Part shown: piece by piece, positions 1-62,293 of the stretch | Position numbering within the stretch: the first letter of the stretch is position 1 | Layout of the letters: each line of letters opens with the position of its first letter | Assembly: GCA_039630355.1 (NCBI GenBank) | Contig: JBCNVF010000014.1 | Span: 1-62,293 of the forward strand | DNA from: Brevinematia bacterium | GTDB taxonomy: Bacteria; Spirochaetota; Brevinematia; DTOW01 | Length of the DNA: 62,293 nt | Reading direction: 5' to 3' | Translations under genes and position numbers: made by a program | Notes under the pieces: model-generated | What the model saw: the letters and a program-made list of their open reading frames with translations, nothing else | The model's database searches: none | Told to the model about the DNA's origin: nothing

Positions 1-189
1 GTGCTTCCTATAGTGGAAGAAGCAGTAAGGATAAAGCCAAAGTGTATATGGTTACAGCTAGGAATTACAAATGAAAATGCCAAAAACATCGCAAAAGCAA
101 ATGACATCTTTTTCATTCAGAACAGGTGCATAAAGATAGAACACCAAAATCTAAAAAGGTTCAAGCCTAAACAGAGTGAGAAGTTTTAG
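1..189 (+). CDS. CoA-binding protein (YccU-like), 5' truncated by window edge
   Basis: C-terminal motif IWLQLGITNE...NRCIKIEH typical of small CoA-binding proteins. Confidence 0.75.
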   Translation: MLPIVEEAVRIKPKCIWLQLGITNENAKNIAKANDIFFIQNRCIKIEHQNLKRFKPKQSEKF

Positions 190-812
190 GTTATATATCC
201 AATGTGATCCAATATCACACCTCTAACTTTCTGATAAACATTTTCTAGATCTTCAGTTGCATTTATAACTACAACTTTTCTTATATGTTCGTGAGGGGTT
301 TGTAGAAAAGCTAAGTAATTTCTTCTAACCTTCTCAATAAAATCTACTCCTCTGCTCTCAATACCATCTTTGACCTTTATCCTGCCCAAAGATATTTCGG
401 AGGGGCAATCAAGGTAGAATAGAATGTCTATGTAGAAATCTCTAATAGAATGTTCTGTAAGATCAACAAGTATTCTGCAAGTTTCTTCATCCTCAACATT
501 CATCACCTGGTATGCATAAGTTGAGACAAAAGATCTATCCATAAGTATTATTTTATTTTCCCTGCTGTATGGAATTACATAGTTTCTTAGTAACCACATC
601 CTATCTGCTGTGAAAAGAAGTAGCTGTTCGGGTATACTAAGTTTAAATCTTTCAAGGGTTAGAATATCCTTTAGATGTTTTCCTAGTTCAGTGGGACTTG
701 GTTCTGAAAACCAAAATACTTCTCCTGGAAACACTTGACTGATTTCGTTAAAAATCATATTTGAGATCGTAGTTTTACCACTTCCGTCTATTCCTTCAAA
801 GACTATAACCAT
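186..812 (-). CDS. tmk: Thymidylate kinase
   Basis: FEGIDGSGKTT P-loop, EP motif, LLFTADR and MDRSFVSTYAYQ motifs. Confidence 0.93.
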   Translation of the reverse strand: MVIVFEGIDGSGKTTISNMIFNEISQVFPGEVFWFSEPSPTELGKHLKDILTLERFKLSIPEQLLLFTADRMWLLRNYVIPYSRENKIILMDRSFVSTYAYQVMNVEDEETCRILVDLTEHSIRDFYIDILFYLDCPSEISLGRIKVKDGIESRGVDFIEKVRRNYLAFLQTPHEHIRKVVVINATEDLENVYQKVRGVILDHIGYIT

Positions 813-813
813 T

Positions 814-1056
814 TTAATCTTCCAAAACCCTTTTTAGTAGCTTCTCCACTCTTTTTTTATCTTCAACGCTCAGGCACCTGTTTATGTTGTCTACGACAAA
901 ATCCACACCGGCGCTCTTAAGGGCATTGTAAGCAGCCTTAAACTGCTGAAAAACCGACTGACAGTCATCACCTTCTTCTATCATTCTGATAATACCGTCA
1001 ATTTGCCCTTTTACCCTGTTTAGCCTGAATATCAGATTTTTTTTCACATCGTCCAT
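814..1056 (-). CDS. CsoR/RcnR/CstR family transcriptional repressor
   Basis: RLNRVKGQIDGIIRMIEEGDDC..VFQQ.KA...AL; two Cys, with Asn at the His position. Confidence 0.88.
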   Translation of the reverse strand: MDDVKKNLIFRLNRVKGQIDGIIRMIEEGDDCQSVFQQFKAAYNALKSAGVDFVVDNINRCLSVEDKKRVEKLLKRVLED

Positions 1057-1057
1057 A

Positions 1058-2278
1058 CTACTTCCCCCATATTAACTTTATTTCAACACGCCTGTTTTTA
1101 GCACGGTTTTCTGGTGAATTATTCGGGACCTTAGGTTTTTTCTCGCCGTAGCCTATATAAGATACCTTACTGGGATCTACACCAAGCTCTACCAGAATCT
1201 TTGCTACCTCTCTAGCCCTAGCTTCAGAAAGTTCTAGGTTATACTTCTCACTACCTATATCATCCGTGTGTCCCTCAACAATGATATCCAACTCCTTATA
1301 ATTTTTCAAGCTGATAGCAAAGTTAGATAATACCGATACAAATTCCTGTTTGACTTTATAGCTGTTAAAGTCAAACACGATATCTTGCACCGACACATTT
1401 ATTTCACTTTCACCCTTTGTTATCTCTACACTCTCCTGATTCTTAAAAACATTCGTCAAACTTGAAAGTATTTCTTTCTCTTTTTCTCTTTCCAGTTTTC
1501 TTATAACTTCAAGTGTTCCCTCAGAGGTCCCTGAATATACCACTGATACTCCATTGTTGTATATAGCGTTGAAGAAGTAACTTTCTCTCATAAACAAGGG
1601 TTTACCCTCAGAGATATTCCAATAATACTTGGTTTCTGATGAGCCAGCAAGGTATCTTACAACTTTTGCTCTATCAAATGCATTTGCAAAACCGTATTTT
1701 ATATCTAGCACGGCTACTTGGTAGTTGTCAATGTTGGTAATCTCGGAGAATTTGTAATGAACCTTGAATGTAACTTCAACAACGTCATATATCTCCGCAA
1801 ATCCTATCTTATGAACTTCTTTTCCTTGGTATGTCCACTCCTCTCCGAGATCTATGTTTCTCTTCACGAAAACCGGCACATCTCTAGTCACAGGCATTAG
1901 ATGCTCTTTAGAAATCACCATCCTTCCACTTTCCTCAAGGAGATATTTACTCAAAAAAGTCTCTTCTAGCTTGAATTCTCTATCATACAAATAGTCCTTA
2001 GAAAAAACGTAGAATTTCCCTTCTATACCGTAGTACCTCTTTCCTCCAGAGATAGACTCACTTTTAACATCAATTGATGCCTTATTAAGTATTTCTACAT
2101 ACTTAACGAAGGAGTTGTTTGTATATATATTTTGCTTTACAAAACTTTTCACCCTAAGTATCTCGTTAGTGCTAAGTTTCCAACTAAATTCCCATCCATG
2201 TATGCAGAAGACTGGAAACAGAAGGAAAACAAAAATAATGATAGGTTCTTTTTTCATAAAGAACAATAACCCTTTCAT
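1058..2278 (-). CDS. OmpA/MotB-family peptidoglycan-binding protein with long N-terminal region
   Basis: C-terminal FDFNS...IVEGHTDDIGSEKYNLELSEARA...GYGEKKP...NRRVEI; N-terminal signal-like hydrophobic stretch. Confidence 0.85.
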   Translation of the reverse strand: MKGLLFFMKKEPIIIFVFLLFPVFCIHGWEFSWKLSTNEILRVKSFVKQNIYTNNSFVKYVEILNKASIDVKSESISGGKRYYGIEGKFYVFSKDYLYDREFKLEETFLSKYLLEESGRMVISKEHLMPVTRDVPVFVKRNIDLGEEWTYQGKEVHKIGFAEIYDVVEVTFKVHYKFSEITNIDNYQVAVLDIKYGFANAFDRAKVVRYLAGSSETKYYWNISEGKPLFMRESYFFNAIYNNGVSVVYSGTSEGTLEVIRKLEREKEKEILSSLTNVFKNQESVEITKGESEINVSVQDIVFDFNSYKVKQEFVSVLSNFAISLKNYKELDIIVEGHTDDIGSEKYNLELSEARAREVAKILVELGVDPSKVSYIGYGEKKPKVPNNSPENRAKNRRVEIKLIWGK

Positions 2279-2342
2279 TCAGCAAGAATGATAATTCTCA
2301 CATCGGTGGGATTTCAATTTCTATTTTGCAAGGAACTTTGGA

Positions 2343-2553
2343 TTATAGGTCTTAATTTCTATTGGATGAGCTGATAAAGTTCTCAGTTTCCTACCTATTT
2401 ACCATACTGGTTCTGGGTAATATTTTCCAATTTGGAATGTTATCTTAGGTTGAGTTTTCTATTGATGAAAATGACGAAGAATTTTGAGAAAATATTCTCT
2501 CATACTCTTGAGAGAGGAAGACTACACCCAATTGTGAATTTTAGACTTTATTA
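2343..2553 (+). mobile_element. Decayed full-length copy (E) of the ~210-bp TIR element
   Basis: Left end TTAATTTCTATTGGATGAG resembles CCAATTTCCATTAGATGAG of copy B; right end GAAGACTACACCCAATTGTGAATTTTAGACTTTATTA resembles copies C and D; length 211 bp. Confidence 0.55.
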
Positions 2554-2621
2554 ACCCTTTAAGCTTTTATTTGTAAGACAGAGGGCATTTTGCTTATTAT
2601 ACGAATAGCGGAATAGGTGTT

Positions 2622-3959
2622 ATGAAGTTTGTTAAGACTTTAGTTTTAACTTTGGTTTTGCTTTCCTTATTAGCAGTTTATGTCTTTGGAGACGGGCCTA
2701 TGGGACTAGATTTAGAGGAGTTTTATTTAGACAATGGTTTGAAGGTTATACTTGTGAAGAGGGATGTATTGCCTGTTGTTTCCATCCAATTGTGGTATAA
2801 GGTTGGAGCAGGGTTAGAAGTAGATGGTAAGTCTGGAATAGCACACTTTCTTGAGCATATGGCTTTTAAGGGGACAAAAAATCTAAAGCCTGGTGAGTTT
2901 TCAAGAATAATAAGATCATTAGGAGGCGAAGATAATGCAGCTACTTCGTGGGACTACACGATGTACTACGTTGATATCCCTTCAAAGCATACTGTTAGGA
3001 TCTTGCGTATGCTTAAGGAGATAATGTTTGATGTTGTGTTTGACGAAAGGGAATTTCAGAGCGAGAAAAAGGTCATTCTAGAGGAAAGAAGGATGAGGTA
3101 TGAGGATGATCCATTTGGGCAATTTTTTGAGGATTTCCTTGGTAATTCTTTTAGAAAGATAAGCTACCGTCGTCCTGTAATAGGCTGGGAGGAAGATATA
3201 AGAAACCTGACGTTGCAAGACTTAATCAGTTTCTATAACACTTTTTACTCACCAAAGAATGCAGTATTAATTGTTGTTGGTAACATTGAGAAGGATATAC
3301 TGAAAAAAGAGATTCGTGAGATCTTTAATGAGTCCTCTAAGAACTTTTCGCAAAAAGAAGCCGAGGTTGAAAAAGTAGATGAGTTTGGAAGTGGCAAGGT
3401 AGAGTTCAAAACAATAAGAAAGGATGCTAATTCTAAATCTGTCATTGTCGGTTTTAGGACACAGTCTTATAGAGCTTCACCGAAGGAAGCTGTAACGTTT
3501 GAAGTTCTTTCGTACATCCTTGCAGATGGTAGGAAGTCGAAACTGTATAAAGATCTCGTGGTTAATAAAAAACTTGCATCTAGTGTGAATGGTGGAACAA
3601 TGATGGGTAAGTATCCTTTCCTAACATACTTTTTTCTTGTCCTAAATCCTGATGTTGAAGTAGAGAGAGCGAAAAAGGAACTTCTGGAGTCACTCAACTT
3701 AGCAGTCAAAGGAGGAATAACTGATGATGAGATAATTACTGCAAAGAAGAAGATAAAGGCTCGTATGGTGTATGAGTTTGAAAAAAACCATGGCATCGCA
3801 TCTTCACTAGGCTGGAGTGAGGTTGTGTTAGGAAACTACAAAGAATTAGAAAAATTTATGACCATTGTTGATGAGATAACCAAAGAGGATATTATTAAAG
3901 CTTTTGAGAAATACTTTTCCGAGAATAATCTGATAATAGGATCTCTTGAAAGTTCATAA
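2622..3959 (+). CDS. M16 family (pitrilysin-like) zinc peptidase, exported
   Basis: Inverted zincin HFLEH in GIAHFLEHMAFKGT, NAATSWDYTMYY; signal peptide. Confidence 0.92.
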   Translation: MKFVKTLVLTLVLLSLLAVYVFGDGPMGLDLEEFYLDNGLKVILVKRDVLPVVSIQLWYKVGAGLEVDGKSGIAHFLEHMAFKGTKNLKPGEFSRIIRSLGGEDNAATSWDYTMYYVDIPSKHTVRILRMLKEIMFDVVFDEREFQSEKKVILEERRMRYEDDPFGQFFEDFLGNSFRKISYRRPVIGWEEDIRNLTLQDLISFYNTFYSPKNAVLIVVGNIEKDILKKEIREIFNESSKNFSQKEAEVEKVDEFGSGKVEFKTIRKDANSKSVIVGFRTQSYRASPKEAVTFEVLSYILADGRKSKLYKDLVVNKKLASSVNGGTMMGKYPFLTYFFLVLNPDVEVERAKKELLESLNLAVKGGITDDEIITAKKKIKARMVYEFEKNHGIASSLGWSEVVLGNYKELEKFMTIVDEITKEDIIKAFEKYFSENNLIIGSLESS

Positions 3960-4011
3960 GTTGCTTTTTCTCGCAAAGTGAGAGTAAGCCTAGGAGTCTA
4001 GATACGCATAG

Positions 4012-4944
4012 TTACTCGTAATAACTTATGATGGACGCTATTTTCTCTAGTTCTGGAACAAAGATAAAGATTTTGTTTTTGTTTTTCAGATAGACTTTGA
4101 GCTCCCGGAAGACTTTTGAAACCTCTTTGAACCTGAAGGTTAGCATAAACAGGGGGATAGAAGCAATGTCCTTAAATATTGTCCACAGGGGTTTTTTTGA
4201 GAGGAAATACTTAAAGGTTGGTTCGGACTTTTCAGGCTCGGATACGCTTGTTGAGATTTCAAGATCGGCTATTTTATCAACCACAAAATCTCTTTCCTCA
4301 GCGGATACTATTATGCACCCACTGCTCCATGCTCTTATTCCGAACTCAACAAGTGAAATAGCAGTAGGCAGTTCTGGTAGAAACCCTCCTATTGAGTTAA
4401 AAAGATTCTTGTTGTATATGCCAAGAAAATTGTTGGGAGTTAGACTTGCTGGATTTTTAGCATTCTCTAAGATAACCCATTCAAGTCTATCTTTCATAAC
4501 TCCTAGTTTGACTGTCTCTCTGATTCTTTTGCCTTGGTAGGATATTGTGGGAGTAATACAGAGAAGTGTTGGTTCAGATGAGAACAAACCTCTTATACCT
4601 TTAGTGTTCACCACAGAAGGTCTGTAATTTACACTCATTACCAAAACAAGCGGTGCACTGGCAGATGATATTGCAGTGTTCACTGCCTCAACTATTGATA
4701 TGTTATCGCTAGGTATTATGATTCTCGCTTTGTTAAGAATGTCACTGACATCCGAGATTTCAGTTGTAGAAGTATCTACATACATTATCTCTATATTAGA
4801 TATGCTTCCGAAGAAAGAAACAATGTCATTCACTCTGTTTCTAAATGCGTATAAGCTCTTTCTGCCGATGTATGCTATGGTGAGGGAGTACTTTTTTAAA
4901 TGCTGTTTGTCAACTCTGTTTGTCACATCAACGAAGTTTGGCAT
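4012..4944 (-). CDS. Divergent GT2 glycosyltransferase-like protein
   Basis: GT-A-like order (IEIMYVD..., AVNTAISSAS.PLVLVM, FNSIGGF...VEFGIRAWSSG); the DxD motif is not recognisable. Confidence 0.5.
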   Translation of the reverse strand: MPNFVDVTNRVDKQHLKKYSLTIAYIGRKSLYAFRNRVNDIVSFFGSISNIEIMYVDTSTTEISDVSDILNKARIIIPSDNISIVEAVNTAISSASAPLVLVMSVNYRPSVVNTKGIRGLFSSEPTLLCITPTISYQGKRIRETVKLGVMKDRLEWVILENAKNPASLTPNNFLGIYNKNLFNSIGGFLPELPTAISLVEFGIRAWSSGCIIVSAEERDFVVDKIADLEISTSVSEPEKSEPTFKYFLSKKPLWTIFKDIASIPLFMLTFRFKEVSKVFRELKVYLKNKNKIFIFVPELEKIASIISYYE

Positions 4945-4958
4945 AGTGCTTAAGAAAA

Positions 4959-4986
4959 TTTTCGGATAACCCTAAAAACTTCTAAA
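4959..4986 (-). promoter_or_regulatory. Candidate sigma28-like promoter TTTAG-N15-TCCGAAAA
   Basis: Ends 14 nt before the ATG at 4944; identical motif at 42913-42940. Confidence 0.4.
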
Positions 4987-5032
4987 ACTCATCAAACTGC
5001 CACCGAATTTTCGCTTTCGTTTTATCAACTGG

Positions 5033-7657
5033 TTAACTGTAATAGTTTGTTAGAAGTCTGATAACCTCGTTTTTGATTTCCGCAAGGTTACTTTCCTTTG
5101 CTATTCCGCCTCTTATGAAGTCCTTTCTTCCACCACCTCTCACTCCAACTTTTTCTAGTTCCTTCACTATATTTCTCAGATCCAATTCGTTGACGTTTGT
5201 TCCACAAACAAAACTGATATTCTTTTCACTTTCAGCAGATAGAAATATCACAACGTTTTCAATTTTTTCCTTAACCTTATCCACAACTGCTCCTAAAGAA
5301 CTAGCGTCAGCATCACCAAAGTGTTGAAAAACAAGTTTATATTTCCCTATTTCCTCAATATCTCTGCTGAGGTCTTCTAAGGCTATTTGCTTTCCAGAAT
5401 GAATCTTTGATCTTTCTAACTCTTTTATTCTTTTTATTAAACCTTCCACTCTCTGAGGTATATTTTCCACCCTAACCCCAAGTTGTTTAGAAACAGCTTC
5501 AGCAACTTCGTAATACTTTCTGAACTCTTCCAATGAAGATTTACCTGCAACTGCCTCTATTCTCCTTACACCTGAAGCTATTGCTTTTTCGTCTATTATC
5601 TTTATCAGTCCTATATCACCAGTTCTGTTTACATGTGTTCCTCCACAAAACTCTTTTGAAAAGCCTGGTATCTCAACAACTCTGACAATATCTCCGTATT
5701 TATCTCCAAAAAACGCAAGAGCTCCACTTTTTAGCGCTTCACTTTTCGGTAAATACTTCTTCACAACTTCTATGTTCCTGAGAACAATCTCGTTTGCCTC
5801 ATCCTCAACTTTTTTTATATCCTCTGGTGTAAGGCCAGAGTAATGCGAAAAGTCAAACCTTAACCTATTAGGTTCAACCAACGAACCAGCTTGAGCTACA
5901 TGATCACCAAGTATCTTTCTTAGCGAGAAATGAAGTATATGGGTAGCAGTATGATGTTTAGCAATGCTTTGTTTTCTGTTTACATCTACTGTCATCTTAA
6001 TTTTATCACCTACCTTGAAGCTACCCTTGCTAACTCTGACTATGTGTAGGTAGACATCATTCTCTTTAAGAGTATCCAGAACGAAGATAGTATTCTCATC
6101 AGAGAAGATCATCCCTATATCACCTACTTGACCGCCTCCTTCTCCATAAAACGGAGTTTCTTCGGAAATTAAAACTCCAATCTCACCCTCGCTAAGCAGT
6201 TCCCTTTTGGAGAAGCTCTCGCCTTCCCTTACGTAGATTCCCTTTATTCTAGATTCGTATTCAAAGTAATCTTCTCCAACATACTTTGTTACTGTTTCCT
6301 GCTTAACAATAGGTGAGAAATCAAATTTTTCTTCCTTCTTCCAGCTAAGTTTACCTCTTTGTCTTTGTTCTTCCATAAGTTCATTGAATTTTGCCCAGTC
6401 AATTCTAATTCTTTCGTCCTCGCAAACATCTTCAATTACATCTAGAGGTATTCCCATTGAGTCATATAACTTGAAAACTTCCTCTCCAGGTAAAACATCT
6501 CTTCCAAGCTCTCTTACCTTTACAATGATTTCCGAAAGGTATTTGACACCCTTACTTAGGTTTTTGAAGTATCTTTCTTCTTCAAGTTTTATTACTTTCT
6601 TCACTGCTTCCTTTTTGTCTATTATCTCAGGGTAAGTTTTGCCCATAGCTTCAACAACCCCATCAATGACCTTATAAACTATAGGTTGTTCTATTCCTAT
6701 TTTACTTGCATACCTTAGTGCCCTTCTCAGGATCCTTCTTATGACATATCCTCTGCCTTCGTTTGATGGATATATTCCTTCTGCTCCTACAAAAGTTATT
6801 GCTCTTGCGTGATCTGCTATTACGTTTATTGCGAAAATGTTGTCCTTCTCATACTTCTTATTGGTTTCTTCGCATATCTTTTTTATTATAGGTTTGAAGA
6901 TATCAGTTTCGTAAACACTCTTTTTCTCTTGTAATATCATAGCTAATCTTTCCAGTCCCATTCCTGTGTCTATTCCCTTAAACTCTAGCTCGGTTCTATT
7001 ACCACTTCTGTCTTGGTAGTATTGCATAAAGACAAGGTTCCAGAATTCCAGAAATCCTTCGCAGTTCTCGGGAGATCTACAGCTATCTTTATCGTATCCC
7101 CACCTATCTCTAAGGTCAATGTAGATTTCGGAGCAAGGTCCGCAAGGACCTTCGTCCCCTGGTGGTCCCCAGAAGTTATCCTTCTCGCCAAATCTTACAA
7201 TTCTACTAGAATCAATTCCTATACGCTTGTTCCATATCTCAAATGCCTCATTATCGTCTTTATAGATACTTACATAGAGAAGGTCTTTGTCAATCTCAAC
7301 CACCTGTGTCACAAACTCCCATGCAAATTCTATTGCCTCTTTCTTGAAATAATCGCCAAAGGAGAAGTTACCAAGCATTTCAAAGAAGGTGTGATGTCTA
7401 GGGGTTTTACCAACATTTTCAAGATCGCTAGCTTTCCCACCAGCTCTAAGACATTTCTGAACCGATGTTGCTCTGCTAAAAGGTGGCATTTTCTCTCTTA
7501 GAAAGTATGGTTTGAATTGAACCATACCTGCTGTGGTAAATAGAAGCGTAGGATCATCTGCAGGTATAAGTGGACTGCTCTCAACTACTTTGTGTCCTTT
7601 GCTTTCAAAAAATTCCAAAAATACTTTTCTTATTTCAGTGCTTGACAAGCTCTTCAT
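5033..7657 (-). CDS. alaS: Alanine--tRNA ligase
   Basis: DPTLLFTTAGMVQFK, RHHTFFEMLGNFSFGDYFK, HHTATH, FCGGTHV editing motifs, GGGRKD C-terminus. Confidence 0.98.
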   Translation of the reverse strand: MKSLSSTEIRKVFLEFFESKGHKVVESSPLIPADDPTLLFTTAGMVQFKPYFLREKMPPFSRATSVQKCLRAGGKASDLENVGKTPRHHTFFEMLGNFSFGDYFKKEAIEFAWEFVTQVVEIDKDLLYVSIYKDDNEAFEIWNKRIGIDSSRIVRFGEKDNFWGPPGDEGPCGPCSEIYIDLRDRWGYDKDSCRSPENCEGFLEFWNLVFMQYYQDRSGNRTELEFKGIDTGMGLERLAMILQEKKSVYETDIFKPIIKKICEETNKKYEKDNIFAINVIADHARAITFVGAEGIYPSNEGRGYVIRRILRRALRYASKIGIEQPIVYKVIDGVVEAMGKTYPEIIDKKEAVKKVIKLEEERYFKNLSKGVKYLSEIIVKVRELGRDVLPGEEVFKLYDSMGIPLDVIEDVCEDERIRIDWAKFNELMEEQRQRGKLSWKKEEKFDFSPIVKQETVTKYVGEDYFEYESRIKGIYVREGESFSKRELLSEGEIGVLISEETPFYGEGGGQVGDIGMIFSDENTIFVLDTLKENDVYLHIVRVSKGSFKVGDKIKMTVDVNRKQSIAKHHTATHILHFSLRKILGDHVAQAGSLVEPNRLRFDFSHYSGLTPEDIKKVEDEANEIVLRNIEVVKKYLPKSEALKSGALAFFGDKYGDIVRVVEIPGFSKEFCGGTHVNRTGDIGLIKIIDEKAIASGVRRIEAVAGKSSLEEFRKYYEVAEAVSKQLGVRVENIPQRVEGLIKRIKELERSKIHSGKQIALEDLSRDIEEIGKYKLVFQHFGDADASSLGAVVDKVKEKIENVVIFLSAESEKNISFVCGTNVNELDLRNIVKELEKVGVRGGGRKDFIRGGIAKESNLAEIKNEVIRLLTNYYS

Positions 7658-7714
7658 ACCGAGATGAAATATAATTAATGGTAATAATCTATTTCAATCT
7701 AGAGTGAAAGTGTT

Positions 7715-7865
7715 CAATAAGGCTTAAGATTTTTCGGATGATCGTTAGTAATTTGGTTCAGATTATGACTTTGGTGTTTTTAGAATTGTTGAACCTTTTT
7801 CTAATGATGCAAGGGGTGGTAGCAGAACGCCGATGAACGGAAATGCTTAAAAAGCTAGTGTGGTA
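7715..7865 (-). mobile_element. Possible relic (F) of the TIR element
   Basis: CAATAAGGCTTAAGATTT at 7715 matches the end of copy C at 15/18; only one weak internal patch (GCTTAAAAAGCTAGTGTG) supports the rest. Confidence 0.3.
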
Positions 7866-7952
7866 TAGCACTTTCTGTTTTGGTAGCCTATGGTAGAAAC
7901 TTTAAGCTCTTGGAGAATTTTCATGGAGTAGTTATTTATAATTCATCAGAGT

Positions 7953-9959
7953 ATGCGCAAGAAGATACTGCAGGACTTCATAAATGAAGCAAATCTACGT
8001 AGTAAGGAAGCTAAGGAAGCTGAGGATTTGCTTGATAAGATTTTTAGCTTTTTAAACGATGAAGAGCTTTTTTATACCTTAAATCCCAGTATATCTTCAA
8101 TGTTTTCACCCTTTCTTTTTAGAGATATGTTTAAAAGTTGTGATAGGATAATTAAGGCCCTTAGTAACAATGAGAATATACTGATATTTGGTGATAGGGA
8201 TGCTGATGGAATTATTGGGACTTTTATACTTAAAAACTTTTTAGATGAGTTCAAGTTGCATTTTAACTCATCGTCAGAGGTGTTTTACGAAGTTCCTGAA
8301 GAGAATGAAGTCTATGGTATAGTTCCAGAGTGTGTTGAGAGCTATAGGGATAGGGTATCTTTGATAATCACGGTGGATAACGGAATATCTGCATTGGATG
8401 CTGCAAAGAGAGCTTCAGAGTTAGGTGTTGATATGATAATTACCGATCATCATCAGCCTTACGAAGATGGAATTTTAAAATTTGCTTTTTCTGTAATCAA
8501 TCCAAAGATGGAGGGGGTTGGTGTTTACCTTTCTGGAGCTGGGGTTGTATTTTTCCTAGTGTTAGGCTTGCTGATACTATACTTTTACAAAGGTATCAGG
8601 CTAAACTCAATATTCTTTTTTTCTGACACCTCCGAGTTTCTACTGTTGGAGATTGAAGACTTTGTATCCAAAGTGACTACGGTGGGTATGAATGAAATTT
8701 CTAATCTCATCTCTTCTAGGGAGAAGGAGAATTTTGTATTTATTGATGCTGAACACTTAAAGTCGGTTTCTGCACTTATTCCTAACCTACATAGCTTTGT
8801 TGGTAAGCACTTTTTGATTAACTGTATTGCCAAAGGTCTTGGTCTGGGTAAACAGGATTTTAGTGCTTTGTGTAATAAGTTTAGAGTAGCGGATTTCTGT
8901 GGACTTCCAGAGGTTTTGACCAAAGTGCTTTTTCTTATGCATATTCTAGGGAAGACTGAGATAAAAAAGTATCTTGATAGGTATCTTCCTCTGGTAGGTT
9001 TGACGGTTCTTTCGGATAGTATGCCGTTCCTTTCGTACAACAAATTTTTTGTGAGAGAGGCTACTGAGAGAATAAGTAAGGTTGACGTTGACAGTGTTCG
9101 TTTTATTGTGTCTTGTAGAGTTGGCAAGGATAGGGTGAGCGTCAATGATCTTGTGATGAAAGTGATTCCGTTTGTAAATTCTGCTGGGAGGATGGGTAGA
9201 GCGGGTAAAGTAGTAGAATTGCTCTTAGAGAAGGACTTGAAGGAAATAAAAAAGCTTTTCGGGGAGTTAGAGAAACTGGACTTCAAGAGAAAAGAGATTG
9301 CAACTAGGTTTATTTCTTCTATTTCCGAAAAGATTGGAAAAGAGAGTGTTTTTGTTGAACCTTCTCTTGAAAGAGGGGTAATAAGTCTTATTTCTACGAA
9401 AATTTCAAGTAAGGTTAATTTCCCAGTGGTTGTTATGAGTAATGGAGGTAATGGGGATGACTTTTTCGGGTCAGCTAGATTCAGAAAGGGAGATGTCTTC
9501 TCTATTATGAAGTCGTTATCACACTATTTCAAAAGCTTTGCTGGTCATAAGAGTGCGGTGGGATTTGTAATATCTAAAGAAAAGATTGATGATTTTATTA
9601 GAGATTTCCTCGCTATTGACTATACAAAGTTCTACGAGCAGGTATTACCCATTATGAGGATAAGAATTTTAGACTTTCACAGAAACTACGCTCGTCTTTT
9701 CTACTTAGTAGAACCATTAAATGAAGAACTTAGGCCTGTGTTTGAAGATGAGGTGGTATTGCTTGACTATAAGAAAGATTTCTTACCTGACTCGTATAGC
9801 GTTAAAATAGGTGATTTATGGTTTACCACAGTTTGCAATGAAGAAAAGGTAAGGTCATCGTTGTCAAAAAGTGTCAGAATACTCTACTCTTACGAGTTTA
9901 GATTTGACAATGAACTTCAGCAGGAGCTGTTTTGTCCGAAAATTTTGGAGATCAAGTAA
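7953..9959 (+). CDS. recJ: RecJ-like single-stranded DNA exonuclease (DHH/DHHA1) with a long insertion
   Basis: GDRDADG, ITVDNG, ITDHH, NSAGRMG, GSAR and AGHKSAVG motifs. Confidence 0.85.
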   Translation: MRKKILQDFINEANLRSKEAKEAEDLLDKIFSFLNDEELFYTLNPSISSMFSPFLFRDMFKSCDRIIKALSNNENILIFGDRDADGIIGTFILKNFLDEFKLHFNSSSEVFYEVPEENEVYGIVPECVESYRDRVSLIITVDNGISALDAAKRASELGVDMIITDHHQPYEDGILKFAFSVINPKMEGVGVYLSGAGVVFFLVLGLLILYFYKGIRLNSIFFFSDTSEFLLLEIEDFVSKVTTVGMNEISNLISSREKENFVFIDAEHLKSVSALIPNLHSFVGKHFLINCIAKGLGLGKQDFSALCNKFRVADFCGLPEVLTKVLFLMHILGKTEIKKYLDRYLPLVGLTVLSDSMPFLSYNKFFVREATERISKVDVDSVRFIVSCRVGKDRVSVNDLVMKVIPFVNSAGRMGRAGKVVELLLEKDLKEIKKLFGELEKLDFKRKEIATRFISSISEKIGKESVFVEPSLERGVISLISTKISSKVNFPVVVMSNGGNGDDFFGSARFRKGDVFSIMKSLSHYFKSFAGHKSAVGFVISKEKIDDFIRDFLAIDYTKFYEQVLPIMRIRILDFHRNYARLFYLVEPLNEELRPVFEDEVVLLDYKKDFLPDSYSVKIGDLWFTTVCNEEKVRSSLSKSVRILYSYEFRFDNELQQELFCPKILEIK

Positions 9960-11125
9960 TGGAAGAAGAGATCTTTGAAACTCAGAAAATAATCTCTTTT
10001 CTGAAGAGAGTTAGAAGTATAAATCTTGCGATTGATACAATCTATAAAAATGTCAAGACTAAAAGTTCGGTGAGATATGTGGGTGAATATAGTTTTGAGA
10101 TATACTGTAAGGAGCCCTTGACTATTACAGAGCCAACGATAGAGCTAGAAATAGCACTTGAGAATAAGATTTACCATATAAAGACAGAGATATTGAACAA
10201 AAGAGAGAACATTCTTCTGTTGATGTTACCAACTAGGATAAGCATTTGGACTAAGAGAAAGTTTCCTAGGAAAAATGTTTATGGTAAACTCTACTTAGGA
10301 GTATCTTTTATAAAGCAGTTAGATTATCCATCTGTTGCTAGTATGGAAGAGATACCAGAAAATCTGGTAGGTATTAGGCGAGAGCTTGAGAAGGATTTAC
10401 CAGATATGAAGAAGATTGTGTCCATGGTGATTCGGGAAATAGAGAAAATATCTGAGAAATATGATTTTGTTTTTTATAAGAGGGGGATGAGTTTACCTTC
10501 TTCTGCTGTTGTAAGTATGCATTTTAAAAGTCCTCTTTTGGTTGAGGATACTTCAAACCTAGAAAGCTATATAGTGAGATATGAGGGATTTAACATAACT
10601 ACTTATGGGGATTATATGAGGAAAATGTCCTGGGATGAAACTAAGGTTTTGGAGCAGATAAAGAAGCTTAGAGCATCGTTTTTGTCACAAAATGTAAAAA
10701 GTTTTATATGTGTGCCTATAAGGGTCCTAAACGAAGTAATAGGTTTTATCTTTTGTAAATCTTCTCAGAAGGTTTTCTCGGTCAAGGATGCACTATATAT
10801 TGATGCATTGGGAAGTATCATATCTGAGGCTTACATAAAGAATAAGATAAACTCTGTAAAGAATACTACTGAAATGCTTTTCCCGGTGATAGACATAAGT
10901 GCGGGTGGGGTTAGATTTGAGGTTGACAGTATTGTTGGAAAACTTCTAAGAGTTGGTGATTCTGTGAGGATATTTACAAATATTGAGGGGCGGGATATTC
11001 AAGTTACTGGGAAGATTTTAAGGATAGATACTACTAAGACTAGCAAGAAACTTTGGGTTGCTGTTATGTTTACTTTCGTATCTGCTGAGGATCAGGAATA
11101 TATTCTCAGTTTTACTACAAGGTAG
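9959..11125 (+). CDS. PilZ-domain c-di-GMP receptor with internal GAF-like domain
   Basis: RxxxR (RKFPR) and DxSxGG (DISAGG); GAF-like SFICVPI...IGFI; ATG at 9959 overlaps the recJ stop (TAATG). Confidence 0.8.
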   Translation: MEEEIFETQKIISFLKRVRSINLAIDTIYKNVKTKSSVRYVGEYSFEIYCKEPLTITEPTIELEIALENKIYHIKTEILNKRENILLLMLPTRISIWTKRKFPRKNVYGKLYLGVSFIKQLDYPSVASMEEIPENLVGIRRELEKDLPDMKKIVSMVIREIEKISEKYDFVFYKRGMSLPSSAVVSMHFKSPLLVEDTSNLESYIVRYEGFNITTYGDYMRKMSWDETKVLEQIKKLRASFLSQNVKSFICVPIRVLNEVIGFIFCKSSQKVFSVKDALYIDALGSIISEAYIKNKINSVKNTTEMLFPVIDISAGGVRFEVDSIVGKLLRVGDSVRIFTNIEGRDIQVTGKILRIDTTKTSKKLWVAVMFTFVSAEDQEYILSFTTR

Positions 11126-11204
11126 ATCTTATTCCATTTTTGGTGTTATTACAAGCTAATGGATGGGTAGCTGAAGTTATTGGATAAGGTTGAGATCACA
11201 AAAG

Positions 11205-12158
11205 TTACCTGATGATATACTTTCTCGGGTTTACCTTTCTGTTATTTTTTATCACTTCAAAGTGCAGATGAGGGCCTGTAGTCATGCCTGTGGTTCCGAC
11301 TTTGCCTATTACCTGGCCTCTACTTACCTTCTGTCCTTCATTAACAAGTATTTCCGACAGATGACCGTATAAGGTTTTTGTATTATCTTGGTGTTTTATG
11401 ACAATGTAATATCCATATCCATCTTCGTCATATCCTGTCTTTTGAACAATTCCAGACATTGATGCTTTGACTTTTGAGCCATAGGGAGCAGATATGTCCA
11501 ACCCCGAGTGAAATTTTCTTACCTTTAAGATGGGATGTCTCCTGTAGCCAAATCCTGATGTAAATCTCCCAAGTAATGGCTTAAGAAAGCCTATACCTAG
11601 TATTTCTCTTATCTGGTTCCAACTAAGTTGTACTCCCGGAACTAGGCATTCATTTTCAAAAGTTAACCTATAGCCGTTTGCTACAAATACTTCGTATGGG
11701 TGCACTTTGTATTTTCTACCAACATCAAAAACTGAAAATTTACTGCCAGTGTGTCTTACCACATCCTTTTCTGAAAATAGAAGCTTCTTTCCGGGCAAAA
11801 GAGATTGGGATGATAGCCTATTCAAAGAAACTAAAGTGCTTATGGAAGCGCCTATATTCTTTGATATAGAGTAAAGGGTATCACCTTTCTTGATTGTATA
11901 TTCCTTGAGGATTATTGGCTCATCTGTTGGGTTTACATATCTCCAGGAGATTTCCATAATTAATTTTTCTAAGCTACTGTTGCTGAAAACTAAAATTTGG
12001 GATGTGATTGTATATACACTTATTGTGATAAATATGAGAGATACTATCAGTAGAACCGAACTTAGACTTTTTTCTTCCAATGATTCTCTAAGGAATCTTA
12101 GTCTCTTTCTTCTATTGACAGTTGAGTTTATTACTACTAGTTGTTCTCTTATGCTCAT
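11205..12158 (-). CDS. LysM + M23 family peptidoglycan endopeptidase
   Basis: YTIKKGDTLYSI LysM; HSGLD, YGHL and GPHLHFEV M23 motifs; N-terminal TM. Confidence 0.9.
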   Translation of the reverse strand: MSIREQLVVINSTVNRRKRLRFLRESLEEKSLSSVLLIVSLIFITISVYTITSQILVFSNSSLEKLIMEISWRYVNPTDEPIILKEYTIKKGDTLYSISKNIGASISTLVSLNRLSSQSLLPGKKLLFSEKDVVRHTGSKFSVFDVGRKYKVHPYEVFVANGYRLTFENECLVPGVQLSWNQIREILGIGFLKPLLGRFTSGFGYRRHPILKVRKFHSGLDISAPYGSKVKASMSGIVQKTGYDEDGYGYYIVIKHQDNTKTLYGHLSEILVNEGQKVSRGQVIGKVGTTGMTTGPHLHFEVIKNNRKVNPRKYIIR

Positions 12159-12161
12159 AAG

Positions 12162-12956
12162 CTATCTTTTTAGGTTAATAGCGGTTGCCAGCATACTATC
12201 GGTGGTTTGAATGCTTTTTGAGTTAAATTCGTAAGCTCTCTGGGCTACTATCATGTCCACAAATTCTCTTACTGCGTTGACGTTTGACATTTCAAGAAAG
12301 CCTTGGTGCAATTTACCAAAACCATCTTTTGAAGGAATCCCTTCGTAAGCTGGACCTGAGGCTGGGGTTTCTTTAAATAAATTCTCGCCTATACTGTCAA
12401 GTCCTGCAGGGTTAGTGAATCTGTAAAGTTTTATTTGTCCAACTTCTATCTCTTCTTCTGAGTCCAAAACTTTTGCGTATACCATTCCGTTGTCTAGTAT
12501 CTTTATGCTCTCAAATCTAAATCCTTCTGGGAAGATTATTTGTGGTTCAAATCTGTAACCATTTGAAGTCAATAATTCGCCATTTGAGTCAATCTTCAGT
12601 GAACCATCACGAGTGTAGGCATAGCTACCGTCTGGCATAACAACTCTGAAATACCCCTCTCCGGCGATTGCTATATCCAGCTTATTTCCCGTATTCTGGA
12701 GTGCTCCTTGGGTGTGAAACTTAAATGTAGCAGAAGGTTTTACTCCTAAACCAACTTGGATTGGTACAGGATATATAGTAAGTTCCGAAGAGGGGGTTCC
12801 TGCCATCCTCTGAGTCTGATACAGTAGTTCCTCAAACTCAGCTCTGCTTCTTTTAAACCCTGTTGTGTTTATGTTTGCAAGATTGTTGGCTATAACATCA
12901 ATATTAAACTGTCCTCCTATCATCCCAGAAGCTCCAGTCCATAGAGATCTAACCAT
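12162..12956 (-). CDS. flgG: Flagellar basal-body distal rod protein FlgG
   Basis: MVRSLWTGASGM...ANNLANINTTGFK, YTRDGSL, LEMSNVN..MIVAQRAYE; GGAGGAG SD precedes the ATG at 12956. Confidence 0.95.
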   Translation of the reverse strand: MVRSLWTGASGMIGGQFNIDVIANNLANINTTGFKRSRAEFEELLYQTQRMAGTPSSELTIYPVPIQVGLGVKPSATFKFHTQGALQNTGNKLDIAIAGEGYFRVVMPDGSYAYTRDGSLKIDSNGELLTSNGYRFEPQIIFPEGFRFESIKILDNGMVYAKVLDSEEEIEVGQIKLYRFTNPAGLDSIGENLFKETPASGPAYEGIPSKDGFGKLHQGFLEMSNVNAVREFVDMIVAQRAYEFNSKSIQTTDSMLATAINLKR

Positions 12957-12985
12957 CCTACTCCTCCAATTTATACCTAAGCTAA

Positions 12986-13013
12986 TTTTCGTAACAAAGC
13001 TAGCTTTCTCAAG
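12986..13013 (-). promoter_or_regulatory. Weak sigma28-like promoter candidate for flgG (CTTGA-N15-TACGAAAA)
   Basis: -10-like CGAAAA 29 nt before the ATG; the spacer contains the perfect palindrome AAAGCTAGCTTT. Confidence 0.3.
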
Positions 13014-13117
13014 TAAAAACCAAAATTTCCGCTTGGAAAAAGAATATAAAGGTGAAGGTTTCATTCAGTATCTTGGCTTTAGGGTTACTTTAGTTAATCT
13101 CCTAGCTAAGCTTGTTT

Positions 13118-13331
13118 CAATAAATTCCAATTTCCACTGGATGACTAACCAAGACTCCAAGCTTTTTACTTACTCACTTTGATTCCAGATGGTGCTCGTT
13201 TGATCTCAGAATTTCATTTCACACTAAGTCTCTTAGGTGTTTTTGGGAGAGGTGTTCACTCAATCCTGATAGTGACTGCGAAAAAAATAAAAGAAAAACT
13301 ATGCCTAACTGTTAAATTTTAGAATTTATTG
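13118..13331 (+). mobile_element. MITE-like element copy A (214 bp) with TIRs and perfect 10-bp target duplication
   Basis: Left CAATAAATTCCAA versus reverse complement of right end CAATAAATTCTAA (12/13); flanked by AAGCTTGTTT at 13108-13117 and 13332-13341. Confidence 0.9.
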
Positions 13332-13386
13332 AAGCTTGTTTATTTTTAGTTGATGTTAAAAGAGAAATAGATATAATATTCTGGTT

Positions 13387-14961
13387 ATGGAAGTACTGAT
13401 TGTGATGGGTATTGTGTATCTGTGGTTTATACTCGCAGGTTACTATTCCATTAGAATTATCAGAAAGCTGAAAGGTTTCCAAAATATTCTTCTAAACTTT
13501 ATTAGATACCTTTTTGCTGTTTCGGTGATAACAATACCTATGACTTTGATACCAATAGAGTTTGTCAAATACCTTCTAGTTATCTACTTCTCTTTCACAA
13601 CTCTTCTTGCGAACGTTTTGCAAAAAAATAAGTTAGTTGCGGTAGATCTTTTAGCTACAATATCCTTCACATTAGTAGGAATTGCAGAAACTATCTTGAA
13701 AATGAATGTATTCTTGCCTTTAGGAATTGTGTATCTGGTTCTCTATACTGTCTACTATGCCTCTTTAAGGTCAGATGTTATAGTTGAGATAAAGAAGGCT
13801 GTTATTACTATTTCCGTTGTCATATCTACGGGTATAGGAGTGGTTAGTACATTAAGTTTGCTCAATATAGCGTATCTTCAGGTGATAGTTGGGTTGCCGA
13901 TTATATTGTCCTCAGTAGCTTCATATTTAGTTGTGCTTCTTAGCTACACTAGAACTATAGATACTCTAAGCAATGATGTTACTGCAGTTGTGCTTGAGAA
14001 AAGTAATAAAATCAAAGATTTTACATCTAGAATGGAAGAAATCGTCTTAAAGTTGAAGGATTGTTATTCGTCATTAGAGCTTAGTGTAGACAAAATAGAA
14101 AAGAACAAAGTGCAGGAATTTGTAAAAGAGTTAATATCAAGTGTTATGGAATTAAGTCCTATAGTTGAGTTCATTCAGAGGACAATAAAGGATTATCAGA
14201 ACAGAGTAGAAAAAATGGTAAAAGATTTACCGGCTCTTTCTGAAAATTTTGCTAGAGATTTTTCCGAGCTTATGAATACAAGACAAGCTCTTTCGGAAAC
14301 GAATACAAACGTTATGTCTTTAGTCAAAGTTGCACTTGATAGTGAGAGAGCAGTTATGAATGCGTCTAAGTCAATAAGAGAACTCAGAGCTACTGCTAGA
14401 AACCTTACTGATAACCTGAAGGTATTTGGTGAGATATCTGAACATTCTTCAATACTTTCCATAAACATAAGTGTAGAAGCTTCAAAACTTGGTAGTAAGG
14501 GTGAGGTGTTTTCTAAATTATCTCAACAGGCTAAGAAGTTTTCTGACCTGATATACTCAAATGTTGAAACGACAAAACGGTTAATAACCGAGCTTGATTC
14601 TAAAGCGGAGTTTAGCGAACATATGGTGAAAACTCTAGTCATGTCTTTTGTAGAGATGGAAACTGGTTTAAAGAATATATCAAAGGGTATTTCTATGATT
14701 CTTGAAAAGTTTGAAAATCTCTCAACCACAGCGGAGAACATTAGAAAGGGGATAGAGGAAATAGATAAGATGATGTTTATGATTCCAGAGTTTTCAATGG
14801 AGATAAGTAAAAGGGGGGAGGATATTCTTCTAAATTACAAGAAACTGAGAAAGTACTCTGACGATATACTGGTTGCTAGTAATTCGGTGGAAAACTCCGT
14901 AAAATCCATAGTTGAAAGTATAAAATCAACAATGGTGTTTGTAGAGAATTTGACGAAGTGA
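13387..14961 (+). CDS. Multi-TM methyl-accepting chemotaxis-like protein with degenerate signalling tip
   Basis: About six N-terminal TM segments, then a long coiled coil with SILSINISVEASKLGSKGEVF (MCP hairpin-like). Confidence 0.65.
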   Translation: MEVLIVMGIVYLWFILAGYYSIRIIRKLKGFQNILLNFIRYLFAVSVITIPMTLIPIEFVKYLLVIYFSFTTLLANVLQKNKLVAVDLLATISFTLVGIAETILKMNVFLPLGIVYLVLYTVYYASLRSDVIVEIKKAVITISVVISTGIGVVSTLSLLNIAYLQVIVGLPIILSSVASYLVVLLSYTRTIDTLSNDVTAVVLEKSNKIKDFTSRMEEIVLKLKDCYSSLELSVDKIEKNKVQEFVKELISSVMELSPIVEFIQRTIKDYQNRVEKMVKDLPALSENFARDFSELMNTRQALSETNTNVMSLVKVALDSERAVMNASKSIRELRATARNLTDNLKVFGEISEHSSILSINISVEASKLGSKGEVFSKLSQQAKKFSDLIYSNVETTKRLITELDSKAEFSEHMVKTLVMSFVEMETGLKNISKGISMILEKFENLSTTAENIRKGIEEIDKMMFMIPEFSMEISKRGEDILLNYKKLRKYSDDILVASNSVENSVKSIVESIKSTMVFVENLTK

Positions 14962-14969
14962 AAACACTA

Positions 14970-17096
14970 CTATCTTACTATAACCTTTCTGATGATTTTC
15001 TTGTTGTTGGCATGAAAAATTAAGAAAAGTAGTTCTGAGGGTTTAGACACCGTAGGGACTATATACCTTCTTCCGATTTCATCTTCTCCAGAGGAGAAGC
15101 TAACGATATCATAAGTTTTGTTGAATATCTCAACTTTTTCAAATTCGCCATCTACGAATATCTTCTCACCTTTGTTTACAACGGTTGGATATACCACTAT
15201 ATTGTCAGATCCGTAGGTTTCAAGTTCAATATACTCTGAAGATGAGTTACCAAGTTCATCCTCTATGCTAAGGAAAATTTTTACCTTTTCCTCGTTTTTG
15301 ACAAAAAATGATACAGTTCCGTCTTCAGAGATAACTAATGGTATGTTGCCATCTGCAGAAATTCTAATCCTTCTATCAAACACAGATCTAACCTCTACTT
15401 TAATGCTTGAATATGAATTCCTGTAAACTTTTCTAGGTTTGATTATTATGTAAGAGAACGAAGGTAAGACAACGTAGTTTGTCAAAGATATGTTACTGTA
15501 GCTAAACACTATTGGCGTATTATTGCTCACTTTTTCCAAAAAGGTATCTAGGAATATGGTAGATGAATAACATTCTCCTTCGTCTTTTAGGAGAACAAAT
15601 TTTGTCTTATTATCCGCTTGTATCTTCACGTATGGTGTTGATAGAGCTTCATGAGAATAGAGTCTTATTTCAACGGGTTCATCTATTCTTATGAAGTTTT
15701 TTCCTTTGTTTACAAGTAAAAATTGTTTTGATCTTGGAAGAATAGTCAGGTTTACTGGTGTTACTTCTGTTTCTCCATTTATGAGCAGTGATATCACACT
15801 GAAGTTTCCATCTACTTGTGGAACAGAAAAAACTATTCTGTTTGTCAGATTTGATACTATAGTGACTGGCAGATATACTGATTCGTTTGAGATAAATATG
15901 GATACGATCTTATGTAAGTTCTTACCTAATAGGGTGTTGGTTGAGTTTTGCAGACAAACTATGTTTGTTTTGAGAAATGAGGGGATTGATAGAGTAGGAA
16001 TAGTCTTTCCGCTTCTAGTGAAGTGGTATAGGAAATCTTTCATAAATTTTTTGGCTATTTCGGGAGAATTTTTTATTATTATTACATTTTCTTCGTTGTT
16101 TTCTTCGGCGTTTCTGGAAAAGTTATAGGAGCCGGTTATGACTATTGCGTTTTCGGGATGGTTCTCATCATAGTTTAGTATGATGTATTTGTTGTGTAGA
16201 ATTTTGTGTTCGCTATCAACTACAAAATTTTCGGGCTTCTTATCTATTAAGTAGTGGAATGCTGAAAACTGTCCAGTCTGACTTTCATCAAAGACGCCAA
16301 AGATATCCTTAATGTCGGTAAGTTCGTAAACTGTTCCGAATATCTCTGAGTTGGTTGAAAATGAGTAAATGCAGAAAAAGATATTAGTAGCACTTGAGAG
16401 CAGTTGTATAATTCTATCTTTTATCTTGTTTTCCGGTGAGTATGAGAAGTAGACTTCTATGTTTCCTGATGAGTGTAGGTATGGAGGGGGATCTGTTTTC
16501 TGTTTGCCGAATCTACTTGCTTCAGGATTAAACTGAAAGCTACTACTTCCCCATTCTTCGTTAAATTCTTGAATGTACATGTTGGCTACATCTATGTTAT
16601 TTTCTACAACGATGATGTTGTTATACTGCATAAGGCTACTATTTACTGTGAAGTTGAAAGAACCTGTTATGATGGTGTTTCTTACAGGTGAGGTTATAGA
16701 GCCATAGTCTATAACAATGAATTTACTATGATGCTGTCGTGCGTTTGCTTTTTTCCCCTTAAGTTTTAGGTCATTGAATATTTCTATATTTTGGTGGGAG
16801 TCAAGAATGTCAATTAGTGAATTCCAGTTATCGCTATCAATGACCATTCTAATTTTCACTCCTCGTTGACCAGCGTTTAAAAGAGCGTTTGCTATGTCTG
16901 GATCGTCAAATGAGTAAGCACTAATTGAAATACTTTCCTGTGAGTAGTTGATGTAGGCTATAATTATGTCTTTTAGCTTATCTCCAAACTCTGGGGTATT
17001 GAAAAAGCTCAAGATCTGCGGAAATATGTAACTGTCTATCAGAAAGGTAAATATGAAGGAGAAACACAGGGTTCTTGCCATAAGTTTATACTCCAA
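14970..17096 (-). CDS. Exported phospholipase D / Nuc-superfamily protein with beta-rich C-terminal domains
   Basis: Two PLD motifs, HSKFIVID..TGSFN and HNKYIILN..TGSYN; signal-like N-terminus. Confidence 0.8.
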   Translation of the reverse strand: MEYKLMARTLCFSFIFTFLIDSYIFPQILSFFNTPEFGDKLKDIIIAYINYSQESISISAYSFDDPDIANALLNAGQRGVKIRMVIDSDNWNSLIDILDSHQNIEIFNDLKLKGKKANARQHHSKFIVIDYGSITSPVRNTIITGSFNFTVNSSLMQYNNIIVVENNIDVANMYIQEFNEEWGSSSFQFNPEASRFGKQKTDPPPYLHSSGNIEVYFSYSPENKIKDRIIQLLSSATNIFFCIYSFSTNSEIFGTVYELTDIKDIFGVFDESQTGQFSAFHYLIDKKPENFVVDSEHKILHNKYIILNYDENHPENAIVITGSYNFSRNAEENNEENVIIIKNSPEIAKKFMKDFLYHFTRSGKTIPTLSIPSFLKTNIVCLQNSTNTLLGKNLHKIVSIFISNESVYLPVTIVSNLTNRIVFSVPQVDGNFSVISLLINGETEVTPVNLTILPRSKQFLLVNKGKNFIRIDEPVEIRLYSHEALSTPYVKIQADNKTKFVLLKDEGECYSSTIFLDTFLEKVSNNTPIVFSYSNISLTNYVVLPSFSYIIIKPRKVYRNSYSSIKVEVRSVFDRRIRISADGNIPLVISEDGTVSFFVKNEEKVKIFLSIEDELGNSSSEYIELETYGSDNIVVYPTVVNKGEKIFVDGEFEKVEIFNKTYDIVSFSSGEDEIGRRYIVPTVSKPSELLFLIFHANNKKIIRKVIVR

Positions 17097-17168
17097 AACT
17101 TGGATCTAGTGTTGAAGCTAACTTCTATTTATTCGTTACTAAGGGTGGTAGATCACTTTTAGATTCTG

Positions 17169-18677
17169 TTAAGTGTTTTTAGTAGGATCGTCGGTTTTGA
17201 CGGCTACTGCAAGACTTTTGTCAGGTGTTATGGAGTTTGGTTTTGTTGTTTCTTCTTCATATATTTTCTTAGCCATATCTAGTAAGATTTCTTTCTTGTT
17301 CTTAGTTGGGTCTTCTAGAACGATTTGGAGCAAAGTGTTGAGGATTTTACCAACCATAGGCCCCTGAGGAATATTGAGAGTTTCCATTATATCGTATCCG
17401 TTGACTCTTAGATCCTTAACGGTGATTGCGTTTTCTTCTTCAATTATCCTTAGTATTCTCTCTTTAAGTTTCTGGATTGAAGTGCTACCAGCAACCCTCT
17501 TACCGCTACCTATTCTGTCTGCTTCCCTGAGTATAAAAAGGTCCTCTATTAAGTCAAGCCCTACATTTCTCATAAATCTTCTCACTGCGCTATCAGTCCA
17601 TTCGTCCGTGTAATAAAACATATGGTGTCTGACCAATCTTACTATGTAGTCTATATCCTCATTGCTAAATCTGAGTCTCCTGAGGATCTTTTTGGCAATC
17701 CCTGCGCCGATAACCTCATGGTTATAGAAAGTTGAGAGATCAACACCATTTTCTGATACCTCCTGCTTTGTAATAGGTTTGGCTATGTCGTGAAGTAATC
17801 CTGCAAGTTTTAACCTATACATTCTCTTGGTATCATTGATTTTTTCAGCAAGAAAGGACACGGTATCAGCTGTTATAAGTGAGTGATAGTAAACATCATA
17901 CTTGTGATAAATGTTCTGAGATACCCCATAGCAATCTTGTAGTTCGGGTAGTATATACCTTAAAAGTCCCGTTTTTCTCATATACTCTATCCCTATTGAA
18001 GGTTTTCGTGATAGCATCATTTTTATTATCTCATCTCTTATTCTTTCAGCGGAGATTTTTGTTATGTTTTCTGCGTTTTCACGAATTGCTTCTAGGGTCA
18101 AGTCATCTATTCTAAAATGAAGCTTTGATGCAAACCTACAAGCCCTAAGCATCCTAAGAGCATCTTCTCTAAATCTTACTATAGGATCCCCTACACACCT
18201 TATTATGCCGTTTTTAATGTCTTCAAGTCCCCCAAATTCGTCAACAAATTCTCCAGTCACAAGATTTAAAGCCATTGCATTTATAGTGAAGTCTCTTCTA
18301 GCCAGATCCTCCTTTATACTCTTCGCAAATACAACTTCCGAAGGATGTCTAAAGTCCGAATAATCCTTATCTACCCTGTAAGTTGTTATTTGATACTCCT
18401 TACCTTTGTATATTACTGAGACAGTGCCATGTTTTATACCTGTTGGTGCTACTTTTATTCCCCTCTTTGAGAAAGCTTTGATAACTTCCCTTGGTGTAGC
18501 GGAGGTAGCAAAATCCCAATCCGATTCTTCAGGAATCCTTTTGTATAAAACTAGATCTCTCACTATTCCACCTACCGCATAGCACTCGTGTCCAGCTTCC
18601 ATAAGCACTTTTGAGATAAATATAGGGTCTTCAATAATAGTGCCTTCCACTTCTTTAAACTTGTCCACCTTTTCCAT
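17169..18677 (-). CDS. cca: CCA tRNA nucleotidyltransferase with HD domain
   Basis: VGGIVRD, DWDFAT, DLARRDFTINAMA, EDALRMLRACRF, SAERIRDE; LLHDIAK HD motif. CC- or A-adding-only activity is not excluded. Confidence 0.88.
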   Translation of the reverse strand: MEKVDKFKEVEGTIIEDPIFISKVLMEAGHECYAVGGIVRDLVLYKRIPEESDWDFATSATPREVIKAFSKRGIKVAPTGIKHGTVSVIYKGKEYQITTYRVDKDYSDFRHPSEVVFAKSIKEDLARRDFTINAMALNLVTGEFVDEFGGLEDIKNGIIRCVGDPIVRFREDALRMLRACRFASKLHFRIDDLTLEAIRENAENITKISAERIRDEIIKMMLSRKPSIGIEYMRKTGLLRYILPELQDCYGVSQNIYHKYDVYYHSLITADTVSFLAEKINDTKRMYRLKLAGLLHDIAKPITKQEVSENGVDLSTFYNHEVIGAGIAKKILRRLRFSNEDIDYIVRLVRHHMFYYTDEWTDSAVRRFMRNVGLDLIEDLFILREADRIGSGKRVAGSTSIQKLKERILRIIEEENAITVKDLRVNGYDIMETLNIPQGPMVGKILNTLLQIVLEDPTKNKKEILLDMAKKIYEEETTKPNSITPDKSLAVAVKTDDPTKNT

Positions 18678-18729
18678 AAAGCCTCTATCATTATAAATAT
18701 AACCTAAATCAAAAGTATAAATACTGTAA

Positions 18730-18820
18730 CAATAACCTCCAGTGTTTATTTAGTCGCAATAGGACTTCAAGAAAAGTAAGAGAAAAACTATGCCTAATTG
18801 TTAAGTTTTGGAATTTATTG
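18730..18820 (+). mobile_element. Internally deleted copy (G, 91 bp) of the TIR element
   Basis: Last 39 nt match copy A at 36/39 (all three mismatches are transitions); left end CAATAACCTCCAG. Confidence 0.75.
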
Positions 18821-18961
18821 AGACCTTTGTTGATTTGGGTGAGGTATAATCTTATTTTGTCCTGTGAATAAAAGGGAAAAGGAAAGTGGTGTACTAGATT
18901 AGGAAATCTGGAGTTGAAAAACCTATTTCTAGAAAGTATACTTTAGTTTGAAAAAAGCAAG

Positions 18962-20785
18962 GTGGGGATTACGGGGATGTTAAAAAAATTTAAGATTATT
19001 GACAAGGTAGTTGGCAACTATGGTAGGAGGGTAATATTTGGTATAAGAGCTAAGTTAATCTTAGGGTTTAGTTTGATATTTCTTGTGTGTCTAGGAATCT
19101 TCTTACTTATAACTTATTTCTACCAATATTCTCTGCTTCTAAACGAAAAGATGAGAAGTGTAGACAACCTTAGCAAGGTGGTAGGTAACGTTTCGGAGAT
19201 TCTTTTGGAGAAGAGTCTTGATCGCTCTAAACTTGATATTGAAAGCCAAAGGCGTTTTGTGGAGTCAAACATTGAAAACTTTATGAACTTAAATGAAGAT
19301 GTTTTGGAAGTAATTCTAGTTGACAGAAGTGGGAAAGTGGTGCTCTCTAAGGGAGATAGAGTTATTTCAAGAAAATTGATAAATTCCTTACTGGCAGAGG
19401 GAAGAAGCAGGGTTGCAAGTGTAGTTGTAACTAACATCTTCCAAGGAAAGACGAATATATACGAATGTAGAGTGATAGCACTGCAGATACAGCAGAACTC
19501 TGGGCTTTTAGTTAGTGTGAACCAAGACTTTGACAAAATTTACAAAAAGATCTATGAAGTTGGAGTAAGCGGACAAGAGAGAGAAGAGATATGTAAAGTG
19601 ATGGTGAATAAGTATAAGGACTTTCTGAGGAATAGTGAAGGCTATAAGGATGTTGACTATCTGTTTTTGGACCTTTATAGATATCTTGCGGATACGGACA
19701 ATCTCGTAGTTTCCAAAGGTGATAGACACTTATTAAATGAGAAGTGGCTAGTTGGTGAGAAGAAAAAGATAGAGAGAGGAATAAGTGAACAAAATTTGAC
19801 TTTGGTTAAGAATGCTTATGACAGAATATTCAAGAACTTTCTTAGGATCAGAGAGTACGGTGAGAAAAGTAGATTTATAGGTTCTAACATTGTGGTCTTC
19901 AATATAACTAAACTGTCGGAAGAGATAAACAAAAATCTTGGAAATCTGGTTATTATCTTTTTGGGTGTATATCTTCTAAGCATACTTTTTATATTTCTAG
20001 TGTCAAAGGTATATGTTGAGAATGTGAAGAAGCTTGAAAAATGGGGTATGGAAGTAAGTGAAGGAAATTTATCTGCAAAGGTAGAGATAAGGTCCAATGA
20101 CGAAATAGGGAGACTTGCTGATGTTTTCAACTATATGCTTGATGAAATAGTATCTAGATACCATCTAGAAAAGTTTGTTTCTAGAAGTACTGTGAGTATG
20201 ATAAAAGACAAGAAGGATAAAGCTCTGGCTCTTGGCAAGGTTGGCAGAAAGAATCTAGCGTTTCTCTTTAGTGATGTAAGAGGTTTTACTTCGTTCTCTG
20301 AGAAAAATCCACCAGAAGTGGTTGTTGATGTTCTTAACACTTATTTAGATGTTCAATCAAAAGTAGTGAGGAAATACAAGGGAGATATAGATGACATTGT
20401 AGGTGATCAGATAATGGCACACTTTGGTGGTGAGAAAAGAGCGGATACTGCAATAAAAGTAGCGATTGAAATAATAAAATCTATTCAAGGTTTAAATGAA
20501 GAGAGGAAAAAGAAAGGGTTGCCAGTGTTTGAGGTTGGGATAGGAGTGCACATAGGGGATGTAGTTGTGGGGAACGTTGGCTCAGAATTTAGAATGGATT
20601 TTGCCTGTATAGGCGATGCTGTTAATACTTGCTCTAGATTATGCTCCATAGCAAAGCCTATGGAAATAGTAGCTTCAAAGGACATAGTTGAAGCATCTAG
20701 TAAAAATTTTGACTACCAAGAACTTCCACCCGTAGTCCTTAAGGGTAAGGAACAATCTTTCAAAGTGTATAGGATAGTAAGTTAG
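18962..20785 (+). CDS. Membrane class III nucleotide cyclase (TM-sensor-TM-HAMP-cyclase)
   Basis: LFSDVRGFTSFSE, VGDQIM, GIGVHIGDVVVGNVG, IGDAVNTCSRL; HAMP DEIGRLADVFNYM. Alternative start ATG 18977. Confidence 0.9.
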   Translation: MGITGMLKKFKIIDKVVGNYGRRVIFGIRAKLILGFSLIFLVCLGIFLLITYFYQYSLLLNEKMRSVDNLSKVVGNVSEILLEKSLDRSKLDIESQRRFVESNIENFMNLNEDVLEVILVDRSGKVVLSKGDRVISRKLINSLLAEGRSRVASVVVTNIFQGKTNIYECRVIALQIQQNSGLLVSVNQDFDKIYKKIYEVGVSGQEREEICKVMVNKYKDFLRNSEGYKDVDYLFLDLYRYLADTDNLVVSKGDRHLLNEKWLVGEKKKIERGISEQNLTLVKNAYDRIFKNFLRIREYGEKSRFIGSNIVVFNITKLSEEINKNLGNLVIIFLGVYLLSILFIFLVSKVYVENVKKLEKWGMEVSEGNLSAKVEIRSNDEIGRLADVFNYMLDEIVSRYHLEKFVSRSTVSMIKDKKDKALALGKVGRKNLAFLFSDVRGFTSFSEKNPPEVVVDVLNTYLDVQSKVVRKYKGDIDDIVGDQIMAHFGGEKRADTAIKVAIEIIKSIQGLNEERKKKGLPVFEVGIGVHIGDVVVGNVGSEFRMDFACIGDAVNTCSRLCSIAKPMEIVASKDIVEASSKNFDYQELPPVVLKGKEQSFKVYRIVS

Positions 20786-20893
20786 TGACATTTCTTGGCC
20801 TTGGAAGTTTAGTATTCTGTCAGAGGTGATTGTGACTTTCTCAACTATTTTTGTCTTGTTGGAGAAGTTAAGAGTTACCTTCTTGCAGAATTT

Positions 20894-21043
20894 CGTAGAA
20901 TTAGAGTTTGAAGCTGGAAGGTTTTTCTCTTGCATCCTTTTTGGAACTAGTTGAACGATTTCTCAAAGAATGCCTAGGAGGTCTAGTGCGTAGAGATGTT
21001 CGTTAGAGAGTATTACTGTATTCAATAGAAATTAAGTGTATGG
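20894..21043 (-). mobile_element. Decayed, shortened copy (H) of the TIR element
   Basis: TCTCTTGCA...GGAACTAG...ATGCCTAGGAGGTCTAGTG parallels copy C; CAATAGAAATTAAG (21023-21036) is the exact reverse complement of 2351-2364. Confidence 0.5.
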
Positions 21044-21084
21044 TATGAGTATAATAATTGTAACTTTGGTAGTTGGGGGTGAGT

Positions 21085-23208
21085 ATGAGAAAGCCCAAGA
21101 TAGGTTTTGCCTTTAAAAGTAGTCTTGCTGTATCGTTAGTTGTTCTATCTATATCTTTTGTAGTTACATATTTTGTTCTAGATTTTCTATATTCCCTAAT
21201 CCAAACTAGGATTATAAACACTCTTAAGGTTATAAACAAGGGGTTCAAGGAGGACTACTACGATTATGAGGTTCTAGCCATTAGGGAGTATGGTGAGAAG
21301 ATTATAAGTGAGAATTTAGACGAGTATGAAAACTTTGTGGATGTTATTGAGCCATCTCTTATAGGCTTTGCGGAGGATTACGATATATGGCAGACTAAAA
21401 GTCCAGAGGAGTTTAGTGAGTTTGTTGCTGGGGTTTTTTATTGGGATGGTAGTGTTGTTCACTCAAGAGACCCTTCCTTTCAGGACAGTAAGTTTATAGA
21501 GTTTCTTAAGAAGCTGAATCTGAGAGTGGGAGAGGAAGATGTCTATATAGACTATGAACGCTCTAGTGGCACTTACCTTTTCAAACTTAGAAAGGGAGTA
21601 ATTGGATGTAGGGTGTATCCGGAGATATATAACAGGGTTTGGCTAAGAAGTATACTTAAGGAGGCGAAGATTGATTTTTACGGTGCAATTTCACCGAAGA
21701 ATGGAGATTTAAGAACCAATTTTTTTGAAATCATAAACGAAGTTGATGAAGTAGGTATAAAGCCAGAGGAGGTGTATGGTGATTTGATTAGGAAAGTTAA
21801 GAATAAAAGCTTTGACATTGTAGGTGGAGTAAAGGGTGGGTTTATGGAGTTTTTGATAGTTCACGATTATGGGCAATTTATTTTCAATGGTGTTATTGAG
21901 GTACCTTTGAGGTATATATTACCCATAGGTATTGTTGAGATGTCAATACTTGTATCTTTACCTATTGTTCTAGTGTTGTTTATCCTAGTGCTATTTTTCA
22001 CCAACCGTGTTATTGGGAGGATAAGGGCTTTAAGTGAGAAGATGGCCGAGCTTGGGAGGAGTGGAGGAGATCTCTCGTATAGAATTGAAATGGAGGTAGG
22101 TGTAAGGGAGGTTAGAGAGGTTGCTGAAAACATAAACGAATTTCTTTCTACTGTTGAAGATATTGTTAGAAGGAGTAAGGGGACGTTTAAGGATGCTGAG
22201 GAGAATATGCGGTTTTTATCTGAGCTTGGAGATGAGGTAGTGAGAATAAAGGAGATTGTAGCAGAGCAAGGAGAAGTAAGACAGATGATGGAAGAGATTA
22301 GTGCTATGTCTAGTGAGATTGGGACAATTGTTGAGGAGATGTTACGGTCTTTTGAAGGTATAAGGAGTAATATTGAGAGGCAATACTCAATGATAGAGGA
22401 GATGAGTGGTATGGTTGAGGAGACGATAATGACTGTGAATAACATAGGGAAGAGAGTGGGGAAGGTGAATGAGGTGCTTTTGTCTCTTCGTGATGAGGCG
22501 CTGAGAAGTAGTGCGATTGTTAGAAAAAATGTTGAGGAGGTAAGGGATGTGGATATGTTTTTGAAGAATGTGTTAGAGGTGGTAGATGTGATAAAGGGGA
22601 TAAGTAGTAAAATAGAGGTTTTGTCAATGAATGCTGGGATAGAGGCAGCGCATGCGGGTGAAGCTGGAAGAGGTTTTGCAGTTGTAGCAGAGGAGATGGG
22701 AAATTTGGCGGAAGATAGTAGGAGGAGAGCTGTGGAGATTGAGAGAATGGTTAGAGATGTGATAACCAAGGTTAAGGAAGGTATGGAAGGCGTAGAAGAA
22801 AATGGGGAAAGGTTTGTTAGGATAGCAGAGGGGGTTAAGGAGGTAAGTGTGTTCGTGAGTGAGATAAATGCCAGTATGATTGAAGTAGAAAAGACAAATA
22901 AGGTGGTTATGGGAGTGATAAGTAATCTTGCAAGTTATAGCGAGAGTATAAAAGTAGCAATGGTAGAGGGTAAGAGTGGAATGGAGGAAATAGTAAAGGC
23001 TGTATATGAAGTAAATGATGCGACGAACAGTCTGAATGAGAGTTTCGGGAAAGTATATAGTGTAATGACTAATGCAGTGGATATATTGGGTAGAGCAAGT
23101 GAGAAATTACCTATAATAGTTAACAGTATTAAAACACTTAGTGTTGAGCTGAACAAGTTTAAGGTCAAGGAAATAGGATCTGCAAAAGGAATTACTCTGG
23201 CTGAATAG
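21085..23208 (+). CDS. Methyl-accepting chemotaxis protein
   Basis: TM-periplasmic-TM-HAMP followed by canonical [26 protein letters not shown]. Confidence 0.92.
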
Positions 23209-23281
23209 TAACATACGAATTTTATTGATTTTGTGTAAGTCCTTCATTTATAATTGCTTTGATGAGAAAGGAGGTTTTGAT

Positions 23282-23947
23282 ATGGGTGTGAAAAGAGTAG
23301 CTTGTATTTGGATACTGATGTTGTTTTTCGGAAATTTAGCTGTTGCTGGGTCTTTTGGTGCTATGCAGGAGATTTCAGAAGGTATAGATTTAGATGTAGC
23401 ATTGCACGTTCCTACAGATTTTTCTAGCTTTAGTGGAGAGTTAGGTGGGAGTTTTGGTGTATTACCTAATTTTGATTTGACTTTGTGTTTCTCCGAGTTT
23501 TCGGTGGAAAATGGAGAGTTTCATTGGCATGGAGCTTGGCTAATGCCAAGGTACGACTTGGGGGAGCTGGCGATTCTTGAGTATAATATCTTGGCACTAA
23601 GTCTAGGTTATTACTCAGGGGAGTTTACGAATTTCACATTCGGTTTTGAATACCATACCGAGCTCTCTCTGGTAAAGGAGATATTCTCTATAGAGATTAA
23701 TATTGCAGTTCCGGTTTTCCCCAAAGTTCTTCTTACTGGTATAGTTGCGCCTGTAGTTTCGTTTGAAAGCTTTACAGGTATACCTGTATCTGCCTACTTT
23801 GAAGCTGATCTGGAAACAGATTTAGAAAGCTTCGGTTATCATTTGATAGCGGGAATAGATGTCTACATAGAACCATTTGAGCTAAACGTAGGATATGACT
23901 TTTCAGGAGAAATAGTTGGTTTTCTTGGATTTGGTTTTAAGCTCTGA
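23282..23947 (+). CDS. Hypothetical exported protein, probable outer-membrane beta-barrel
   Basis: AGGAGG SD before ATG 23282; signal peptide; alternating hydrophobic strands; ends GFLGFGFKL. Confidence 0.55.
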   Translation: MGVKRVACIWILMLFFGNLAVAGSFGAMQEISEGIDLDVALHVPTDFSSFSGELGGSFGVLPNFDLTLCFSEFSVENGEFHWHGAWLMPRYDLGELAILEYNILALSLGYYSGEFTNFTFGFEYHTELSLVKEIFSIEINIAVPVFPKVLLTGIVAPVVSFESFTGIPVSAYFEADLETDLESFGYHLIAGIDVYIEPFELNVGYDFSGEIVGFLGFGFKL

Positions 23948-23990
23948 TTGGTAGAATAAATTAGTGGAATAAGGGTATTTTTGGTTTAGT

Positions 23991-25604
23991 ATGGAGTTTT
24001 TTGTGGGGAGGGGAGGTCTAGGAGTAGTACTTATTTTTTTGTATCTACTGGTTGTGAATTCTGCTGTTGCTACAGAAACGAACACTAATGGTGTAGTTTT
24101 GCCTCAAACAGAGTTTTTTGTTGAAGGTGCTACTCCTCCGGTTATAGAAAAGAGGGATATTGTTGTTCCTTCCAGAGAGGATAGGAGGGATCTGTATGAA
24201 GCTCCAAGTATAAAGAGCGTGGAACTTTTGGAGAAAGAAGCTAAAAAGGAGCTGTCTGAGGGAATAAGATCAAAGATAATCTCTCTCTTCTCTTATGGAA
24301 TCAATGACATCTTAAGTTTTTCAATAATAGGACTGAGTCAGATTCCTGTTGACCCTATTAGTCTCAGCACGGTGATAAAGTACAATAGGTTCAAAAGACC
24401 TGATGTAGTGTTTTACTACAATGTTCCTACTATTTTGAGAAACACATCTAAGGATACTGACCTTGCAAGTGTTTCTGTAAGTATTTCATCCTCTTACATT
24501 TTTTGGAGCACTGTAGTTGAGTTTTTTGAGGAGTTTAGGGGCCTTTGGAACAATCCAACTTACCTGGACGAGAAGAATAGAAACATAAGTTTTGATTCTG
24601 AGCTGAGATACAAAATTGATAGAGATTCAAATCTAGATGCCCGTATTGTTTTAGATCATCACTACGATGTGGTAAGGAGAAGAGATTTTCTGTCTTTACA
24701 CACATCTGTTAATGATCTACTTCTTGCTGTAGGTTACAGGTATGGCCTGGAGAGATTTAATTTCTTTGGTGTGGATTTTGAGATAGGAGCGAAGGTTTTG
24801 GAATTTACTGACAGGGAAGAGATTGTAAGCGGTGTGAATGGGAAGGTTTCATTCTCTTTTGCATTTCCGATATATGCAAATACTTGGTTTTTGGGGACTG
24901 AGGGAGGTATTATACCTGATACCTTCCTTCCTATGGAGTGGGTTTTGAGGTTAGATTTGGGTTATAAGCCTGGTGAAAATTTTATTGTTTATTTCTCCGT
25001 ATTCAAGGACTATGAAAAATTTGGTTCAAAGTTCTTAAGCAGGGGATTAAATCTTGTTAATCGTGTTTTGCCGGGAGACTCAGTAATGGGGGTTGAGCTA
25101 AGTTCTAAGTTGTTCTTTTGGGGTAATAATTCCTTTAGTCTTTCTGGTGGTTATTCATACTACCTGACTAAGGTATATGATAGGTATGAAGGTGATATCT
25201 ACTTTGTTGAAGTTACAAATGCTAGCGAAGTGTATTCAAAGGTAGAAGTGGATGTTATTTCTCTTGATTGGTTAAATTTTGAGGGGATATATGTGTTTTC
25301 TCTTTTTGTTCCGTTTCTACCTTATACCTCATTACATTCCTTGGAAGCTAATGCTAAGCTGTTGTTAGGTAATTTTAGTTTTTCTTTGGGAATGGTAGGA
25401 GAAACTGCTAAAAGAAGTGAATTTGGGCAAGAAGACATAGCTCCTTATCTTGGAGTTTCTGTTGAGTTGGAGTGGGAAGTAGTAAAGAATGTTTCTTTTA
25501 TTCTCAAGGTTGAGAATGCACTTAATAACCTTATAGTAATGAGGAAGGATAGTATTATTTCGGAACCTTTCTGTGCTTTGGGGTGTGTTAAAGTCAAGCT
25601 ATGA
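23991..25604 (+). CDS. Hypothetical large outer-membrane beta-barrel-like protein
   Basis: Signal peptide; aromatic-rich amphipathic strands; C-terminal LKVENALN...ALGCVKVKL reminiscent of TonB-receptor ends. Confidence 0.55.
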   Translation: MEFFVGRGGLGVVLIFLYLLVVNSAVATETNTNGVVLPQTEFFVEGATPPVIEKRDIVVPSREDRRDLYEAPSIKSVELLEKEAKKELSEGIRSKIISLFSYGINDILSFSIIGLSQIPVDPISLSTVIKYNRFKRPDVVFYYNVPTILRNTSKDTDLASVSVSISSSYIFWSTVVEFFEEFRGLWNNPTYLDEKNRNISFDSELRYKIDRDSNLDARIVLDHHYDVVRRRDFLSLHTSVNDLLLAVGYRYGLERFNFFGVDFEIGAKVLEFTDREEIVSGVNGKVSFSFAFPIYANTWFLGTEGGIIPDTFLPMEWVLRLDLGYKPGENFIVYFSVFKDYEKFGSKFLSRGLNLVNRVLPGDSVMGVELSSKLFFWGNNSFSLSGGYSYYLTKVYDRYEGDIYFVEVTNASEVYSKVEVDVISLDWLNFEGIYVFSLFVPFLPYTSLHSLEANAKLLLGNFSFSLGMVGETAKRSEFGQEDIAPYLGVSVELEWEVVKNVSFILKVENALNNLIVMRKDSIISEPFCALGCVKVKL

Positions 25605-26977
25605 AGCTAAAGATTGTCTCAATAGTTGGTAAACCAAATACTGGTAAATCTTCACTTTTTAATACTTTTGTTGGTAGGGGCAAAGCAATAGTTTATGACA
25701 AACCTGGAACTACTATTGATATAAACCGAGAGATTGTTGAGCTTGATGGGGTAAGGTTTATTCTTCAGGATACGGGTGGATATATGACAGAGAAAAGTGG
25801 TTTTTCTGAAATACCGCATAGGCTGACGCTTAGAGTTAAGCATCTTCTTGAAAAAGCAGTGGAAGAGTCCTCGCTGATACTCTTTACGGTTGAGTTTAAC
25901 AATGTGACATTCCTTGATTATGAGCTTGCTAGCTTGCTTAGAAAGTATTACGATAAGGTAAAGTTGGTTGTAACTAAGGTTGATACGGTACATCAGAGGA
26001 TTATGGTTTCTGATGATGTATACAAGTTAGGTTTTAAAAACATTTTCTTTGTTTCATCTAAGACTAAATACGGTTTTGATGAGCTGGTTGAGAGTGTGAG
26101 AATGTTTATACTTGAGACTAGTGAGGGAATGTTTGAAAGAGACTCTAGGACTGAGGTTAAGGTTGCTATAGTAGGTAGGATAAATGTGGGCAAGTCTACA
26201 ATTATGAATGAGCTTGTTGGAAATGAGAGAGTGATGGTAGATGACAAGCCTGGGACTACGAGGGATAGTGTTGATGATTTTGTTGAAAAGGATAATGCTT
26301 TAGTGAGACTTACGGATACTGCAGGGTTTAGAAGAAGTATTTTCAAGCTGGAACCTATTGAGAAGTTTGGTATTGAGAGGACAGAAAATGCTATAAGGAA
26401 CGCAGATGTTGTGATTGTGGTTATAGATGGTAAAGAAGGTGTTACAAAACAAGATAAGAAAGTTTTGAGGATAGTAGTTGAGAATTATAAGCCATTTGTG
26501 ATAGCGGTGAATAAGATGGATCTAGTTGTTGGGAAAGATAAACTTAGTGATAAAGTTGAAATGGGAAGGTATCACTCTGCATTTGTGGACTTTATTTCAA
26601 GAACTTTTGAGAATGTTAAAGGTGTACCAGTTATTTTGACTTCTGCCAAGGAGAGATACAATATTGATTTATTGCTTAGTCAAGCTTTTGATGTTTTTAG
26701 AAAGTCTATGAAAAGGATCTCAACAGGTGTTGTAAATAGGAAGCTTAGGGAGGTTATCCCTCAGTTTTTCAGCGGTGAAGTATCTACTAAGCTAAGGATA
26801 TACTACATTACTCAGGTAGAAGTTGGTCCGCCGACATTTGTGGTATTTGTTAATAAAAGAGAACACTTTAAGAAACACTTTGAGAACTTTCTAAAAAGAA
26901 AGATAGTGGAAATATTTGACTTTGGTGGGGTTCCTATAAAAATAGAGGTCAGAGAGAAGGTGAGAAGTAAGGTTTAG
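25601..26977 (+). CDS. der: Ribosome biogenesis GTPase Der (EngA)
   Basis: Tandem GTPase domains GKPNTGKS / GRINVGKS, DTGG / DTAG, NKMD; C-terminal KH-like domain. Confidence 0.95.
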   Translation: MKLKIVSIVGKPNTGKSSLFNTFVGRGKAIVYDKPGTTIDINREIVELDGVRFILQDTGGYMTEKSGFSEIPHRLTLRVKHLLEKAVEESSLILFTVEFNNVTFLDYELASLLRKYYDKVKLVVTKVDTVHQRIMVSDDVYKLGFKNIFFVSSKTKYGFDELVESVRMFILETSEGMFERDSRTEVKVAIVGRINVGKSTIMNELVGNERVMVDDKPGTTRDSVDDFVEKDNALVRLTDTAGFRRSIFKLEPIEKFGIERTENAIRNADVVIVVIDGKEGVTKQDKKVLRIVVENYKPFVIAVNKMDLVVGKDKLSDKVEMGRYHSAFVDFISRTFENVKGVPVILTSAKERYNIDLLLSQAFDVFRKSMKRISTGVVNRKLREVIPQFFSGEVSTKLRIYYITQVEVGPPTFVVFVNKREHFKKHFENFLKRKIVEIFDFGGVPIKIEVREKVRSKV

Positions 26978-26984
26978 GGAGGAT

Positions 26985-27854
26985 TTGGCTAAGGCTGATA
27001 TGTTTGAAAATAGAATTTTCAAAATAAATGATGATAGGTATATATCCTACTTTGAGGTAGGTGAAGGTGAGAATGTTTTATTCTTAATCCATGGATGGCT
27101 TTCCTCAAAAGAGAGTTGGATACCGATGATCCAATTTTTGGATAACAAGGAATTTAGGGTGATAGCAGTTGACCTGCTCGGGCATGGGGGTAGTTCTAGA
27201 TCACTTAGGCTTAAGTTTGATACTAGTGAGAATGTCTCAATTCTTGCGAAGTTTGCTATGTCTCTAGGAGTTAGGAATATCGTTATTGTTGGTCATTCTC
27301 TAGGTGGTAAAATCTCATTGTTTTTGGCTAATAGGTTAGCCGGTTTTTCAAAAACTCTGGTTAAGAAAGTTATAATTGTTAACTCAATAGGTTCATACGA
27401 GTTTTGGAGATCACTTCCTACTCTTATGAAGGTGATGTTATACAAGCCTATTAGATCCTTAATAGGATTTTTCACGATACCGTTTTTCATAAAGTTCTAC
27501 TTCAAGGAATTGCTATTTCTTTTCCCTCTGTCTGAGGAGATAAAAGAGAATATTTCAAAGTATTTATCAGAGTATACTTCTTCCCACTTTGAGTCGTTTA
27601 GGAATAAGAGGTGTGCATTAAGGATTACTAAGAACCTGTTTGATGTTTTTGTTGAGGATATAGAGAGGAGTGAACTGCCTGAGGTAGATATAGTGTGGAC
27701 TGCTGAGGATAAGGTTGTGCCATTGCAGGTTCAGTATAAGTTTTCCCAGCTTTTCAAGAAACCGGTATACATACTTTCCGGAGCTGGACATATGAGTCCT
27801 GTTGAGATACCTGATAAGTTAGCGAAAACGGTATCTTTACTTTGTAAGACATGA
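26985..27854 (+). CDS. Alpha/beta hydrolase
   Basis: IHGW oxyanion motif, GHSLGG nucleophile elbow, AGH catalytic His; alternative start ATG 27000. Confidence 0.9.
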   Translation: MAKADMFENRIFKINDDRYISYFEVGEGENVLFLIHGWLSSKESWIPMIQFLDNKEFRVIAVDLLGHGGSSRSLRLKFDTSENVSILAKFAMSLGVRNIVIVGHSLGGKISLFLANRLAGFSKTLVKKVIIVNSIGSYEFWRSLPTLMKVMLYKPIRSLIGFFTIPFFIKFYFKELLFLFPLSEEIKENISKYLSEYTSSHFESFRNKRCALRITKNLFDVFVEDIERSELPEVDIVWTAEDKVVPLQVQYKFSQLFKKPVYILSGAGHMSPVEIPDKLAKTVSLLCKT

Positions 27855-27900
27855 GGGGGGTAGTGATAAACTTGGGTTTTCAAAAGTAAACCCCCCTTTT
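27854..27900. terminator. Possible terminator between convergent genes
   Basis: AGGGGGG...CCCCCCT inverted repeat with inner GGGTTT/AAACCC, followed by a T run. Confidence 0.3.
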
Positions 27901-27904
27901 GTTG

Positions 27905-28777
27905 TTAAAGACCTAGAGATTTTCTAATTTTGTCTAACTCCTTTTTAGGTAGTGGGTAGAAGCCTACTTCTTCTACAATCTTCTGTCCGTCTTTGGAGAG
28001 AATCCAAGAGATGTATTTCTTTACTTCTGGTCTGTTCAAAGTATCTTGAGTGAGGTAGATGAAAAGGTATCTTGATATTGGGTATGTTCCTTTTAATACG
28101 TTCTCCATACTTGGTGCAAATGCTTCACTTCCTTTTTTCTTTGAAACATTTAGAGCTTTAGCTCCCTTGAGGTATCCGATACCACCGTAGCCGATACCGT
28201 ATTTATCTTTTTTCACAGCATTAAGCACTGATGCTGTCCCAGGCATATGTTGAGCGTATACTGAAAATTCCTCGTTATTAAGCACATGTTCTTTAAAGTA
28301 CATATAGGTTCCAGAGTTATTTTCTCTTGAGTATATCTTTATGGTTTTATTCTCCCATCCAAGTTCAGACCAATTGGATATTTTCCCTGTAAAGATATCC
28401 TTCAGAGTCTCCATATCAATTTCTTTCAATGGATTTGCACTATTAACATATATCGTTATGCCGTCAAGAGCGACAGGAATCTCAATTAATTTGCCTCCTT
28501 CTTTTTCTATCTGTTCTTTTTCTTTATCCTTGACAGGTCTGGAGGAATTTGCAAGATCTGTTGTTTTGTTGATTAGGGCTGCTATACCGGTTCCGGACCC
28601 ACCTCCTGTGACTTGAATTGTGATACCCTTGTTGTTCTTCATATATATTTCAGCCCATCTCTGTCCGAGTATAACCATAGTATCCGAGCCTTTTACGGTT
28701 ATACTCTTTTCTTGAGCTATAGCAGTTGTGGAAAAGGCTACAACTAAAGTAGCTATCAATAGTTTAAAGGCTTTCAT
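27905..28777 (-). CDS. pstS: Phosphate ABC transporter substrate-binding protein
   Basis: ITVKGSDTMV, VTGGGSGTGIAAL, SRENNSGTY, YPISRYL; SD AGGAGG favours ATG 28777. Confidence 0.93.
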   Translation of the reverse strand: MKAFKLLIATLVVAFSTTAIAQEKSITVKGSDTMVILGQRWAEIYMKNNKGITIQVTGGGSGTGIAALINKTTDLANSSRPVKDKEKEQIEKEGGKLIEIPVALDGITIYVNSANPLKEIDMETLKDIFTGKISNWSELGWENKTIKIYSRENNSGTYMYFKEHVLNNEEFSVYAQHMPGTASVLNAVKKDKYGIGYGGIGYLKGAKALNVSKKKGSEAFAPSMENVLKGTYPISRYLFIYLTQDTLNRPEVKKYISWILSKDGQKIVEEVGFYPLPKKELDKIRKSLGL

Positions 28778-28816
28778 ATGCATACCTCCTATAAGTTTTA
28801 TAAAATCCTAAACATT

Positions 28817-28860
28817 GTGTGTAAATTGAATGTAAAGTGATCAGAATGCGAATGTAAAGT
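28817..28860 (-). promoter_or_regulatory. Pho-box-like phased direct repeats upstream of pstS
   Basis: TTTACA (minus strand) at 28820, 28831 and 28853, an 11-bp register; ACTTTACATTC is repeated exactly 22 bp apart. Confidence 0.65.
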
Positions 28861-28960
28861 AGCATTGGAAGTTGTTCAAAGGCTTCTTCTTTTGTGGTTT
28901 TGTCCTTAAAAGTTTTATTTTAGTGGTGTTTTTGGTTGATAGACTTTTAGGGTTTTTCTC

Positions 28961-28989
28961 TTGACGCAATAGTGTTGGTTAGGTAAATT
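28961..28989 (+). promoter_or_regulatory. Sigma70-like promoter for rtcB
   Basis: TTGACG-N17-TAAATT followed by GGAGG SD. Confidence 0.5.
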
Positions 28990-29013
28990 ATTTAATGCTA
29001 TTGGAGGTTTAGG

Positions 29014-30444
29014 ATGAATTTAAGCTTATTGGAGAGAGTTAGTGAGTCTGAGTGGGTTTACAGAAAAAGGGGAAACATGAATGCTGATGTAAGATTTTTT
29101 TGTTCAAGGCAGATCTTGGAGTCAATGGATGAGGCTGTGCTTAGTCAAGCTACTAATGTAGCGTGTCTTCCGGGAATTGTTGGTGATGTTATTATTTTGC
29201 CTGACTCTCACTGGGGGTATGGCTTTCCTATAGGATCGGTTGCGGGATTTGACGAGAGTGGTGTTTTTAGTGTAGGAGGAGTAGGTTTTGACATAAACTG
29301 TGGTGTTAGAACTATAAAGACAAACCTTAGGTATGAGAGTCTTACGAGAAGGGATATAGAGGAGTTAGCCAAGAGGCTTTTTGAGAATATACCTGCCGGG
29401 CTTGGCAGGGATGGTGAGATAAAACTTCCGAGGAAAGAGGTTGTTAAGGTTCTTACGGAGGGGGTAAAGTGGTGTCTTGAGCATGGTTATGCTGAGGAGG
29501 AGGATGTTGAGAATACTGAGGAAAATGGAACAGTTGAAGGTGCTATTCCAGAATATGTCAGTGATGAAGCAATTGAGAGGGAAAAGGGTCAATTAGGAAC
29601 TCTAGGTTCTGGAAATCACTACTTGGAGGTTCAGGTGGTTGATGAGATATACAATAGAAGAATAGGTGAAATTTTTGGGTTGTTTAGGGGGCAAGTTGTT
29701 GTGACTATTCACTGTGGTTCCAGAGGCCTTGGACATCAGATAAATACGGATTTCATAAAGACATTTTCTTCGGCTGTTGAGAAATACAAGATTCCTATCA
29801 AGGAGAAGGAATTAGTTTGTGCTCCGATAGATTCAAAAGAGGGGAAAATGTATTTCGGTGCAGCAAAATGTGCGATAAATTATGCCTTTGCTAATAGACA
29901 GGTATTGACCTATCTCGTGAGACAGACTTTTAAGAAAATGTTTAAGGATGTATCCATGCCTCTTCTTTATGACATAGGACACAACACTGTAAAGGAAGAA
30001 ATACATACCACTCCTGATGGTAAGAGTATCAAAGTATACGTTCACAGAAAGGGAAGCACGAGGGGCTTTGGTCCAAGCACGATAGGGATACCTGAAAAAT
30101 ACATTAGTGTAGGACAACCAGTGATAGTTGGTGGATCTATGGGTTCCTCCTCCTATATTCTTGTGGGGACAACAAGTGCTATGCTCAAAACCTTTGGTTC
30201 AACTGTGCATGGTGCAGGTAGATCTCTCTCAAGAAATCAGGCTAAAAAGACTTTTCCTTATGAGAAAATTATGAAGCAACTTGAAAGTAAAGGGATAATA
30301 GTAATGTCTGCGTCAAAAGCTGGTATTTCAGAAGAAGCTCCCCAGGCTTATAAGGACATTGATGAGGTTGTAGAGTCAGTTAGTTATTCGGGATTGTCAG
30401 CAAAGGTAGCAAAGCTAAGACCTATAATAAGTGTGAAGGGTTAG
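29014..30444 (+). CDS. rtcB: RNA ligase RtcB
   Basis: PDSHWGYGFPIG, DINCG, GTLGSGNHYLE, HCGSRG, HRKG, GSMG, HGAGR, EEAPQAYK. Confidence 0.96.
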   Translation: MNLSLLERVSESEWVYRKRGNMNADVRFFCSRQILESMDEAVLSQATNVACLPGIVGDVIILPDSHWGYGFPIGSVAGFDESGVFSVGGVGFDINCGVRTIKTNLRYESLTRRDIEELAKRLFENIPAGLGRDGEIKLPRKEVVKVLTEGVKWCLEHGYAEEEDVENTEENGTVEGAIPEYVSDEAIEREKGQLGTLGSGNHYLEVQVVDEIYNRRIGEIFGLFRGQVVVTIHCGSRGLGHQINTDFIKTFSSAVEKYKIPIKEKELVCAPIDSKEGKMYFGAAKCAINYAFANRQVLTYLVRQTFKKMFKDVSMPLLYDIGHNTVKEEIHTTPDGKSIKVYVHRKGSTRGFGPSTIGIPEKYISVGQPVIVGGSMGSSSYILVGTTSAMLKTFGSTVHGAGRSLSRNQAKKTFPYEKIMKQLESKGIIVMSASKAGISEEAPQAYKDIDEVVESVSYSGLSAKVAKLRPIISVKG

Positions 30445-30776
30445 GATTTATCTTCTTCTCTCACAAGAAGAGATGCTACAATCTCTTCTCCTATCTTTTC
30501 GGATACTTTTTCTATAGCTTTTTCACTCTTGTATTCGCCAGACTCTATAAATCTTCTGCCTCTCTCAACTGCGGATTCTCTTATCTCAGGAATGTTTTTA
30601 ATAGTTGATAGTGCTATTTCTTCTGCTTGCTTTTTCTGAAGAATTTGTTTTGCGTCCTCGGAGATTGAAACTTCGTCTTTTCCTATGTTGTTTAGGTTGG
30701 TTCTGACTTTCTCGGGTTTATCGGAAGGTTTGCTGGGTTTTATTGGTTCTGGACCACCGATTCCTCTTACAACCAT
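30441..30776 (-). CDS. flgM: Anti-sigma28 factor FlgM
   Basis: DEVSIS..AK...PEIRE..VE...IESGEY pattern; preceded by a sigma28-like promoter; stop overlaps the rtcB stop. Confidence 0.8.
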   Translation of the reverse strand: MVVRGIGGPEPIKPSKPSDKPEKVRTNLNNIGKDEVSISEDAKQILQKKQAEEIALSTIKNIPEIRESAVERGRRFIESGEYKSEKAIEKVSEKIGEEIVASLLVREEDKS

Positions 30777-30798
30777 ATCTCACCTCTTCGCTATTCTA

Positions 30799-30825
30799 TT
30801 ATCGGTAATATTATAAACATTGTTA
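30799..30825 (-). promoter_or_regulatory. Sigma28 promoter of flgM
   Basis: TAAC-N15-ACCGATAA versus consensus TAAA-N15-GCCGATAA. Confidence 0.65.
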
Positions 30826-30828
30826 AAT

Positions 30829-30927
30829 TTTCATTCAACAAATCACTCTCCTATACACCTAGACTCTACAATTGCTTTAAGCTCCTTAAAGAGAGTTAAA
30901 ACTTTTTTCATTCAACTTTCATTCAAC
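30829..30927. repeat. Three exact copies of the 11-mer TTTCATTCAAC in phase
   Basis: Copies at 30829-30839, 30906-30916 and 30917-30927 (offsets 77 and 11 bp). Confidence 0.75.
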
Positions 30928-31123
30928 ATCAAACTACCTTTGTGTCTTTTAAATCCCTCAAAAGGGAGCTAAAACCCGTTCAAATTGAAAAATACTTTGG
31001 TATTCACTCCTACCTCATAACTCCAGCTCTTTTTTGAATTATAAATGATCTTAATGTCAAGATGAAGGTATTTTTTCCGGAACCTCTAGTAATGCATTTT
31101 TTCGCACTAAAATATGTTGGTAA

Positions 31124-31367
31124 AGTGATATTAATTTCTGTTTGTAAAGATGAAAGAATTACACTCATATGTTCCGAAAGCCCTTTAGAAAAGAGCTATG
31201 ATGCTTTTGAGATTTACTAATACATCATTTTATGCCGTTAAAAGTTTGGAAAACCAAGACATTTTGGTATAATTTGCATAGTATGCTTTTAAAGCAGGAA
31301 AGAAAAGAGAGTTTCAATGTGGAATCATTTTATAATTACACAGGATTTTCAGATTTTGGATTTATTG
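31124..31367 (+). mobile_element. Possible relic (J) of the TIR element
   Basis: Right end AGATTTTGGATTTATTG matches copy I end at 15/17; left TTAATTTCT patch resembles copy E; interior not alignable by eye. Confidence 0.3.
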
Positions 31368-31434
31368 GCCTTGTTAATTTTATTGAATATCGCATTTTGT
31401 TGATTCAAAATAAACGGTGAAGTAGGAGGGAATT

Positions 31435-33981
31435 ATGAAAAAGGAAAAGATTACTATTTTTCTAGTTGTTTCATTTTTAAGCATTTTGGTTACCTATAGT
31501 TGTGTACCACCTTCTGAAGAGAAGCCTTCTGTTGAGGCTAAGGAGAAGGAATATAAACTGCAGATAGCTGTGGTTTCTGCTATAGACGAGACAAACTTAA
31601 ATGTAGTTCTTAAGTATACCCCACCTGAAGGATTTGAATTCAAGCCTAATATGTTTGTAGTAAGGTCTGATTCTGATACTAACAAGATCTTGAGGGTAAA
31701 AGAAGTGAAACATATTAAGAAGAAGGAAATAAGAATCACTCTTGAGGATCCTGTGACTATAGACGAGGTATGGGCCATATCAACAAGTGATGATCTTACT
31801 TTCAAGAACAAGAGATTTATTAACTATGAAAAAATGTTGTATAAGTTTTATTCAGACAAGCCTCTAGGACATACTATAGAGGGCAACATGAATGTTTTTA
31901 GAGTTTTTGTACCCAGAGCGAAGAAAGTTATTCTCGTTATAGCTGATGATCCTATTGAGATGAAGAATAAAAAGGAATACGAAATGACATGCGATGAGAA
32001 CTATGTTTGGGAAGCAAAGGTTCCTGGTGTTTTATGGGGCAAATACTATGGTTACAGAGCGGAAGGTCCTAAACACTTTACAGAGGCCTTTGATCCTGAC
32101 CTAATTGTTTTTGACCCATACTCTAAGGCTGTTGCTGTTGAAAATTCTTACAAACAAAAAGGTATGAGTGTGATAGTTGACACAACTAAATACAATTGGG
32201 AGGGAACGACTTGGACTGGGCTTAAGGCAGAAGATGCGATAATATATGAGTCCCATATCAGAGACTTTACTGCTCATCCATCTTCAGGTGTTCCTGAGAA
32301 TATAAGAGGAACTTACAAAGGTTTCATATATAGAGGTAAGGGAGTGATAGGAGGGATAACTTGGCTTAAAGAGTTAGGAGTGAATGCTGTTGAATTTTTG
32401 CCAATACATGAGTCTGGTACATATGAGCCACCATTTGGAGAACAGGTTGAGCATGCTGGTGCGGAGAAGGGAGGTACTGTGGTCAACACTTGGAATGCAC
32501 ATAGTAGGAACCACTGGGGGTATATGACGTCTTGCTTCTTCGCTCCAGAGTCCTATTACTCATCTGGTGACCTAACACCTGGGAAGTATAGTGGACTTGG
32601 TGGAAAACAGGTTGATGAGTTTAAAGATGTTGTTAAGGAACTGCACAAAGAAAAGATTGCTGTTTTGCTTGATGTTGTGTATAACCATGTCTCTCAGTAT
32701 GACTACAATCCTCTAAAAAGACTTGGTAAGAAATACTACTTCTTCTTGAACGACTTTCACGGATACGATGCGAGAAGTGGCTGTGGAAACGATGTTGATA
32801 CAGCTAAGCCAATGGCTAGCAGGTTAGTCGTTGACAGCGTAAAGTACTGGGTAATAGATTACAAAATAGATGGGTTTAGGTTTGACCTTGCTACCATAAT
32901 TGATTGGAAGACTCACGAGAAGGTAATTAAGGAGACGAAAAAGATAAATCCTGATATAATTCTTGTAGCTGAGCCTTGGGGAGGTGGTAGAGGTGAACCT
33001 AGAGATGGAGGTGGATATACTTTGATCGGATTCTCAAAGAGGGGAATGGGTGCTTGGAATGATAGAATAAGAAACTTCATAAGAGGAAGTGCTTCCGCTT
33101 CTTCCAGTCCTCAAGCAGGGATTATTTTTGGCAAAGGTAGTAATGACGAAATGAAAAAGTTTGTGCTAGGATTTTTGACAAATGTAGGTGGCGATTTCTG
33201 CGAGAAAGGACATAACATAAACTATGCTGAGTCTCATGATAACGAAACTCTCGGAGATTTCATAAGAATAGGAAACGGTGACTACAAACCACATCAAGTT
33301 GTTAACAACAGAACTGAGTTTGTAAAACTTACACCTAAACAGCTAGCCCAGAATAAACTTGCTGGATTGTTCCTATTCTCAGTGCAGGGAGGAATAATGA
33401 TACACCAAGGACAAGAGTTTGCTAGGTCTAAGGTTGTTGATCCTAAAAGTATTTGGCTTAAGGATTTTAAGCAAGATGAGAAGGGTAATTGGTTTAAGGA
33501 AGTAGCTTTACCCGGTGGAAAGACAAAGAAGGTTATGTGGCCTGGTGGTAAGGCAAAACCCAATACAGTGGATCATGATAGTTACGAAAAAGATGATGAG
33601 ACTAACTGGATAAATTACGACGAAGCACTAAAACTAGAGCCTAACAGAGAACTGCTAGAATACTACAAAGGCTTGATAGCAATAAGGAAAAAGTTTGATC
33701 CCTTCAGAAAGGCAGATATTAAAGCAATAAAATTTATAAATGCTAAAGAGAAGATATCTCCAACTCTTGGTTGGGTGCTACCAGGTGACACAACAACTGG
33801 GGGAAAGGAGATAGTAGTTCTAGTTAACGCAAATCAAGTAAGTTCTGCAACTTTTACTCTTCCAGAAGGAGAGTGGCAGATACTCGCAGATAACAAAGTT
33901 GCAACGACAAAACCTTTTGGCTCAGTTTCTGGTGATGTTGTGCTTCAACCAATAAGTGGAATGATACTGATAAAAAAGTAG
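31435..33981 (+). CDS. GH13 pullulanase/isoamylase-like debranching enzyme, lipoprotein
   Basis: Lipobox-like LVTYSC; NHWGY, LDVVYNH, GFRFDLA (nucleophile), VAEPW (acid/base), YAESHD. Confidence 0.88.
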   Translation: MKKEKITIFLVVSFLSILVTYSCVPPSEEKPSVEAKEKEYKLQIAVVSAIDETNLNVVLKYTPPEGFEFKPNMFVVRSDSDTNKILRVKEVKHIKKKEIRITLEDPVTIDEVWAISTSDDLTFKNKRFINYEKMLYKFYSDKPLGHTIEGNMNVFRVFVPRAKKVILVIADDPIEMKNKKEYEMTCDENYVWEAKVPGVLWGKYYGYRAEGPKHFTEAFDPDLIVFDPYSKAVAVENSYKQKGMSVIVDTTKYNWEGTTWTGLKAEDAIIYESHIRDFTAHPSSGVPENIRGTYKGFIYRGKGVIGGITWLKELGVNAVEFLPIHESGTYEPPFGEQVEHAGAEKGGTVVNTWNAHSRNHWGYMTSCFFAPESYYSSGDLTPGKYSGLGGKQVDEFKDVVKELHKEKIAVLLDVVYNHVSQYDYNPLKRLGKKYYFFLNDFHGYDARSGCGNDVDTAKPMASRLVVDSVKYWVIDYKIDGFRFDLATIIDWKTHEKVIKETKKINPDIILVAEPWGGGRGEPRDGGGYTLIGFSKRGMGAWNDRIRNFIRGSASASSSPQAGIIFGKGSNDEMKKFVLGFLTNVGGDFCEKGHNINYAESHDNETLGDFIRIGNGDYKPHQVVNNRTEFVKLTPKQLAQNKLAGLFLFSVQGGIMIHQGQEFARSKVVDPKSIWLKDFKQDEKGNWFKEVALPGGKTKKVMWPGGKAKPNTVDHDSYEKDDETNWINYDEALKLEPNRELLEYYKGLIAIRKKFDPFRKADIKAIKFINAKEKISPTLGWVLPGDTTTGGKEIVVLVNANQVSSATFTLPEGEWQILADNKVATTKPFGSVSGDVVLQPISGMILIKK

Positions 33982-34007
33982 AGAATTTGCACCTTGAGAC
34001 TTCACTT

Positions 34008-34037
34008 ACGGGGGAGTGAAACTCCTCCGTTATTTCT
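34008..34037 (+). terminator. Intrinsic terminator after the GH13 gene
   Basis: ACGGGGGAGT-GAA-ACTCCTCCGT 10-bp stem with one G-U, followed by TATTTCT. Confidence 0.7.
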
Positions 34038-34073
34038 GTATTCAAGGGGTTTCCACTAAAGATGCTCCGGAAT

Positions 34074-34275
34074 AATAAATTCCAATTTCCATTAGATGAG
34101 TAGATAAGATTCAACTTTTTGTTTACCCACCTCCTTTGTTTCTAGACAGTGTTTATCAGTTGCAAATTCACTTCATACCAAGCCTCCTATTAGGAAGGGT
34201 GTTTACACAGTCCTGATAGGGATGAAAAGAGTAAAAGAAAAACTGTGCCTAATTGCTAAATTTTGGAGTTTATTG
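34074..34275 (+). mobile_element. MITE-like element copy B (202 bp)
   Basis: AATAAATTCCAATTTCCA identical to copy A; right end AAATTTTGGAGTTTATTG; flanks GCTCCGGAAT / GTTCCAGAAT (8/10). Confidence 0.88.
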
Positions 34276-34390
34276 GTTCCAGAATTATTGAAAAGGATAT
34301 TGCTAACAACAGCTTCTAGTCAATGTATAGAGTGTAAACTAAACAAGAGTAAGACTGGTTTTAATCCCTAGGTGTAGGTTTGGCTACTTC

Positions 34391-35548
34391 CTACTTAGTG
34401 AAAAGGGAATAGAAAAAGTTTGACTGATCTTCATATCCGTTTTTGAAATTATGTTTTTTTATGTTGTTTACGAAGGTTTCATACATCTCCCTGTTTCTTA
34501 GAAGTTCTATAGTTTTTGATATAACTTTTTTTGGATTCTCTATGTGTAGTCCTAGTTTCTCTCTTTCAACGAATTTTACAGTTCCTGTTTCTTGTCCCCA
34601 TATATAGCTTGATATTATGATTGGTTTTTCTAGAACTAGTGCTTCCATAGTTCCTGATGCTCCAGCTTTGGTGATTATAACATCAGCGATGTTTTGTAAC
34701 TCATACATGAAGTCTATAAAACCGAATACCTTGACATTGTAATTGTATTTATTGTGTTCATTTACTATTTTCCTTACTCTCTCCTCCATATCTTTATCTC
34801 TTCCGCAGACTACTGCAAGGTCTATTCCTTTAGCGTTTTGGTTGAGTAGAAAATGTCTTACGACACTATCAGCATTTCTTAGTGCTACACCGCCACTTGC
34901 TATAAGCACTAGGTTGTTTTCAGGGTTAAACCCTAGTTTACTCTTGATCTGCCTTAACTCCTCAGGAGGTAGTTTCTTTGAGTATTTTGGGTTGAGGATC
35001 ATGGGAAGTTTTACCAAATTCTCGGGAGGGACCTTGTATCTTTTTACAGCAATGTTGTATAAGTAGTCCGTATATACTATCATCTTGAGATCACGGTAAT
35101 GAAACCAAGCGGGATGAGGAGTGAAAGGATCTAACACCATCACATATATTGGTATGTTTTTACCAGAATCTTTCACAGCTTGTCTTATTACACCGTTAAG
35201 TAGAGGATGAAAACTTACTATAAGATCTGGGTTATACTCCTCCAGAGCCTTTCTAAACCTTTTAATGGTTCTCATTTTTATTAAGTTTTGTTCAATACTC
35301 ATTACGGGGCGTAAGATGCTTATATAGTATACGGTTATATACGCTAGCAAGGCTTTAGCGGAGACTACTGTATATCCGCTTTCTATTAGAGATTTGAGAA
35401 TTTTATTCTCTTCGCCGAAGCCTTCAAATAGAATGCACTCAAATGTGTCAGGGTATACTGTTTCTAATGCTTCCTTAAGAGCTTTAGCAGGTCCCAAATG
35501 TCCTCCACCAGTAAGTAGGTAGGGCATCAACACTTTCTTTTTGCTCAT
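34391..35548 (-). CDS. MGDG synthase / UgtP-like glycolipid glycosyltransferase (GT28-like)
   Basis: TGGGH, VSFHPL, AVVCGR, GFIDFMYELQ..ADVIITKAGASG..EAL...GQE. Confidence 0.8.
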   Translation of the reverse strand: MSKKKVLMPYLLTGGGHLGPAKALKEALETVYPDTFECILFEGFGEENKILKSLIESGYTVVSAKALLAYITVYYISILRPVMSIEQNLIKMRTIKRFRKALEEYNPDLIVSFHPLLNGVIRQAVKDSGKNIPIYVMVLDPFTPHPAWFHYRDLKMIVYTDYLYNIAVKRYKVPPENLVKLPMILNPKYSKKLPPEELRQIKSKLGFNPENNLVLIASGGVALRNADSVVRHFLLNQNAKGIDLAVVCGRDKDMEERVRKIVNEHNKYNYNVKVFGFIDFMYELQNIADVIITKAGASGTMEALVLEKPIIISSYIWGQETGTVKFVEREKLGLHIENPKKVISKTIELLRNREMYETFVNNIKKHNFKNGYEDQSNFFYSLFTK

Positions 35549-35621
35549 AGTTGACTCCTTTTTGAGGTTTATTATAACTAATATTTTGAAGATTTCTCAA
35601 TTTTTAGGGATATCTGGTAGT

Positions 35622-35834
35622 CAATAAGGTTTAAAATTCACAGCTAGGTGTGGTTTTTCCTTCTTTCTCTTGCAGTTTCCTGTCGGGGACTAGGTAAGTT
35701 TTCTTCCTAGTAAGCATCTAAGAAGCTTGGTGTGAAGTTAAGTTTCATAACTGACGAACGCTATCTAGAACCGAAAGAAGTAAGCAGAAGTTTGGAATCC
35801 TGATTGTTCACTTGGTAGAAATTGGAATTTGTTG
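35622..35834 (-). mobile_element. MITE-like element copy C (213 bp, inverted)
   Basis: Ends CAATAAGGTTTAAAATT...AAATTGGAATTTGTTG; interior collinear with A, B and D; no target duplication seen. Confidence 0.85.
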
Positions 35835-35919
35835 GATAGCATTCCTGTGTTTTTGAAAATGGAGTTTTGGAAAGTTTACAATATATTTGACATTTTTCTT
35901 GCTGTAGGGAGGTTTAGAT

Positions 35920-37470
35920 ATGAAGGTAAGAAGGTTTTTCTCTAAGCTTATGTTGAATTGGTTTGTCCTGAATTTAGTTCTTACTGGTTTTTTAGTTGGT
36001 GTCATTTTTTCGTTTGGTGTTTTAGGAGGCAGTTGTAGTTATACTAAGGATAGAGGGAATGTTTCTTTTGCTAGTAGTAGTGGTGTTGATCTTTCCAAGC
36101 TTCCAGAGGAGTATAGATATGCTTATTCAGTTCAGAGAGTGTTGAATGATGTTGCTGAGAAGGTGTCTCCTGCTGTTGTAAACATAAAGAGTGAGAGCGT
36201 TGTGGAGTATACCTATAGGGATCCGTTCTATGAGTTTTTCCGAGATGATGAGTTTCTGAGGAAGTTTTTTGATGTTCCTGATTTTTTCAAAGAGAGAAAG
36301 TATAAGCGCACTATACCAAGTTTAGGTTCAGGGTTTATTATATCTAGGGATGGCTATATACTTAGCAACCTTCACGTTGTAAGACCTGGAGGCAAAATGG
36401 CAAAGGATATAATCGTTACAGTTCTTAAGTCTGGTAAAGAATATAAGGCCAAGGTTGTGGGATATGATGAAGCGACAGATATAGCAGTTCTAAAGATTGA
36501 GCCAAAGGAGGAGTTACCTGTAGTGACCCTGGGGGATTCTGATAAGGTTAGGGTGGGAGATTTTGCTATTGCGATAGGTAACCCATTTGGGCTTAATGGA
36601 ACCTTTACATTTGGAACTATAAGTGCAGTGAACAGGGATATACAAGGTATTGTTTTCTCAAAGTATATTCAGACTGATGCTCCGATAAATCCTGGGAACA
36701 GTGGTGGACCTCTTGTTAATCTTTTTGGTGAGGTTATTGGAATAAATACATTCATAGTTTCTACAAGTCAGATGGGAACTGGGGGTAATATTGGTATTGG
36801 TTTTGCTATACCTATAAATACTGCTAAGAAGGTGGTGAAACAGTTGGTTGAGAAAGGTAGGGTGGAGAGAGGGTATTTGGGAGTTACGGTGCTGAATCTT
36901 GATAGTGAAACTAGAAAGCAGATGGGATTACCAGAAGATTTAGGTGTGTTGGTTAGTATGGTTGAGCCGAATAGTCCTGCAGACAAGGCAGGTATAAAAC
37001 AAGGAGATGTTATAACTGAGGTTGATGGAGAAAGAATTACTTCTAGTGATGCTTTGGTTAACAAGATAGCGTCAAAGTCTCCTGGTGAAGTGGCGAAAGT
37101 TAGGGTTTTTAGAGATAATAAATACCTAGAGTTTAGTATTAAGGTTGGTTTGAGACCTTCTGAAGAGGAACTTGCGAAGAAGTTTGAGAGTGGTGAGGAA
37201 GGTTATCGTGGGAATCAGTATGAGTATAGGGGGGTAGTAGTTGTTAGCAATCCGAATGGTAATGGAGTAGTCGTTGTGACAGTGAAGGAGGATAGTGTTT
37301 TTAGTGGAATCTTACAGAAGGGAGATATAATTGTGGAGATTAACGGTAAGAGGATATATACACTTTCTGATTTCCAAGATTTTGCTAAAGCTAATAAAGA
37401 TGCTAAGAAGTTTTTAGTGAAGTTCTATAGAGACAATATGCTGATGATAAGAGGGTTTTCAGTAAAGTAG
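35920..37470 (+). CDS. degP: HtrA/DegP (Do) serine endoprotease with two PDZ domains
   Basis: SLGSGFII, SNLHVV, TDIAVL, QTDAPINPGNSGGPL. Confidence 0.92.
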   Translation: MKVRRFFSKLMLNWFVLNLVLTGFLVGVIFSFGVLGGSCSYTKDRGNVSFASSSGVDLSKLPEEYRYAYSVQRVLNDVAEKVSPAVVNIKSESVVEYTYRDPFYEFFRDDEFLRKFFDVPDFFKERKYKRTIPSLGSGFIISRDGYILSNLHVVRPGGKMAKDIIVTVLKSGKEYKAKVVGYDEATDIAVLKIEPKEELPVVTLGDSDKVRVGDFAIAIGNPFGLNGTFTFGTISAVNRDIQGIVFSKYIQTDAPINPGNSGGPLVNLFGEVIGINTFIVSTSQMGTGGNIGIGFAIPINTAKKVVKQLVEKGRVERGYLGVTVLNLDSETRKQMGLPEDLGVLVSMVEPNSPADKAGIKQGDVITEVDGERITSSDALVNKIASKSPGEVAKVRVFRDNKYLEFSIKVGLRPSEEELAKKFESGEEGYRGNQYEYRGVVVVSNPNGNGVVVVTVKEDSVFSGILQKGDIIVEINGKRIYTLSDFQDFAKANKDAKKFLVKFYRDNMLMIRGFSVK

Positions 37471-37490
37471 TAGAACGGAGGTAGAAGTAA

Positions 37491-38447
37491 ATGGAGAACA
37501 TAAAACCGCTTAGTTTTGAGATGCCTATAGTTGAGATGGAGAAAAAGATAGAAGAGATGAAACAAGTTCTTGGGCTGAATGATGATTCACCCGAGATAAG
37601 GAATTTACACAAGCAGTTGGAGGATATAAAGAATAAGATTTACTCTAACCTTTCTGAGTGGCAGATTGTTGAGATTTCTAGGCATCCGAATAGGCCAACT
37701 TTTGTTGACTACCTTAGTGCAATATTTACTGATTTTATAGAGCTTGCTGGAGATAGATATTTTGGCGATGATAAGGCGATAATTGCTGGGTTTGGCAAGC
37801 TTGATAACATTTCTGTTTGTATAGTTGGTCAGGAGAAAGGCAAGTCAGTTGAAGAGAAGATAAGGAGAAATTTCGGTATGCCTCATCCTGAGGGTTATAG
37901 GAAGGCCATCAGGGTTATGAAGCTTGCTGAGAGGTTTAGAATACCAGTGATAACCTTTATAGACACTGCTGGTGCTTACCCTGGTGTTGGAGCGGAAGAA
38001 AGAGGACAAGGAGAAGCTATTGCTAGAAACCTTATGGAGATATCTGGGCTTAAAACCCCTATAATATCGGTGGTCATAGGAGAGGGAGGAAGTGGTGGAG
38101 CTTTAGCTATTGGTGTTGCGGATAGAATCTATATGCTTGAGTATGCTACATATTCCGTAATATCTCCCGAAGGGTGTGCTTCTATCCTCTGGAAGGATGC
38201 ATCTAAGGCGCCTGAGGCTGCAAAAGCGTTAAAACTCACCGCAAGATGGTGCAAAGAGTTTGGTGTAGTGGATAAGATAATAAAAGAACCGTTAGGGGGT
38301 GCTCATAGAAATCCTGATTTAGTTTTTAGTAATTTGAAAGCAGAGCTAATAAAGGATATTGGGTATCTGCTCAAACTTTCAAATGAACAGCTTTTGAAAA
38401 TGAGATATGCGAAGTTTAGGAACATTGGAGCTTATGAGGTAAAGTGA
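37491..38447 (+). CDS. accA: Acetyl-CoA carboxylase carboxyltransferase alpha subunit
   Basis: RHPNRP, RNFGMPHPEGYRKA, IDTAGAYPG, GEGGSGGALA. Confidence 0.97.
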   Translation: MENIKPLSFEMPIVEMEKKIEEMKQVLGLNDDSPEIRNLHKQLEDIKNKIYSNLSEWQIVEISRHPNRPTFVDYLSAIFTDFIELAGDRYFGDDKAIIAGFGKLDNISVCIVGQEKGKSVEEKIRRNFGMPHPEGYRKAIRVMKLAERFRIPVITFIDTAGAYPGVGAEERGQGEAIARNLMEISGLKTPIISVVIGEGGSGGALAIGVADRIYMLEYATYSVISPEGCASILWKDASKAPEAAKALKLTARWCKEFGVVDKIIKEPLGGAHRNPDLVFSNLKAELIKDIGYLLKLSNEQLLKMRYAKFRNIGAYEVK

Positions 38448-38448
38448 A

Positions 38449-39615
38449 ATGATAAGGTATTTTACCTCGGGCGAGTCTCACGGTAAAGGGATATCTGCTG
38501 TGGTCTATGGTTTTCCGTCAAATATACCTGTTGACTTGGATTACATAAATTCTTGTCTTTCAAGAAGGCAGAGAGGTTATGGTCGTGGTGATAGAATGAA
38601 AATAGAAAAGGATGTTGTTGAGATCTTAGGTGGAGTAAGGGGTGGTAAAACCCTGGGTGTGCCAATATCAATGGTTGTCTGGAATAGAGATTGGGAAAAT
38701 TGGAAAGACAGAAGTTTACCTAGAGTAACAAAACCTCGTCCAGGACATGCAGATTTGGTTGGAGTTTTGAAATATGGTTTTGACGATATAAGGGATGTCT
38801 TGGAAAGAGCAAGTGCAAGGGAGACAGTTGTTAGAGTTGCAGTAGGTGCATTAGCAAAGTATACTTTGGAGAAGTTTTTTGATGTTTTGATATTCTCACA
38901 TGTTGTGTTATTTGGTGGTGTGAAGATTGACCTAAAGGGGCTTACCTATAGACAAATAATGGAAAACTCATTGTCTTCAGATGTTGGGATTGGTAACCCT
39001 AGATTTGAAAAAGATGTGAAAGAGTGTGTTGACAAAGCTAAAGAGGGGGGAGATACTCTGGGGGGAGTAGTGGAGGTAGTTGTTTTAAATCCTCCTGTTG
39101 GTTTGGGAAGTTATGCTCATTGGGAGGACAAAATTGATGCTAGGATAGCTTATGCAGTTATGAGCATACAAGCGGTAAAGGGAGTTGAATTTGGGATAGG
39201 TTTTAAAGCTGGGGAAATCAGAGGAAGTGAGATGCATGATGAGATATTCTGGGATGGTCAGAGATTCTTTAGAAAGACAAACAATGCTGGTGGAGTTGAG
39301 GGAGGAGTGACAAATGGTGAACCTATAATACTAAGGTGTGTTATGAAACCAATTTCTACGCTAGTAAGACCCAAAAGATCGGTTGATATAGTTACTAAGG
39401 AAGAACTCCTAGCTCATGTTGAGAGATCTGATGTTTCTGCAGTTCCATCATTGGGTGTCATTGTTGAATCTGTAGTTGCTATTGAGCTTCTAAGTGCACT
39501 GCTAAAAAGATACGGAGGTGATGATATCAATCTTATCAAAAGATGCTTTGAACTGGATGATATACAGAAAAATAGAACGGGAATGACAGTTATTGATAGA
39601 GTCTACTTAGAGTAG
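38449..39615 (+). CDS. aroC: Chorismate synthase
   Basis: TSGESHG, RRQRGYGRG, PRPGHAD, ERASARET, NNAGGVEGG. Confidence 0.97.
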   Translation: MIRYFTSGESHGKGISAVVYGFPSNIPVDLDYINSCLSRRQRGYGRGDRMKIEKDVVEILGGVRGGKTLGVPISMVVWNRDWENWKDRSLPRVTKPRPGHADLVGVLKYGFDDIRDVLERASARETVVRVAVGALAKYTLEKFFDVLIFSHVVLFGGVKIDLKGLTYRQIMENSLSSDVGIGNPRFEKDVKECVDKAKEGGDTLGGVVEVVVLNPPVGLGSYAHWEDKIDARIAYAVMSIQAVKGVEFGIGFKAGEIRGSEMHDEIFWDGQRFFRKTNNAGGVEGGVTNGEPIILRCVMKPISTLVRPKRSVDIVTKEELLAHVERSDVSAVPSLGVIVESVVAIELLSALLKRYGGDDINLIKRCFELDDIQKNRTGMTVIDRVYLE

Positions 39616-39668
39616 AGGTTGTCAATTATTTTAAGCAAACCTTATTATCTATTTAGCTCACTAGTTTC

Positions 39669-39888
39669 CTATGAAGTCTAAGATTTACAGTTGGGTGCAG
39701 TTTCTTCTCCTTATTTTCCTCGCAGTCCCTGGCGGGACTGATGAACTTCTCTTTTGGCAAGCACCTAGCCTAGTATGAAATGAGGTTTTGTTACCGAAGA
39801 ACACTGCCTAGAACCAAAGGGGATAAATAGAAGTGAGCAAAAATTTTAGAATCTTGTTTACTCTCCTAATGAAAATTGGAATTTATTG
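39669..39888 (-). mobile_element. MITE-like element copy D (220 bp, inverted), overlapping the murD 3' end
   Basis: AAAATTGGAATTTATTG end at 39888; interior collinear with A-C; perfect hairpin CAGTCCC-TGGC-GGGACTG at 39723-39740. Confidence 0.85.
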
Positions 39889-41245
39889 CTAACTTTCTGA
39901 CTATGCTTTTAAAACATTCACCTCTGTGTTCATAGTTTTTGAACATGTCAAAGCTTGCATAAGCTGGTGAGAATAGGACGATATCTCCTTTATCAGCAAT
40001 TTCTCTTGCTTTTGTTACTGCGTCTTCTAGATTTTCTGCTTTGTAGAATTTGTTGTATCCTTGGGTTTTGAGTTTTTCAACTATAAGTTCTCTAGTGCTT
40101 CCGATTGCGATAACATACTTAACTTTTTTCTTTATTATGGGAACAGCTTCGTCAAAGTCCATTCCCTTGTCAAGTCCTCCTACGATCAGGACTATTGGGT
40201 TATCTAGACTTCTTATTGCACTAACCATTGCGTTTATAGTTGTGGACTTAGAGTCGTTTATGTATTTTGCTCCATCTATTTCTGTAACAAATTCCATCCT
40301 GTGTGGTAATGGTTCAAAAGAGTAAATGCTTTCCTCAATTATCTCTTTGGGTAGTTCCATTTCCATTCCTATTGCAACTGCTATCATGATATTCTCAATA
40401 TTGTGTTTGCCTATCAGTTTAACTCTAGTTGTATTGATAACTTTTTCTTCTTCAAACCATATATAGCCGTCTCTGAGGTATACCTCTTTGCTACTTAGTT
40501 TTCCGTTTCTACCTTCATAGGCCGAGAAAAAGATTTTTCTGCACCTTAGGTTATTTACTTGCGGTAAGTTCAGAAGGGATTTGTTTAGAACGCTTATTTC
40601 TTTCTCCTCAGAGTTCTTGAACAAGGAAAACTTTGACGCAATGTAATCTTCAAACGAGGGGTATCTATCAAGGTGATCTTTTGCAATGTTAGTTATAGCT
40701 CCTATTTTTGGGGTGAACTCTCTTGTGGTATCTATTTGAAAACTACTTATCTCTAGAACGAGAGTTTCAATATCCTCTTCAAAGAGTGAGAATATTGGTA
40801 TGCCTACATTACCGCCAATGAATGTTTTAGGGAGGTAGGAACTTAGGACTTTGTGTGTTATATTGGTTGTTGTTGTTTTACCGTCCGTTCCTGTTATAGC
40901 GATGTATCTGATATTGGGTTTTAGCCTGTAAAAAAGTTCAATATCTCCTATGACTTCAATGTCTTTTTCCAAAGCTTTAGCTATAATTGGATTAGTCAGA
41001 GGCACACCTGGGCTTGAGATAATCATCTCTACATTATCAAGCTCTGCATCCTCTGTGCCTAGTAGGTCAATGACTTCTCCTTTTGCTTTTTCTTTGACCT
41101 TGGATAGAAGTTCTTCTTTTTCGGGGTCTCTGACTTTGTCGGAGATTAAAACGTTGCAACCCTTTTCGGCTAGGAACTTGGCAGTATGAAAGCCTGTTCT
41201 ATGAGTGAATCCTAATACTAAGAAGTTCTTTTTACCTAGTATCAT
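39866..41245 (-). CDS. murD: UDP-N-acetylmuramoyl-L-alanine--D-glutamate ligase
   Basis: SSPGVP, AITGTDGKTTT, LEISSFQ, DHLDRY, NDSKST, FSPAYASFDMFKNYEHRG. Confidence 0.95.
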   Translation of the reverse strand: MILGKKNFLVLGFTHRTGFHTAKFLAEKGCNVLISDKVRDPEKEELLSKVKEKAKGEVIDLLGTEDAELDNVEMIISSPGVPLTNPIIAKALEKDIEVIGDIELFYRLKPNIRYIAITGTDGKTTTTNITHKVLSSYLPKTFIGGNVGIPIFSLFEEDIETLVLEISSFQIDTTREFTPKIGAITNIAKDHLDRYPSFEDYIASKFSLFKNSEEKEISVLNKSLLNLPQVNNLRCRKIFFSAYEGRNGKLSSKEVYLRDGYIWFEEEKVINTTRVKLIGKHNIENIMIAVAIGMEMELPKEIIEESIYSFEPLPHRMEFVTEIDGAKYINDSKSTTINAMVSAIRSLDNPIVLIVGGLDKGMDFDEAVPIIKKKVKYVIAIGSTRELIVEKLKTQGYNKFYKAENLEDAVTKAREIADKGDIVLFSPAYASFDMFKNYEHRGECFKSIVRKLAINSNFH

Positions 41246-41260
41246 ATTTCTACTCCTTGT

Positions 41261-42223
41261 TTATTCAATATGCACTCTTGGGTCCATAGCATCCCTTAAG
41301 GCTTCTCCTAGTAGGTTTAGTCCAACCACGGTTATGAATATAGCGATACCTGGGAAGACTGCCAGCCACCATGCATAACTTATATATTGGTTTCCGAGGA
41401 GGAGAATATTACCCCAGCTTGGGGTAGGAGGTTGGACTCCGAGTCCTAGGAAGCTTAAGGATGATTCAACAAGAACTGCTCCTGCTATACCAAAGACTAA
41501 GGAGACAATAGCGGGATTTATAGCGTTGGGTAGGAGGTGTCTTGTCAGTATGTATATATTACTTGTTCCTGTTATTTTAGAGATTTTAACAAAGTCCATA
41601 TTTGAGACTCTTAGGGTTTCTCCTCTTACAAGCCTAGCTACTCCTGTCCAGCCAGTGAGTCCTATTACGAACATTATGTTATAGATGTTGGGGGGTAGGA
41701 AGGCTAAGATAGTGAGGATAAGAAAGAGAGTTGGAAAGGTCATGAAAACCTCTATTACCCTCATGATGATAGCGTCAACTATTCCTTTGAAGTATCCTGC
41801 TAGAAGTCCTAGGGTAGTGCCTATGATGAATGCTGTTCCCATTGCTACGATTCCTACGGATATTGAGACTTGAGTCCCGTATATTATTCTTGCGAGAACA
41901 TCTCTTCCTAGGTCATCAGTTCCGAGAAGATGTTCTTTAGAGGGTGGTAGGAGTTTTTTTTCAAGGTTTATTGTGTATGGGTTGTGTGGAATAGGTGGCA
42001 TTATTTTGAAACTACTTTTTGACCAATCTACCTCTTCGGCGTATTTGGAGGGTAGAAGCACTGGAAAGAATACTCTCCCGTCAAGTATGCAGAATATGGG
42101 TTTATTGTTGGCGACAAACGGTGAGAATATGACGGTAAAGAGAAGGAGAAAAACGATAGAAAGCCCAATGATACCTAGCTTATTTGAGAAGAAGCGGTTT
42201 TTGACAAACTCTAGGTAAGTCAT
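41261..42223 (-). CDS. Peptide/nickel ABC transporter permease (OppC/DppC-like)
   Basis: HLLGTDDLGRDVLARIIYG, EAA-like loop, RHLLPN, ESSLSFLGLG. Confidence 0.88.
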   Translation of the reverse strand: MTYLEFVKNRFFSNKLGIIGLSIVFLLLFTVIFSPFVANNKPIFCILDGRVFFPVLLPSKYAEEVDWSKSSFKIMPPIPHNPYTINLEKKLLPPSKEHLLGTDDLGRDVLARIIYGTQVSISVGIVAMGTAFIIGTTLGLLAGYFKGIVDAIIMRVIEVFMTFPTLFLILTILAFLPPNIYNIMFVIGLTGWTGVARLVRGETLRVSNMDFVKISKITGTSNIYILTRHLLPNAINPAIVSLVFGIAGAVLVESSLSFLGLGVQPPTPSWGNILLLGNQYISYAWWLAVFPGIAIFITVVGLNLLGEALRDAMDPRVHIE

Positions 42224-42247
42224 TTTGTGGATAGAACCTTAAGTATT

Positions 42248-42320
42248 TGGGCGGTAGAGGATTTGAACCTCTGACCTCTTGCTTGTAAGGCAAGCGCTCT
42301 AACCACTGAGCTAACCGCCC
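42248..42320 (-). tRNA. tRNA-Val(TAC), CCA not encoded
   Basis: GGGCGGTTAGCTCAGTGGTTAGAGCG-CTTGC-CTTACAA-GCAAG...GGTTCAAATCC..CCGCCC-A; 73 nt; followed by AAT. Confidence 0.97.
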
Positions 42321-42832
42321 GTTGTTTTACTAACTTTTGCTTTTTCTATTCTTGCCTTGGCGTAGTTCATCAAACCGCCGTGTCTAAATATCTCAAAGAG
42401 TATTTTTGGGAAAGGTTTTATCTTGAACTCTTTGTCTTTGGTAATGTTTCTCACAATACCTTTTTCTAGGTCAATTTCAATTATGTCTCCAGTGTCTGTG
42501 TTGTCAACAGCTTCGGGTGCCTCAACAATGGGTAGTGCTCTGTTTATTGAGTTTCTGAAGAATATCCTTGCAAACGATTTAGCGACAACTGCACTTACTC
42601 CAGCGGATTTTATTGATATGACTGCATGCTCTCTTGAGGAACCTGAGCCAAAGTTTTTCCCTGCAACGAGAATGTCTCCTTTTTGGACTTTACTTGCAAA
42701 CGTTGGATCTTCGTCCTCAAGACAGTGTTTTGCTAGTTCTTTTGGATCTGTTGTGTTCAAATACCTTGCAGGGATTATCTTGTCAGTGTCTATATCATCG
42801 CCGTATTTCCAGACCTTGCCCTTTATGATCAT
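42311..42832 (-). CDS. leuD: 3-isopropylmalate dehydratase small subunit
   Basis: GDDIDTDKIIPARYL, GKNFGSGSSREHA, SFARIFFRN; stop codon lies inside tRNA-Val. Confidence 0.92.
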   Translation of the reverse strand: MIIKGKVWKYGDDIDTDKIIPARYLNTTDPKELAKHCLEDEDPTFASKVQKGDILVAGKNFGSGSSREHAVISIKSAGVSAVVAKSFARIFFRNSINRALPIVEAPEAVDNTDTGDIIEIDLEKGIVRNITKDKEFKIKPFPKILFEIFRHGGLMNYAKARIEKAKVSKTTGG

Positions 42833-42912
42833 ATTTATGATTAATTCTGTATGATGCTCTTGAATTTACTCAAGTTTGCTAAATTTTCATTTTAGGTGTT
42901 TGTGTTTTACAA

Positions 42913-42940
42913 TTTAGATGTGAGGGAATTATTCCGAAAA
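42913..42940 (+). promoter_or_regulatory. Candidate sigma28-like promoter TTTAG-N15-TCCGAAAA
   Basis: Ends 22 nt before ATG 42963; identical motif at 4959-4986. Confidence 0.4.
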
Positions 42941-42962
42941 TCTTTAAGGTTGGAGTGGGAAA

Positions 42963-43949
42963 ATGCCAGAGTCTGGTGTTCCTGCGTATGGAGTTATAAA
43001 GGGTAGATTTAAGGCTGTTGGGACAAACACTTTTGGACTGGTGTTTGTTTCCTTTAATCTACTCTCAAAGAGTTTGGAGAAGATACAAGTAGCTTCTTCT
43101 CACTTTAGTTCTATTTATGAAAACAATCCTCAGATGCCTTGGTATGACTTTGAGGAGAGAATTATAAACGTTAAGTGGAGGGGGGAATACTCTATAAGTA
43201 TTACCAACGATATACAAAAGGCGGTGGATTACGAACTCAAGTCCAAGGATAGGATAGAGGAGATAGTATATTTTATTTCTAGAGGTGCTACTCCTAAGGT
43301 AGCAGAGTTTTTGCAAGCTGTATTACAGAGGCCTACAGGTGATAGAAATGTTTCTGTTGATGTGGAACTGGAGACTGTGAGTCAGGATGAAGTTGATGAG
43401 ATAAACTTGAGAAGGATGAGGAAGGAGTCGGAGAAGAAGTCTCAGCAGGCTCAACAGACAGTAAAGCAGGATACTGATGAATTTAGCTTACCTCCAAACT
43501 CGATAGTTCTTGAGTCATCACTAGTTTTATCTCCTATAACAGGAGTTCCGATATATGAGTTAAAACCTGGAGATAAGGTTTTGACTAGGATAACGGAGAA
43601 GACCCAACGGGGACAATATTTTAAGGAGCTACTTGGGGCTATTAACACTCAAACTAATGAAGAAAAACCTATTCCTTCTGTGATTGAACAGATAAAGGTT
43701 GTTGGTAAGAGTTATGTTATATTGACAAGCATAGGGCCTGGAATTTACGGTAAATCCATAGAAGAAGATAACGTGAAAATAAAGAAGTATGAGGGAGAGA
43801 TATTGAAAGGTCCAAGATCAGATCAGGTGTTGAGTGAGGAAAGTTTGCAAAAGGGTGATAGTATTACTAATATTCTGATTTTCGTTGGCATAGCAGCTGG
43901 GGGCCTGATCCTTGTTGCCCTTATTCTGATGATGTTAGGGTTTTTCTAA
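42963..43949 (+). CDS. Hypothetical protein with C-terminal membrane anchor
   Basis: 328-aa ORF with native-like composition; C-terminal hydrophobic helix; coupled to hisB (TAATG). Confidence 0.75.
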   Translation: MPESGVPAYGVIKGRFKAVGTNTFGLVFVSFNLLSKSLEKIQVASSHFSSIYENNPQMPWYDFEERIINVKWRGEYSISITNDIQKAVDYELKSKDRIEEIVYFISRGATPKVAEFLQAVLQRPTGDRNVSVDVELETVSQDEVDEINLRRMRKESEKKSQQAQQTVKQDTDEFSLPPNSIVLESSLVLSPITGVPIYELKPGDKVLTRITEKTQRGQYFKELLGAINTQTNEEKPIPSVIEQIKVVGKSYVILTSIGPGIYGKSIEEDNVKIKKYEGEILKGPRSDQVLSEESLQKGDSITNILIFVGIAAGGLILVALILMMLGFF

Positions 43950-44530
43950 TGAGAAATGCAAGATTTCTTAGGGAAACTGCAGAGACTTCTATAGAGATTT
44001 ATGTGAATCTTGATGGTAGTGGGAAATTTTCTGGAACTACAGGAGTAGGTTTTTTTGATCATCTTCTGTCTTTGCTTGCTAAGCATTCTTCAATTGATGT
44101 GGAAATTGTGAAATGTGTTGGTGATATTTATGTAGATTTCCATCACCTTGTTGAGGATGTTGGGATTGTGCTTGGTAAGTGCTTTAGTGAGGCAGTGGGG
44201 GATAAAAGAGGAATAGCTAGGTTTGCTTTCTCTTCAGTTCCGTTGGATGAAGCCTTGACCCAAGTATCTATAGATATAAGTGGGAGAAGTTACTTATATT
44301 TTGATAAAAGGATTTTGAAGGGTAGGATAAGAGATTTTGATATGGAACTGCTGGAGGTGTTTTTCTCTGCGTTTGTGAGGGAAGCTAGAATTACTATTCA
44401 TATTGACTTAGTCAGAGGTAGCAATAAACATCATATCGCAGAATCTGTGTTCAAATCCTTTGCAACTGCTCTAAAAGCTTCAATATCTGTAGTTTCGGAC
44501 TCTATACCTTCAACTAAAAATGTTCTCTAG
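43949..44530 (+). CDS. hisB: Imidazoleglycerol-phosphate dehydratase
   Basis: RETAET, GFFDHLL, DFHHLVEDVG, PLDEAL, NKHHIAESVFKS, IPSTK. Confidence 0.96.
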   Translation: MRNARFLRETAETSIEIYVNLDGSGKFSGTTGVGFFDHLLSLLAKHSSIDVEIVKCVGDIYVDFHHLVEDVGIVLGKCFSEAVGDKRGIARFAFSSVPLDEALTQVSIDISGRSYLYFDKRILKGRIRDFDMELLEVFFSAFVREARITIHIDLVRGSNKHHIAESVFKSFATALKASISVVSDSIPSTKNVL

Positions 44531-44537
44531 GTAGGTC

Positions 44538-45605
44538 CTAAAGATCCAAAACTTTCTGGATTACCTTTTGAGTGGCGTTACTAGGTGATATTTTTTTCGC
44601 ATTTGATCTAAATATTTCTATGTTTCTAAAGATTGTATCTAGGGCTGATAGAAGTTTTTCAATAGTTAGATCTGGTTCTTCGATTATTATTCCTGCTCCG
44701 TGGGTTTCGAAGAATAATGCGTTGAAGTATTGGTGGTTTTTTGAGGCAAATGGGAAGGGTATAATTACCGTAGGCACACCGAAAAAAGATAGTTCTGATA
44801 GTGTGCTTGCTCCTGCCCTTGATATAGCAACATCTACTGCACTCATAAAGACATTGATTTCGTTTATGAAAGGAAAAACTTTGATGTTTTTCTCTTCCAT
44901 GCATCTTCTGTAGACCATTTCGTAATGATCTTGTCCTGTAATCCAGAGTATCTTGTATCTTTCTGCCAACTCTTTAATATGTTCTAAGATAAATTCATTT
45001 ACTTTTTTAGCCCCCTGGCTACCTAAAATTATTCCTAAAACTTTATCCTCTTCTGAAAATCCATAGGTATTTTTAGCATATTCCTTTATTAGGATATCTG
45101 TTTCTGAGTATCTTATGGGATTTCCTATTCTTTCATATTTGCTAGGGTAGTCTTTTTGGCCTTTGAGGGGAAAACTTAGGATAACCTTTTTTGCGAAGAG
45201 CGAAAGTATCTTGTTGGTGAGTCCCATCACAGAGTTTTGTTCAAGAAGGATGACTTTTTTACCAAAAATGGTGGAAACTATTCCTATTGGTCCCGATACA
45301 TATCCTCCGGTGAGTATTACTCTATCAGGGTTAAAGGAAAAAATCAGCTTAAGAGATGAGAATATTGAGATTATAAATTCTTTGAGGGTAGTTAAGTTTC
45401 CTATTAAGTTTTTGGAGAAACTTCTAGATATTGGAAGGATAAACAGGTCATTGCTTTCCACGTTTTCTTTGACGATTGGAAACTTAAGCCCGTGGGGGTT
45501 AGTTACGAATAAAACCTCCTTGTAGCTTTCTTTTAGTTTTTTGTAGATTGCGATGCCGGGGGAGATATGTCCTCCCGTTCCACCTGCAACAACCAAAAAC
45601 TTCAT
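44538..45605 (-). CDS. murG: Lipid II GlcNAc transferase MurG
   Basis: AGGTGGHISPG, TGGYVSGP, EQNSVMG.TN, GNPIR, GSQGA, SRAGAST, HQYFNA. Confidence 0.94.
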   Translation of the reverse strand: MKFLVVAGGTGGHISPGIAIYKKLKESYKEVLFVTNPHGLKFPIVKENVESNDLFILPISRSFSKNLIGNLTTLKEFIISIFSSLKLIFSFNPDRVILTGGYVSGPIGIVSTIFGKKVILLEQNSVMGLTNKILSLFAKKVILSFPLKGQKDYPSKYERIGNPIRYSETDILIKEYAKNTYGFSEEDKVLGIILGSQGAKKVNEFILEHIKELAERYKILWITGQDHYEMVYRRCMEEKNIKVFPFINEINVFMSAVDVAISRAGASTLSELSFFGVPTVIIPFPFASKNHQYFNALFFETHGAGIIIEEPDLTIEKLLSALDTIFRNIEIFRSNAKKISPSNATQKVIQKVLDL

Positions 45606-45841
45606 TTTCCTTCCAATAGTTTGTCAACTTTAGTGTTTAGTTCTAGGACCATTTTTTCAAGATTGTTAACTTTCGCGTTTAGGTAATGAAACCCTTCTAA
45701 GACTCCTTCCTTCACCTTCAGTAGTTCGTGCTCTGAGGTTACAACGATATCTTTTAGCTTTTGGATTTGAACTTCAAGAATCTGAGTTTCGTTAACAATA
45801 CTTCTTAGCCTATCCATAATTTCCGAGGTTACGGCGTCCAT
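45602..45841 (-). CDS. Small coiled-coil hypothetical protein
   Basis: AGGAGG SD; heptad pattern; 4-nt overlap with the murG start. Confidence 0.65.
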   Translation of the reverse strand: MDAVTSEIMDRLRSIVNETQILEVQIQKLKDIVVTSEHELLKVKEGVLEGFHYLNAKVNNLEKMVLELNTKVDKLLEGK

Positions 45842-45917
45842 AAGTTCCTCCTAATTTGTAATTATGTAAGGTAGATTATTACCAATTCAAATTTTGTTCC
45901 TTATTGGTTTAAAAAGC

Positions 45918-45944
45918 TAAAGAATTTTCTGAAATTAACGAAAA
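45918..45944 (+). promoter_or_regulatory. Sigma28 promoter of flagellin
   Basis: TAAA-N15-AACGAAAA. Confidence 0.65.
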
Positions 45945-45956
45945 TCTTACTGAAAG

Positions 45957-45992
45957 CTAGGCAAGGATGCCTAGTAAAAAACATCAAGGAGG
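45957..45992 (+). promoter_or_regulatory. CsrA-type leader: AGGA-loop hairpin plus GGA in the SD
   Basis: CTAGGCA-AGGA-TGCCTAG perfect 7-bp stem; second site CAAGGAGG overlapping the SD. Confidence 0.7.
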
Positions 45993-45998
45993 ATGTGT

Positions 45999-46874
45999 AT
46001 GATAATCAATCATAATATCAGTTCAATTTTTGCCAACCGAATGGTTAAGACCAAAGGTTGGGATGTTGATGCTAACGTTGAGAAGCTATCCTCGGGGATG
46101 AAGATCAATAAAGCCGGGGATGACGCAGCAGGACTTGCGGTTTCTGAGAAGATGAGGTCTCAGATCAGAGGGCTAAGAAGAGCTGAGATGAATGCTGAAG
46201 ATGGTATTTCTTTCATTCAAGTTGCAGAAGGATATCTTGAACAAACAACCAATGTTTTACAAAGGCTAAGGGAGCTAGCGGTTCAGGCTTCAAACGGTAT
46301 TTATACAGATGAAGATAGGCTTTACATCCAAGTTGAAGTATCTGCGCTTATAGCTGAAATTGATAGAATTGCTTCTCATGCTCAGTTTAATGGTGTGAAC
46401 TTGCTTACAGGTAGATTTGCAAAGTTTACAGGTGAAAACACTATAACTGGAAGTATGTGGCTACATATTGGAGCTAATATGGATCAGAGAATCCAGATTT
46501 ACATTGGAACGATGAACTCTCAAGGACTTGGACTGAAGAATCCTGTGGGTAATCCTCTGACCGCGTCGTTTATCTCTTTGTCTACGCCAGATAAGGCTAA
46601 CTCTGCAATAGGCTTAATTGATAGGGCACTCTCTAAGGTCAATAAGCAAAGAGCTGACCTTGGAGCATATCAAAATAGATTGATGTATGCTGCAAAGTCT
46701 TTACTCACCGGGTATGAGAACATGCAAGCAGCAGAGTCAAGAATTAGAGATACAGATATGGCAAATGAGATGAGTGACTTTACCAAAAACCTGATATTGC
46801 TTAATGCTAGTATTTCAATGCTTGCACAAGCAAATGCTAGACCGCAAGCTATATTAGCATTACTGAGAGGATAG
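45999..46874 (+). CDS. flaB: Flagellar filament core protein (FlaB-type flagellin)
   Basis: MIINHN...[32 protein letters not shown]; [11 protein letters not shown]; [10 protein letters not shown]. Confidence 0.95.
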
Positions 46875-46878
46875 ATTT

Positions 46879-46903
46879 AGGGGCTTTGCCCCTCCTCTTT
46901 TTC
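46879..46903 (+). terminator. Intrinsic terminator after flaB
   Basis: AGGGGC-TTT-GCCCCT followed by a pyrimidine/T tract. Confidence 0.6.
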
Positions 46904-46918
46904 TATCTCAGCACCCTA

Positions 46919-47422
46919 TTATTCTTCTCCTTCAATAAACTTCTCAATCCTCTCTTCAGAGCCTGAGAGAGACATTATGTCCTTAGCGTGAAGGTGGGAA
47001 TATTTTGCTATCGCAGAAGAGTTAATGTATTTCTTGAAGTTTATAAGAGGTATTTTGGAGAAAAAGAATAAGAGTGATCCCAAAAATACAAACAAAACCC
47101 ATCCGCCCAAGATTGCCCCAAGAATTCTATTTATCCAACCGATTCTAAACATGTCAACAAGGTTTTTTAAAAGTAGGTGGATTGTAAAAAACACGACAAA
47201 ACACACAACAAGAATTGAAAGAACAGCCACACCATAAGATAAATTTTCATCCACTCCAATCTTGGTGAAAAATGATGATAATGGTACACCAAAAGCATCA
47301 ACTACAACTATTGTGACAATTATTCCTATCACGAGTATTATTACTCCGATAAAACCCTTCCTTGCACCCCAGATTAGTCCTAGTAGAACAACTGAGATTG
47401 TTATTACATCAAGTATATTCAT
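46919..47422 (-). CDS. cvpA: CvpA (colicin V production) family membrane protein
   Basis: MNILD.I...GLIWGARKGFI; INRILGAILG; four TM segments. Confidence 0.8.
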   Translation of the reverse strand: MNILDVITISVVLLGLIWGARKGFIGVIILVIGIIVTIVVVDAFGVPLSSFFTKIGVDENLSYGVAVLSILVVCFVVFFTIHLLLKNLVDMFRIGWINRILGAILGGWVLFVFLGSLLFFFSKIPLINFKKYINSSAIAKYSHLHAKDIMSLSGSEERIEKFIEGEE

Positions 47423-47542
47423 ATTTTGAATATTATCTCAAATTTGTTGTTTTCTTTTCAAATTCTGCAAACTAACCTCAACTTCTAACTTTCAATACTC
47501 TTCAGGCTTAGTTTAAAATATACTCCTATCTCGGAGGTAGTG

Positions 47543-49963
47543 ATGAGAAGATTCGTGTTTTTTATTTTCGCTATTGTCTTTGTAGTAAAGCTGTCTTGTA
47601 TTTTTGCAGATTGGCGTGATATTGACGGATATAGGATAAGAAAAATTGTTTTTGAAAAGTTATCAAGGCAGTGTGAGAGCCTTATAAGGGAGGTTATTAC
47701 TATAAGGGAGGGGGAAGAAATTGATTTTAATAAACTTGTTGAGTCAACAAAAAGTATATATAGATTGAGTATTCTTTATGACTTTAGAGTTGAGTATAAC
47801 ATAGTTGATGAGAGTAAAAAACTTGTTGACATTTACATAGTTGGTAAGGAAGCAGATATTGTAGATGAAGTCAAGATTGTTGGTAGTAAAAGTGTTCAAC
47901 CTGATGACCTTAAGGAGCTTATCACTATACGAAAGGGGGATCACATAAGTCAAGGAAAGATCTACGGTAGCATATTGGCAATGAAGCATAAGTATAAGGA
48001 AGAAGGACTGCTAGATGTTGAGATAAAACATTATTTCTCTAGAGATGAGAATGGAAAACTTACCTTGACGTTTGAAGTATTGGAGGGACCTAGAAGCATA
48101 GTGAAGAGTATAAAACTATTGGGTGTCTCAAATATAAGTGAAGGTGATATTAAGGCAGTTATTGACACTAAAGAAGAGGTAAGATTTCTCGGATTACCTA
48201 TAACTAGAGGATATTTTGATCCTGATAAATTTTCAAAGGATGTTGAGAAGATAAAGTATTTCTATAGTTCAAGGGGGTTTATTGACGCTAAGGTTATTTC
48301 TACAAATATCACGGTAAGTAATTTCTACGAGAATCAAACCAACCTTACTGAGAAGCATGTTTATATACTTTTGGAGGTTTCTGAGGGTAGTAGATACTAC
48401 TTTGGAAAGATTTCTATAGTTGGGGAGACTAGAGCCTTTACTAAGGATGATATTATGCAAAAATTTCCTTTCCTTAAGGGTGATGTGTTTGCTCAAGATC
48501 AGTTTGATAAGTGGATGTACAAGGTTAGTAGGATGTATTGGGATAGGGGATATGTATTTGCTAAGGTTGATAAAAAGATTGAGAAAGATGAGGAGACGAA
48601 GGTTGTGAATATTGAGGTTAACATTTATGAGGGTGATATAGGACATATTGGGAACATAGTTGTGGTTGGAAATACTTACACAAGGACCTATGTTATTGAG
48701 AGGGAGCTTGAGATCAGGGAAGGGGAGATTTTTACTGTAAACAAGCTACAGAGAAGCATAGAAAGACTTAACATGACGCAGTATTTTGAAAAAGTTGAGT
48801 GGGAGGTTAGGGAAGGTGAGGCAGAAGGAGTAATGGATCTGATTTTTAGGGTAAAAGAGGGTAGAACGGGAATTGTTTCACTTAGTGCTGGATATGGTTC
48901 GGTTAGCGGGTTTACTGTCAGTGGAAGTATCTCACATATTAACCTTTTTGGAACTGGTAAGAAGATCCAAGGAAAGATAGAAGTAGGACAGAATCAGCAG
49001 GGGGTGAATCTATCATTTACTGAGCCTTATCTTTTTGGTTCTTTGTTCTCCTTTTCAACTTCAATATATTTTTACAATACGTTGGTGCAGAATATTTTAG
49101 TTGATGATGATAGAGATGGAACTTCAGAAAGGACTAACGGAAGTTACTGGCAGACAAAATTGGGATTGGGACTAAATGTGAGTAGAAGAATAGGTAGTTA
49201 TTATAGTCTAGGTGCTGGATATTCAGTATACTCCACGATAACTCACGATAAGACTTTTGATAATGCTTACGATGAAAGTGTTGTTAAAGAGTTAACACTT
49301 ACATATGTTAGTAATTGGTGGGAGATTTACAGAGGTAAGTTAAAGAGTTCCCTAAGCTTAAATTTTACATTTGATAGCAGAGATGCTCCTTTAGCTTCTA
49401 CTAAAGGAGTCAGTGGAGGAGTGTATTTTGATTATGTTGGGCACTTGATCGGTGGGTTTTTTGAATTTTTAAAACTAAGTGCTAACTTTTCGTTCTACCA
49501 ATCAATACCTATAACTGATGAGTATAAGCTTGTTTGGGTTTTGTATACATCGCATGGGATTATATTACCACAATTGAGTGGTAGGTTGGAGTATGAAACT
49601 CTTGATCTTTTTTGGTTTGATGGGTATTACGAGCTTAGAGGGTGGGGAGGAAGAGGTATAAGAGGTAGAGTAAAATCTTTCTATTCCTCAGAACTTAGGG
49701 CTCCTATCTACGGAAATGAGCTTTGGGGAGTAATGTTTACTGACCTAGGTTCTATGTTTTCCGACCCGCAACTATATACCACATTCTTGGATAGATACTA
49801 TGGTAGCTTTGGACTAGGAGCTATGATAAATATTCCAGGATTTCCTATAAGAATCTATCTCGCTCGCCAGATAGTGTTTGAAAATAGTATTCCTAAGCTC
49901 TACTTAAGTGATAAGTTTTTTGAAAACTGGCAATTCGTTTTTGCTATACAAGGACTGTTCTAG
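47543..49963 (+). CDS. bamA: Outer-membrane protein assembly factor BamA
   Basis: POTRA repeats (VGNTYTRTYVIEREL), FTEPYL, YELRGW, C-terminal barrel ending in F; GTG 47540 is an alternative start. Confidence 0.93.
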   Translation: MRRFVFFIFAIVFVVKLSCIFADWRDIDGYRIRKIVFEKLSRQCESLIREVITIREGEEIDFNKLVESTKSIYRLSILYDFRVEYNIVDESKKLVDIYIVGKEADIVDEVKIVGSKSVQPDDLKELITIRKGDHISQGKIYGSILAMKHKYKEEGLLDVEIKHYFSRDENGKLTLTFEVLEGPRSIVKSIKLLGVSNISEGDIKAVIDTKEEVRFLGLPITRGYFDPDKFSKDVEKIKYFYSSRGFIDAKVISTNITVSNFYENQTNLTEKHVYILLEVSEGSRYYFGKISIVGETRAFTKDDIMQKFPFLKGDVFAQDQFDKWMYKVSRMYWDRGYVFAKVDKKIEKDEETKVVNIEVNIYEGDIGHIGNIVVVGNTYTRTYVIERELEIREGEIFTVNKLQRSIERLNMTQYFEKVEWEVREGEAEGVMDLIFRVKEGRTGIVSLSAGYGSVSGFTVSGSISHINLFGTGKKIQGKIEVGQNQQGVNLSFTEPYLFGSLFSFSTSIYFYNTLVQNILVDDDRDGTSERTNGSYWQTKLGLGLNVSRRIGSYYSLGAGYSVYSTITHDKTFDNAYDESVVKELTLTYVSNWWEIYRGKLKSSLSLNFTFDSRDAPLASTKGVSGGVYFDYVGHLIGGFFEFLKLSANFSFYQSIPITDEYKLVWVLYTSHGIILPQLSGRLEYETLDLFWFDGYYELRGWGGRGIRGRVKSFYSSELRAPIYGNELWGVMFTDLGSMFSDPQLYTTFLDRYYGSFGLGAMINIPGFPIRIYLARQIVFENSIPKLYLSDKFFENWQFVFAIQGLF

Positions 49964-50036
49964 AGATCTCTACTTTTTACACTATGGTTAGAATAAGAAA
50001 ACCAGTTTTCGATTTTTCTAGAAGATTAACGAAAGG

Positions 50037-50990
50037 TTAGTCAATACTTAGACTAACTTCACCGAAACTGAATTTCCTGATTTTGTTGTTTTCCTCAACA
50101 ATTATTTCTCCTGATTTAGATACATCTATAAACTTGCATTTTATTTCCTCGTCACCAGACTTAATAATTATGTTTTTGCCAATAAGTCCCATATTTCCCT
50201 TCCATTTCTTGAACAAAGTATCGTAATTTAGAGATAGATTTTCTTCAAAGTTAGAGATTATCTTGTTTATTATTGTAGCTCTCTTTACTTCAAAACCTAA
50301 TATTTCGTAAACAGAAGTTGCTGTAGGAATGGTCCTGCTTGTACAACTATTTACATTCAGTCCAATTCCTAGAACTAGAAGTTCAACTAAGCCTGTGTCA
50401 CATTGAATTGTGCTTTCAATGAGTATTCCACAAAGTTTTTTATCGTTGTAGTAGATGTCGTTAGGCCATTTTATGAAGATCTCTTCTATATCAAACTCTC
50501 TTAGTGTGTCAACTACAGATAGAGAAATTGAGATAGAGTATCTAATGATTGTATCAGTTGATACCATAGGTTTTAGAACTATACTCATTGTGATGTCTTT
50601 ATCTTTTTCGGAATACCAACTTCTACCAAGCCTACCTCTACCTTTTGTTTGTTCCCTTGCTATTACAACAGTTTTGTTTCTAATTGTGTCTGAGTTTTTG
50701 AGACAGTAATCATTAGTTGAGGGTAGTGAATCAAAAACTAAAATTTCATATTCAGATATCGGACCACCTCTGGATTTGATCAAGGATGGATACATTACAT
50801 CAGGAATTGTTGCAATTCTGTATCCTATTCCTTTGTAGGTTTCTATTTCAAAACCTTCCTTTTGTAGGTCCTTTATGTATCTGTTGACCATTACTCTGCT
50901 TATGCCTATTGTTTTGGCTATATTTTCTCCTGAGATTATACCTCCATTAAGTAGCACTGACAGTAGTTCGTCTTTTTTATTCTTCTTCAT
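50037..50990 (-). CDS. birA: Bifunctional biotin ligase/repressor BirA
   Basis: N-terminal HTH (ISGENIAKTIGISR), STND, QTKGRGRLGRSW, KWPND, KLCGIL. Confidence 0.93.
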   Translation of the reverse strand: MKKNKKDELLSVLLNGGIISGENIAKTIGISRVMVNRYIKDLQKEGFEIETYKGIGYRIATIPDVMYPSLIKSRGGPISEYEILVFDSLPSTNDYCLKNSDTIRNKTVVIAREQTKGRGRLGRSWYSEKDKDITMSIVLKPMVSTDTIIRYSISISLSVVDTLREFDIEEIFIKWPNDIYYNDKKLCGILIESTIQCDTGLVELLVLGIGLNVNSCTSRTIPTATSVYEILGFEVKRATIINKIISNFEENLSLNYDTLFKKWKGNMGLIGKNIIIKSGDEEIKCKFIDVSKSGEIIVEENNKIRKFSFGEVSLSID

Positions 50991-51043
50991 AGCTTAAGTA
51001 TATTCACGAGTACATACTTTTTTCTAGTTGAAAACTCCAAGTT

Positions 51044-51227
51044 CAATAGATTCTAATTTCCGAGTGTCACTTTACATTTAACTTTCGGCTTTCATTAAGA
51101 GAACAATTTTAACCAGTCCTAACTAGGGTTACGAGAGAAATAGGAAAAAACTGCACCTAGTTCAGATAGGGACTACGATGGAAACAAAATGAAAACCATA
51201 CTTGATCATCAAATTTTGGATTTATTA
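51044..51227 (+). mobile_element. Rearranged copy (I) of the TIR element
   Basis: Left CAATAGATTCTAATTTCC; right AAATTTTGGATTTATTA; the hairpin-to-AAAAACT segment is present twice in tandem. Confidence 0.7.
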
Positions 51228-51350
51228 GACTACCCAAAGTGAACTTGAAGGAAAAAAGTGAGTTTAGAGAAAATAATTGTCTAGAGGACTGAAGATTCTC
51301 TGTAAAGGTGTCAATTATTTTGGTGTTTGGTAGTTTTTGTTGGGGTTGAG

Positions 51351-53039
51351 ATGAAATTATTTATAGTTGAGTCTCCCGCTAAGGCAAGGACTATTAAGTC
51401 ATACCTTGGGAGGGATTTTGTAGTTATTGCGACGATGGGGCATATAAGAGATTTACCACGGAAGGAGATGGGGATTGATTTCGTAAGGCTTGAGCCGAGA
51501 TATGTTTTTTTACCCGGAAAGAGAAAGATTGTGAAGAGGATTGTTGAGCTTGCGAAGAAGTCTGAGGAGGTTATACTTGCTTCGGACAAGGACAGAGAAG
51601 GTGAGATAATCTCACTTCATGTGAAAGAGATTGTGTCAAAGTATGTTGGTAAAACTAAGAGGATTGAGTTTACTGAAGTGACTAAGGAAGGGATATTGAA
51701 CGCTTTGCAATCGCCAAGAGATATAGATCATAACCTTGTTAATGCTCAGAAGACTAGGAGAATGTTGGATAGAGTTGTTGGGTATGTAATATCACCAATT
51801 CTGTTTAGGCACTTTAGGGGGATGTTCAAAGGAAAGTCGTTTTCTGCTGGTAGGGTTCAATCACCAGCTCTTAGGTTGGTTTGTGAGAGAGAGTTGGAGA
51901 TAAGAAATTTTACACCTCTAGCTTACTATGACGTTATGCTTGAGAGTGAGAGAGATGGAAAAACTTTCTTTTTGAAGTTGGTTAGTGAAAGGTTGGGAGA
52001 CAAGGAAGTGAAATTTGGTCCTGATAATAGAATAAACGAAGAGAAGCTAAGTGAGATAAAAGATAATGTTAACCTCTCGGATGTTAGGGTTGTTTTTTCA
52101 AAAAAGTTTAGAGACAGTATAAAGCCTTTACCTCCGTTTAAAACTAGCACTTTACAACAGGAAGCTTCAGCTAAACTAGGTTTCACTCCGTCAAAAACTA
52201 TGAAGATTGCCCAAGAGTTATACGAGGGGATTGAGATAGACGGAGAATTCGTAGGGTTGATAACCTACATTAGGACTGATTCTGTGAGAATTTCGGAGTA
52301 TGCTCTAAAGAGGGTTAGAGAGTTTATAAGGGAAAGATTGGGAGAAGAGTATTTGCCACCCTTACCTAGGGTTTATGAGGGTAGGGATGATGAACAAGGT
52401 GCTCATGAATGTATAAGGCCTACGGATGTGTACAGGGTTCCAGTTTCTTTAAAAGGTAAGATACCTGATGGACATTTTAGGTTGTATGAACTTATATGGA
52501 AGAGATTTCTGGCAAGTCAGATGAAAGATGCTGTTGTGGAAACAGCTGAGGTTTTAGTTAGCGACGGTAGATATAGTTTCTATGGAGTTTCAAAGATAGT
52601 TGTTGACAGGCAGTTTCTCAACTTCTATCCTCACAGTATTCCTGAGGAAGTATTTTTACCTTCATTAAAGGAAGGAGAAAAACTAGTGCCTGCTAGGCTA
52701 GTTTATGGTAGAAAGGTGACTCAACCACCACCGAGGTATACAGAGGCTACCCTTATAAAAAAGCTTGAAGATGAAGGGATTGGTAGACCTTCAACTTATG
52801 CTACCATTGTCTCAACGTTGATAGCTAGAAAGTATGTTGAAAAAAAGGGTAAATCTCTTGTTCCTACTGAATTGGGGTTTGCGGTATATGAATTTCTAAA
52901 GAAAAATTATCCGTCTGTTGTGGATCTAGGACTAACATCTTATATGGAGTCAATGCTTGATAAAGTTGAGAGTGGGGAGGTGAAAGATTGGAAAAGAATT
53001 TTCGTTGAGTTGCTTAACAAAGCAAAAATATCAATCTAG
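51351..53039 (+). CDS. topA: DNA topoisomerase I (type IA), catalytic core only
   Basis: IVESPAKA, GHIRDLP, ASDKDREGE, SAGRVQS, GLITYIRTDS (catalytic Tyr), GIGRPST. Confidence 0.92.
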   Translation: MKLFIVESPAKARTIKSYLGRDFVVIATMGHIRDLPRKEMGIDFVRLEPRYVFLPGKRKIVKRIVELAKKSEEVILASDKDREGEIISLHVKEIVSKYVGKTKRIEFTEVTKEGILNALQSPRDIDHNLVNAQKTRRMLDRVVGYVISPILFRHFRGMFKGKSFSAGRVQSPALRLVCERELEIRNFTPLAYYDVMLESERDGKTFFLKLVSERLGDKEVKFGPDNRINEEKLSEIKDNVNLSDVRVVFSKKFRDSIKPLPPFKTSTLQQEASAKLGFTPSKTMKIAQELYEGIEIDGEFVGLITYIRTDSVRISEYALKRVREFIRERLGEEYLPPLPRVYEGRDDEQGAHECIRPTDVYRVPVSLKGKIPDGHFRLYELIWKRFLASQMKDAVVETAEVLVSDGRYSFYGVSKIVVDRQFLNFYPHSIPEEVFLPSLKEGEKLVPARLVYGRKVTQPPPRYTEATLIKKLEDEGIGRPSTYATIVSTLIARKYVEKKGKSLVPTELGFAVYEFLKKNYPSVVDLGLTSYMESMLDKVESGEVKDWKRIFVELLNKAKISI

Positions 53040-53506
53040 AGCTTTCTATACTTTTCTACAATAGAGAGTGTCTCAAAGAAGGTTTTTAGAGCTTCTTTTA
53101 GTTCGGTATCTTTTACCTTGCTAGTGAGTTTTTCTATCTTTCTCTTTTTTTCGGTAGTAATGCTGGGAGTAGTTTCTTTCTCTTTTTTTTCGTTTCCAAG
53201 AAGGGAACTGAATTTAGTGAATTTATTTATGTCATACACTGTTTTTATCGTTTTCACTGTTAGTTTGGTTTCCTCTTTTATTCTTCTTTTTAGTTCGTTT
53301 TGGCTGAAGTAGATCTCGTTGGCTATGATGGGGTCATCGCAAGCTATGTAAAGCTCTGATTTTTTCACAAAAAACTTATAGGGGACCGCATGCTTGAAGA
53401 GAAAATCTCCTGCTATATTTTTCCAGTTGGAGAGAATGGAGTACATTATTGACATACTTGGAGGTATGTATCTTGAGAGTAGTTTTTTTACGATGGATGA
53501 GATCAT
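53036..53506 (-). CDS. dciA: DciA (DUF721) family helicase-loading protein
   Basis: I..NWKNIAG...HAVP...LYIACDDP..ANEI pattern; basic C-terminal tail. Confidence 0.65.
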   Translation of the reverse strand: MISSIVKKLLSRYIPPSMSIMYSILSNWKNIAGDFLFKHAVPYKFFVKKSELYIACDDPIIANEIYFSQNELKRRIKEETKLTVKTIKTVYDINKFTKFSSLLGNEKKEKETTPSITTEKKRKIEKLTSKVKDTELKEALKTFFETLSIVEKYRKL

Positions 53507-54372
53507 TTTGATAGTTCTCTAGATTTTTTTGTTGCTTCTTCAACTGCCTTGATGAAGGCAAACCTGAGCCTATTTTCTTCAAGGGCCTTTATGCCTTCGG
53601 CAGTTGTGCCACCGGGGGACATTACCATATCTTTTAAAGCCTCAGGGTGTAGTTTGCTGAAGTTTTCCAAAACCATCTTTGCACTTCCTAGCACAGTTTG
53701 TGCGGAAAGTAATAAAGCGTCATTTCTGCTAAGTCCCATTCTCACTCCTCCATCCGCAAGAGCTTGTATGACCATAAATATATATGCAGGACCACTTCCA
53801 GAAAGTCCTGTTACTACGTCAATAAGATCCTCATTTTCAACAACCACTCCCTTACCGAGCTGTTCAAAAAGTTTTAAAACGATTCCCCTATTCTTTTCTT
53901 CTACTTTCTCGCTGAAGAATATTCCAAATGCTCCTTCTCCAACCAAAGTAGGAGTGTTTGGCATTACTCTGACTATTTGCACTTGACCACCTATTGCTTC
54001 TTCTATCTTCTCAACCCTAATGCCTGCAAGAATAGATATTAGTACTTTATCTTTGATAAGTGAGAGATAGGCTTCATTTCTTTTGTCTATTGCCTCGTTG
54101 ATCATGTGTTTTACTTCTCTGAGTGAGTTGGTTAAGTCTTTGGGCTTAACACATAGGAATATTATGTTGCAGGTGTTGAACAGAGAGGTAACACTATCAA
54201 GAGTTTTCAGTCCGGCATTTCTTGCCTCTTTCATCTTATTCTCATCTTTGTCGTAGACGTAGAAGTTTTCGTTTGGAATGATGCTATCTTTTGCATAGAG
54301 TAATCCTTTAGCTAGGGCACTGCCCATATTACCAAAGCCTATGAAGCCCAAGTTTTTGTTTAGCTTTTCCAT
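53503..54372 (-). CDS. proC: Pyrroline-5-carboxylate reductase
   Basis: GFIGFGNMG, LCVKP, RVMPNTP, TGLSGSGPAY, SPGGTT. Confidence 0.96.
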   Translation of the reverse strand: MEKLNKNLGFIGFGNMGSALAKGLLYAKDSIIPNENFYVYDKDENKMKEARNAGLKTLDSVTSLFNTCNIIFLCVKPKDLTNSLREVKHMINEAIDKRNEAYLSLIKDKVLISILAGIRVEKIEEAIGGQVQIVRVMPNTPTLVGEGAFGIFFSEKVEEKNRGIVLKLFEQLGKGVVVENEDLIDVVTGLSGSGPAYIFMVIQALADGGVRMGLSRNDALLLSAQTVLGSAKMVLENFSKLHPEALKDMVMSPGGTTAEGIKALEENRLRFAFIKAVEEATKKSRELSK

Positions 54373-54499
54373 ATGGTGTATTCTGTCTGGATAGAAAGTA
54401 TATTAGCGGAGGAATACTGCCGGCAAGTTAGAGAAGTTTTTGATTGCCAGACCATAAGTTGGTGGAAGTTTTAAACCTTTGAAATGTTATTTTGGAGAC

Positions 54500-54550
54500 A
54501 AGAAGTTTAAGAAGTTAGGAGAGGGTGGATGATAGGATTGAAATTTACTG
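54500..54550 (-). mobile_element. Possible solo end (K) of the TIR element
   Basis: ATTGAAATTTACTG versus ATTGGAATTTATTG (12/14, both transitions), preceded by AGAAGTTT as in copy C. Confidence 0.25.
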
Positions 54551-54602
54551 AATTTTCGTTTTAACTAGAAAATAGTATTTTTTGAAATAGATAATATTTT
54601 TT

Positions 54603-55799
54603 ATGCAGACTATTGGTGAGGTTTTTTTAAAGAAAAAGGCTGAGAAAAGGGTGAGGAATTTTTATCTTTGGGTATACAAAGATGACATAAAGAAGCTTTC
54701 GTTTAGTGGTAATAGAGAAGGATGGGTTTCGGTGTTAACGGAGGATGGGGATTTTATTTGCAAAGGTTTTTATTCTCCTGATGTTTCTAAACCTGTTAAG
54801 GTGTTTTCGTATGACAGAAACGTGAATGTTGATATTGAGGTGAAGAAGAGGATTTTATTTTCTTTTGAGATGCGTAGGAAGCTTGGTTTTTCGGGGGTGA
54901 TTGATAGCGAAAACTTCCGGGTTGTTTATTCTGAGTCTGATTTTCTTCCGGGACTGATAATTGACAAGTATGAGGAATTTGTTGGGATACAGCTGAGAAA
55001 CAGGCTTTTTGAGAGTTTAAGGGATGTGGTAGTGGATAGCATAGTGAAGTTTATTGAGGTTGAGAATATTTACGAGAGAAGCTATGGTGAGGCAAGGGAA
55101 GAGGAAGAGAAATTGCAGTCAAGGAATGTTCCTGTTAAGGGGAGAATTCCCGAACTTATTAGAATTAGGGAGAATGGGTTGCAGTTTGTTTTTGATCCTT
55201 TTAAGGGACAGAAGACTGGTTTTTTCCTAGATCAGAGTGTTAATAGAGAGATTGTTGCTGGTTTGTGTTCTTATGGAATGAAGGTTTTGGATGTATTTAG
55301 TTATGTTGGGGGATTTGGAATATACTGTGCCAAGAAAGGGGCTAAGGTTGTGTGTATTGAAAAAAATGAATATTACTCGGATCTTATAAGGGAGAACTCT
55401 TTGATGAATGATGTGAAAGAGAATGTTAGTGTTGTAGTTGGGGATGCTTTTGAGAAAGTAAAAGAGGTTGATGATAGGTTTGATTTGATCATTCTTGATC
55501 CACCTACTTTTGTAAAGAGCTTATCGGAGTCTAGAAAGAGATTGCCTGCGTTTATAAGCTTAATAAAGTCTTCTCTTTCACTTCTAAAACCTGAAGGCAA
55601 GCTTATAGTTTTTACATGTTCCTACAATTTGTTGAAAGAGCACTTTGTTGCTGCTATAAGAATAGCTGGGATGGAACTTGGGGTAAGATTGAGAATAGAG
55701 AGAGAACTGTTGCAGTCTCCAGATCATCCTTGGATACTACAGATGCCTGAGACTTTATACCTTAGGGGGTTTATCGTTTCAAAGCTACCCAAGTTTTAG
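54603..55799 (+). CDS. RlmI/RlmK-like class I SAM-dependent rRNA methyltransferase
   Basis: PUA-like N-terminus, ESDFLPGLIID, GQKTGFFLDQ, LDVFSYVGGF, LDPP, FTCS. Confidence 0.85.
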   Translation: MQTIGEVFLKKKAEKRVRNFYLWVYKDDIKKLSFSGNREGWVSVLTEDGDFICKGFYSPDVSKPVKVFSYDRNVNVDIEVKKRILFSFEMRRKLGFSGVIDSENFRVVYSESDFLPGLIIDKYEEFVGIQLRNRLFESLRDVVVDSIVKFIEVENIYERSYGEAREEEEKLQSRNVPVKGRIPELIRIRENGLQFVFDPFKGQKTGFFLDQSVNREIVAGLCSYGMKVLDVFSYVGGFGIYCAKKGAKVVCIEKNEYYSDLIRENSLMNDVKENVSVVVGDAFEKVKEVDDRFDLIILDPPTFVKSLSESRKRLPAFISLIKSSLSLLKPEGKLIVFTCSYNLLKEHFVAAIRIAGMELGVRLRIERELLQSPDHPWILQMPETLYLRGFIVSKLPKF

Positions 55800-55800
55800 G

Positions 55801-56310
55801 CTACAGGTATTTTTTCCTTCTGAATAGGTCTGTGTGGAGATTTTTTATTCTATCAATGAAGAGAATGCCATCTAGGTGATCTATCTCGTGTTGTATCACT
55901 ACTGCCTCCATGCCTTCGGTTTCTATCTCGGTTTCTCTAAACTGTCTGTCCAGTCCTCTGACAACTATTTTTGCGGACCTTTCAACATTCCCAGTATAGT
56001 CTGGTATGCTTATACATCCCTCTCTAACTATCACTTTCCCTTCTGAGTAAGTTATTTTTGGATTTATTAGAACAATGAGTCCATGTGTTAGTGTTGTTTT
56101 TTTATTGTTTCTTGCATCTACAACTATTATTCTTTTTGGCACTCCTACTTGGGGTGAAGAGATTCCGATTCCTCCGGGACAGTTGTACATAGTTTCTATA
56201 AGATCATCTATGAACTTTTGTAGTTCTTCTTCGTTTTGCTCCTCTGGTGATACTTCGCTGGCAATCTCCTTAAGTCTAGGATCGGGGATCTTTAGCACAT
56301 TCAGAATCAT
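55801..56310 (-). CDS. def: Peptide deformylase
   Basis: GIGISSPQVG, EGCISIP, QHEIDHLDGILF. Confidence 0.93.
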   Translation of the reverse strand: MILNVLKIPDPRLKEIASEVSPEEQNEEELQKFIDDLIETMYNCPGGIGISSPQVGVPKRIIVVDARNNKKTTLTHGLIVLINPKITYSEGKVIVREGCISIPDYTGNVERSAKIVVRGLDRQFRETEIETEGMEAVVIQHEIDHLDGILFIDRIKNLHTDLFRRKKYL

Positions 56311-56312
56311 GA

Positions 56313-56858
56313 CTACATCTCCACTTCCTCTATCTCTTCAACACTAACTTCAAGTCCCATGTCTTTGCAGATTTTTTCAATCCTCTCTTTGAGAAATTCT
56401 ATTGATGAAATATTACTACCGTCAACAGTTATGGACATAATATATAGCTTTTTCCCCTCAGACTCTATAACATCTGTGAATAGATCAATTATGTTTATGT
56501 TGTTGATGAAGAGAAGGTTGGTGACGTTGAATACAATTCCTGGCTTGTCTGCACCATATACATTGATTACGAAGGTTTTTTTAGGGACTTTTTGCACTTC
56601 AATATATTCCTCGGGATCAATTTCTCTGATAATTATCTCTATATCCATCTCGTATTCAACTCTTTTAAGTTCTCTTTTCAGGAAGTGGTAGTTTTTTTCC
56701 TCAAAGAGTGTGAATATCAGTATGATAGTAAATTCTCCTTGTAGTAGTGACATTCTTGAGCCTTCAATACTGCATCCTGCTTTAAACAGAACTTCGGAGA
56801 CCTTTGCTACTATTCCCGGTTTATCTTTACCTATACATGTTAGTGCAAGCTTTTTCAT
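56313..56858 (-). CDS. Tandem ACT-domain protein (GcvR-like)
   Basis: GKDKPGIV and GADKPGIV ACT repeats. Confidence 0.8.
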   Translation of the reverse strand: MKKLALTCIGKDKPGIVAKVSEVLFKAGCSIEGSRMSLLQGEFTIILIFTLFEEKNYHFLKRELKRVEYEMDIEIIIREIDPEEYIEVQKVPKKTFVINVYGADKPGIVFNVTNLLFINNINIIDLFTDVIESEGKKLYIMSITVDGSNISSIEFLKERIEKICKDMGLEVSVEEIEEVEM

Positions 56859-57057
56859 AGCAAACTATTATGAGTAATGGCTTCTGTAGAAATAAAATTA
56901 GCTTTATTAAAAAGCTTGAATTTAGCTAGAGATTTAGTCATTCTCTGCAAGTACTATCTTTCCATAGTTATTTTTTGTATTATTCTTCCTTTACTTCTAC
57001 TTGTGGTGGGTAGGTAGAGATAAGGTGTTTACTTTGAATCAACCTATCTTACGTAGT

Positions 57058-58200
57058 TTATTGTGTTACTACTTTTTTGATAATTTCTGCTTTATGCCTA
57101 GATACTTCTTCTAAGGTGAAGTTTTTTGAATACTGTATCAGACTTTCTGACATTTTTTCTTTTGAGTATTCTCCGGTATAAAATTTCTCAAGGATGTTTG
57201 CTAACTCAATGTAATTGTCTTCTTGGAATATTAAGTCAGGGTTATTTATGACTCTGGGTATTTCTCCTGAAGATGATCCTACACAGGGTGTTCCGCAAGA
57301 CATTGCTTCCACTAAAACTCTTCCGAATTGTTCTTTCCACCACGATACGGTTCTGGAAGGTAAGACTAGGACATCTATGGCCTTGTAGAAGGAAAACATC
57401 TTATCTAGACTAAGGCTTCCGAGGTATGTTACCTTTACTCCTTTTTCCTCGGCGAGCTTGAGTAGGTATTCGTGGTAGTTTTTATCTTCAGGGTATCCTA
57501 CCACAAAAAGCTCGGTATCATTGATATCCCTTTTTTTCAGTTCGTCCATTGCAAGTATAATTGTATCAATTCCCTTTGGTTTGGATATTCTACCAGCAAA
57601 ACCTATTTTGATTTTGGCTTTGCTCATAATGTTCATAGGTTCAGCATCAGTTTTTAGTTCAGGTATGAAGTAGTAAGTTTTATATATTTCTTTATTAAAG
57701 CCTTTCTTTCTATACATATCTGTGGAATCTGTTGATACTACTACTAATGTATTAGCCAGTTTGAGGCTGAACTTTTCAAAGAAATTGAATGGTATTGGAT
57801 GGTTTTTGAAAATATTCTCATCGCTTTCTATGAGAATTTTGGTTTTTGGGCTTAATATCTTTGTAATGAGAGATATTGTGAAGCTTGATGTTGAATATGG
57901 TTCTTGTTTAAGGTATAATGCATCTGGTTTATGTTTGAAAATTAGCCAGGCGATTTTGAAAAGGTTTAGGTAGAAGAATGCCCTAATATGGTTTGTGAAT
58001 ATAGTTTTTAATGGATAGATTTTGTAGTATTTGTCAAGATCTATTGGTTCAAAGTTTTGCCATTTTGAGCTTTCATACCATCGTTTTGCTGTTATTACTG
58101 TCATTTCAAGTCCATGTTTTGACATTTCGTAGAAAAGTTGTCTATAGCTTTTTTCTACAGCTCCGTGCCATACGAATAAGACTTTTATTTTTCCGTCCAT
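57058..58200 (-). CDS. GT4 family glycosyltransferase
   Basis: FAGRISKPKG, LVLPS...EQFGRVLVEAMSCG. Confidence 0.88.
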   Translation of the reverse strand: MDGKIKVLFVWHGAVEKSYRQLFYEMSKHGLEMTVITAKRWYESSKWQNFEPIDLDKYYKIYPLKTIFTNHIRAFFYLNLFKIAWLIFKHKPDALYLKQEPYSTSSFTISLITKILSPKTKILIESDENIFKNHPIPFNFFEKFSLKLANTLVVVSTDSTDMYRKKGFNKEIYKTYYFIPELKTDAEPMNIMSKAKIKIGFAGRISKPKGIDTIILAMDELKKRDINDTELFVVGYPEDKNYHEYLLKLAEEKGVKVTYLGSLSLDKMFSFYKAIDVLVLPSRTVSWWKEQFGRVLVEAMSCGTPCVGSSSGEIPRVINNPDLIFQEDNYIELANILEKFYTGEYSKEKMSESLIQYSKNFTLEEVSRHKAEIIKKVVTQ

Positions 58201-58421
58201 AACTTCCTATTGCTCTGTGTGGAATTCTAATGTAAAATAACTCATGCTAACAAGATTTTGCTGGGGGTTGGTGGAGAGTTTAATTATTCTCTGTGGTGGA
58301 ATTATGATTTCTAGTGGTTGTACTAAAGTAGCTATTGTCCTAAAGATCAGGCTTTTAAGCAAAAAACTGTTGAAAGTCTTTAGGCTTTTGTTTAGGATAA
58401 TAGTGAAAATGGGAGGTTAAG

Positions 58422-60026
58422 ATGGCTAAGGGGTATTGGATGTTGGTTCTGCATGCTCATGTACCGTATGTTAGGCACCCTGAGTATACTGATTCAATGG
58501 AGGAGAGGTGGTTGTATGAGGCGATGTCAGAAACTTATATTCCTCTTTTACAGGTGTTTGAGCAACTTCTTAATGAAGGTGTTGATTTTAGGATAACTAT
58601 GTCTATAACTCCGCCTCTTGCAAATATGTTGGGTGATCCTTTGCTTCAAGATAGGTATGAGAAGCATATTCAGAAGTTAGTAGAGCTTTCTGAGAAGGAG
58701 GTTAATAGAACTAGGTGGTTGCCCGAGTTTCATGAAACTGCAAAGATGTATTTAAGACATTTTACAGATTGTCTGAATGTGTTCTATAAGTATAACAGGA
58801 ATCTTTTAAATGGGTTTAAGATGTTTCAGGATCTGGGTAAGTTGGAGATAATAACGTGTAGTGCTACACATGGTTATGCTCCGCTGATGGAGATGTATCC
58901 GAATGCAGTTAGGGCCCAATACTTGGTAGCGAAGAGAGACTATGAGAGAGTTTTTGGTAAGTCTCCTAGGGGTATTTGGAATGCAGAGTGTGCTTATTAT
59001 CCAGGGCTTGAGGAAATCTTGAGAGAGATAGGGATAAGGTTTTTCTTTGTTGATACTCATGGGGTTCTTTATGCTGATAAAAGGCCTAAGTATGGAGTTT
59101 TTGCACCAATGTATACGAGAAATGGAGTAGCTTTCTTTGGCAGAGATGTTGAGACTTCAAAGTCTGTTTGGAGTGCGAAGGAAGGATATCCAGGTGATCC
59201 TTGGTATAGGGAGTTTTACAGAGACCTTGGCTATGATGCCGATTATGATTACATAAGGCCTTATATTCACGAAAGCGGTATAAGGATTATGACAGGTATA
59301 AAGTATTATAGGATCACAGGGCATGATGTGTCACTTGATAGGAAAGAACCTTACAACTATCACAAGGCTATGGAAAGGGTATGGGAACACGCAGGTAACT
59401 TTATATTTAACAGGCAGAGGCAGATAGAATACCTTTCGGGAATGATGGATAGAGAACCCCTTGTTGTGTCAATGTATGATGCTGAGCTTTTCGGACACTG
59501 GTGGTTTGAAGGACCTCAGTTTATATATGCTGTTGCCAAAAAATGCTGGGAATCAAGAAACTGGGAAACACAGGTTGAGATGATTTTACCTATGGAGTAT
59601 CTACAAAAGTATCCTAGAAATCAAGTTGCAACTCCTCCTATGTGTAGTTGGGGATACAAGGGATATAACGAGTTTTGGCTTTCAGGACCAAATGACTGGA
59701 TATATAGACACCTACATAAAGCGGATGAGAAGATGATAGAATTGGCAAATAAGTTTAAAAATACAAATGATAAGTTAATAGAGAGGGCTTTAAATCAAAT
59801 GGCAAGAGAGCTATTGCTTGCACAGTCGTCAGACTGGGCTTTTATTATGAGAACCGGGACTACTGTTGAATATGCGGTCAAGAGAACAAGAGATCATGTA
59901 AACAGGCTTTTCAGGTTATATGATATGGTTCAATCTGGACATATTGATGTTGAATGGCTTAAATACATTGAATACCTAGATAACATCTTCCCAGAAATAG
60001 ATTTTAGGTATTACGCTGATAAGTGA
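58422..60026 (+). CDS. GH57 family 1,4-alpha-glucan branching enzyme-like (DUF1957)
   Basis: LHAHVPYVRH, EERWLYEA..ETYIP, GIWNAEC, YDAELFGHWWFEG, LLAQSSDW. Confidence 0.9.
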   Translation: MAKGYWMLVLHAHVPYVRHPEYTDSMEERWLYEAMSETYIPLLQVFEQLLNEGVDFRITMSITPPLANMLGDPLLQDRYEKHIQKLVELSEKEVNRTRWLPEFHETAKMYLRHFTDCLNVFYKYNRNLLNGFKMFQDLGKLEIITCSATHGYAPLMEMYPNAVRAQYLVAKRDYERVFGKSPRGIWNAECAYYPGLEEILREIGIRFFFVDTHGVLYADKRPKYGVFAPMYTRNGVAFFGRDVETSKSVWSAKEGYPGDPWYREFYRDLGYDADYDYIRPYIHESGIRIMTGIKYYRITGHDVSLDRKEPYNYHKAMERVWEHAGNFIFNRQRQIEYLSGMMDREPLVVSMYDAELFGHWWFEGPQFIYAVAKKCWESRNWETQVEMILPMEYLQKYPRNQVATPPMCSWGYKGYNEFWLSGPNDWIYRHLHKADEKMIELANKFKNTNDKLIERALNQMARELLLAQSSDWAFIMRTGTTVEYAVKRTRDHVNRLFRLYDMVQSGHIDVEWLKYIEYLDNIFPEIDFRYYADK

Positions 60027-60071
60027 GTTGACTTCTTGGGATCTTCTTTTGGACACAGTTTAGATTAACTT

Positions 60072-60100
60072 TTGAAAGCTTCAGGACGAAGTATTATACT
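60072..60100 (+). promoter_or_regulatory. Sigma70-like promoter
   Basis: TTGAAA-N17-TATACT upstream of GGAGG SD and ATG 60128. Confidence 0.55.
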
Positions 60101-60127
60101 ATTACTATATCTGAGTGGAGGGTAAGT

Positions 60128-60577
60128 ATGGTAAGGTTTGTCCCTGTTTTAGGGCTGTTATTTTTGCTATTTGTGGTTGATGAAGTGTTTTCTGATGAAG
60201 TGAAGGCTCAGAAGAAGGATGAGAGAAAGTATTTTGAGGTTTACAGGGTAATTGGTAAGGGGAAGGATCTTAAGGAAGCTAGGGATGATGCTTATCAGAA
60301 TGCGATAATTGAGTTTCTTAAGAAGAATGTTTCGCCTAAGGATCTAAAGGATAACTCTGAGAAGATACTCAAGGAGATATTTCCATCAAAGAGGATAGTG
60401 GATTTTATTGAGTCGTATAAGGTTATATCTTTGGATGATTCCGGTGATTCGGTAAAGATAGTGATTGACATAGTTGTGAAGGTTGGTAATCTTGTTGAAG
60501 CACTTGAGAAGATAAAAGTTCCTTTGGTGAAACACCAGGAGAGGGAGAAGAGCCCTAAGGGTGAAATTGTTGAGTAA
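60128..60577 (+). CDS. Hypothetical exported protein
   Basis: SD, signal peptide, G.GKDLKEA..DAY.NAI pattern seen in periplasmic alpha/beta domains. Confidence 0.7.
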   Translation: MVRFVPVLGLLFLLFVVDEVFSDEVKAQKKDERKYFEVYRVIGKGKDLKEARDDAYQNAIIEFLKKNVSPKDLKDNSEKILKEIFPSKRIVDFIESYKVISLDDSGDSVKIVIDIVVKVGNLVEALEKIKVPLVKHQEREKSPKGEIVE

Positions 60578-60601
60578 TAGTCAATGGAGTGTCTAAGCTA
60601 G

Positions 60602-61699
60602 TTAGACATTAAATCTTATAAGTATCACATCACCGTCCTTGACTATGTAGTCTTTTCCTTCTACTCTTATTTTACCTTCTTCTTTGGCTTTGGTCCAAGA
60701 GCCTATTTTGACAAGCTCGTCATAGTGGATGACTTCAGCTTTTATAAAGCCTTTTTCCATATCTGAGTGTATTTTGCCAGCTGCTTTTAGTATATTTGTT
60801 CCTTTCTTTACGGTCCATGCTCTGCTCTCAATACCTTTGATGGTGAAGAAGGTTATTAGGTTAAGAATTTTGTAGCCTTCTGTTGCGAGTATTTGAAGTC
60901 CGCTAAGTTCAACTCCTAGTTCCTTCAGGAATGCTTTTCCTTCTTCCTCTGGGAGTTCTGCTATTTCATCTTCAAGTTTTGCAGATATGGGTAGGACCTT
61001 GGTATTTAGGTTTTTGTTTACGTATTCCGCAAGTTTGGTAAAATTTATGTCAGACTCTTCTTTGCCTATAAGTTTCTCATCAATATTAGCAACAATTAGC
61101 ATTGGTTTCGCCGTAAGGAGCTGATATTTTTCAATAGTTTCTTTTTCTTCCTCTGATAGGATACTGATGGCCATTTTTCCGTTAAGTAGTTCGCTGTGTA
61201 GTTTTTCCAAGATTTCTAGTTCTTTGTGCGCTTCTTTGTCACCGGATTTTGCAAGCTTTATTAGTTTTTCTTTGGCTTTTTCAATAAATTCTAGATCCTT
61301 TAGGATGAGTTCTGTGTTTATTATTTCAAGATCTCTTATGGGGTCAATATCTCCTATATGCGGGACCTCGGGTGAATTGAACAGTCTGATTAGGTGTACT
61401 ATTGCGTCTACATCTCTTATGTTTGATAAGAATTGGTTACCAAGTCCTTCTCCTTTACTTGCGTTTTTGACAAGTCCTGCAATGTCAATGAATTTTATTG
61501 TTGTGTAGGTTTTTTTTTGGGAGTTTGACAGTTTTGCTAGGGTATCAAGCCGTTCGTCTCGTATTTCAACAATGCCGACATTGGGTTCTATAGTGCAGAA
61601 AGGATAGTTTGATACCTGAGCGTTAGCTTTTGTTAGGGCATTGAAGAGAGTAGATTTTCCAACGTTAGGAAGTCCTACTATACCACAACTGAATCCCAT
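60602..61699 (-). CDS. ychF: Redox-regulated ATPase YchF
   Basis: GIVGLPNVGKSTLFNALT, NYPFCTIEPN, DIAGLVKNASKGEGLGNQFL, TGS domain. Confidence 0.96.
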   Translation of the reverse strand: MGFSCGIVGLPNVGKSTLFNALTKANAQVSNYPFCTIEPNVGIVEIRDERLDTLAKLSNSQKKTYTTIKFIDIAGLVKNASKGEGLGNQFLSNIRDVDAIVHLIRLFNSPEVPHIGDIDPIRDLEIINTELILKDLEFIEKAKEKLIKLAKSGDKEAHKELEILEKLHSELLNGKMAISILSEEEKETIEKYQLLTAKPMLIVANIDEKLIGKEESDINFTKLAEYVNKNLNTKVLPISAKLEDEIAELPEEEGKAFLKELGVELSGLQILATEGYKILNLITFFTIKGIESRAWTVKKGTNILKAAGKIHSDMEKGFIKAEVIHYDELVKIGSWTKAKEEGKIRVEGKDYIVKDGDVILIRFNV

Positions 61700-61711
61700 T
61701 TTCTACCTCTG

Positions 61712-62293
61712 TTATTGCAGGTATTTCATTATCAGTTCAACACGGGTTTGGACTAGTTTGGATTCTGAGAAGGGGGAGTATATCTTGGGGTTGGGTAGGA
61801 TTGCTATAAGTCTAGCAGTTTCTTCAATAGATAGTGAGGAGATATCTTTTTTGAAAAAGTATTTGCTTGCTGAGTTTATGCCGAATATTCCTCTTCCCCA
61901 TTCTGCGTAGTTGAGATAAAGTTCTATGATTCTATTTTTGCCTAGGATTAATTCCATTTCAATTGTGATGATTAGTTCAAGATATTTTCTGATGAAGCTT
62001 TTTTCTGGTAGTAGTAGCATTGTTCTAGCAACTTGCTGAGAGATTGTGCTACCTCCGTAGTATCTTATGTTACCAATCTTTAGGTTTTTCTGCAAGGCCA
62101 TTGTGATGCTTTCAATGTCTATTCCTGTATGTCTGTAGAAATTGCAGTCTTCTGCTATTACTAACATTCTAACAATTTTGCTGGGGATACGGTTTAGAGG
62201 AATAAAAGAATGTTTTACCTCCTTTATTCCAAGTTCTCTTTTCCTAGCTTCCATAAGAGGGGTTGTCTTAGGGTTGTTAAATTTCAGATATAC
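61712..62293 (-). CDS. mtgA: Monofunctional peptidoglycan transglycosylase, 5' truncated by window edge
   Basis: AEDCNFYRH.GID, GGSTISQQVAR, RKYLE, LYLNYAEWG; frame stays open to the window end (VYLKFNNPKTTPLM). Confidence 0.88.
   Translation of the reverse strand, partial: VYLKFNNPKTTPLMEARKRELGIKEVKHSFIPLNRIPSKIVRMLVIAEDCNFYRHTGIDIESITMALQKNLKIGNIRYYGGSTISQQVARTMLLLPEKSFIRKYLELIITIEMELILGKNRIIELYLNYAEWGRGIFGINSASKYFFKKDISSLSIEETARLIAILPNPKIYSPFSESKLVQTRVELIMKYLQ

Follow-up and report, generated by a model that had tools for sequence, protein, structure and literature searches.

The window analyzed here (i.e., the whole 62,293-nucleotide contig JBCNVF010000014.1 of assembly GCA_039630355.1, from an uncultured hot-spring Brevinematales spirochete) is 90% coding and contains, in its intergenic gaps, copies of an A+T-rich repeat unit of about 210 bp that is non-palindromic, with inverted repeats at its termini only. 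Four copies are full length, namely A (13118–13331, plus strand, 214 bp, with ends CAATAAATTCCAATTT ... AAATTTTAGAATTTATTG), B (34073–34275, plus strand, 203 bp; a paralogous contig match begins at 34074), C (35622–35834, minus strand, 213 bp), and D (39669–39888, minus strand, 220 bp). Two further copies are full length and diverged, namely F (2343–2553, plus strand, 211 bp), which shows 51–57% identity to the other copies, and G (51044–51228, plus strand, 185 bp), which retains both ends around a partly replaced interior. In the internally deleted copy E (18730–18820, plus strand, 91 bp), a 5' CAATAA is fused directly to the 3' 85 bp. Together, the seven copies account for 2.2% of the window and for 21% of the non-coding sequence in it, for a density of about 112 per Mb if the one 62-kb contig measured is typical of the genome. 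The window has 11 gaps of at least 250 bp, of which seven hold a copy (eight if a marginal match near 20894 is included), in agreement with the original prediction that the element occupies most large gaps.

The copies sit either in the space separating divergent promoters or past a terminator, with D reaching into the end of murD. Copy A precedes the −35 box of the gene at 13387 by 19 bp, a promoter-like site for this gene being located at 13350–13377, and B follows the terminator-like hairpin and T-run (34008–34040) of a pullulanase gene by 33 bp, in a gap between convergent genes. Copy C is flanked by divergent promoter-like sites, at 35600–35571 (minus strand) for a glycosyltransferase gene and at 35853–35882 (plus strand) for htrA; F precedes an OmpA-family gene in a gap between divergent genes, and G is located upstream of topA. 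The 5' inverted repeat of D, which overlaps the 3' end of murD, encodes the last six codons of this gene (INSNFH) and its stop codon (39868–39866); D thereby replaced the original final codons. No promoter- or terminator-like sites were found inside A, B, C, or D.

Alignment showed that the repeat is a genuine family with homologous copies in the window. Copies A, B, C, and D are collinear over about 210 bp, with a mean column identity of 72% in the alignment of the four copies, and pairwise blastn comparisons among them gave E values from 4e-26 to 9e-8; the four collinear copies initially proposed were thus borne out by the alignment check named beforehand, and the sequence landmarks listed for them are all present, in order, in A through D. 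A hidden Markov model (HMM) trained on A–D only and run over the window also matched 18742–18826 (E = 8e-10), 2354–2557 (E = 1e-6), and 51090–51233 (E = 3e-4 and 5e-3), and a second HMM, trained on nine sequences, matched the same intervals with E values of 9e-17, 2e-29, and 1e-19, respectively. Among the places suggested to hold decayed copies, 2343, 18730, and 51044 were therefore recovered by HMM, while 20894 yielded only a possible decayed internal fragment (20890–21000, minus strand) of marginal significance (E = 0.008 in an intergenic-only search). The weaker traces reported at 7715, 31124, and 54500 gave no HMM match even when filters were disabled and E values up to 100 were admitted; by eye, 7715 resembles a lone inverted-repeat end and nothing more. 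Overall, the original prediction was correct in proposing a homologous family, which was found at seven of the 11 places listed, but three places lack support and one is marginal, such that seven to eight of the eight to 11 copies it counted in the window are supported and the higher counts are not.

Identities taken from the multiple alignment separate copies A, B, and E, which are 75–80% alike (E is 78–80% identical to A and B), from F and G, which are 51–62% alike to the rest; together with the intact duplication that flanks A, this upholds the proposed mixture of young and old copies. The interior of the element is poorly conserved. At the 5' end, by contrast, 10 of the first 12 columns are invariant, as compared to 38% of the whole alignment, as would be expected from selection for intact ends during transposition. 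Every reading frame of every copy holds at least two stops and no ORF is common to the copies; no transposase was found among the 30 of 47 window ORFs that were scanned, and both results match what had been proposed for the window.

The terminal inverted repeat measures 10–19 bp (CAATAAATTC...GAATTTATTG), comprising a perfect match over 10 bp and, when extended, matches at 14 of 19 positions. In contigs from other metagenome loci, similarity begins at 13117 and 34074 and ends at 13331, i.e., at the inverted-repeat ends. Copy A is bracketed by two identical copies of AAGCTTGTTT (13108–13117 and 13332–13341, both plus strand; 10/10), and copy B by GCTCCGGAA (34064–34072, plus strand) and GTTCCAGAA (34276–34284, plus strand), which agree at seven of nine positions and differ by two transitions. 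The left duplication of D, GAAAGTTAG (39889–39897, minus strand), is still inside the murD coding sequence, and its right counterpart, GAAACTAG (39661–39668, minus strand), is decayed; when gapped as GAAAC-TAG, the pair matches at seven of eight aligned positions with one base deleted (i.e., one substitution and one deletion), while the ungapped match (5/9) is not significant alone. This gapped reading would also restore an in-frame murD end (...VRKLVS-stop). Among 20,000 random flank pairs, which served as the null, a 9/9 match arose once and a match of 7/9 or better in 2%, so that a duplication is statistically recognizable in only two to three of the seven copies, with C (4/9), E, F, and G at background. 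Examination of the flanks, as proposed originally, thus gives a target duplication length of 9 bp, which is without mismatch in A, matches at seven of nine positions in B, and is altered by a substitution and a deletion in D.

Independent Logan contigs from two runs span the junctions between element and flank with an identity of 99% or more, and the repeat is therefore not an assembly artefact. Parts of A were also matched at 80% or more by further contigs (nine in run X1 and seven in run X2), mostly at about 5x, the depth of the genome itself, and the metagenome additionally holds an internally deleted variant at 61x depth. No contig joint skipping an element, as an empty site would provide, was found in X1 or X2 at either 95% or 80% likeness, at a depth of only about 5x.

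Among relatives, one Brevinematales lineage (L122, with an HtrA that is 71% identical) also carries the family, with two copies in its metagenome-assembled genome (MAG) and both arms of the inverted repeat changed together (CAGTAAATTC / GAACTTACT); in four other related lineages sampled, the family was absent and no copy was present upstream of htrA. The L122 copy upstream of htrA occupies the same place and orientation as C in the window, and the htrA promoter (TTGAAA-N18-TACAAT) is conserved between the two, with the element at an equal distance upstream. Orthology of C and this L122 copy is nevertheless unsupported, because their identity (59%) is no higher than that of non-syntenic pairs (57–59% between the L122 copy and the other window copies). 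Derivation of F from the L122 ompA-htrA copy by recombination was likewise rejected, since opposite ends of the element face ompA (the 5' end in the window and the 3' end in L122). Gene order is heavily scrambled among these Brevinematales, and the rearrangements in relatives preclude a comparison of individual sites.

Searches for a transposase or an autonomous element with matching ends found none, whether in the window, in related loci totalling about 150 kb, or in scans of sequence collections. A scan of GTDB genomes with the 18-mer AATAAATTCCAATTTYCA yielded no element among the at least 120 matches listed, many of which represent an unrelated CCAAAT-rich hairpin repeat. In JGI metagenomes, a two-anchor pattern that fits all four full copies gave seven chance matches and no element, scans of IMG/VR gave chance matches only, and a blastn search with copy A against plasmid and phage collections found no match.

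[quoted passage not shown] In support of this reading, as originally proposed, the copies are small (185–220 bp at full length), lack an ORF, carry terminal inverted repeats with sharp boundaries and abutting 9-bp duplications, are dispersed among unrelated flanks, and show neither an Rfam nor a fold signal; the patchy distribution among relatives also counts in its favor. The 51–80% identity between copies, which is unusually diverged for one family in one genome, counts against it, as do the fruitless searches for an autonomous element and for an empty site (the latter at a depth of about 5x) and the small number of copies (two to three of seven) whose duplication stands out from background. 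Under this model, a transposase encoded elsewhere would bind both inverted ends (CAATAAATTC(C/T)AA..TT) and move or copy the element, which would insert at a 9-bp staggered cut whose repair would leave the 9-bp direct duplication. Copies would persist only where they are harmless (e.g., between divergent promoters, past the terminators of convergent gaps, or in dispensable last codons of murD), and several sublineages may have remained active for a long period, with A (its duplication still intact), B, and E younger and F and G old and decayed. Neither a partner transposase nor an empty-site allele was found, and mobilisation in trans, like the hundreds of copies genome-wide to which the window extrapolates, is therefore inferred; the same holds for which transposase is involved, for how many copies the genome contains, and for any present activity of the family.

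Placement relative to promoters raises the possibility that the element began as a MITE and has since been co-opted as a spacer, insulator, or protein-binding module upstream of promoters and kept there by selection. In six cases (A and the 13387 gene, C and htrA, C and the glycosyltransferase gene, F and ompA, and the L122 copy with both htrA and ompA), the element ends 16–24 bp upstream of a −35 hexamer, and the fact that, in both the window and L122, a copy precedes the conserved htrA promoter at equal distance and in equal orientation could hint at retention by selection over neutral parasitism. In a 90%-coding genome, however, the space between divergent −35 boxes is the only place that tolerates insertion, and the end that faces the promoter varies (3' in A versus 5' in C), while B and D are located in convergent gaps. 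The four related lineages without a copy upstream of htrA, the identity of C to the L122 copy, which is no closer than that of the other window copies, and the poorly conserved interior also argue against selection for such a role. We thus consider co-option unlikely, and hold equally improbable that copies placed 16–24 bp upstream of −35 boxes are functional promoter-upstream modules or recombination hot spots that drive the scrambling of Brevinematales gene order, or that the family is moved by a type of transposase not yet linked to such ends.

Another reading holds that each copy is the remnant of a different full-length insertion sequence and was separately shortened by internal deletion; copy E and the 61x-depth metagenome variant show that internal deletions occur. 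All full-length copies nevertheless share one collinear interior of about 210 bp with the same landmarks, which implies that the deletion that gave the short form happened once, before amplification, and no full-length relative was found in the window or across the roughly 150 kb of related loci, making separate shortening very unlikely.

At gathering score, Rfam identified only a tRNA-Val in the whole window, and the Rfam check suggested with the original prediction found no family match to the copies even at E ≤ 1. A multi-copy structured small-RNA gene, in which the apparent inverted repeat would form the helix that closes the RNA, seems least credible of all. In its favor, the ends can pair, and in A–D both partners of some predicted base pairs differ between copies. 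However, folding energies are no better than those of shuffled sequences on either strand (z-scores of +1.04, −0.16, −0.15, and −0.45), with the terminal helix as the sole stable feature, the consensus structure is weak (just −4 and −12 kcal/mol over 227 columns), A–D lack internal promoter- or terminator-like signals, and RNA genes are not characterized by direct duplications at their flanks.

Several known systems provide points of comparison for a MITE family of this kind. The Correia/NEMIS elements of Neisseria and the RUP elements of Streptococcus pneumoniae are short, non-coding inverted-repeat elements of 100–155 bp that are intergenic, lie near promoters, and duplicate a TA dinucleotide; some copies alter neighboring genes, and Correia elements carry promoter and IHF sites. 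By contrast, the element described here is about 210 bp long, generates a 9-bp duplication, and contains no internal promoter-like site. Duplications of about 9 bp are made by IS4, IS1, the IS903 group of IS5, IS256, ISAs1, and ISLre2, and many IS4-family ends have 5'-CA termini. Our element resembles these families in its 9-bp duplication, short terminal inverted repeats, and 5'-CA termini, a likeness based on duplication length and CA termini only, but its ends are without a linked transposase gene. REP/BIME sequences, which are mobilised by RAYT transposases, are also abundant intergenic repeats; as REPs are G+C-rich palindromes of 20–40 bp without target duplications, identity with this class was rejected for a 210-bp, A+T-rich, non-palindromic unit with 9-bp duplications.

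Prokaryotic MITEs are 50–800 bp in size, with terminal inverted repeats of 10–15 bp or more and duplications of 2–10 bp (PMC3184786, PMC11602168), and the family described here resembles them in size, inverted repeats, duplication, absence of a transposase, intergenic location, and many dispersed copies; it differs from typical members in that its copies are very diverged (51–80%) and no parent insertion sequence was found in our searches. The initial suggestion that this density is unusual for a spirochete was overstated, as a 2024 census reported MITE-rich Spirochaetes (Leptospira, Sediminispirochaeta, Treponema) with an average of 145 MITEs per genome, mostly intergenic (PMC11602168). The Spirochaetes in that census have coding densities below 80% (PMC11602168), versus 90% in this window, and belong to orders other than the hot-spring Brevinematales. 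A single family at about 112–128 copies per Mb, as measured on one 62-kb contig, is similar to the top density for all families combined in the census, i.e., 123 per Mb in Wolbachia (PMC11602168).

The element is of an ordinary kind, Spirochaetes were already known to be MITE-rich, and knowledge of how MITEs work is unchanged. For practical purposes, annotators should mask the element, which accounts for most of the "large" intergenic gaps here and has altered the murD C-terminus, and which probably fragments assemblies of the host organism; copies could also be used to mark strains and to trace the responsible transposase. Our findings add an apparently uncatalogued MITE family, as judged from searches of Rfam, plasmid and phage collections, JGI metagenomes, and IMG/VR, from an uncultured thermophilic Brevinematales lineage, and indicate that a compact, 90%-coding genome can carry one such family at a local density of about 110 copies per Mb, amounting to a fifth of its non-coding DNA.

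The window, a whole contig of 62,293 bp with 37% G+C, carries seven solid copies of a dispersed repeat, which account for 2.2% of its length and 21% of its non-coding DNA. Four full-length copies, A (13118-13331, plus strand), B (34073-34275, plus strand), C (35622-35834, minus strand), and D (39669-39888, minus strand), align end to end with a mean column identity of 72%; they are collinear as originally noted, and all of the sequence landmarks described for them were found in order in A-D. Pairwise blastn E-values, computed on intergenic regions, ranged from 4e-26 (A-B) to 9e-8 (C-D). As read from the sequence, copies F (2343-2553) and G (51044-51228) have kept both ends; copy E (18730-18820) has lost its interior, with CAATAA fused to the final ~85 bp. 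When a profile was made from A-D alone, it picked up these three as well, at 18742-18826, 2354-2557, and 51090-51233 (E 9e-17, 2e-29, and 1e-19, respectively, with a wider profile). The decayed copies predicted at 2343, 18730, and 51044 are hence homologous to A-D, while the one at 20894 (20890-21000, minus strand) is marginal (E 0.008, with intergenic DNA alone searched), and no support was found for the weaker traces at 7715, 31124, and 54500. Solid copies lie in 7 of the 11 gaps of at least 250 bp, consistent with the claim that most large gaps are occupied. Identities within the window are 75-80% among A, B, and E, 65-69% for C and D to the others, and 51-62% for F and G, so that several sublineages of differing age are present.

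The window sequence is present in only two hot-spring metagenome runs (X1 and X2) from one study, at a depth of ~5x. Element/flank junctions are crossed by independent contigs of both runs at ≥99% identity; the insertions are therefore not assembly artefacts. Its FlgG, its closest HtrA relatives, and a coiled-coil protein of SpiroCoCo type assign the contig to the spirochete order Brevinematales; these relatives come from MAGs with the label Brevinematales, Brevinematia, or Spirochaetia, at 70-75% identity.

The element ends form the pair CAATAAATTC / GAATTTATTG; the 5' end reads CAATAAATTC(C)AA(TT)T and is an inverted repeat of the 3' end, ...AAATTTTAGAATTTATTG, with 10 bp free of mismatches and 14 of 19 positions in agreement. 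In the centroid fold, nothing but the terminal helix of these inverted ends is retained. At the 5' end of A-D, 10 of the first 12 columns are invariant, as compared to 38% across the whole alignment, which fits selection for transposase recognition in source lineages. Target-site duplications are recognisable at three copies: copy A is flanked by AAGCTTGTTT on both sides (13108-13117 and 13332-13341; 10/10 matches), copy B by GCTCCGGAA on the left and GTTCCAGAA on the right (7/9, with two transitions), and copy D by GAAAGTTAG on the left and GAAAC-TAG on the right (one substitution and one deletion). Among 20,000 random flank pairs drawn from the window with identical boundary slack, a 9/9 match occurred once and a match of 7/9 or better in 2%; the flanks of C, E, F, and G match at the background level of such pairs, as expected for older copies. 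In metagenome contigs from other loci, similarity to A starts at 13117 and stops at 13331, with unrelated sequence outside, and the similarity of one contig to B starts at 34074.

As predicted, the copies share no ORF; none of them has an open frame. An Rfam search of the whole window at gathering score yielded tRNA-Val alone, and the copies were without any match at E≤1. On neither strand did single-sequence folds exceed the stability of dinucleotide-shuffled controls (z +1.04, -0.16, -0.15, and -0.45), consensus folds were weak (-4 and -12 kcal/mol), and neither a sigma-70-like promoter nor an intrinsic terminator was found inside A-D. No transposase was present among the 30 window ORFs scanned, no longer element bearing these ends was found in the window or in the fetched related loci, and no empty allele (i.e., a site without the element) was seen in the X1 and X2 contigs at ~5x depth. 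The ends, duplications, common boundaries, dispersed copies, and lack of coding or RNA signal make a non-autonomous DNA transposon the best reading of this element; the testable defining features of a prokaryotic MITE (PMC3184786, PMC11602168), a short non-coding element with terminal inverted repeats and a target-site duplication, were found, in agreement with the original prediction.

With 90% of the contig coding, the copies sit where insertions are tolerated. The TTGATG-N16-TATAAT site of the gene at 13387 lies 19 bp downstream of the end of copy A, and copy C is flanked by TTGAGA-N18-TATAAT of a glycosyltransferase gene and TTGAAA-N18-TACAAT of htrA, spaced 22 and 19 bp from the copy, respectively. 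We read this regular spacing of 16-24 bp to -35 boxes as survivorship, not targeting. At the pullulanase gene, 33 bp separate the hairpin and T-run from the start of copy B. Copy D is inserted at the end of murD, the reading frame of which enters the copy at 39866-39897 and takes its last six codons (INSNFH) and TAG stop from the 5' inverted repeat; from the left flank joined past the decayed right duplication, we infer that the gene would have ended in frame as ...VRKLVS* before insertion.

The htrA neighbourhood was compared in six related lineages, five of them distinct from that of the window; among these, only the lineage of GCA_026414895.1 / GCA_025061835.1 (HtrA 71% identical) carries the family. 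Its htrA locus (L122) holds a copy between ompA and htrA (9632-9924, minus strand) with an extra ~80 bp inside, and a truncated copy at 2414-2558 (minus strand). The extra bases, mid-element at about 9700-9830, may be an internal duplication or insertion. Both inverted-repeat arms are equally changed in this lineage, to CAGTAAATTC (5') and GAACTTACT (3'). Copy C and the L122 copy upstream of htrA have the same orientation and lie at nearly equal distance from the conserved htrA promoter. The L122 copy is, at 59% identity to C and 57-59% to A, B, D, and G, not closer to C, and a copy upstream of htrA is absent from the four remaining lineages; we thus treat the two as putatively independent insertions at a permissive spot, with shared ancestry less likely. 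The htrA promoter (TTGAAA-N18-TACAAT) is common to window 35835-35919 and L122 9585-10000, and an ompA-upstream GAAATTGAAATC motif to window 2279-2342 and L122 9585-9631. A MITE copy adjoins the htrA and ompA promoter regions in both genomes; ompA and htrA are divergent neighbours with one joint copy in the L122 lineage and are 33 kb apart, each with its own copy, in the window. Synteny among the six Brevinematales lineages is limited to htrA-accA-aroC (L121, L122, L125, L133, and L137, ~10000), and the gene upstream of htrA is different in each. Gene order points to heavy scrambling, with a probable breakpoint beside the MITE site upstream of htrA.

Similar sequence was not found in JGI metagenome contigs, IMG/VR, a plasmid collection, or a phage collection. 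A shorter variant of the family is present on a contig with a depth of 61x in X1 and 11x in X2; this variant resembles copy A as far as 13178 and copy F from 2526 onward, which suggests that a commoner organism of the same spring also carries the family.

Two other repeats were encountered. A solitary 28-nt TTTAAATCCCTCAAAAGGGAGCTAAAAC with a palindromic core, occurring once in the window (30948-30975, in the 658-bp gap 30777-31434), has no Rfam match and is unrelated to the MITE; it is matched at 95-99% identity by ~27 very short X1 contigs with word depths up to ~7000x, as compared to ~5x for the genome, and looks like an orphan CRISPR repeat with arrays elsewhere in the community. The sequence beside it (30965-31125) is ~85% identical to a 155x contig. 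A ~170-nt hairpin-forming repeat, with arms of CCAAAT/CCAAGC-like units and their complement, is common to MAGs of Aminicenantes, Acidobacteriota, Omnitrophota, Syntrophaceae, Clostridia, and others (L003, L015, L020, L039, L055, L081, L119, and many more among the matches listed); it contains the 18-mer used in the GTDB scan by chance and is unrelated to the spirochete element.

A transposase from elsewhere would recognise the inverted ends in trans, and the element would integrate at a 9-bp staggered cut. Trans-mobilisation, transposase family, current activity, and total copy number are what we infer; given the length of the duplication and the CA ends of the element, the transposase may be IS4-, IS1-, IS903-, IS256-, ISAs1-, or ISLre2-like. 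Scaled up from seven copies in 62 kb, the density would be roughly 110 per Mb, provided that the rest of the genome resembles this contig. Spirochetes rich in MITEs are already on record (cluster mean 145 per genome), and the maximum density in that census is 123 per Mb, in Wolbachia (PMC11602168). The kind of element is thus already known; what is new here is the family, the host lineage, and the local density in a compact genome.

What the first reader, a model, noticed from the sequence alone, without database searches (positions are those of the whole stretch)
13108..13341. Copy A has a perfect 10-bp target-site duplication
Seen: AAGCTTGTTT immediately precedes the left TIR (13108-13117) and immediately follows the right TIR (13332-13341); the TIRs match at 12/13. 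Established: long 8-12 bp duplications with ends beginning CA are typical of several DDE families, for example IS4 subgroups. Inference: this is direct evidence of transposition, probably the youngest insertion here, and it sits in the divergent flgG / MCP-like promoter region. The IS4 assignment is only a candidate.
Basis: partly seen in the sequence, partly recalled or inferred. Interest (0 to 1): 0.7.

Follow-up and report, generated by a model that had tools for sequence, protein, structure and literature searches.

The report
Small transposon copy with target duplication
A 214-bp non-coding mobile element (a MITE) lies between the flgG and chemoreceptor genes of an uncultured hot-spring spirochaete, flanked by a perfect 10-bp duplication that marks a real transposition event; this is an ordinary kind of element, seen here in a little-studied lineage.

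Summary
AAGCTTGTTT flanks a 214-bp element (13118-13331), and the element's 13-bp terminal inverted repeats match at 12/13. No 10/10 flank match occurred in 70,000 random site pairs.

The element is non-coding, shows no RNA-structure signal and has no Rfam match. It belongs to a family of seven diverged, intergenic copies in this 62-kb window, which together make up about 21% of the intergenic DNA. The termini are conserved (81-87%) and the interiors are not (about 60-67%). Other copies in the source hot-spring metagenome lose similarity exactly at 13117/13118 and 13331/13332.

The best reading is a MITE inserted by a DDE transposase acting in trans. Its ends (CAATA...TTT) and the 10-bp duplication fit the published IS4 and IS4Sa subgroup signatures and none of the other eight IS4-related signatures.

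Two things are still missing. No transposase is encoded in the window, and no empty site was found: both available runs carry the filled site, and the nearest genomes (92-94% FlgG identity) are not syntenic. Only one other copy (C) keeps a recognisable duplication, at 7/9.

Copy A is probably the youngest copy in the window, but it need not be recent. This is a new member of a known kind, of low to moderate interest.

The parts
13108..13117 (.). Left copy of the target-site duplication, AAGCTTGTTT
   Evidence: Read directly. No 10/10 match in 70,000 random site pairs.
13118..13331 (+). Copy A of the MITE-like element: 214 bp, non-coding, ends 5'-CA...TG-3'
   Evidence: Stop codons in all six frames. 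No RNA-structure signal. No Rfam match. Other copies in the metagenome lose similarity at 13117/13118 and 13331/13332.
13118..13130 (+). Left terminal inverted repeat, CAATAAATTCCAA
   Evidence: Fits the IS4 and IS4Sa subgroup end signatures.
13319..13331 (-). Right terminal inverted repeat; the reverse complement is CAATAAATTCTAA, a 12/13 match to the left repeat
13332..13341 (.). Right copy of the target-site duplication, AAGCTTGTTT
12162..12956 (-). flgG (flagellar distal rod protein, 264 aa), to the left of the insertion
   Evidence: Pfam Flg_bb_rod, LlgE_F_G_D1 and Flg_bbr_C. Residues 1-264 align at 92-94% to FlgG of Brevinematia MAGs.
13387..14961 (+). Methyl-accepting chemotaxis protein-like gene (524 aa), to the right of the insertion
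   Evidence: Pfam MCPsignal. Full-length homologues of 46-58% identity are named MCP in Brevinematia MAGs.
13350..13377 (+). Sigma-70-like promoter match, TTGATG-16-TATAAT, 9 bp beyond the right duplication and not interrupted by the insertion
   Evidence: This is a consensus match only.
12985..13012 (-). Weaker promoter-like match on the flgG side, also outside the element
34073..34275 (+). Copy C (75% identical to A). It is flanked by GCTCCGGAA (34064-34072) and GTTCCAGAA (34276-34284), which looks like a decayed 9-10-bp duplication
   Evidence: The 7/9 match in strict register has p=0.0024 for that length and 0.015 over lengths 8-12.
35622..35834 (-). Copy D (65% identical to A); no recognisable duplication
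39669..39888 (-). Copy E (66% identical to A). Its left end supplies the last six codons and the stop codon of the murD-like gene. Any duplication is ambiguous (7/10 only if the last two element bases are counted as flank)
2345..2552 (+). Copy G, strongly diverged (about 55% identical to A), with an eroded left terminus
51044..51226 (+). Copy F, strongly diverged and rearranged, with an internal partial duplication
18743..18820 (+). Copy B, a solo right end of 78 bp (86% identical to the right end of A)

Best explanation
Copy A is a miniature inverted-repeat transposable element (MITE). It is a 214-bp non-coding derivative of an insertion sequence that keeps only the ends a transposase recognises. 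A DDE transposase encoded elsewhere in the genome (or now lost) would have bound the CAATAAATTCC... termini, excised the element, and joined its two 3' ends to the target strands at positions staggered by 10 bp. Repair of the two gaps then duplicated AAGCTTGTTT. The insertion landed between the divergent flgG and MCP-like promoters without cutting either. The most likely source is an IS4-family element of the IS4 or IS4Sa subgroup. Shown here: the repeat anatomy, the family, the exact ends, the non-coding nature and the gene context. Inferred: the transposase, its family and the cut-and-paste chemistry.
For: The 10/10 duplication sits in exact register with a 12/13 inverted repeat, and no such match occurred in 70,000 random pairs. 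There are seven copies in 62 kb, all intergenic although only 10.3% of the window is intergenic; together they make up 21% of the intergenic DNA. The termini are 87% (left) and 81% (right) conserved between copies, against about 59-67% for most interior segments, as expected if only transposase-binding ends are under selection. Further copies in two metagenome runs stop matching exactly at the CA and TG termini. Integrity of the inverted repeats and of the duplication falls together: A has 12/13 and 10/10, C has 11/13 and 7/9, and the other copies have about 8/13 or worse and no duplication. This looks like an age series of insertions. There is no conserved ORF, no fold signal (z +1.0 and -0.2), only weak covariation and no Rfam match. 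The end sequence and the duplication length fit only the IS4 and IS4Sa rows of the published IS4-family table. Removing copy E plus one 10-bp flank restores a murD reading frame that ends two codons later.
Against: No empty site was observed. Both runs that contain the locus carry the filled site and show no joints. The nearest genomes are only 92-94% identical in FlgG and have a different gene upstream of flgG. None of about 48 window ORFs scanned is a transposase. No longer element with the same ends was found in any fetched locus, and a metagenome scan with the left-end pattern gave only chance matches. The copies are 45-75% identical to each other, so there is no sign of a recent burst. 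Only one of the other copies shows a duplication, and it is only weakly significant. The right end matches the IS4 signature at AATR but is 2 nt out of register at the WTW positions.
Confidence: 0.85

Rival explanations
1. It is a MITE, but mobilised by a DDE family other than IS4. Candidates are ISAs1 (8-10-bp duplications, CAGGG ends), an IS5/IS903-type element, or an IS256/Mutator-like element with 8-10-bp duplications, or a family not yet described.
For: No transposase was seen, so the family assignment rests on 20 nt of end sequence and one clean duplication. The end signature has a chance probability of roughly 1/500 in this AT-rich DNA, and it was chosen after looking at ten signatures. 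The right end matches it only partly.
Against: Within the IS4-related table, only the IS4 and IS4Sa rows fit both the ends and the duplication length. From my own recollection of ISfinder, and not tested here, the termini of the other families that make 8-10-bp duplications differ: ISAs1 has CAGGG, IS903 has GG, IS256 has GG/GA.
Confidence: 0.35
2. It is a host intergenic repeat kept for a function, for example a protein-binding or regulatory module comparable to REP/BIME or ERIC. On this view it spread mainly by recombination, and the 10-bp repeat at copy A is incidental.
For: All copies are intergenic. Five lie in divergent promoter regions. Several short internal blocks are moderately conserved. 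One relic exists in a related species.
Against: A 10/10 repeat in exact register with the inverted repeats is not expected without transposition. Conservation is concentrated at the termini. Orientation and distance to neighbouring genes show no pattern. Copies are truncated (B), rearranged (F), or run into a gene end (E). About 148 kb from related genomes holds only one relic, which argues against a conserved host function.
Confidence: 0.07
3. It is a small structured RNA gene family, for example a transposon-associated guide RNA or another regulatory RNA.
For: The size (about 200 nt), the multiple copies and the intergenic location would be compatible.
Against: Folding energy is no better than for shuffled sequence on either strand (z +1.04 and -0.16). 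The consensus structures are weak (-4 and -11 kcal/mol), and most pairing comes from the inverted repeats. There is no Rfam match even at E<=1. No promoter-like or terminator-like site lies inside the element.
Confidence: 0.04
4. The direct repeat is a coincidence or an assembly artefact next to a decayed repeat.
For: Only copy A shows a perfect duplication.
Against: No match in 70,000 random pairs. Both junctions are reproduced by independent contigs from two runs.
Confidence: 0.01

Closest known systems
IS4-family insertion sequences, IS4 and IS4Sa subgroups (De Palmenaer et al. 2008, PMC2266710)
   Same: The ends are of the 5'-CA/NA type. The left end CAATAAATTCCAATTT matches -AATR--------WTW---- (IS4 subgroup) and CA------T (IS4Sa). 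The first base is relaxed in the IS4 subgroup, and copy C indeed starts with T. The duplication of about one helical turn (10 bp) lies within 10-13 bp (IS4) and 8-10 bp (IS4Sa).
   Different: The element is 214 bp with no transposase gene, against 1.15-1.75 kb for those insertion sequences. No DDE/YREK protein was seen anywhere in the window. The right end carries two extra A's, so its WTW block is out of register.
Bacterial MITEs such as Correia elements (Neisseria), RUP (Streptococcus pneumoniae) and the IS231-mobilised MIC231 cassettes of Bacillus cereus (named from my own knowledge, not tested here)
   Same: Short, non-coding, bounded by inverted repeats, flanked by target duplications, present in many intergenic copies, sometimes overlapping gene ends or promoters, and dependent on a transposase supplied in trans. 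MIC231 is a precedent for non-autonomous elements moved by an IS4-family enzyme.
   Different: There is no sequence similarity to anything in the collections searched. The duplication is 10 bp, whereas Correia and RUP duplicate TA. The host is an uncultured thermophilic Brevinematia spirochaete.
ISAs1-family elements (from my own recollection of ISfinder: 8-10-bp duplications, CAGGG termini)
   Same: The duplication length range includes 10 bp, and the ends begin with CA.
   Different: The termini here are CAATA, not CAGGG. No ISAs1-type transposase was seen. This was not tested beyond the terminal bases.

Membership tests
MITE (non-autonomous TIR transposon) | Short (under about 600 bp) and non-coding | tested here: met
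   214 bp. Stop codons in all six frames, and no ORF shared between copies.
MITE (non-autonomous TIR transposon) | Terminal inverted repeats | tested here: met
   13 bp, 12/13 match, at the exact ends.
MITE (non-autonomous TIR transposon) | Target-site duplication of a family-typical length | tested here: met
   Copy A 10/10, with no match in 70,000 random pairs. Copy C 7/9 (p about 0.002-0.015). Other copies have none or an ambiguous one. The length across the family therefore rests on two copies.
MITE (non-autonomous TIR transposon) | Multiple dispersed copies | tested here: met
   Seven copies in 62 kb. Further copies on other contigs of runs X1 and X2. One relic in related MAGs.
MITE (non-autonomous TIR transposon) | Presence/absence polymorphism (an empty site with a single target copy) | tested here: inconclusive
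   Only two runs contain the locus. Both carry the filled site and show no joints. Contigs cannot show rare alleles. No close or syntenic sister genome is available.
MITE (non-autonomous TIR transposon) | A cognate autonomous element with the same termini | tested here: inconclusive
   None in the window (Pfam scans), in the fetched loci, or in the metagenome collection. The rest of the genome is not available.
IS4 family (IS4 / IS4Sa subgroups) | Terminal signature: -AATR--------WTW---- (IS4) or CA------T----------- (IS4Sa) | tested here: met
   The left ends of A, C, E and F fit the IS4 signature. The ends of A fit the IS4Sa signature. The right ends fit AATR, but WTW is shifted by 2 nt. None of the other eight signatures fits.
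IS4 family (IS4 / IS4Sa subgroups) | Direct repeat of about one helical turn (10-13 bp or 8-10 bp) | tested here: met
   10 bp at copy A and 9-10 bp at copy C.
IS4 family (IS4 / IS4Sa subgroups) | Single-ORF DDE transposase with the Y(2)R(3)E(6)K motif | not testable with these tools
   No transposase gene is linked to the element in any available sequence.
Structured non-coding RNA family | Conserved secondary structure with covariation, or a match to a curated family | tested here: not met
   z-scores +1.04 and -0.16. Weak RNAalifold consensus. No Rfam match.

The most novel reading that the evidence does not exclude
The family may be more than selfish DNA. It fills about a fifth of the intergenic DNA of this thermophilic Brevinematia genome, lies mostly in divergent promoter regions, and keeps several internal blocks. 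It could have been co-opted as a regulatory or architectural module. Alternatively, it could still be mobile through a transposase type not yet recognised in this phylum.
Probability: 0.1. Interest if true: 0.45.

Novelty: new member of a known kind. Interest (0 to 1): 0.25.

Why it matters
The finding documents a real transposition event and an abundant MITE family (about one copy per 9 kb) in an uncultured hot-spring Brevinematia spirochaete. As far as the searches here show, no mobile elements have been described in that lineage. In practice these copies explain the unusually long intergenic regions, the fragmentation of short-read assemblies at these sites, and at least one altered gene end (murD). 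They should be masked or annotated when promoters or small RNAs are predicted in this genome. The finding does not change what is known about how transposons work.

Tried and rejected
1. Empty site in sister genomes. FlgG-based loci from 185,579 species genomes gave five close Brevinematia loci, but the region upstream of flgG is not syntenic. The nearest MCP homologue is only 58% identical. The FlgG cluster members are all 92-94% identical, except the window's own sequence. In GCA_025061835.1 and GCA_026414895.1, flgG follows dnaG.

2. Empty site in reads. Only two runs contain the locus, both as low-depth Logan contigs, and they show no joints at copies A, C, D or E.

3. More copies or an autonomous element in public metagenomes. 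The left-end pattern gave 61 loci, all chance matches, and the two viral hits were also chance. One inverted-repeat pair 1.8 kb apart on a giant-virus contig encloses no transposase.

4. Exact-protein look-ups of the window's own FlgG and MCP returned nothing.

5. Similarity to known plasmid-borne insertion sequences: none.

6. RNA gene hypothesis: rejected.

7. Outward-facing promoter or terminator inside the element: none found.

8. Duplications at copies D, F and G: none. At copy E the result is ambiguous.

9. Supplementary files of the IS4 paper hold no end sequences to compare. The FEMS review on insertion sequences is not in the library.

Full report
**Observation.** AAGCTTGTTT occupies 13108-13117 and 13332-13341. 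Between the two copies lies a 214-bp element (13118-13331). Its left end is CAATAAATTCCAA, and the reverse complement of its right end is CAATAAATTCTAA, a 12/13 match. The direct repeat is exactly 10 bp and is in register with the inverted repeats. In random site pairs 214 bp apart, none of 20,000 and none of 50,000 gave 10/10. The decamer is otherwise rare, with three copies in the window against 0.41 expected. Independent Logan contigs from two hot-spring metagenome runs reproduce the left junction (X1 12874-13287, X2 13016-13167) and the right junction (X1 13320-13798). The structure is therefore not an assembly artefact.

**Context.** The window is a chromosomal contig of an uncultured Brevinematia/Brevinematales spirochaete from a hot spring. 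Its FlgG is 92-94% identical to FlgG of MAGs carrying that taxon name, and the runs that contain the locus are labelled hot springs metagenome. flgG is 12162-12956 on the minus strand; its true start is at 12956, preceded by GGAGGAG, and all 264 residues align to relatives. The MCP-like gene is 13387-14961 on the plus strand. The 430-bp gap between them would be 206 bp without the insertion. A good sigma-70-like match (TTGATG-16-TATAAT, 13350-13377) lies 9 bp beyond the right duplication. A weaker match for flgG lies at 13012-12985. Both are outside the element. About 48 ORFs of the window were scanned against Pfam. Those with matches are housekeeping genes, a few have no match, and none is a transposase.

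**The family.** BLAST and profile searches find seven copies in 62 kb:
- G: 2345-2552
- A: 13118-13331
- B: 18743-18820, a solo right end
- C: 34073-34275
- D: 35622-35834, minus strand
- E: 39669-39888, minus strand
- F: 51044-51226, rearranged

A possible fragment lies at 20920-20990. All copies are intergenic, although only 10.3% of the window is intergenic, and together they make up 21% of that intergenic DNA. Pairwise identity is 65-75% among A, C, D and E, and 45-60% for pairs involving G or F. Conservation is uneven. The first 20 nt are 87% identical between copies and the segment at positions 187-206 near the right end is 81% identical, against about 59-67% for most interior segments. 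Contigs carrying other copies in runs X1 and X2 stop matching copy A exactly at 13117/13118 and 13331/13332, which confirms the CA...TG ends independently. No ORF is shared between copies. Folding energy is no better than for shuffled sequence on either strand (z +1.04 and -0.16). Consensus structures are weak, and there is no Rfam match.

**Duplications at other copies.** In strict register, copy C has GCTCCGGAA / GTTCCAGAA, a 7/9 match. This becomes 8/10 if the atypical first T of the element is counted as flank. The probability is 0.0024 for that length and 0.015 over lengths 8-12. Copy E gives 7/10 only if its last two bases are treated as flank. Copies D, F and G show nothing. Integrity of the inverted repeats falls in the same order (A 12/13, C 11/13, the others about 8/13 or worse). 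This looks like an age series with A the youngest. However, twenty unchanged bases only bound its age loosely, and both strain variants in X1 and X2 carry the insertion.

**Copy E and murD.** Copy E illustrates the consequences of insertion. Its left end encodes the last six residues and the stop codon of the murD-like gene (...VRKLA|INSNFH*). Removing the element plus one 10-bp flank restores ...VRKLVS*.

**Mechanism.** The anatomy is that of a MITE moved in trans by a DDE transposase that makes cuts staggered by 10 bp in the target. The family of that enzyme can only be inferred. In the published table of IS4-related families (PMC2266710), the IS4 subgroup has ends -AATR--------WTW---- with 10-13-bp repeats. 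The IS4Sa subgroup has CA------T----------- with 8-10-bp repeats. The left end CAATAAATTCCAATTTCCAC fits both, and it fits none of the other eight signatures (IS231 and ISH8 CAT, IS10 CT, IS50, ISPepr1, IS701, ISH3, IS1634). The paper also notes a relaxed first base in the IS4 subgroup, and copy C begins with T. The right ends fit AATR but have two extra A's before the TTT. I estimate the chance of the left-end match in this AT-rich DNA at about 1/500, before correcting for ten signatures tried. This is supportive, not decisive.

**What could not be shown.** No empty site was found. Relatives are too distant and not syntenic upstream of flgG. The MCP gene has no homologue above 58% identity. 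The two runs show only the filled site, and they show no joints at copies C, D or E either. No autonomous element was found in the window, in about 148 kb of related genomes, or in the JGI metagenome collection, where 61 pattern hits were all chance. Related MAGs hold one diverged relic (L119/L121 5791-5875, nhmmer E=0.003). The family therefore either predates the split from those species or was exchanged with them, and it is far more abundant in the window's lineage.

**Verdict.** Copy A is a genuine transposon insertion with a 10-bp target-site duplication, and probably a MITE derived from the IS4 or IS4Sa subgroup. It is a new member of a known kind, in a poorly studied host, and of low to moderate interest.

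Noticed in passing
window 30876-30904 and 30948-30976 (intergenic, between flgM 30441-30776 and the 31435-33981 gene): Two CRISPR-repeat-like units lie about 73 bp apart (...AAAGAGAGTTAAAAC and ...AAAGGGAGCTAAAAC). The second unit has a summed contig depth of about 8,800x in X1 and 1,300x in X2, made up of many 31-nt unitigs. One contig repeats it after a 37-nt spacer, which indicates a large CRISPR array with this repeat somewhere in the community. The window appears to hold a vestigial array end, with no cas genes nearby.
   Followed up: partly
window 39866-39888 (minus strand): The murD-like gene (39866-41245) ends inside copy E of the element. Its last six codons and the stop codon (INSNFH*) come from the element's left end. 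Removing the element and one 10-bp flank would restore ...VRKLVS*.
   Followed up: yes
L119 5791-5875 and L121 5791-5875 (minus strand; GCA_025061835.1 and GCA_026414895.1): A diverged relic of the same repeat family (ATTTCTACTGGATGA, TTCTAGACGG and CATTCAGCACTAAAG blocks) lies in an intergenic region of related Brevinematales MAGs. It is the only copy found in about 148 kb of related genomes.
   Followed up: partly
window 51089-51226: Copy F carries an internal partial duplication: two overlapping matches to family profile positions of about 122-191 and 141-207. It lacks the middle of the element.
   Followed up: no
window 13127-13178 versus contigs of X1 (1,411 bp, depth 61x) and X2 (7,560 bp, depth 11x): A shorter, diverged version of the element (about 81% identical over 52 bp, then jumping to the right-end region) sits on contigs roughly ten times deeper than this genome. 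This suggests that the family also occurs in a more abundant organism in the same spring.
   Followed up: no
window 37619-38019 (accA-like gene): A contig depth spike (68x in X1, 287x in X2) occurs over a conserved part of the acetyl-CoA carboxylase carboxyltransferase alpha-subunit gene. It is probably cross-matching from an abundant relative.
   Followed up: no
window 13377-13387: The -10 hexamer of the MCP promoter-like site ends only 9 nt before the ATG that homologues support as the start codon. The MCP mRNA may therefore be leaderless or nearly so.
   Followed up: no

What the first reader, a model, noticed from the sequence alone, without database searches (positions are those of the whole stretch)
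39651..39900. The element supplies the C-terminus and stop codon of the essential gene murD
Seen: on the minus strand murD reads AGA AAG TTA G|CA ATA AAT TCC AAT TTT CAT TAG, so residues A-I-N-S-N-F-H and the stop come from the TIR of copy D. The far flank reads GAAACTAG TGAGCTAA, a decayed duplicate of GAAAGTTAG. Removing the element restores ...AAG TTA GTG AGC TAA (K-L-V-S-stop) in frame. Inference: the insertion landed in the last codons of murD, was tolerated, and replaced the ancestral tail.
Basis: partly seen in the sequence, partly recalled or inferred. Interest (0 to 1): 0.7.

Follow-up and report, generated by a model that had tools for sequence, protein, structure and literature searches.

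The report
Small transposon ends the murD gene
A 220-bp non-coding mobile element (MITE) inserted one base after the last conserved codon of the cell-wall gene murD in an uncultured hot-spring spirochaete, so the last seven residues and the stop codon come from the element; this is real, but the same outcome is already documented for MITEs in other bacteria.

Summary
murD (39866-41245, minus, 459 aa) reads ...SIVRKL, then AINSNFH and TAG. Its last 23 nt (39866-39888) are the terminal inverted repeat of a 220-bp repeat, copy D (39669-39888).

The repeat has seven copies in the window (four full, three degenerate). It has about 17-nt terminal inverted repeats and 9-10-bp target duplications, and no coding capacity or special RNA fold. 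It is a MITE.

All 119 MurD homologues examined share K-x-[LI]-V-x-x-hydrophobic after RGxxF, and 46 end exactly there. None has AINSNFH. The window has KSIVRKL, so the element entered 1 nt after the last conserved codon. Solved MurD chains end at query residue 452-453.

The far flank holds a decayed copy of the target (GAAACTAG against GAAAGTTAG; chance 0.7%). This supports insertion inside the ORF. The exact ancestral tail "VS-stop" is only a plausible reconstruction, because copies are 65-75% identical and therefore old.

The element has stops in all three frames at this end, so a short tail was the likely result in any frame. No empty-site allele or close relative was found.

MITEs overlapping the 3' ends of housekeeping genes are documented (Coxiella QMITE1/2, enterobacterial RU-1). 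This is a new, undescribed MITE family in Brevinematales-like bacteria doing something ordinary.

The parts
39866..41245 (-). murD (UDP-N-acetylmuramoyl-L-alanine--D-glutamate ligase), 459 aa, as it reads today
   Evidence: ORF list and translation. Pfam MurD-like_N, Mur_ligase_M and Mur_ligase_C all above cut-off. PDB MurD chains match at E 3.6e-73 to 1e-53.
39669..39888 (-). MITE copy D, 220 bp, with its left end abutting murD
   Evidence: nhmmer E 6e-56 against a profile of the copies. Alignment with copies A, C and E. Other copies in Logan contigs diverge exactly after 39888.
39866..39888 (-). Element-derived coding tail: the CA of codon Ala453, then I-N-S-N-F-H and stop TAG. It lies within the left terminal inverted repeat and the 6 nt after it.
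   Evidence: Direct reading. The same INSNFH-stop frame is present in non-coding copy C, so the stop belongs to the element and was not acquired here.
39889..39897 (-). murD-side copy of the target duplication, GAAAGTTAG. It encodes part of R450, K451, L452 and the first base of codon 453.
   Evidence: L452 is the last conserved MurD residue.
39661..39668 (-). Far, decayed copy of the target duplication, GAAACTAG (one substitution and one 1-nt deletion relative to GAAAGTTAG)
   Evidence: edit distance 2. A match this good occurs in 0.67% of random 9-mer pairs taken from the window.
39653..39660 (-). TGAGCTAA: the putative remnant of the ancestral last codons (G)TG AGC TAA
   Evidence: Direct reading. 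This is inference only, because the stretch has been non-coding since the insertion.
39723..39740 (.). Short internal hairpin of the element (CAGTCCC-nnnn-GGGACTG). The stem is recognisable in all four full copies, with differences between them.
   Evidence: Alignment and fold. No terminator-like site was called in either direction.
38449..39615 (+). aroC (chorismate synthase), convergent with murD. Without the element the two stop codons would lie about 37 bp apart.
   Evidence: Pfam Chorismate_synt, E 3e-109.
13118..13331 (+). MITE copy A, intergenic, flanked by a perfect 10-bp direct repeat AAGCTTGTTT
34073..34275 (+). MITE copy C, intergenic, with target duplication GCTCCGGAA/GTTCCAGAA (7 of 9)
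35622..35834 (-). MITE copy E, intergenic, with no recognisable target duplication (4 of 9)
18742..18820 (+). Partial copy B (right-hand 80 bp only), intergenic
   Evidence: nhmmer E 6e-8.
2354..2551 (+). Degenerate copy, intergenic
   Evidence: nhmmer E 2e-6; ORF context.
51044..51228 (+). Degenerate copy, intergenic
   Evidence: TIR match with 2 mismatches. nhmmer pieces at E 3e-4 and 0.06. ORF context.

Best explanation
A non-autonomous TIR transposon (MITE, about 203-220 bp) was inserted into the 3' end of murD, presumably by a DDE transposase supplied in trans that makes a 9-10-bp staggered cut. The insertion point is one nucleotide after codon L452, the last residue of the conserved MurD C-terminal helix motif. 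The target GAAAGTTAG was duplicated. The murD-side copy stayed in the coding frame, while the far copy and the old last codons became non-coding and decayed. Translation now runs 23 nt into the terminal inverted repeat and stops at a TAG that belongs to the element, giving a 459-aa MurD whose last seven residues (AINSNFH) replace a short ancestral tail, possibly VS. The change was tolerated because everything after that motif is variable in length and sequence among MurD proteins and lies beyond the end of solved MurD structures. The AT-rich repeat end carries stops in all three frames, so only a short appendage could result. Shown: the element, its boundary, the present reading frame, the absence of this tail in relatives, and the position of the insertion relative to the conserved motif. 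Inferred: the transposition mechanism, the exact ancestral tail, and neutrality.
For: Element and boundary: four full and three degenerate copies in 62 kb, on both strands and in unrelated intergenic contexts. The terminal 16-mer gives 11 matches against 2.2 expected, exceeded by 0 of 100 shuffles. Other copies in Logan contigs diverge exactly after 39888. Target duplications: copy A 10/10, copy C 7/9, copy D edit distance 2 (chance 0.0067). The element has no significant RNA fold (z -0.09 and +1.04) and no Rfam family. Related copies occur in a relative whose MurD is 73% identical (L001, four copies, E 1e-14 to 1e-4) and are absent from its syntenic counterpart L115. MurD: all 119 homologues carry K-x-[LI]-V-x-x-hydrophobic after RGxxF, with 114 of 119 hydrophobic at the last position. 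46 of them end there, the tails beyond are heterogeneous, and none is AINSNFH. PDB MurD chains end at query residue 452-453. The codon after L452 begins with G in both target copies, so it cannot have been a stop. Stops are reached after 1, 9 and 6 codons in the three frames at this end. Precedents: PMC5896051 and PMC2759123.
Against: No empty-site allele was seen: the two runs that hold this sequence show only the filled site at low depth. No relative closer than 73% MurD identity exists in the collections. Every relative has a different gene downstream of murD, so the ancestral 3' flank cannot be compared. The D target duplication is imperfect. Copy E shows none. No autonomous transposase-bearing partner was found. 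No single independent contig spans the whole element with both flanks, because Logan unitigs break inside it at 39808-39827.
Confidence: 0.8

Rival explanations
1. The element inserted just behind an intact murD stop codon, with the stop inside the duplicated target. A later 1-nt indel in the murD-side target copy then removed the stop and fused the ORF to the repeat end, as described for enhC and QMITE2 in Coxiella Dugway.
For: The two target copies differ by exactly one indel. If the murD-side copy read like the far copy (GAAACTAG), murD would end AGA AAC TAG right at the element boundary. A related lineage shows the stop-inside-the-target outcome (L109 and L110). The Coxiella precedent is in PMC5896051.
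Against: That ancestor would end ...IVRN and lack the hydrophobic residue at the third position after V. That position is hydrophobic in 114 of 119 homologues, and all 119 are at least that long. The window's L452 fits the motif and is encoded by the murD-side copy, which also has the family's usual 9-bp length directly abutting the repeat end.
Confidence: 0.1
2. The aroC-side half of copy D is joined to the murD-side half by a metagenome mis-assembly across two different copies of the repeat. murD would still end in a repeat end, but the 'far flank' would say nothing about its ancestral tail.
For: Independent Logan contigs break inside the element and none spans it. The downstream neighbour of murD differs from that of every relative.
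Against: The two flanks carry matching 9-bp target copies, with chance about 0.7%. This is not expected if they came from different insertions. Variable downstream neighbours are seen among all the relatives, not only here.
Confidence: 0.07
3. The tail is native to MurD and the similarity to the repeat is coincidental, or the repeat family arose from the murD 3' end.
For: None beyond the fact that no empty site was seen.
Against: 22 of 23 nt are identical to the family consensus. The similarity continues for a further 197 bp beyond the stop. No homologue has the tail.
Confidence: 0.02

Closest known systems
QMITE1 and QMITE2 of Coxiella burnetii (PMC5896051)
   Same: These are small TIR-bounded non-coding repeats that overlap the 3' ends of housekeeping genes by 1-50 bp (ubiB, pntAA, mutT, nagZ, recN, ruvB). 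In strain Dugway one supplies the C-terminal 33 residues of EnhC.
   Different: There is no sequence relationship and the host phylum differs. QMITE2 forms a stable stem structure, whereas this element has no significant fold. In the Coxiella enhC case an indel linked the gene to the element; here the insertion itself seems to have interrupted the ORF.
Enterobacterial RU-1/RU-2 (ERIC/IRU-type) small mobile sequences, Delihas 2007 (PMC2759123)
   Same: The paper describes fusion of the repeat to the 3' end of a conserved enzyme gene (E. carotovora amidase ECA3499). [quoted passage not shown]
   Different: Those tails are longer (about 35 aa) because the repeats carry open frames. Here the repeat end has stops in all frames and adds only seven residues. 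The sequences are unrelated.
IS-derived bacterial MITEs with 9-10-bp target duplications (for example derivatives of IS4-type or IS903-type DDE elements). This rests on my own knowledge and was not tested.
   Same: Short TIRs beginning CA, a 9-10-bp duplication, and non-autonomous copies of about 200 bp.
   Different: No transposase gene bounded by these TIRs was found in the window, in 185,579 GTDB representative genomes or in JGI metagenomes. The parent family is therefore unassigned.

Membership tests
MITE (miniature inverted-repeat transposable element) | Small size (under about 500 bp) without coding capacity | tested here: met
   Copies are 203-220 bp. Stops occur in all frames and no ORF of substance is present.
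MITE (miniature inverted-repeat transposable element) | Terminal inverted repeats | tested here: met
   The left end is CAATAAATTCCAATTT... and the right end is ...AAATTTTAGAATTTATTG. The first 10 nt are perfectly complementary, about 14 of 17-20 overall.
MITE (miniature inverted-repeat transposable element) | Target-site duplication of fixed length flanking each copy | tested here: met
   Copy A 10/10, copy C 7/9, copy D edit distance 2 (p 0.007), copy E not recognisable. This fits old copies that are 65-75% identical.
MITE (miniature inverted-repeat transposable element) | Multiple dispersed copies, in both orientations, at non-homologous sites | tested here: met
   Seven copies in the window, four in relative L001, and about ten further partial matches in Logan contigs of run X1.
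MITE (miniature inverted-repeat transposable element) | Presence/absence polymorphism at orthologous sites (evidence of mobility) | tested here: inconclusive
   L001 has copies that its syntenic relative L115 lacks. The one site aligned in detail is complex and gave no clean empty site. No empty murD site was seen in the runs.
MITE (miniature inverted-repeat transposable element) | An autonomous IS with the same TIRs that supplies the transposase | tested here: not met
   None was found in the window: the gene between inverted copies C and E is a glycosyltransferase. TIR scans of genome and metagenome collections gave only chance hits. Many accepted MITE families also lack a known partner.
MurD (Mur ligase family) | Three-domain architecture and full-length similarity to characterised MurD | tested here: met
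   Pfam PF21799, PF08245 and PF02875 are all above cut-off. Alignment to PDB 3lk7, 7sy9 and 1e0d runs over residues 5-453.

The most novel reading that the evidence does not exclude
The element family, or elements with the same 9-bp target geometry in this Brevinematales-like clade, preferentially targets the AT-rich stop-codon region of genes. Its TIRs would be shaped to carry stops in all frames, so that hits in essential genes such as murD are survivable. The murD stop region would then be a recurrent target, as hinted by the L109 and L110 inserts flanked by a duplication of murD's last two codons plus stop.
Probability: 0.1. Interest if true: 0.5.

Novelty: new member of a known kind. Interest (0 to 1): 0.25.

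Why it matters
It gives a clean, fully anatomised example of a mobile element rewriting the end of an essential cell-wall gene without harm. It also documents an undescribed MITE family at high density (about one copy per 9 kb here) in an uncultured thermophilic spirochaete lineage. For annotation, it warns that gene ends in such genomes may be repeat-derived and that contigs may break or mis-join at these repeats. It does not change the understanding of MurD or of MITEs.

Tried and rejected
1. Rfam at gathering threshold found only tRNA-Val in the window, and nothing in the element. Folding copies D and A gave z-scores of -0.09 and +1.04, so a structured-RNA reading is rejected.
2. The terminator scan of 39400-40100 found none, so I make no claim that the element terminates murD or aroC.
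3. The scan of 185,579 GTDB genomes for the TIR gave 105 single hits in unrelated taxa. All looked like chance, and no genome with several copies was found.
4. The scan of JGI metagenomes with a longer TIR pattern gave one hit, which lies in the coding sequence of a membrane protein and is a chance match.
5. Only copy D overlaps a gene. A protein search with a 6-7-residue peptide cannot reach significance in a database of 5.8 billion sequences, so it was not run.
6. I looked for an empty-site allele in the two runs that hold the sequence and found none; depth is low and only contigs are kept.
7. I looked for a relative with murD convergent on aroC and found none among eight lineages.
8. I tested whether the gene between inverted copies C and E is the transposase. 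It is an MGDG-synthase-like glycosyltransferase.
9. I tried to use L001 against L115 as a filled-versus-empty pair to fix the TSD length. The region is too rearranged.
10. I tested whether the inserts behind murD in L109 and L110 belong to this family or to each other. They do neither.

Full report
**1. What is in the sequence**

The minus-strand ORF 39866-41245 encodes a 459-aa protein. It carries the three MurD domains: MurD-like_N, Mur_ligase_M and Mur_ligase_C, all above Pfam cut-offs. It aligns over residues 5-453 with solved MurD structures at E 3.6e-73 to 1e-53.

It converges on aroC (38449-39615, chorismate synthase, E 3e-109).

**2.

- The 16-mer CAATAAATTCCAATTT with up to 3 mismatches occurs 11 times, against 2.2 expected. 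None of 100 shuffles reached that number.
- Alignment and a profile search give four full copies: A 13118-13331 (+), C 34073-34275 (+), E 35622-35834 (-) and D 39669-39888 (-), with E-values of 1e-53 to 1e-59.
- There is one partial copy (B, 18742-18820) and two degenerate copies (2354-2551 and 51044-51228).
- Similarity among copies stops abruptly upstream of CAATAAATTCC.
- In two hot-spring metagenome runs that hold this sequence, contigs carrying other copies run off into unrelated sequence exactly after 39888.
- The murD/element junction itself is reproduced without differences in contigs of both runs.

My reading of the far end, by alignment to the family's ...TTATTG terminus, is 39669.

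**3. What the repeat is**

- The ends are inverted repeats. The first 10 nt are perfectly complementary, about 14 of 17-20 overall.
- Copy A is flanked by a perfect 10-bp direct repeat (AAGCTTGTTT). Copy C has GCTCCGGAA/GTTCCAGAA (7 of 9). Copy D has GAAAGTTAG/GAAACTAG. Copy E has nothing recognisable.
- A match as good as D's (edit distance 2) is found for 0.67% of random 9-mer pairs from the window.
- Copies are 65-75% identical pairwise. The family is therefore old, and decayed duplications are expected.
- The element has no ORF. It has no Rfam match and folds no better than shuffled sequence. No terminator-like site is called. One short hairpin (CAGTCCC-n4-GGGACTG) is recognisable in the four full copies.
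- Related copies occur in a contig of a relative whose MurD is 73% identical (L001, four copies in 12 kb). They are absent from the syntenic contig L115 of a near relative of L001 and from seven other relatives' contigs.
- Exact TIR scans of 185,579 representative genomes and of JGI metagenomes gave only chance hits.

All this fits a MITE. No autonomous partner was found. The gene lying between inverted copies C and E is a glycosyltransferase, not a transposase. The host is a Brevinematales-like spirochaete from a hot spring.

**4. Did the insertion replace the native tail?**

The closest MurD proteins in about 5.8 billion sequences are 67-73% identical and 451-454 aa long. Among 119 homologues, every one has K-x-[LI]-V-x-x-h after the conserved RGxxF. 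The last position is L, I, M, F, Y or V in 114 of 119. Of these homologues, 46 end exactly there, and the rest carry heterogeneous extensions. None has AINSNFH.

The window's protein has KSIVRKL followed by AINSNFH. The element therefore entered one nucleotide after the last conserved codon. Solved MurD chains end at the position aligned with query residue 452-453.

L452 (TTA) is encoded by the murD-side target copy. The next base is G in both target copies, so the ancestral next codon cannot have been a stop. The ORF ran on past the insertion point. That alternative would require an ancestor ending ...IVRN, shorter than every homologue and lacking the conserved hydrophobic residue.

The specific reconstruction GTG AGC TAA (V-S-stop) is arithmetically right. 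It would give a 454-aa protein, within the relatives' range. But it rests on 8 nt that have been free to mutate for as long as the element has, so I rate it as plausible only.

**5. Why the outcome was harmless**

The tail region is unconstrained in the family. The AT-rich repeat end has stops in all three frames: after 1, 9 and 6 codons at the left end of D. Non-coding copy C carries the same INSNFH-stop reading, so the stop is a property of the element and not an adaptation at murD.

Of the 11 copies I could inspect (7 in the window, 4 in L001), only D overlaps a gene.

**6. Limits**

- No empty site and no close relative were found.
- The gene downstream of murD is different in each of eight related lineages, whereas the upstream genes (aconitase small subunit and oppC-like permease) are conserved. 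Synteny therefore cannot supply the ancestral flank.
- Independent contigs break inside the element at 39808-39827, so continuity across it rests on the window's own assembly plus the matching target copies.

**7. Comparison with what is known**

MITE overlap with the 3' ends of housekeeping genes is documented. In Coxiella burnetii, QMITE1 and QMITE2 overlap ubiB, pntAA, mutT, nagZ, recN, ruvB and others by 1-50 bp, and in strain Dugway one supplies the last 33 residues of EnhC (PMC5896051). [quoted passage not shown]

The present case is the same phenomenon with an unrelated, undescribed element family in a little-studied lineage.

**8. A parallel noticed in relatives**

In L111, murD ends ...ATG GAT AAG AAA TAA and is followed by CTTTATAC..., with the next gene 51 bp away. 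In L109 and L110, murD ends ATG AAA TAG and ATG ACA TAA respectively. Then come 280 bp and 145 bp of mutually unrelated sequence. After that, ATGAAATAA or GTGAAATAA appears again, directly before the same CTTTATA....

These inserts are therefore flanked by a 9-bp duplication made of murD's last two codons plus its stop. Here the duplicated stop kept the protein unchanged. The inserts do not match the MITE profile.

**Verdict**

The phenomenon is ordinary. The novelty is limited to a new MITE family.

Noticed in passing
L109:1403-1700, L110:1400-1562, L111:2365-2373: In three related lineages with the same downstream genes, L111 has a compact murD end. L109 and L110 carry 280-bp and 145-bp inserts that are unrelated to each other and to the window's MITE. 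Each insert is flanked by a 9-bp direct repeat (ATGAAATAA-like) made of murD's last two codons plus its stop. The murD stop region looks like a recurrent insertion target in this clade.
   Followed up: partly
window 39600-42900 against L001, L002, L109-L118: The genes upstream of murD (aconitase small subunit, then an OppC-like permease) are conserved across most of the related contigs that reach that far. The gene downstream of murD differs between lineages: pilin-like, polA, 93-aa plus ABC transporter, integrase, polyprenyl synthase, PF1765-like, Wzy-like, and aroC here. This marks a rearrangement breakpoint right at the murD 3' end.
   Followed up: partly
window 34073-35834: Copies C (+) and E (-) lie in inverted orientation on either side of a single MGDG-synthase-like glycosyltransferase gene (34391-35548, minus). 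The layout resembles a composite transposon of 1762 bp. No shared target duplication is seen at the outer ends, and copy C has its own.
   Followed up: partly
window 2354-2551, 13118-13331, 18742-18820, 35622-35834, 51044-51228: Five of the seven copies sit between divergently transcribed genes, that is, in promoter regions. Only C and D sit between convergent genes. Whether the element carries promoter activity or simply survives there was not examined.
   Followed up: no
L001:330-688: Two related copies abut or overlap (330-527 and 525-688, same strand) in the relative's contig, which suggests tandem or nested insertion. The syntenic contig L115 of a near relative has no copy at all in 21 kb.
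   Followed up: partly
window 42248-42320: tRNA-Val (TAC) lies between the aconitase small-subunit gene and the permease gene upstream of murD. It is the only Rfam or ARAGORN hit in the window.
   Followed up: no

What the first reader, a model, noticed from the sequence alone, without database searches (positions are those of the whole stretch)
42248..42340. The leuD stop codon lies inside tRNA-Val (10-nt same-strand overlap)
Seen: leuD ends ...ACA ACG GGC GGT TAG and tRNA-Val begins GGGCGGTTAG, so tRNA nucleotides 1-10 encode the last codons and the stop (U8-A9-G10). The permease and murD follow downstream on the same strand. Established: RNase P cleaves at tRNA position 1, and non-stop mRNAs are handled by tmRNA. 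Inference: maturing the tRNA from a leuD transcript would leave a non-stop leuD mRNA, making LeuD synthesis and tRNA-Val production compete. Leucine synthesis branches from the valine precursor 2-ketoisovalerate, so this could be regulatory. It could also be a neutral loss of an upstream stop.
Basis: partly seen in the sequence, partly recalled or inferred. Interest (0 to 1): 0.7.

Follow-up and report, generated by a model that had tools for sequence, protein, structure and literature searches.

The report
leuD stop codon inside tRNA-Val
In this hot-spring spirochete relative the leucine-pathway gene leuD really does end on a stop codon formed by bases 8-10 of a valine tRNA gene, but relatives show this is one drifting state of a conserved leuD-tRNA transcription unit, so it is a tidy curiosity and not a new kind of control.

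Summary
On the minus strand, leuD (42832..42311, 173 aa) ends ACG GGC GGT TAG. A canonical tRNA-Val(UAC) (42320..42248; Rfam 80.3 bits) begins GGGCGGTTAG, so the two overlap by 10 nt and the stop codon is U8-A9-G10.

The organism is a Brevinematia (Spirochaetota) genome assembled from a hot-spring metagenome. In about 16 diverged relatives, tRNA-Val always sits within 6 nt of the leuD stop:
- 10-nt overlap in 5 lineages
- 1-nt overlap in 1 lineage
- gaps of 0, +1, +2, +4, +5 and +6 nt in the others

The 10-nt overlap occurs only where the tRNA has A9, which is what makes UAG. It differs between sister lineages (L005 against L002, 95% bootstrap) and needs about 4 switches on the tree.

A sigma-70-like promoter upstream of leuD is conserved in all relatives. 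No promoter inside leuD is conserved. In a relative with a +6 gap, contigs from five hot-spring metatranscriptomes run from the leuD 5' end across the junction into the tRNA.

Best reading: leuD and the tRNA are co-transcribed and the tRNA is cut out, as in E. coli secG-leuU. The stop position drifts neutrally, with the tRNA's built-in UAG acting as a backup stop that adds X-Gly-Gly. A regulatory competition is neither needed nor supported. The selB-selC overlaps are a published analogue.

The parts
42868..42873 (-). -35 hexamer (TTGAGT) of the conserved leuD promoter
   Evidence: In alignment A1 of 14 relatives, TTG is invariant in otherwise unalignable intergenic DNA. The homologous site in L042 scores 10/12, and RNA contigs start just downstream of it.
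42844..42849 (-). -10 hexamer (CAGAAT; TAAAAT in most relatives), 18-nt spacer; only 11 nt separate it from the leuD ATG and there is no Shine-Dalgarno sequence
   Evidence: The columns T..A.AATT are invariant in A1. Sequence read.
42311..42832 (-). leuD, small subunit of 3-isopropylmalate/citramalate isomerase, 173 aa including a variable Lys-rich tail and the tRNA-encoded ...T-G-G end
   Evidence: TIGR02084 253.6 bits. Matches PDB 3VBA, 2PKP and 1V7L. Mean codon-position identity among relatives is 0.90/0.94/0.52.
42311..42320 (-). 10-nt overlap of leuD and the tRNA; the stop TAG (42313..42311) is tRNA U8-A9-G10
42248..42320 (-). tRNA-Val (anticodon UAC), 73 nt, discriminator A73, no encoded CCA
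   Evidence: ARAGORN. Rfam 80.3 bits. The cloverleaf is 100% paired in relatives with 2 compensatory pairs. The cloverleaf helices are kept when folded together with leuD flank.
42224..42247 (-). 24-nt spacer between the tRNA 3' end and the permease ATG (5-10 nt in relatives); no terminator
41261..42223 (-). OppC/NikC-type ABC permease gene, probably on the same transcript
   Evidence: NF045476 and related models, E about 1e-87. The N-terminus MTY(L/F)(E/Q)F is conserved in relatives.
39866..41245 (-). murD, last gene of the same-strand run
   Evidence: TIGR01087 428 bits.
42480..42507 (-). Promoter-like match inside leuD (TTGACA-16-CATAAT, 11/12), about 160 nt upstream of the tRNA; a possible extra tRNA promoter in this lineage only
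   Evidence: Its -10 part is not conserved in relatives.

Best explanation
leuD and tRNA-Val(UAC) form a conserved transcription unit driven by a sigma-70-type promoter just upstream of leuD. In this lineage the unit probably continues into the permease gene and murD. LeuD is translated from the unprocessed transcript. The tRNA is then cut out, by RNase P at its 5' end and by an RNase Z-type cut plus CCA addition at its 3' end, since no CCA is encoded. The leuD part then decays, as in E. coli secG-leuU.

The spacer between leuD and the tRNA is only 0-6 nt across the clade, and the stop codon wanders by point mutations and small indels. When the original stop is lost in the reading frame that starts at tRNA nt 2, translation runs three more codons (NNG GGC GGU) and ends on UAG, formed by tRNA U8-A9-G10. 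The overlap is thus a nearly neutral, recurrent state that adds X-Gly-Gly to a tail that is already unconstrained. It is not a dedicated control device.

Shown: the overlap; conservation of the pairing; variability of the junction; the conserved promoter; transcripts spanning the junction in a relative.
Inferred: co-transcription in the window organism itself; the processing enzymes; the fate of the cleaved leuD RNA.
For: - The overlap is real and is reproduced in independent contigs.
- Junction states in about 16 lineages are -10 (x5), -1, 0, +1, +2, +4 (x3), +5 and +6 (x3), and never exceed 6 nt. Meanwhile synonymous sites are near saturation (third-position identity 0.52) and flanking genes differ between lineages.
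- The 10-nt overlap occurs in 5 of 10 lineages whose tRNA has A9 and in 0 of 6 whose tRNA has G9.
- Only the frame starting at tRNA nt 2 stops early. The other two frames run 99-141 nt.
- L005 (overlap) and L002 (gap 0) are sisters at 95% bootstrap and differ by a 2-nt indel. The Fitch minimum is 4 changes.
- The codon before GGC differs among the overlapping lineages (ACG, AAG, AAG, AGG, GCG), and L035 and L038 have TAG at that same position.
- The LeuD profile and solved structures end at about residue 160, and tails are variable.
- The promoter upstream of leuD is conserved. No promoter inside leuD is conserved, and there is no terminator.
- In relative L042, RNA contigs run from 7 nt upstream to 19 nt downstream of the leuD start codon (positions 1508-1534), through the tRNA, to about 45 nt beyond it in 4 runs. 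A fifth run spans the junction. All 8 runs have zero cover over the promoter gaps.
- Precedent: secG-leuU (PMC2241853).
Against: - No RNA data exist for the window lineage or for any overlap-type lineage.
- The RNA evidence consists of assembled contigs, so the ratio of processed to unprocessed RNA and the exact RNA ends are unknown.
- The window has an 11/12 promoter-like site inside leuD that could supply part of the tRNA.
- Deep nodes of the leuD tree are unsupported, so the number of switches is only robustly at least 2.
- Neutrality is inferred from variability, not measured. The spacer staying at 6 nt or less everywhere could itself reflect selection.
Confidence: 0.7

Rival explanations
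1. Regulatory competition. Because the stop lies inside the tRNA, each RNase P cleavage turns a leuD mRNA into a non-stop mRNA. Its product is then tmRNA-tagged and degraded. LeuD output would therefore fall as tRNA-Val maturation rises, coupling the Leu and Val branches.
For: Co-transcription is supported. The leuD-tRNA-Val pairing is kept across a whole clade although both flanks are rearranged. The overlap persists in 5 lineages. Trans-translation prefers mRNAs with short 3' extensions (PMC3985003). A similar model was proposed for selB-selC (PMC8124441).
Against: The overlap is not conserved and flips between sister lineages. Relatives with a stop 0-6 nt upstream would experience almost the same post-cleavage fate, so the overlap adds little. 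No riboswitch, T-box or competing structure was detected. LeuD has no known interaction with tRNA-Val. leuD stands alone without leuC, so it is an odd control point.
Confidence: 0.15
2. The tRNA is made mainly from its own promoter inside leuD (for example TTGACA-16-CATAAT at 42507..42480). leuD read-through into the tRNA would then be a minor by-product, and the overlap would have essentially no consequence for either product.
For: An 11/12 consensus match lies about 160 nt upstream of the tRNA. Weaker versions (TTGAAA-16-TATTAT or TATACT) occur at the same place in some relatives.
Against: The -10 part is not conserved: many relatives have G at position 2. The -35 part is explained by Val-Glu/Asp codons. 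Promoter-like matches are common in this AT-rich DNA (14 found against 7.5 expected). RNA contigs in L042 start at the leuD 5' end and continue through the tRNA with no visible step. Even if such a promoter is active, full-length leuD transcripts still have to pass through the tRNA.
Confidence: 0.12
3. Artefact: an assembly or sequencing error removed the true leuD stop, or the tRNA call is false or a pseudogene.
For: Coverage of this lineage in the source sample is low, about 5x.
Against: Two independent contigs agree with no differences. The identical junction architecture is present in 4 other diverged lineages plus a 69x strain in the same sample. The tRNA scores 80.3 bits, is nearly invariant and shows compensatory changes.
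Confidence: 0.02

Closest known systems
E. coli secG-leuU operon (mRNA followed by a tRNA on one transcript; Mohanty and Kushner 2008, PMC2241853)
   Same: A protein gene is followed on the same strand by a tRNA with a very short spacer. There is one upstream promoter. The tRNA must be released by RNase P at its 5' end. In E. coli the upstream mRNA is degraded in under 30 s after that cut. In relative L042 a hairpin follows the tRNA, as the terminator does in secG-leuU.
   Different: The spacer is 14 nt in E. coli, so secG keeps its stop codon. Here it is 0-6 nt or a 10-nt overlap, so the cleaved leuD RNA has no stop. In the window lineage further genes (permease, murD) follow the tRNA instead of a terminator. 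Processing has not been shown here.
selB-selC overlaps in Proteobacteria and Nitrospirae (Mukai 2021, PMC8124441)
   Same: A bacterial ORF runs into a same-strand tRNA gene. In Dyella and Luteibacter the stop lies inside the tRNA at a fixed position, while close relatives have a stop just before the tRNA. The trait is described there as conserved for a period but not essential. The same repression-after-processing model was proposed.
   Different: That case involves tRNA-Sec and its own elongation factor, which is a direct functional link. The overlaps are 46-48 nt or the whole tRNA. Here an ordinary elongator tRNA-Val overlaps a biosynthetic enzyme gene by only 10 nt, using the near-universal U8-A9-G10.
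Mitochondrial tRNA punctuation with gene overlaps (own knowledge; Ojala et al. 1981. Reference 17 of PMC8124441, on Armadillidium vulgare, was seen only as a citation)
   Same: A tRNA is wedged between ORFs with almost no spacer on either side: 6 nt or less upstream and 5-24 nt downstream. Excision of the tRNA would define both mRNA ends. Cleavage can leave an mRNA without a complete stop.
   Different: In mitochondria the partial stops are completed by polyadenylation, and this is a genome-wide system. Here it is one locus in a free-living bacterium, the stop is complete only before cleavage, and no completing mechanism is known.

Membership tests
mRNA-tRNA co-transcription unit (secG-leuU type) | Protein gene and tRNA on the same strand with no promoter or terminator between them | tested here: met
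   10-nt overlap in the window and 6 nt or less in all relatives. No terminator-like site on the minus strand.
mRNA-tRNA co-transcription unit (secG-leuU type) | A promoter upstream of the protein gene drives both | tested here: inconclusive
   A conserved TTG...TAnAnAATT motif lies upstream of leuD in 14 lineages. RNA contigs in L042 begin just after it. This was not measured in the window organism, and an internal promoter-like site exists.
mRNA-tRNA co-transcription unit (secG-leuU type) | RNA molecules that contain both the coding sequence and the tRNA | tested here: met
   Met for relative L042 (gap +6): contigs from 5 metatranscriptomes span the junction, plus one contig in X9. No RNA run holds the window lineage.
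mRNA-tRNA co-transcription unit (secG-leuU type) | RNase P separates the two and the upstream mRNA then decays quickly | not testable with these tools
   Needs read-level end mapping or RNase P depletion. Only assembled contigs were available.
Same-strand ORF-tRNA overlap with the stop inside the tRNA (selB-selC type) | A bona fide tRNA and a bona fide conserved protein ORF that ends inside it | tested here: met
   tRNA 80.3 bits. LeuD equivalog above its cut-off. Stop at tRNA nt 8-10.
Same-strand ORF-tRNA overlap with the stop inside the tRNA (selB-selC type) | The overlap recurs at the same tRNA position in several lineages, while close relatives stop before the tRNA | tested here: met
   Five lineages stop at nt 8-10 and eleven stop from 1 nt inside the tRNA to 6 nt before it.
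Same-strand ORF-tRNA overlap with the stop inside the tRNA (selB-selC type) | A direct functional partnership between the protein and the tRNA | tested here: not met
   LeuD is a dehydratase subunit with no known tRNA role. The only link to valine is the shared precursor 2-ketoisovalerate (textbook knowledge).
Mitochondrial-type tRNA punctuation | ORFs abut the tRNA on both sides | tested here: met
   leuD lies 6 nt or less upstream. The permease ATG lies 5-24 nt downstream in 8 lineages (L034 read).
Mitochondrial-type tRNA punctuation | Truncated stop codons are completed after cleavage (polyadenylation) | tested here: not met
   After a cut at tRNA nt 1 the leuD RNA ends ...ACA AC, with no partial stop (U or UA) to complete.
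Amino-acid-responsive leader (T-box or attenuator) | A recognisable leader RNA or an alternative structure | tested here: not met
   Rfam finds only the tRNA, at gathering threshold and at E up to 1. The fold of the junction region is not unusual (z = -1.04). The leuD leader is only about 5 nt long.

The most novel reading that the evidence does not exclude
A free-living bacterium uses an organelle-like 'punctuated' operon. One promoter makes leuD-tRNAVal-permease-murD RNA. Excision of the tRNA both ends the leuD message (without a stop, so later translation is tmRNA-tagged) and creates a nearly leaderless permease-murD message. tRNA-Val maturation would then time or limit LeuD synthesis and license expression of the downstream genes.
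Probability: 0.15. Interest if true: 0.6.

Novelty: new member of a known kind. Interest (0 to 1): 0.3.

Why it matters
The locus is a clean natural series for asking what happens to an mRNA whose 3' end is made by tRNA processing. The same gene pair occurs with a 10-nt overlap, a 1-nt overlap and gaps of 0 to 6 nt. It also shows that U8-A9-G10 of ordinary tRNAs can serve as a backup stop codon, which makes ORF-tRNA overlaps easy to evolve. Annotation pipelines that forbid such overlaps will shorten or miss these ORF ends. It does not reveal a new regulatory principle.

Tried and rejected
- **Sequencing or assembly error.** Rejected: independent contigs and five lineages agree.
- **Conserved tRNA promoter in the leuD tail or 3' coding part.** Alignments anchored on codons and on the tRNA show free third-position variation and no -10 element at a fixed distance. 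The window's 11/12 site is lineage-specific.
- **T-box, attenuator or alternative structure.** Rfam finds nothing but the tRNA. The junction fold is ordinary and keeps the cloverleaf helices.
- **RNA-seq for the window lineage and for overlap-type L005.** None found.
- **RNAalifold on the tRNAs.** It gave a non-cloverleaf consensus because there is too little variation, so I counted pairs on the cloverleaf instead.
- **leuC next to leuD.** Absent from the nine 365-476-aa ORFs of the window that I scanned against Pfam, and from the called genes flanking leuD in relatives.
- **Metagenome pattern hit L045.** This was an unrelated tRNA and was discarded.
- **Literature searches.** They found no earlier description of this locus.

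Full report
**1. What is in the sequence**

ARAGORN finds a single tRNA in the 62-kb window: tRNA-Val with anticodon UAC at 42320..42248 on the minus strand. Rfam's tRNA model matches the same coordinates end to end at 80.3 bits, against a gathering score of 29.

The ORF at 42832..42311 on the same strand is the small subunit of 3-isopropylmalate/citramalate isomerase. TIGR02084 'leud' scores 253.6 bits against a cut-off of 245.85. The closest solved structures are 3VBA, 2PKP and 1V7L. The family profile ends at residue 159 of 173, and the remaining residues (ARIEKAKVSKTTGG) form a tail.

The minus strand reads ...gtt agt aaa aca acG GGC GGT TAG CTCAG.... tRNA nt 1 is therefore the last base of a Thr codon, nt 2-7 encode Gly-Gly, and nt 8-10 (U8-A9-G10) are the stop.

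An OppC/NikC-type permease gene starts 24 nt after the tRNA (42223..41261), and murD follows (41245..39866). The gene upstream of leuD is divergent. No leuC turned up among the nine 365-476-aa ORFs of the window that I scanned against Pfam.

**2. Is it an artefact?**

No.
- The source is a hot-spring metagenome. Two independent per-run contigs cover 41929-42304 and 42275-43000 with no differences, although at only 5-7x depth.
- A second strain, about 15 times more abundant in the same run, carries ...GAGAAGAA|GGGCGGTTAG, which is the same architecture.
- Four other diverged lineages have the identical NNG GGC GGT TAG junction.

**3. Relatives**

LeuD homologues at 81-93% identity come from Brevinematia/Brevinematales (Spirochaetota) genomes assembled from metagenomes. 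I collected the junction from the genome collection, from contigs encoding individual homologues and from a JGI metagenome pattern scan.

In every one of about 16 distinct lineages, tRNA-Val(UAC) directly follows leuD:

| Distance from leuD stop to tRNA nt 1 | Lineages |
|---|---|
| -10 (overlap) | window, L005, L031, L032, L033 |
| -1 (the G of TAG is tRNA G1) | L035 |
| 0 | L002 |
| +1 | L044 |
| +2 | L038 |
| +4 | L003, L039, L043 |
| +5 | L037 |
| +6 | L004/L042, L006, L034 |

More distant Brevinematales (68-70% LeuD identity) have no tRNA near leuD.

The pair stays together although both neighbours change. Upstream neighbours include valS, aspS, priA and others. Downstream neighbours are permease-murD, rpmB, NfeD, or a gene on the other strand.

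leuD itself is under strong purifying selection. Mean pairwise identity by codon position is 0.90/0.94/0.52, so synonymous sites are close to saturation. The tRNA is almost invariant and keeps its cloverleaf through two compensatory pair changes.

**4. The overlap is a labile state**

- **A9 is required.** All five lineages with the 10-nt overlap have a tRNA with A9, which creates UAG. That is 5 of 10 A9 lineages, against 0 of 6 G9 lineages.
- **Only one frame stops early.** Of the three frames entering the tRNA, only the one beginning at nt 2 stops at 8-10. The others run on for 99-141 nt.
- **The preceding codon varies.** It is ACG, AAG, AAG, AGG or GCG in the overlapping lineages. L035 and L038 have TAG at exactly that position. 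Single substitutions in such a stop therefore give a three-codon read-through to the tRNA's own UAG.
- **Sister lineages differ.** L005 (overlap) and L002 (gap 0) share the unusual tail EKMKK and are sisters at 95% bootstrap. They differ by a 2-nt indel that shifts the frame.
- **Several switches are needed.** On the neighbour-joining tree the state needs at least 4 changes. Deep nodes are weak, so at least 2 is the robust bound.
- **The tail is unconstrained.** C-terminal tails vary from 5 to 14 residues, are Lys-rich and do not align.

Together these points indicate a stop codon drifting within a very short spacer, with the tRNA providing a backup stop.

**5. Transcription**

*Promoter upstream of leuD.* The DNA upstream of leuD does not align between lineages apart from the start-codon region and one motif: TTGAGT, 18 nt, then TAAAAT (CAGAAT in the window), with the columns TTG and T..A.AATT invariant. 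In the window this motif lies at 42873..42844.

*No conserved internal promoter.* Third codon positions vary freely in the last 180 nt of leuD, and no -10-like element sits at a fixed distance from the tRNA. The window does have an 11/12 match, TTGACA-16-CATAAT, at 42507..42480. Its -35 part is a by-product of Val-Glu/Asp codons, and its -10 part is missing in most relatives. No terminator-like site lies between leuD and the end of murD.

*RNA evidence.* No RNA run holds the window lineage. For relative L042 (gap +6, LeuD about 88% identical), eight hot-spring mat metatranscriptomes do.
- In four runs a single contig runs from 1508-1534 (leuD is 1515-2012) through the tRNA (2019-2091) to 2134-2142, and to 2274 in one run.
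- A fifth run spans the junction into the tRNA.
- The other three runs are fragmentary.
- All eight runs have no cover over the promoter gap (1369-1502) or over 2173-2239. That pattern is transcript-like, not DNA-like.
- The predicted promoter in L042, TTGAAA-18-TAAAAT at 1465-1494, fits the contig starts.

leuD and the tRNA are therefore on one RNA in a close relative. For the window organism this is an inference.

**6. Mechanism**

Shown: the architecture, its conservation and co-transcription in a relative.

Inferred from established knowledge:
- RNase P cuts at tRNA nt 1.
- Because no CCA is encoded, the 3' end is probably made by an RNase Z-type cut followed by CCA addition.
- LeuD is made from the uncut transcript. 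A ribosome terminating on UAG(8-10) would have to unfold the acceptor and D arms.
- Once cut, the leuD RNA ends ...ACA AC with no stop. Any ribosome reaching that end would need rescue.

In E. coli secG-leuU (14-nt spacer), RNase P cleavage is followed by loss of secG mRNA in under 30 s (PMC2241853). Trans-translation also favours mRNAs with short 3' extensions (PMC3985003). Relatives with gaps of 0-6 nt would therefore meet nearly the same fate. That is why losing the stop should cost little, and why the overlap adds little regulatory power.

**7. Comparison with known systems**

- **secG-leuU type mRNA-tRNA operon.** This is what the locus most resembles in how it works.
- **selB-selC overlaps (PMC8124441).** This is the closest published overlap. 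It includes lineages whose selB stop lies inside tRNA-Sec while relatives stop just before the tRNA.
- **Mitochondrial tRNA punctuation.** The locus resembles it in layout, with ORFs abutting the tRNA on both sides. It lacks stop completion by polyadenylation.

My literature searches found no earlier description of this Brevinematia locus. I class it as a new member of a known kind.

**8. Verdict**

Interest is modest, at 0.3.

The most novel reading still open is an organelle-like punctuated operon in which tRNA excision ends the leuD message and creates a nearly leaderless permease-murD message. I give it a probability of about 0.15.

Noticed in passing
window 42224-42247; L002, L005, L031, L034, L039, L043 downstream of the tRNA: The permease start codon lies only 5-10 nt after the tRNA 3' end in six relatives and 24 nt after it in the window, with no Shine-Dalgarno sequence or promoter. 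Its conserved N-terminus starts at that ATG. Cutting out the tRNA would leave a nearly leaderless permease-murD mRNA.
   Followed up: partly
window 42833-42849: Only 11 nt separate the conserved -10 element from the leuD ATG, and there is no Shine-Dalgarno sequence, so this leuD mRNA should be almost leaderless. L033 is similar. The other relatives have 20-30 nt containing GAGG.
   Followed up: partly
L042 2241-2295: The gene after the leuD-tRNA unit has TTGATT-17-TATAAT ending 6 nt before its ATG (2276). Metatranscriptome contigs start at 2291-2295. This looks like a genuinely leaderless mRNA, so the clade seems to use leaderless translation.
   Followed up: partly
L042 2143-2165: A perfect hairpin, GTTGGGATAC-AAA-GTATCCCAAC, lies 52 nt after the tRNA and has no U-tract. 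RNA contigs from three runs end at 2134-2142, just before it. It may be the 3' end of the leuD-tRNA transcript in this lineage.
   Followed up: partly
L035/L036 3471-3480: A DUF4159 gene on the opposite strand ends inside the 3' part of the same tRNA. Its stop is the complement of tRNA nt 64-66, giving a 10-nt antisense overlap.
   Followed up: no
L034 570-3545: In one relative, valyl-tRNA synthetase (valS) lies divergently upstream of the leuD-tRNA-Val unit.
   Followed up: no
window 42480-42507 (minus strand): A near-consensus sigma-70 promoter-like site, TTGACA-16-CATAAT (11/12), lies inside the leuD coding sequence. It is not conserved in relatives.
   Followed up: partly
run X1, contig ending at window 42320: The same hot-spring sample holds a second strain at about 69x depth whose leuD tail (...RIEQKKQEKKGG, like L032) also runs into the tRNA with the 10-nt overlap.
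   Followed up: partly
window 42311-42832 and the flanks of L031-L036 and L040: leuD stands alone. No leuC was found among the ORFs I scanned in the window or among the called genes flanking leuD in relatives, including more distant Brevinematales.
   Followed up: partly
window 41261-42223: A single OppC-type ABC permease gene sits between the tRNA and murD, with no OppB, ATPase or binding-protein gene beside it. The arrangement is conserved in several relatives.
   Followed up: no
window 42247-42320 (plus strand): A weak sub-threshold Rfam hit to 'Plastid-ycf2 5UTR RNA' (30.5 bits against a gathering score of 65.7) lies on the strand opposite the tRNA. It is almost certainly just the tRNA complement.
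   Followed up: no
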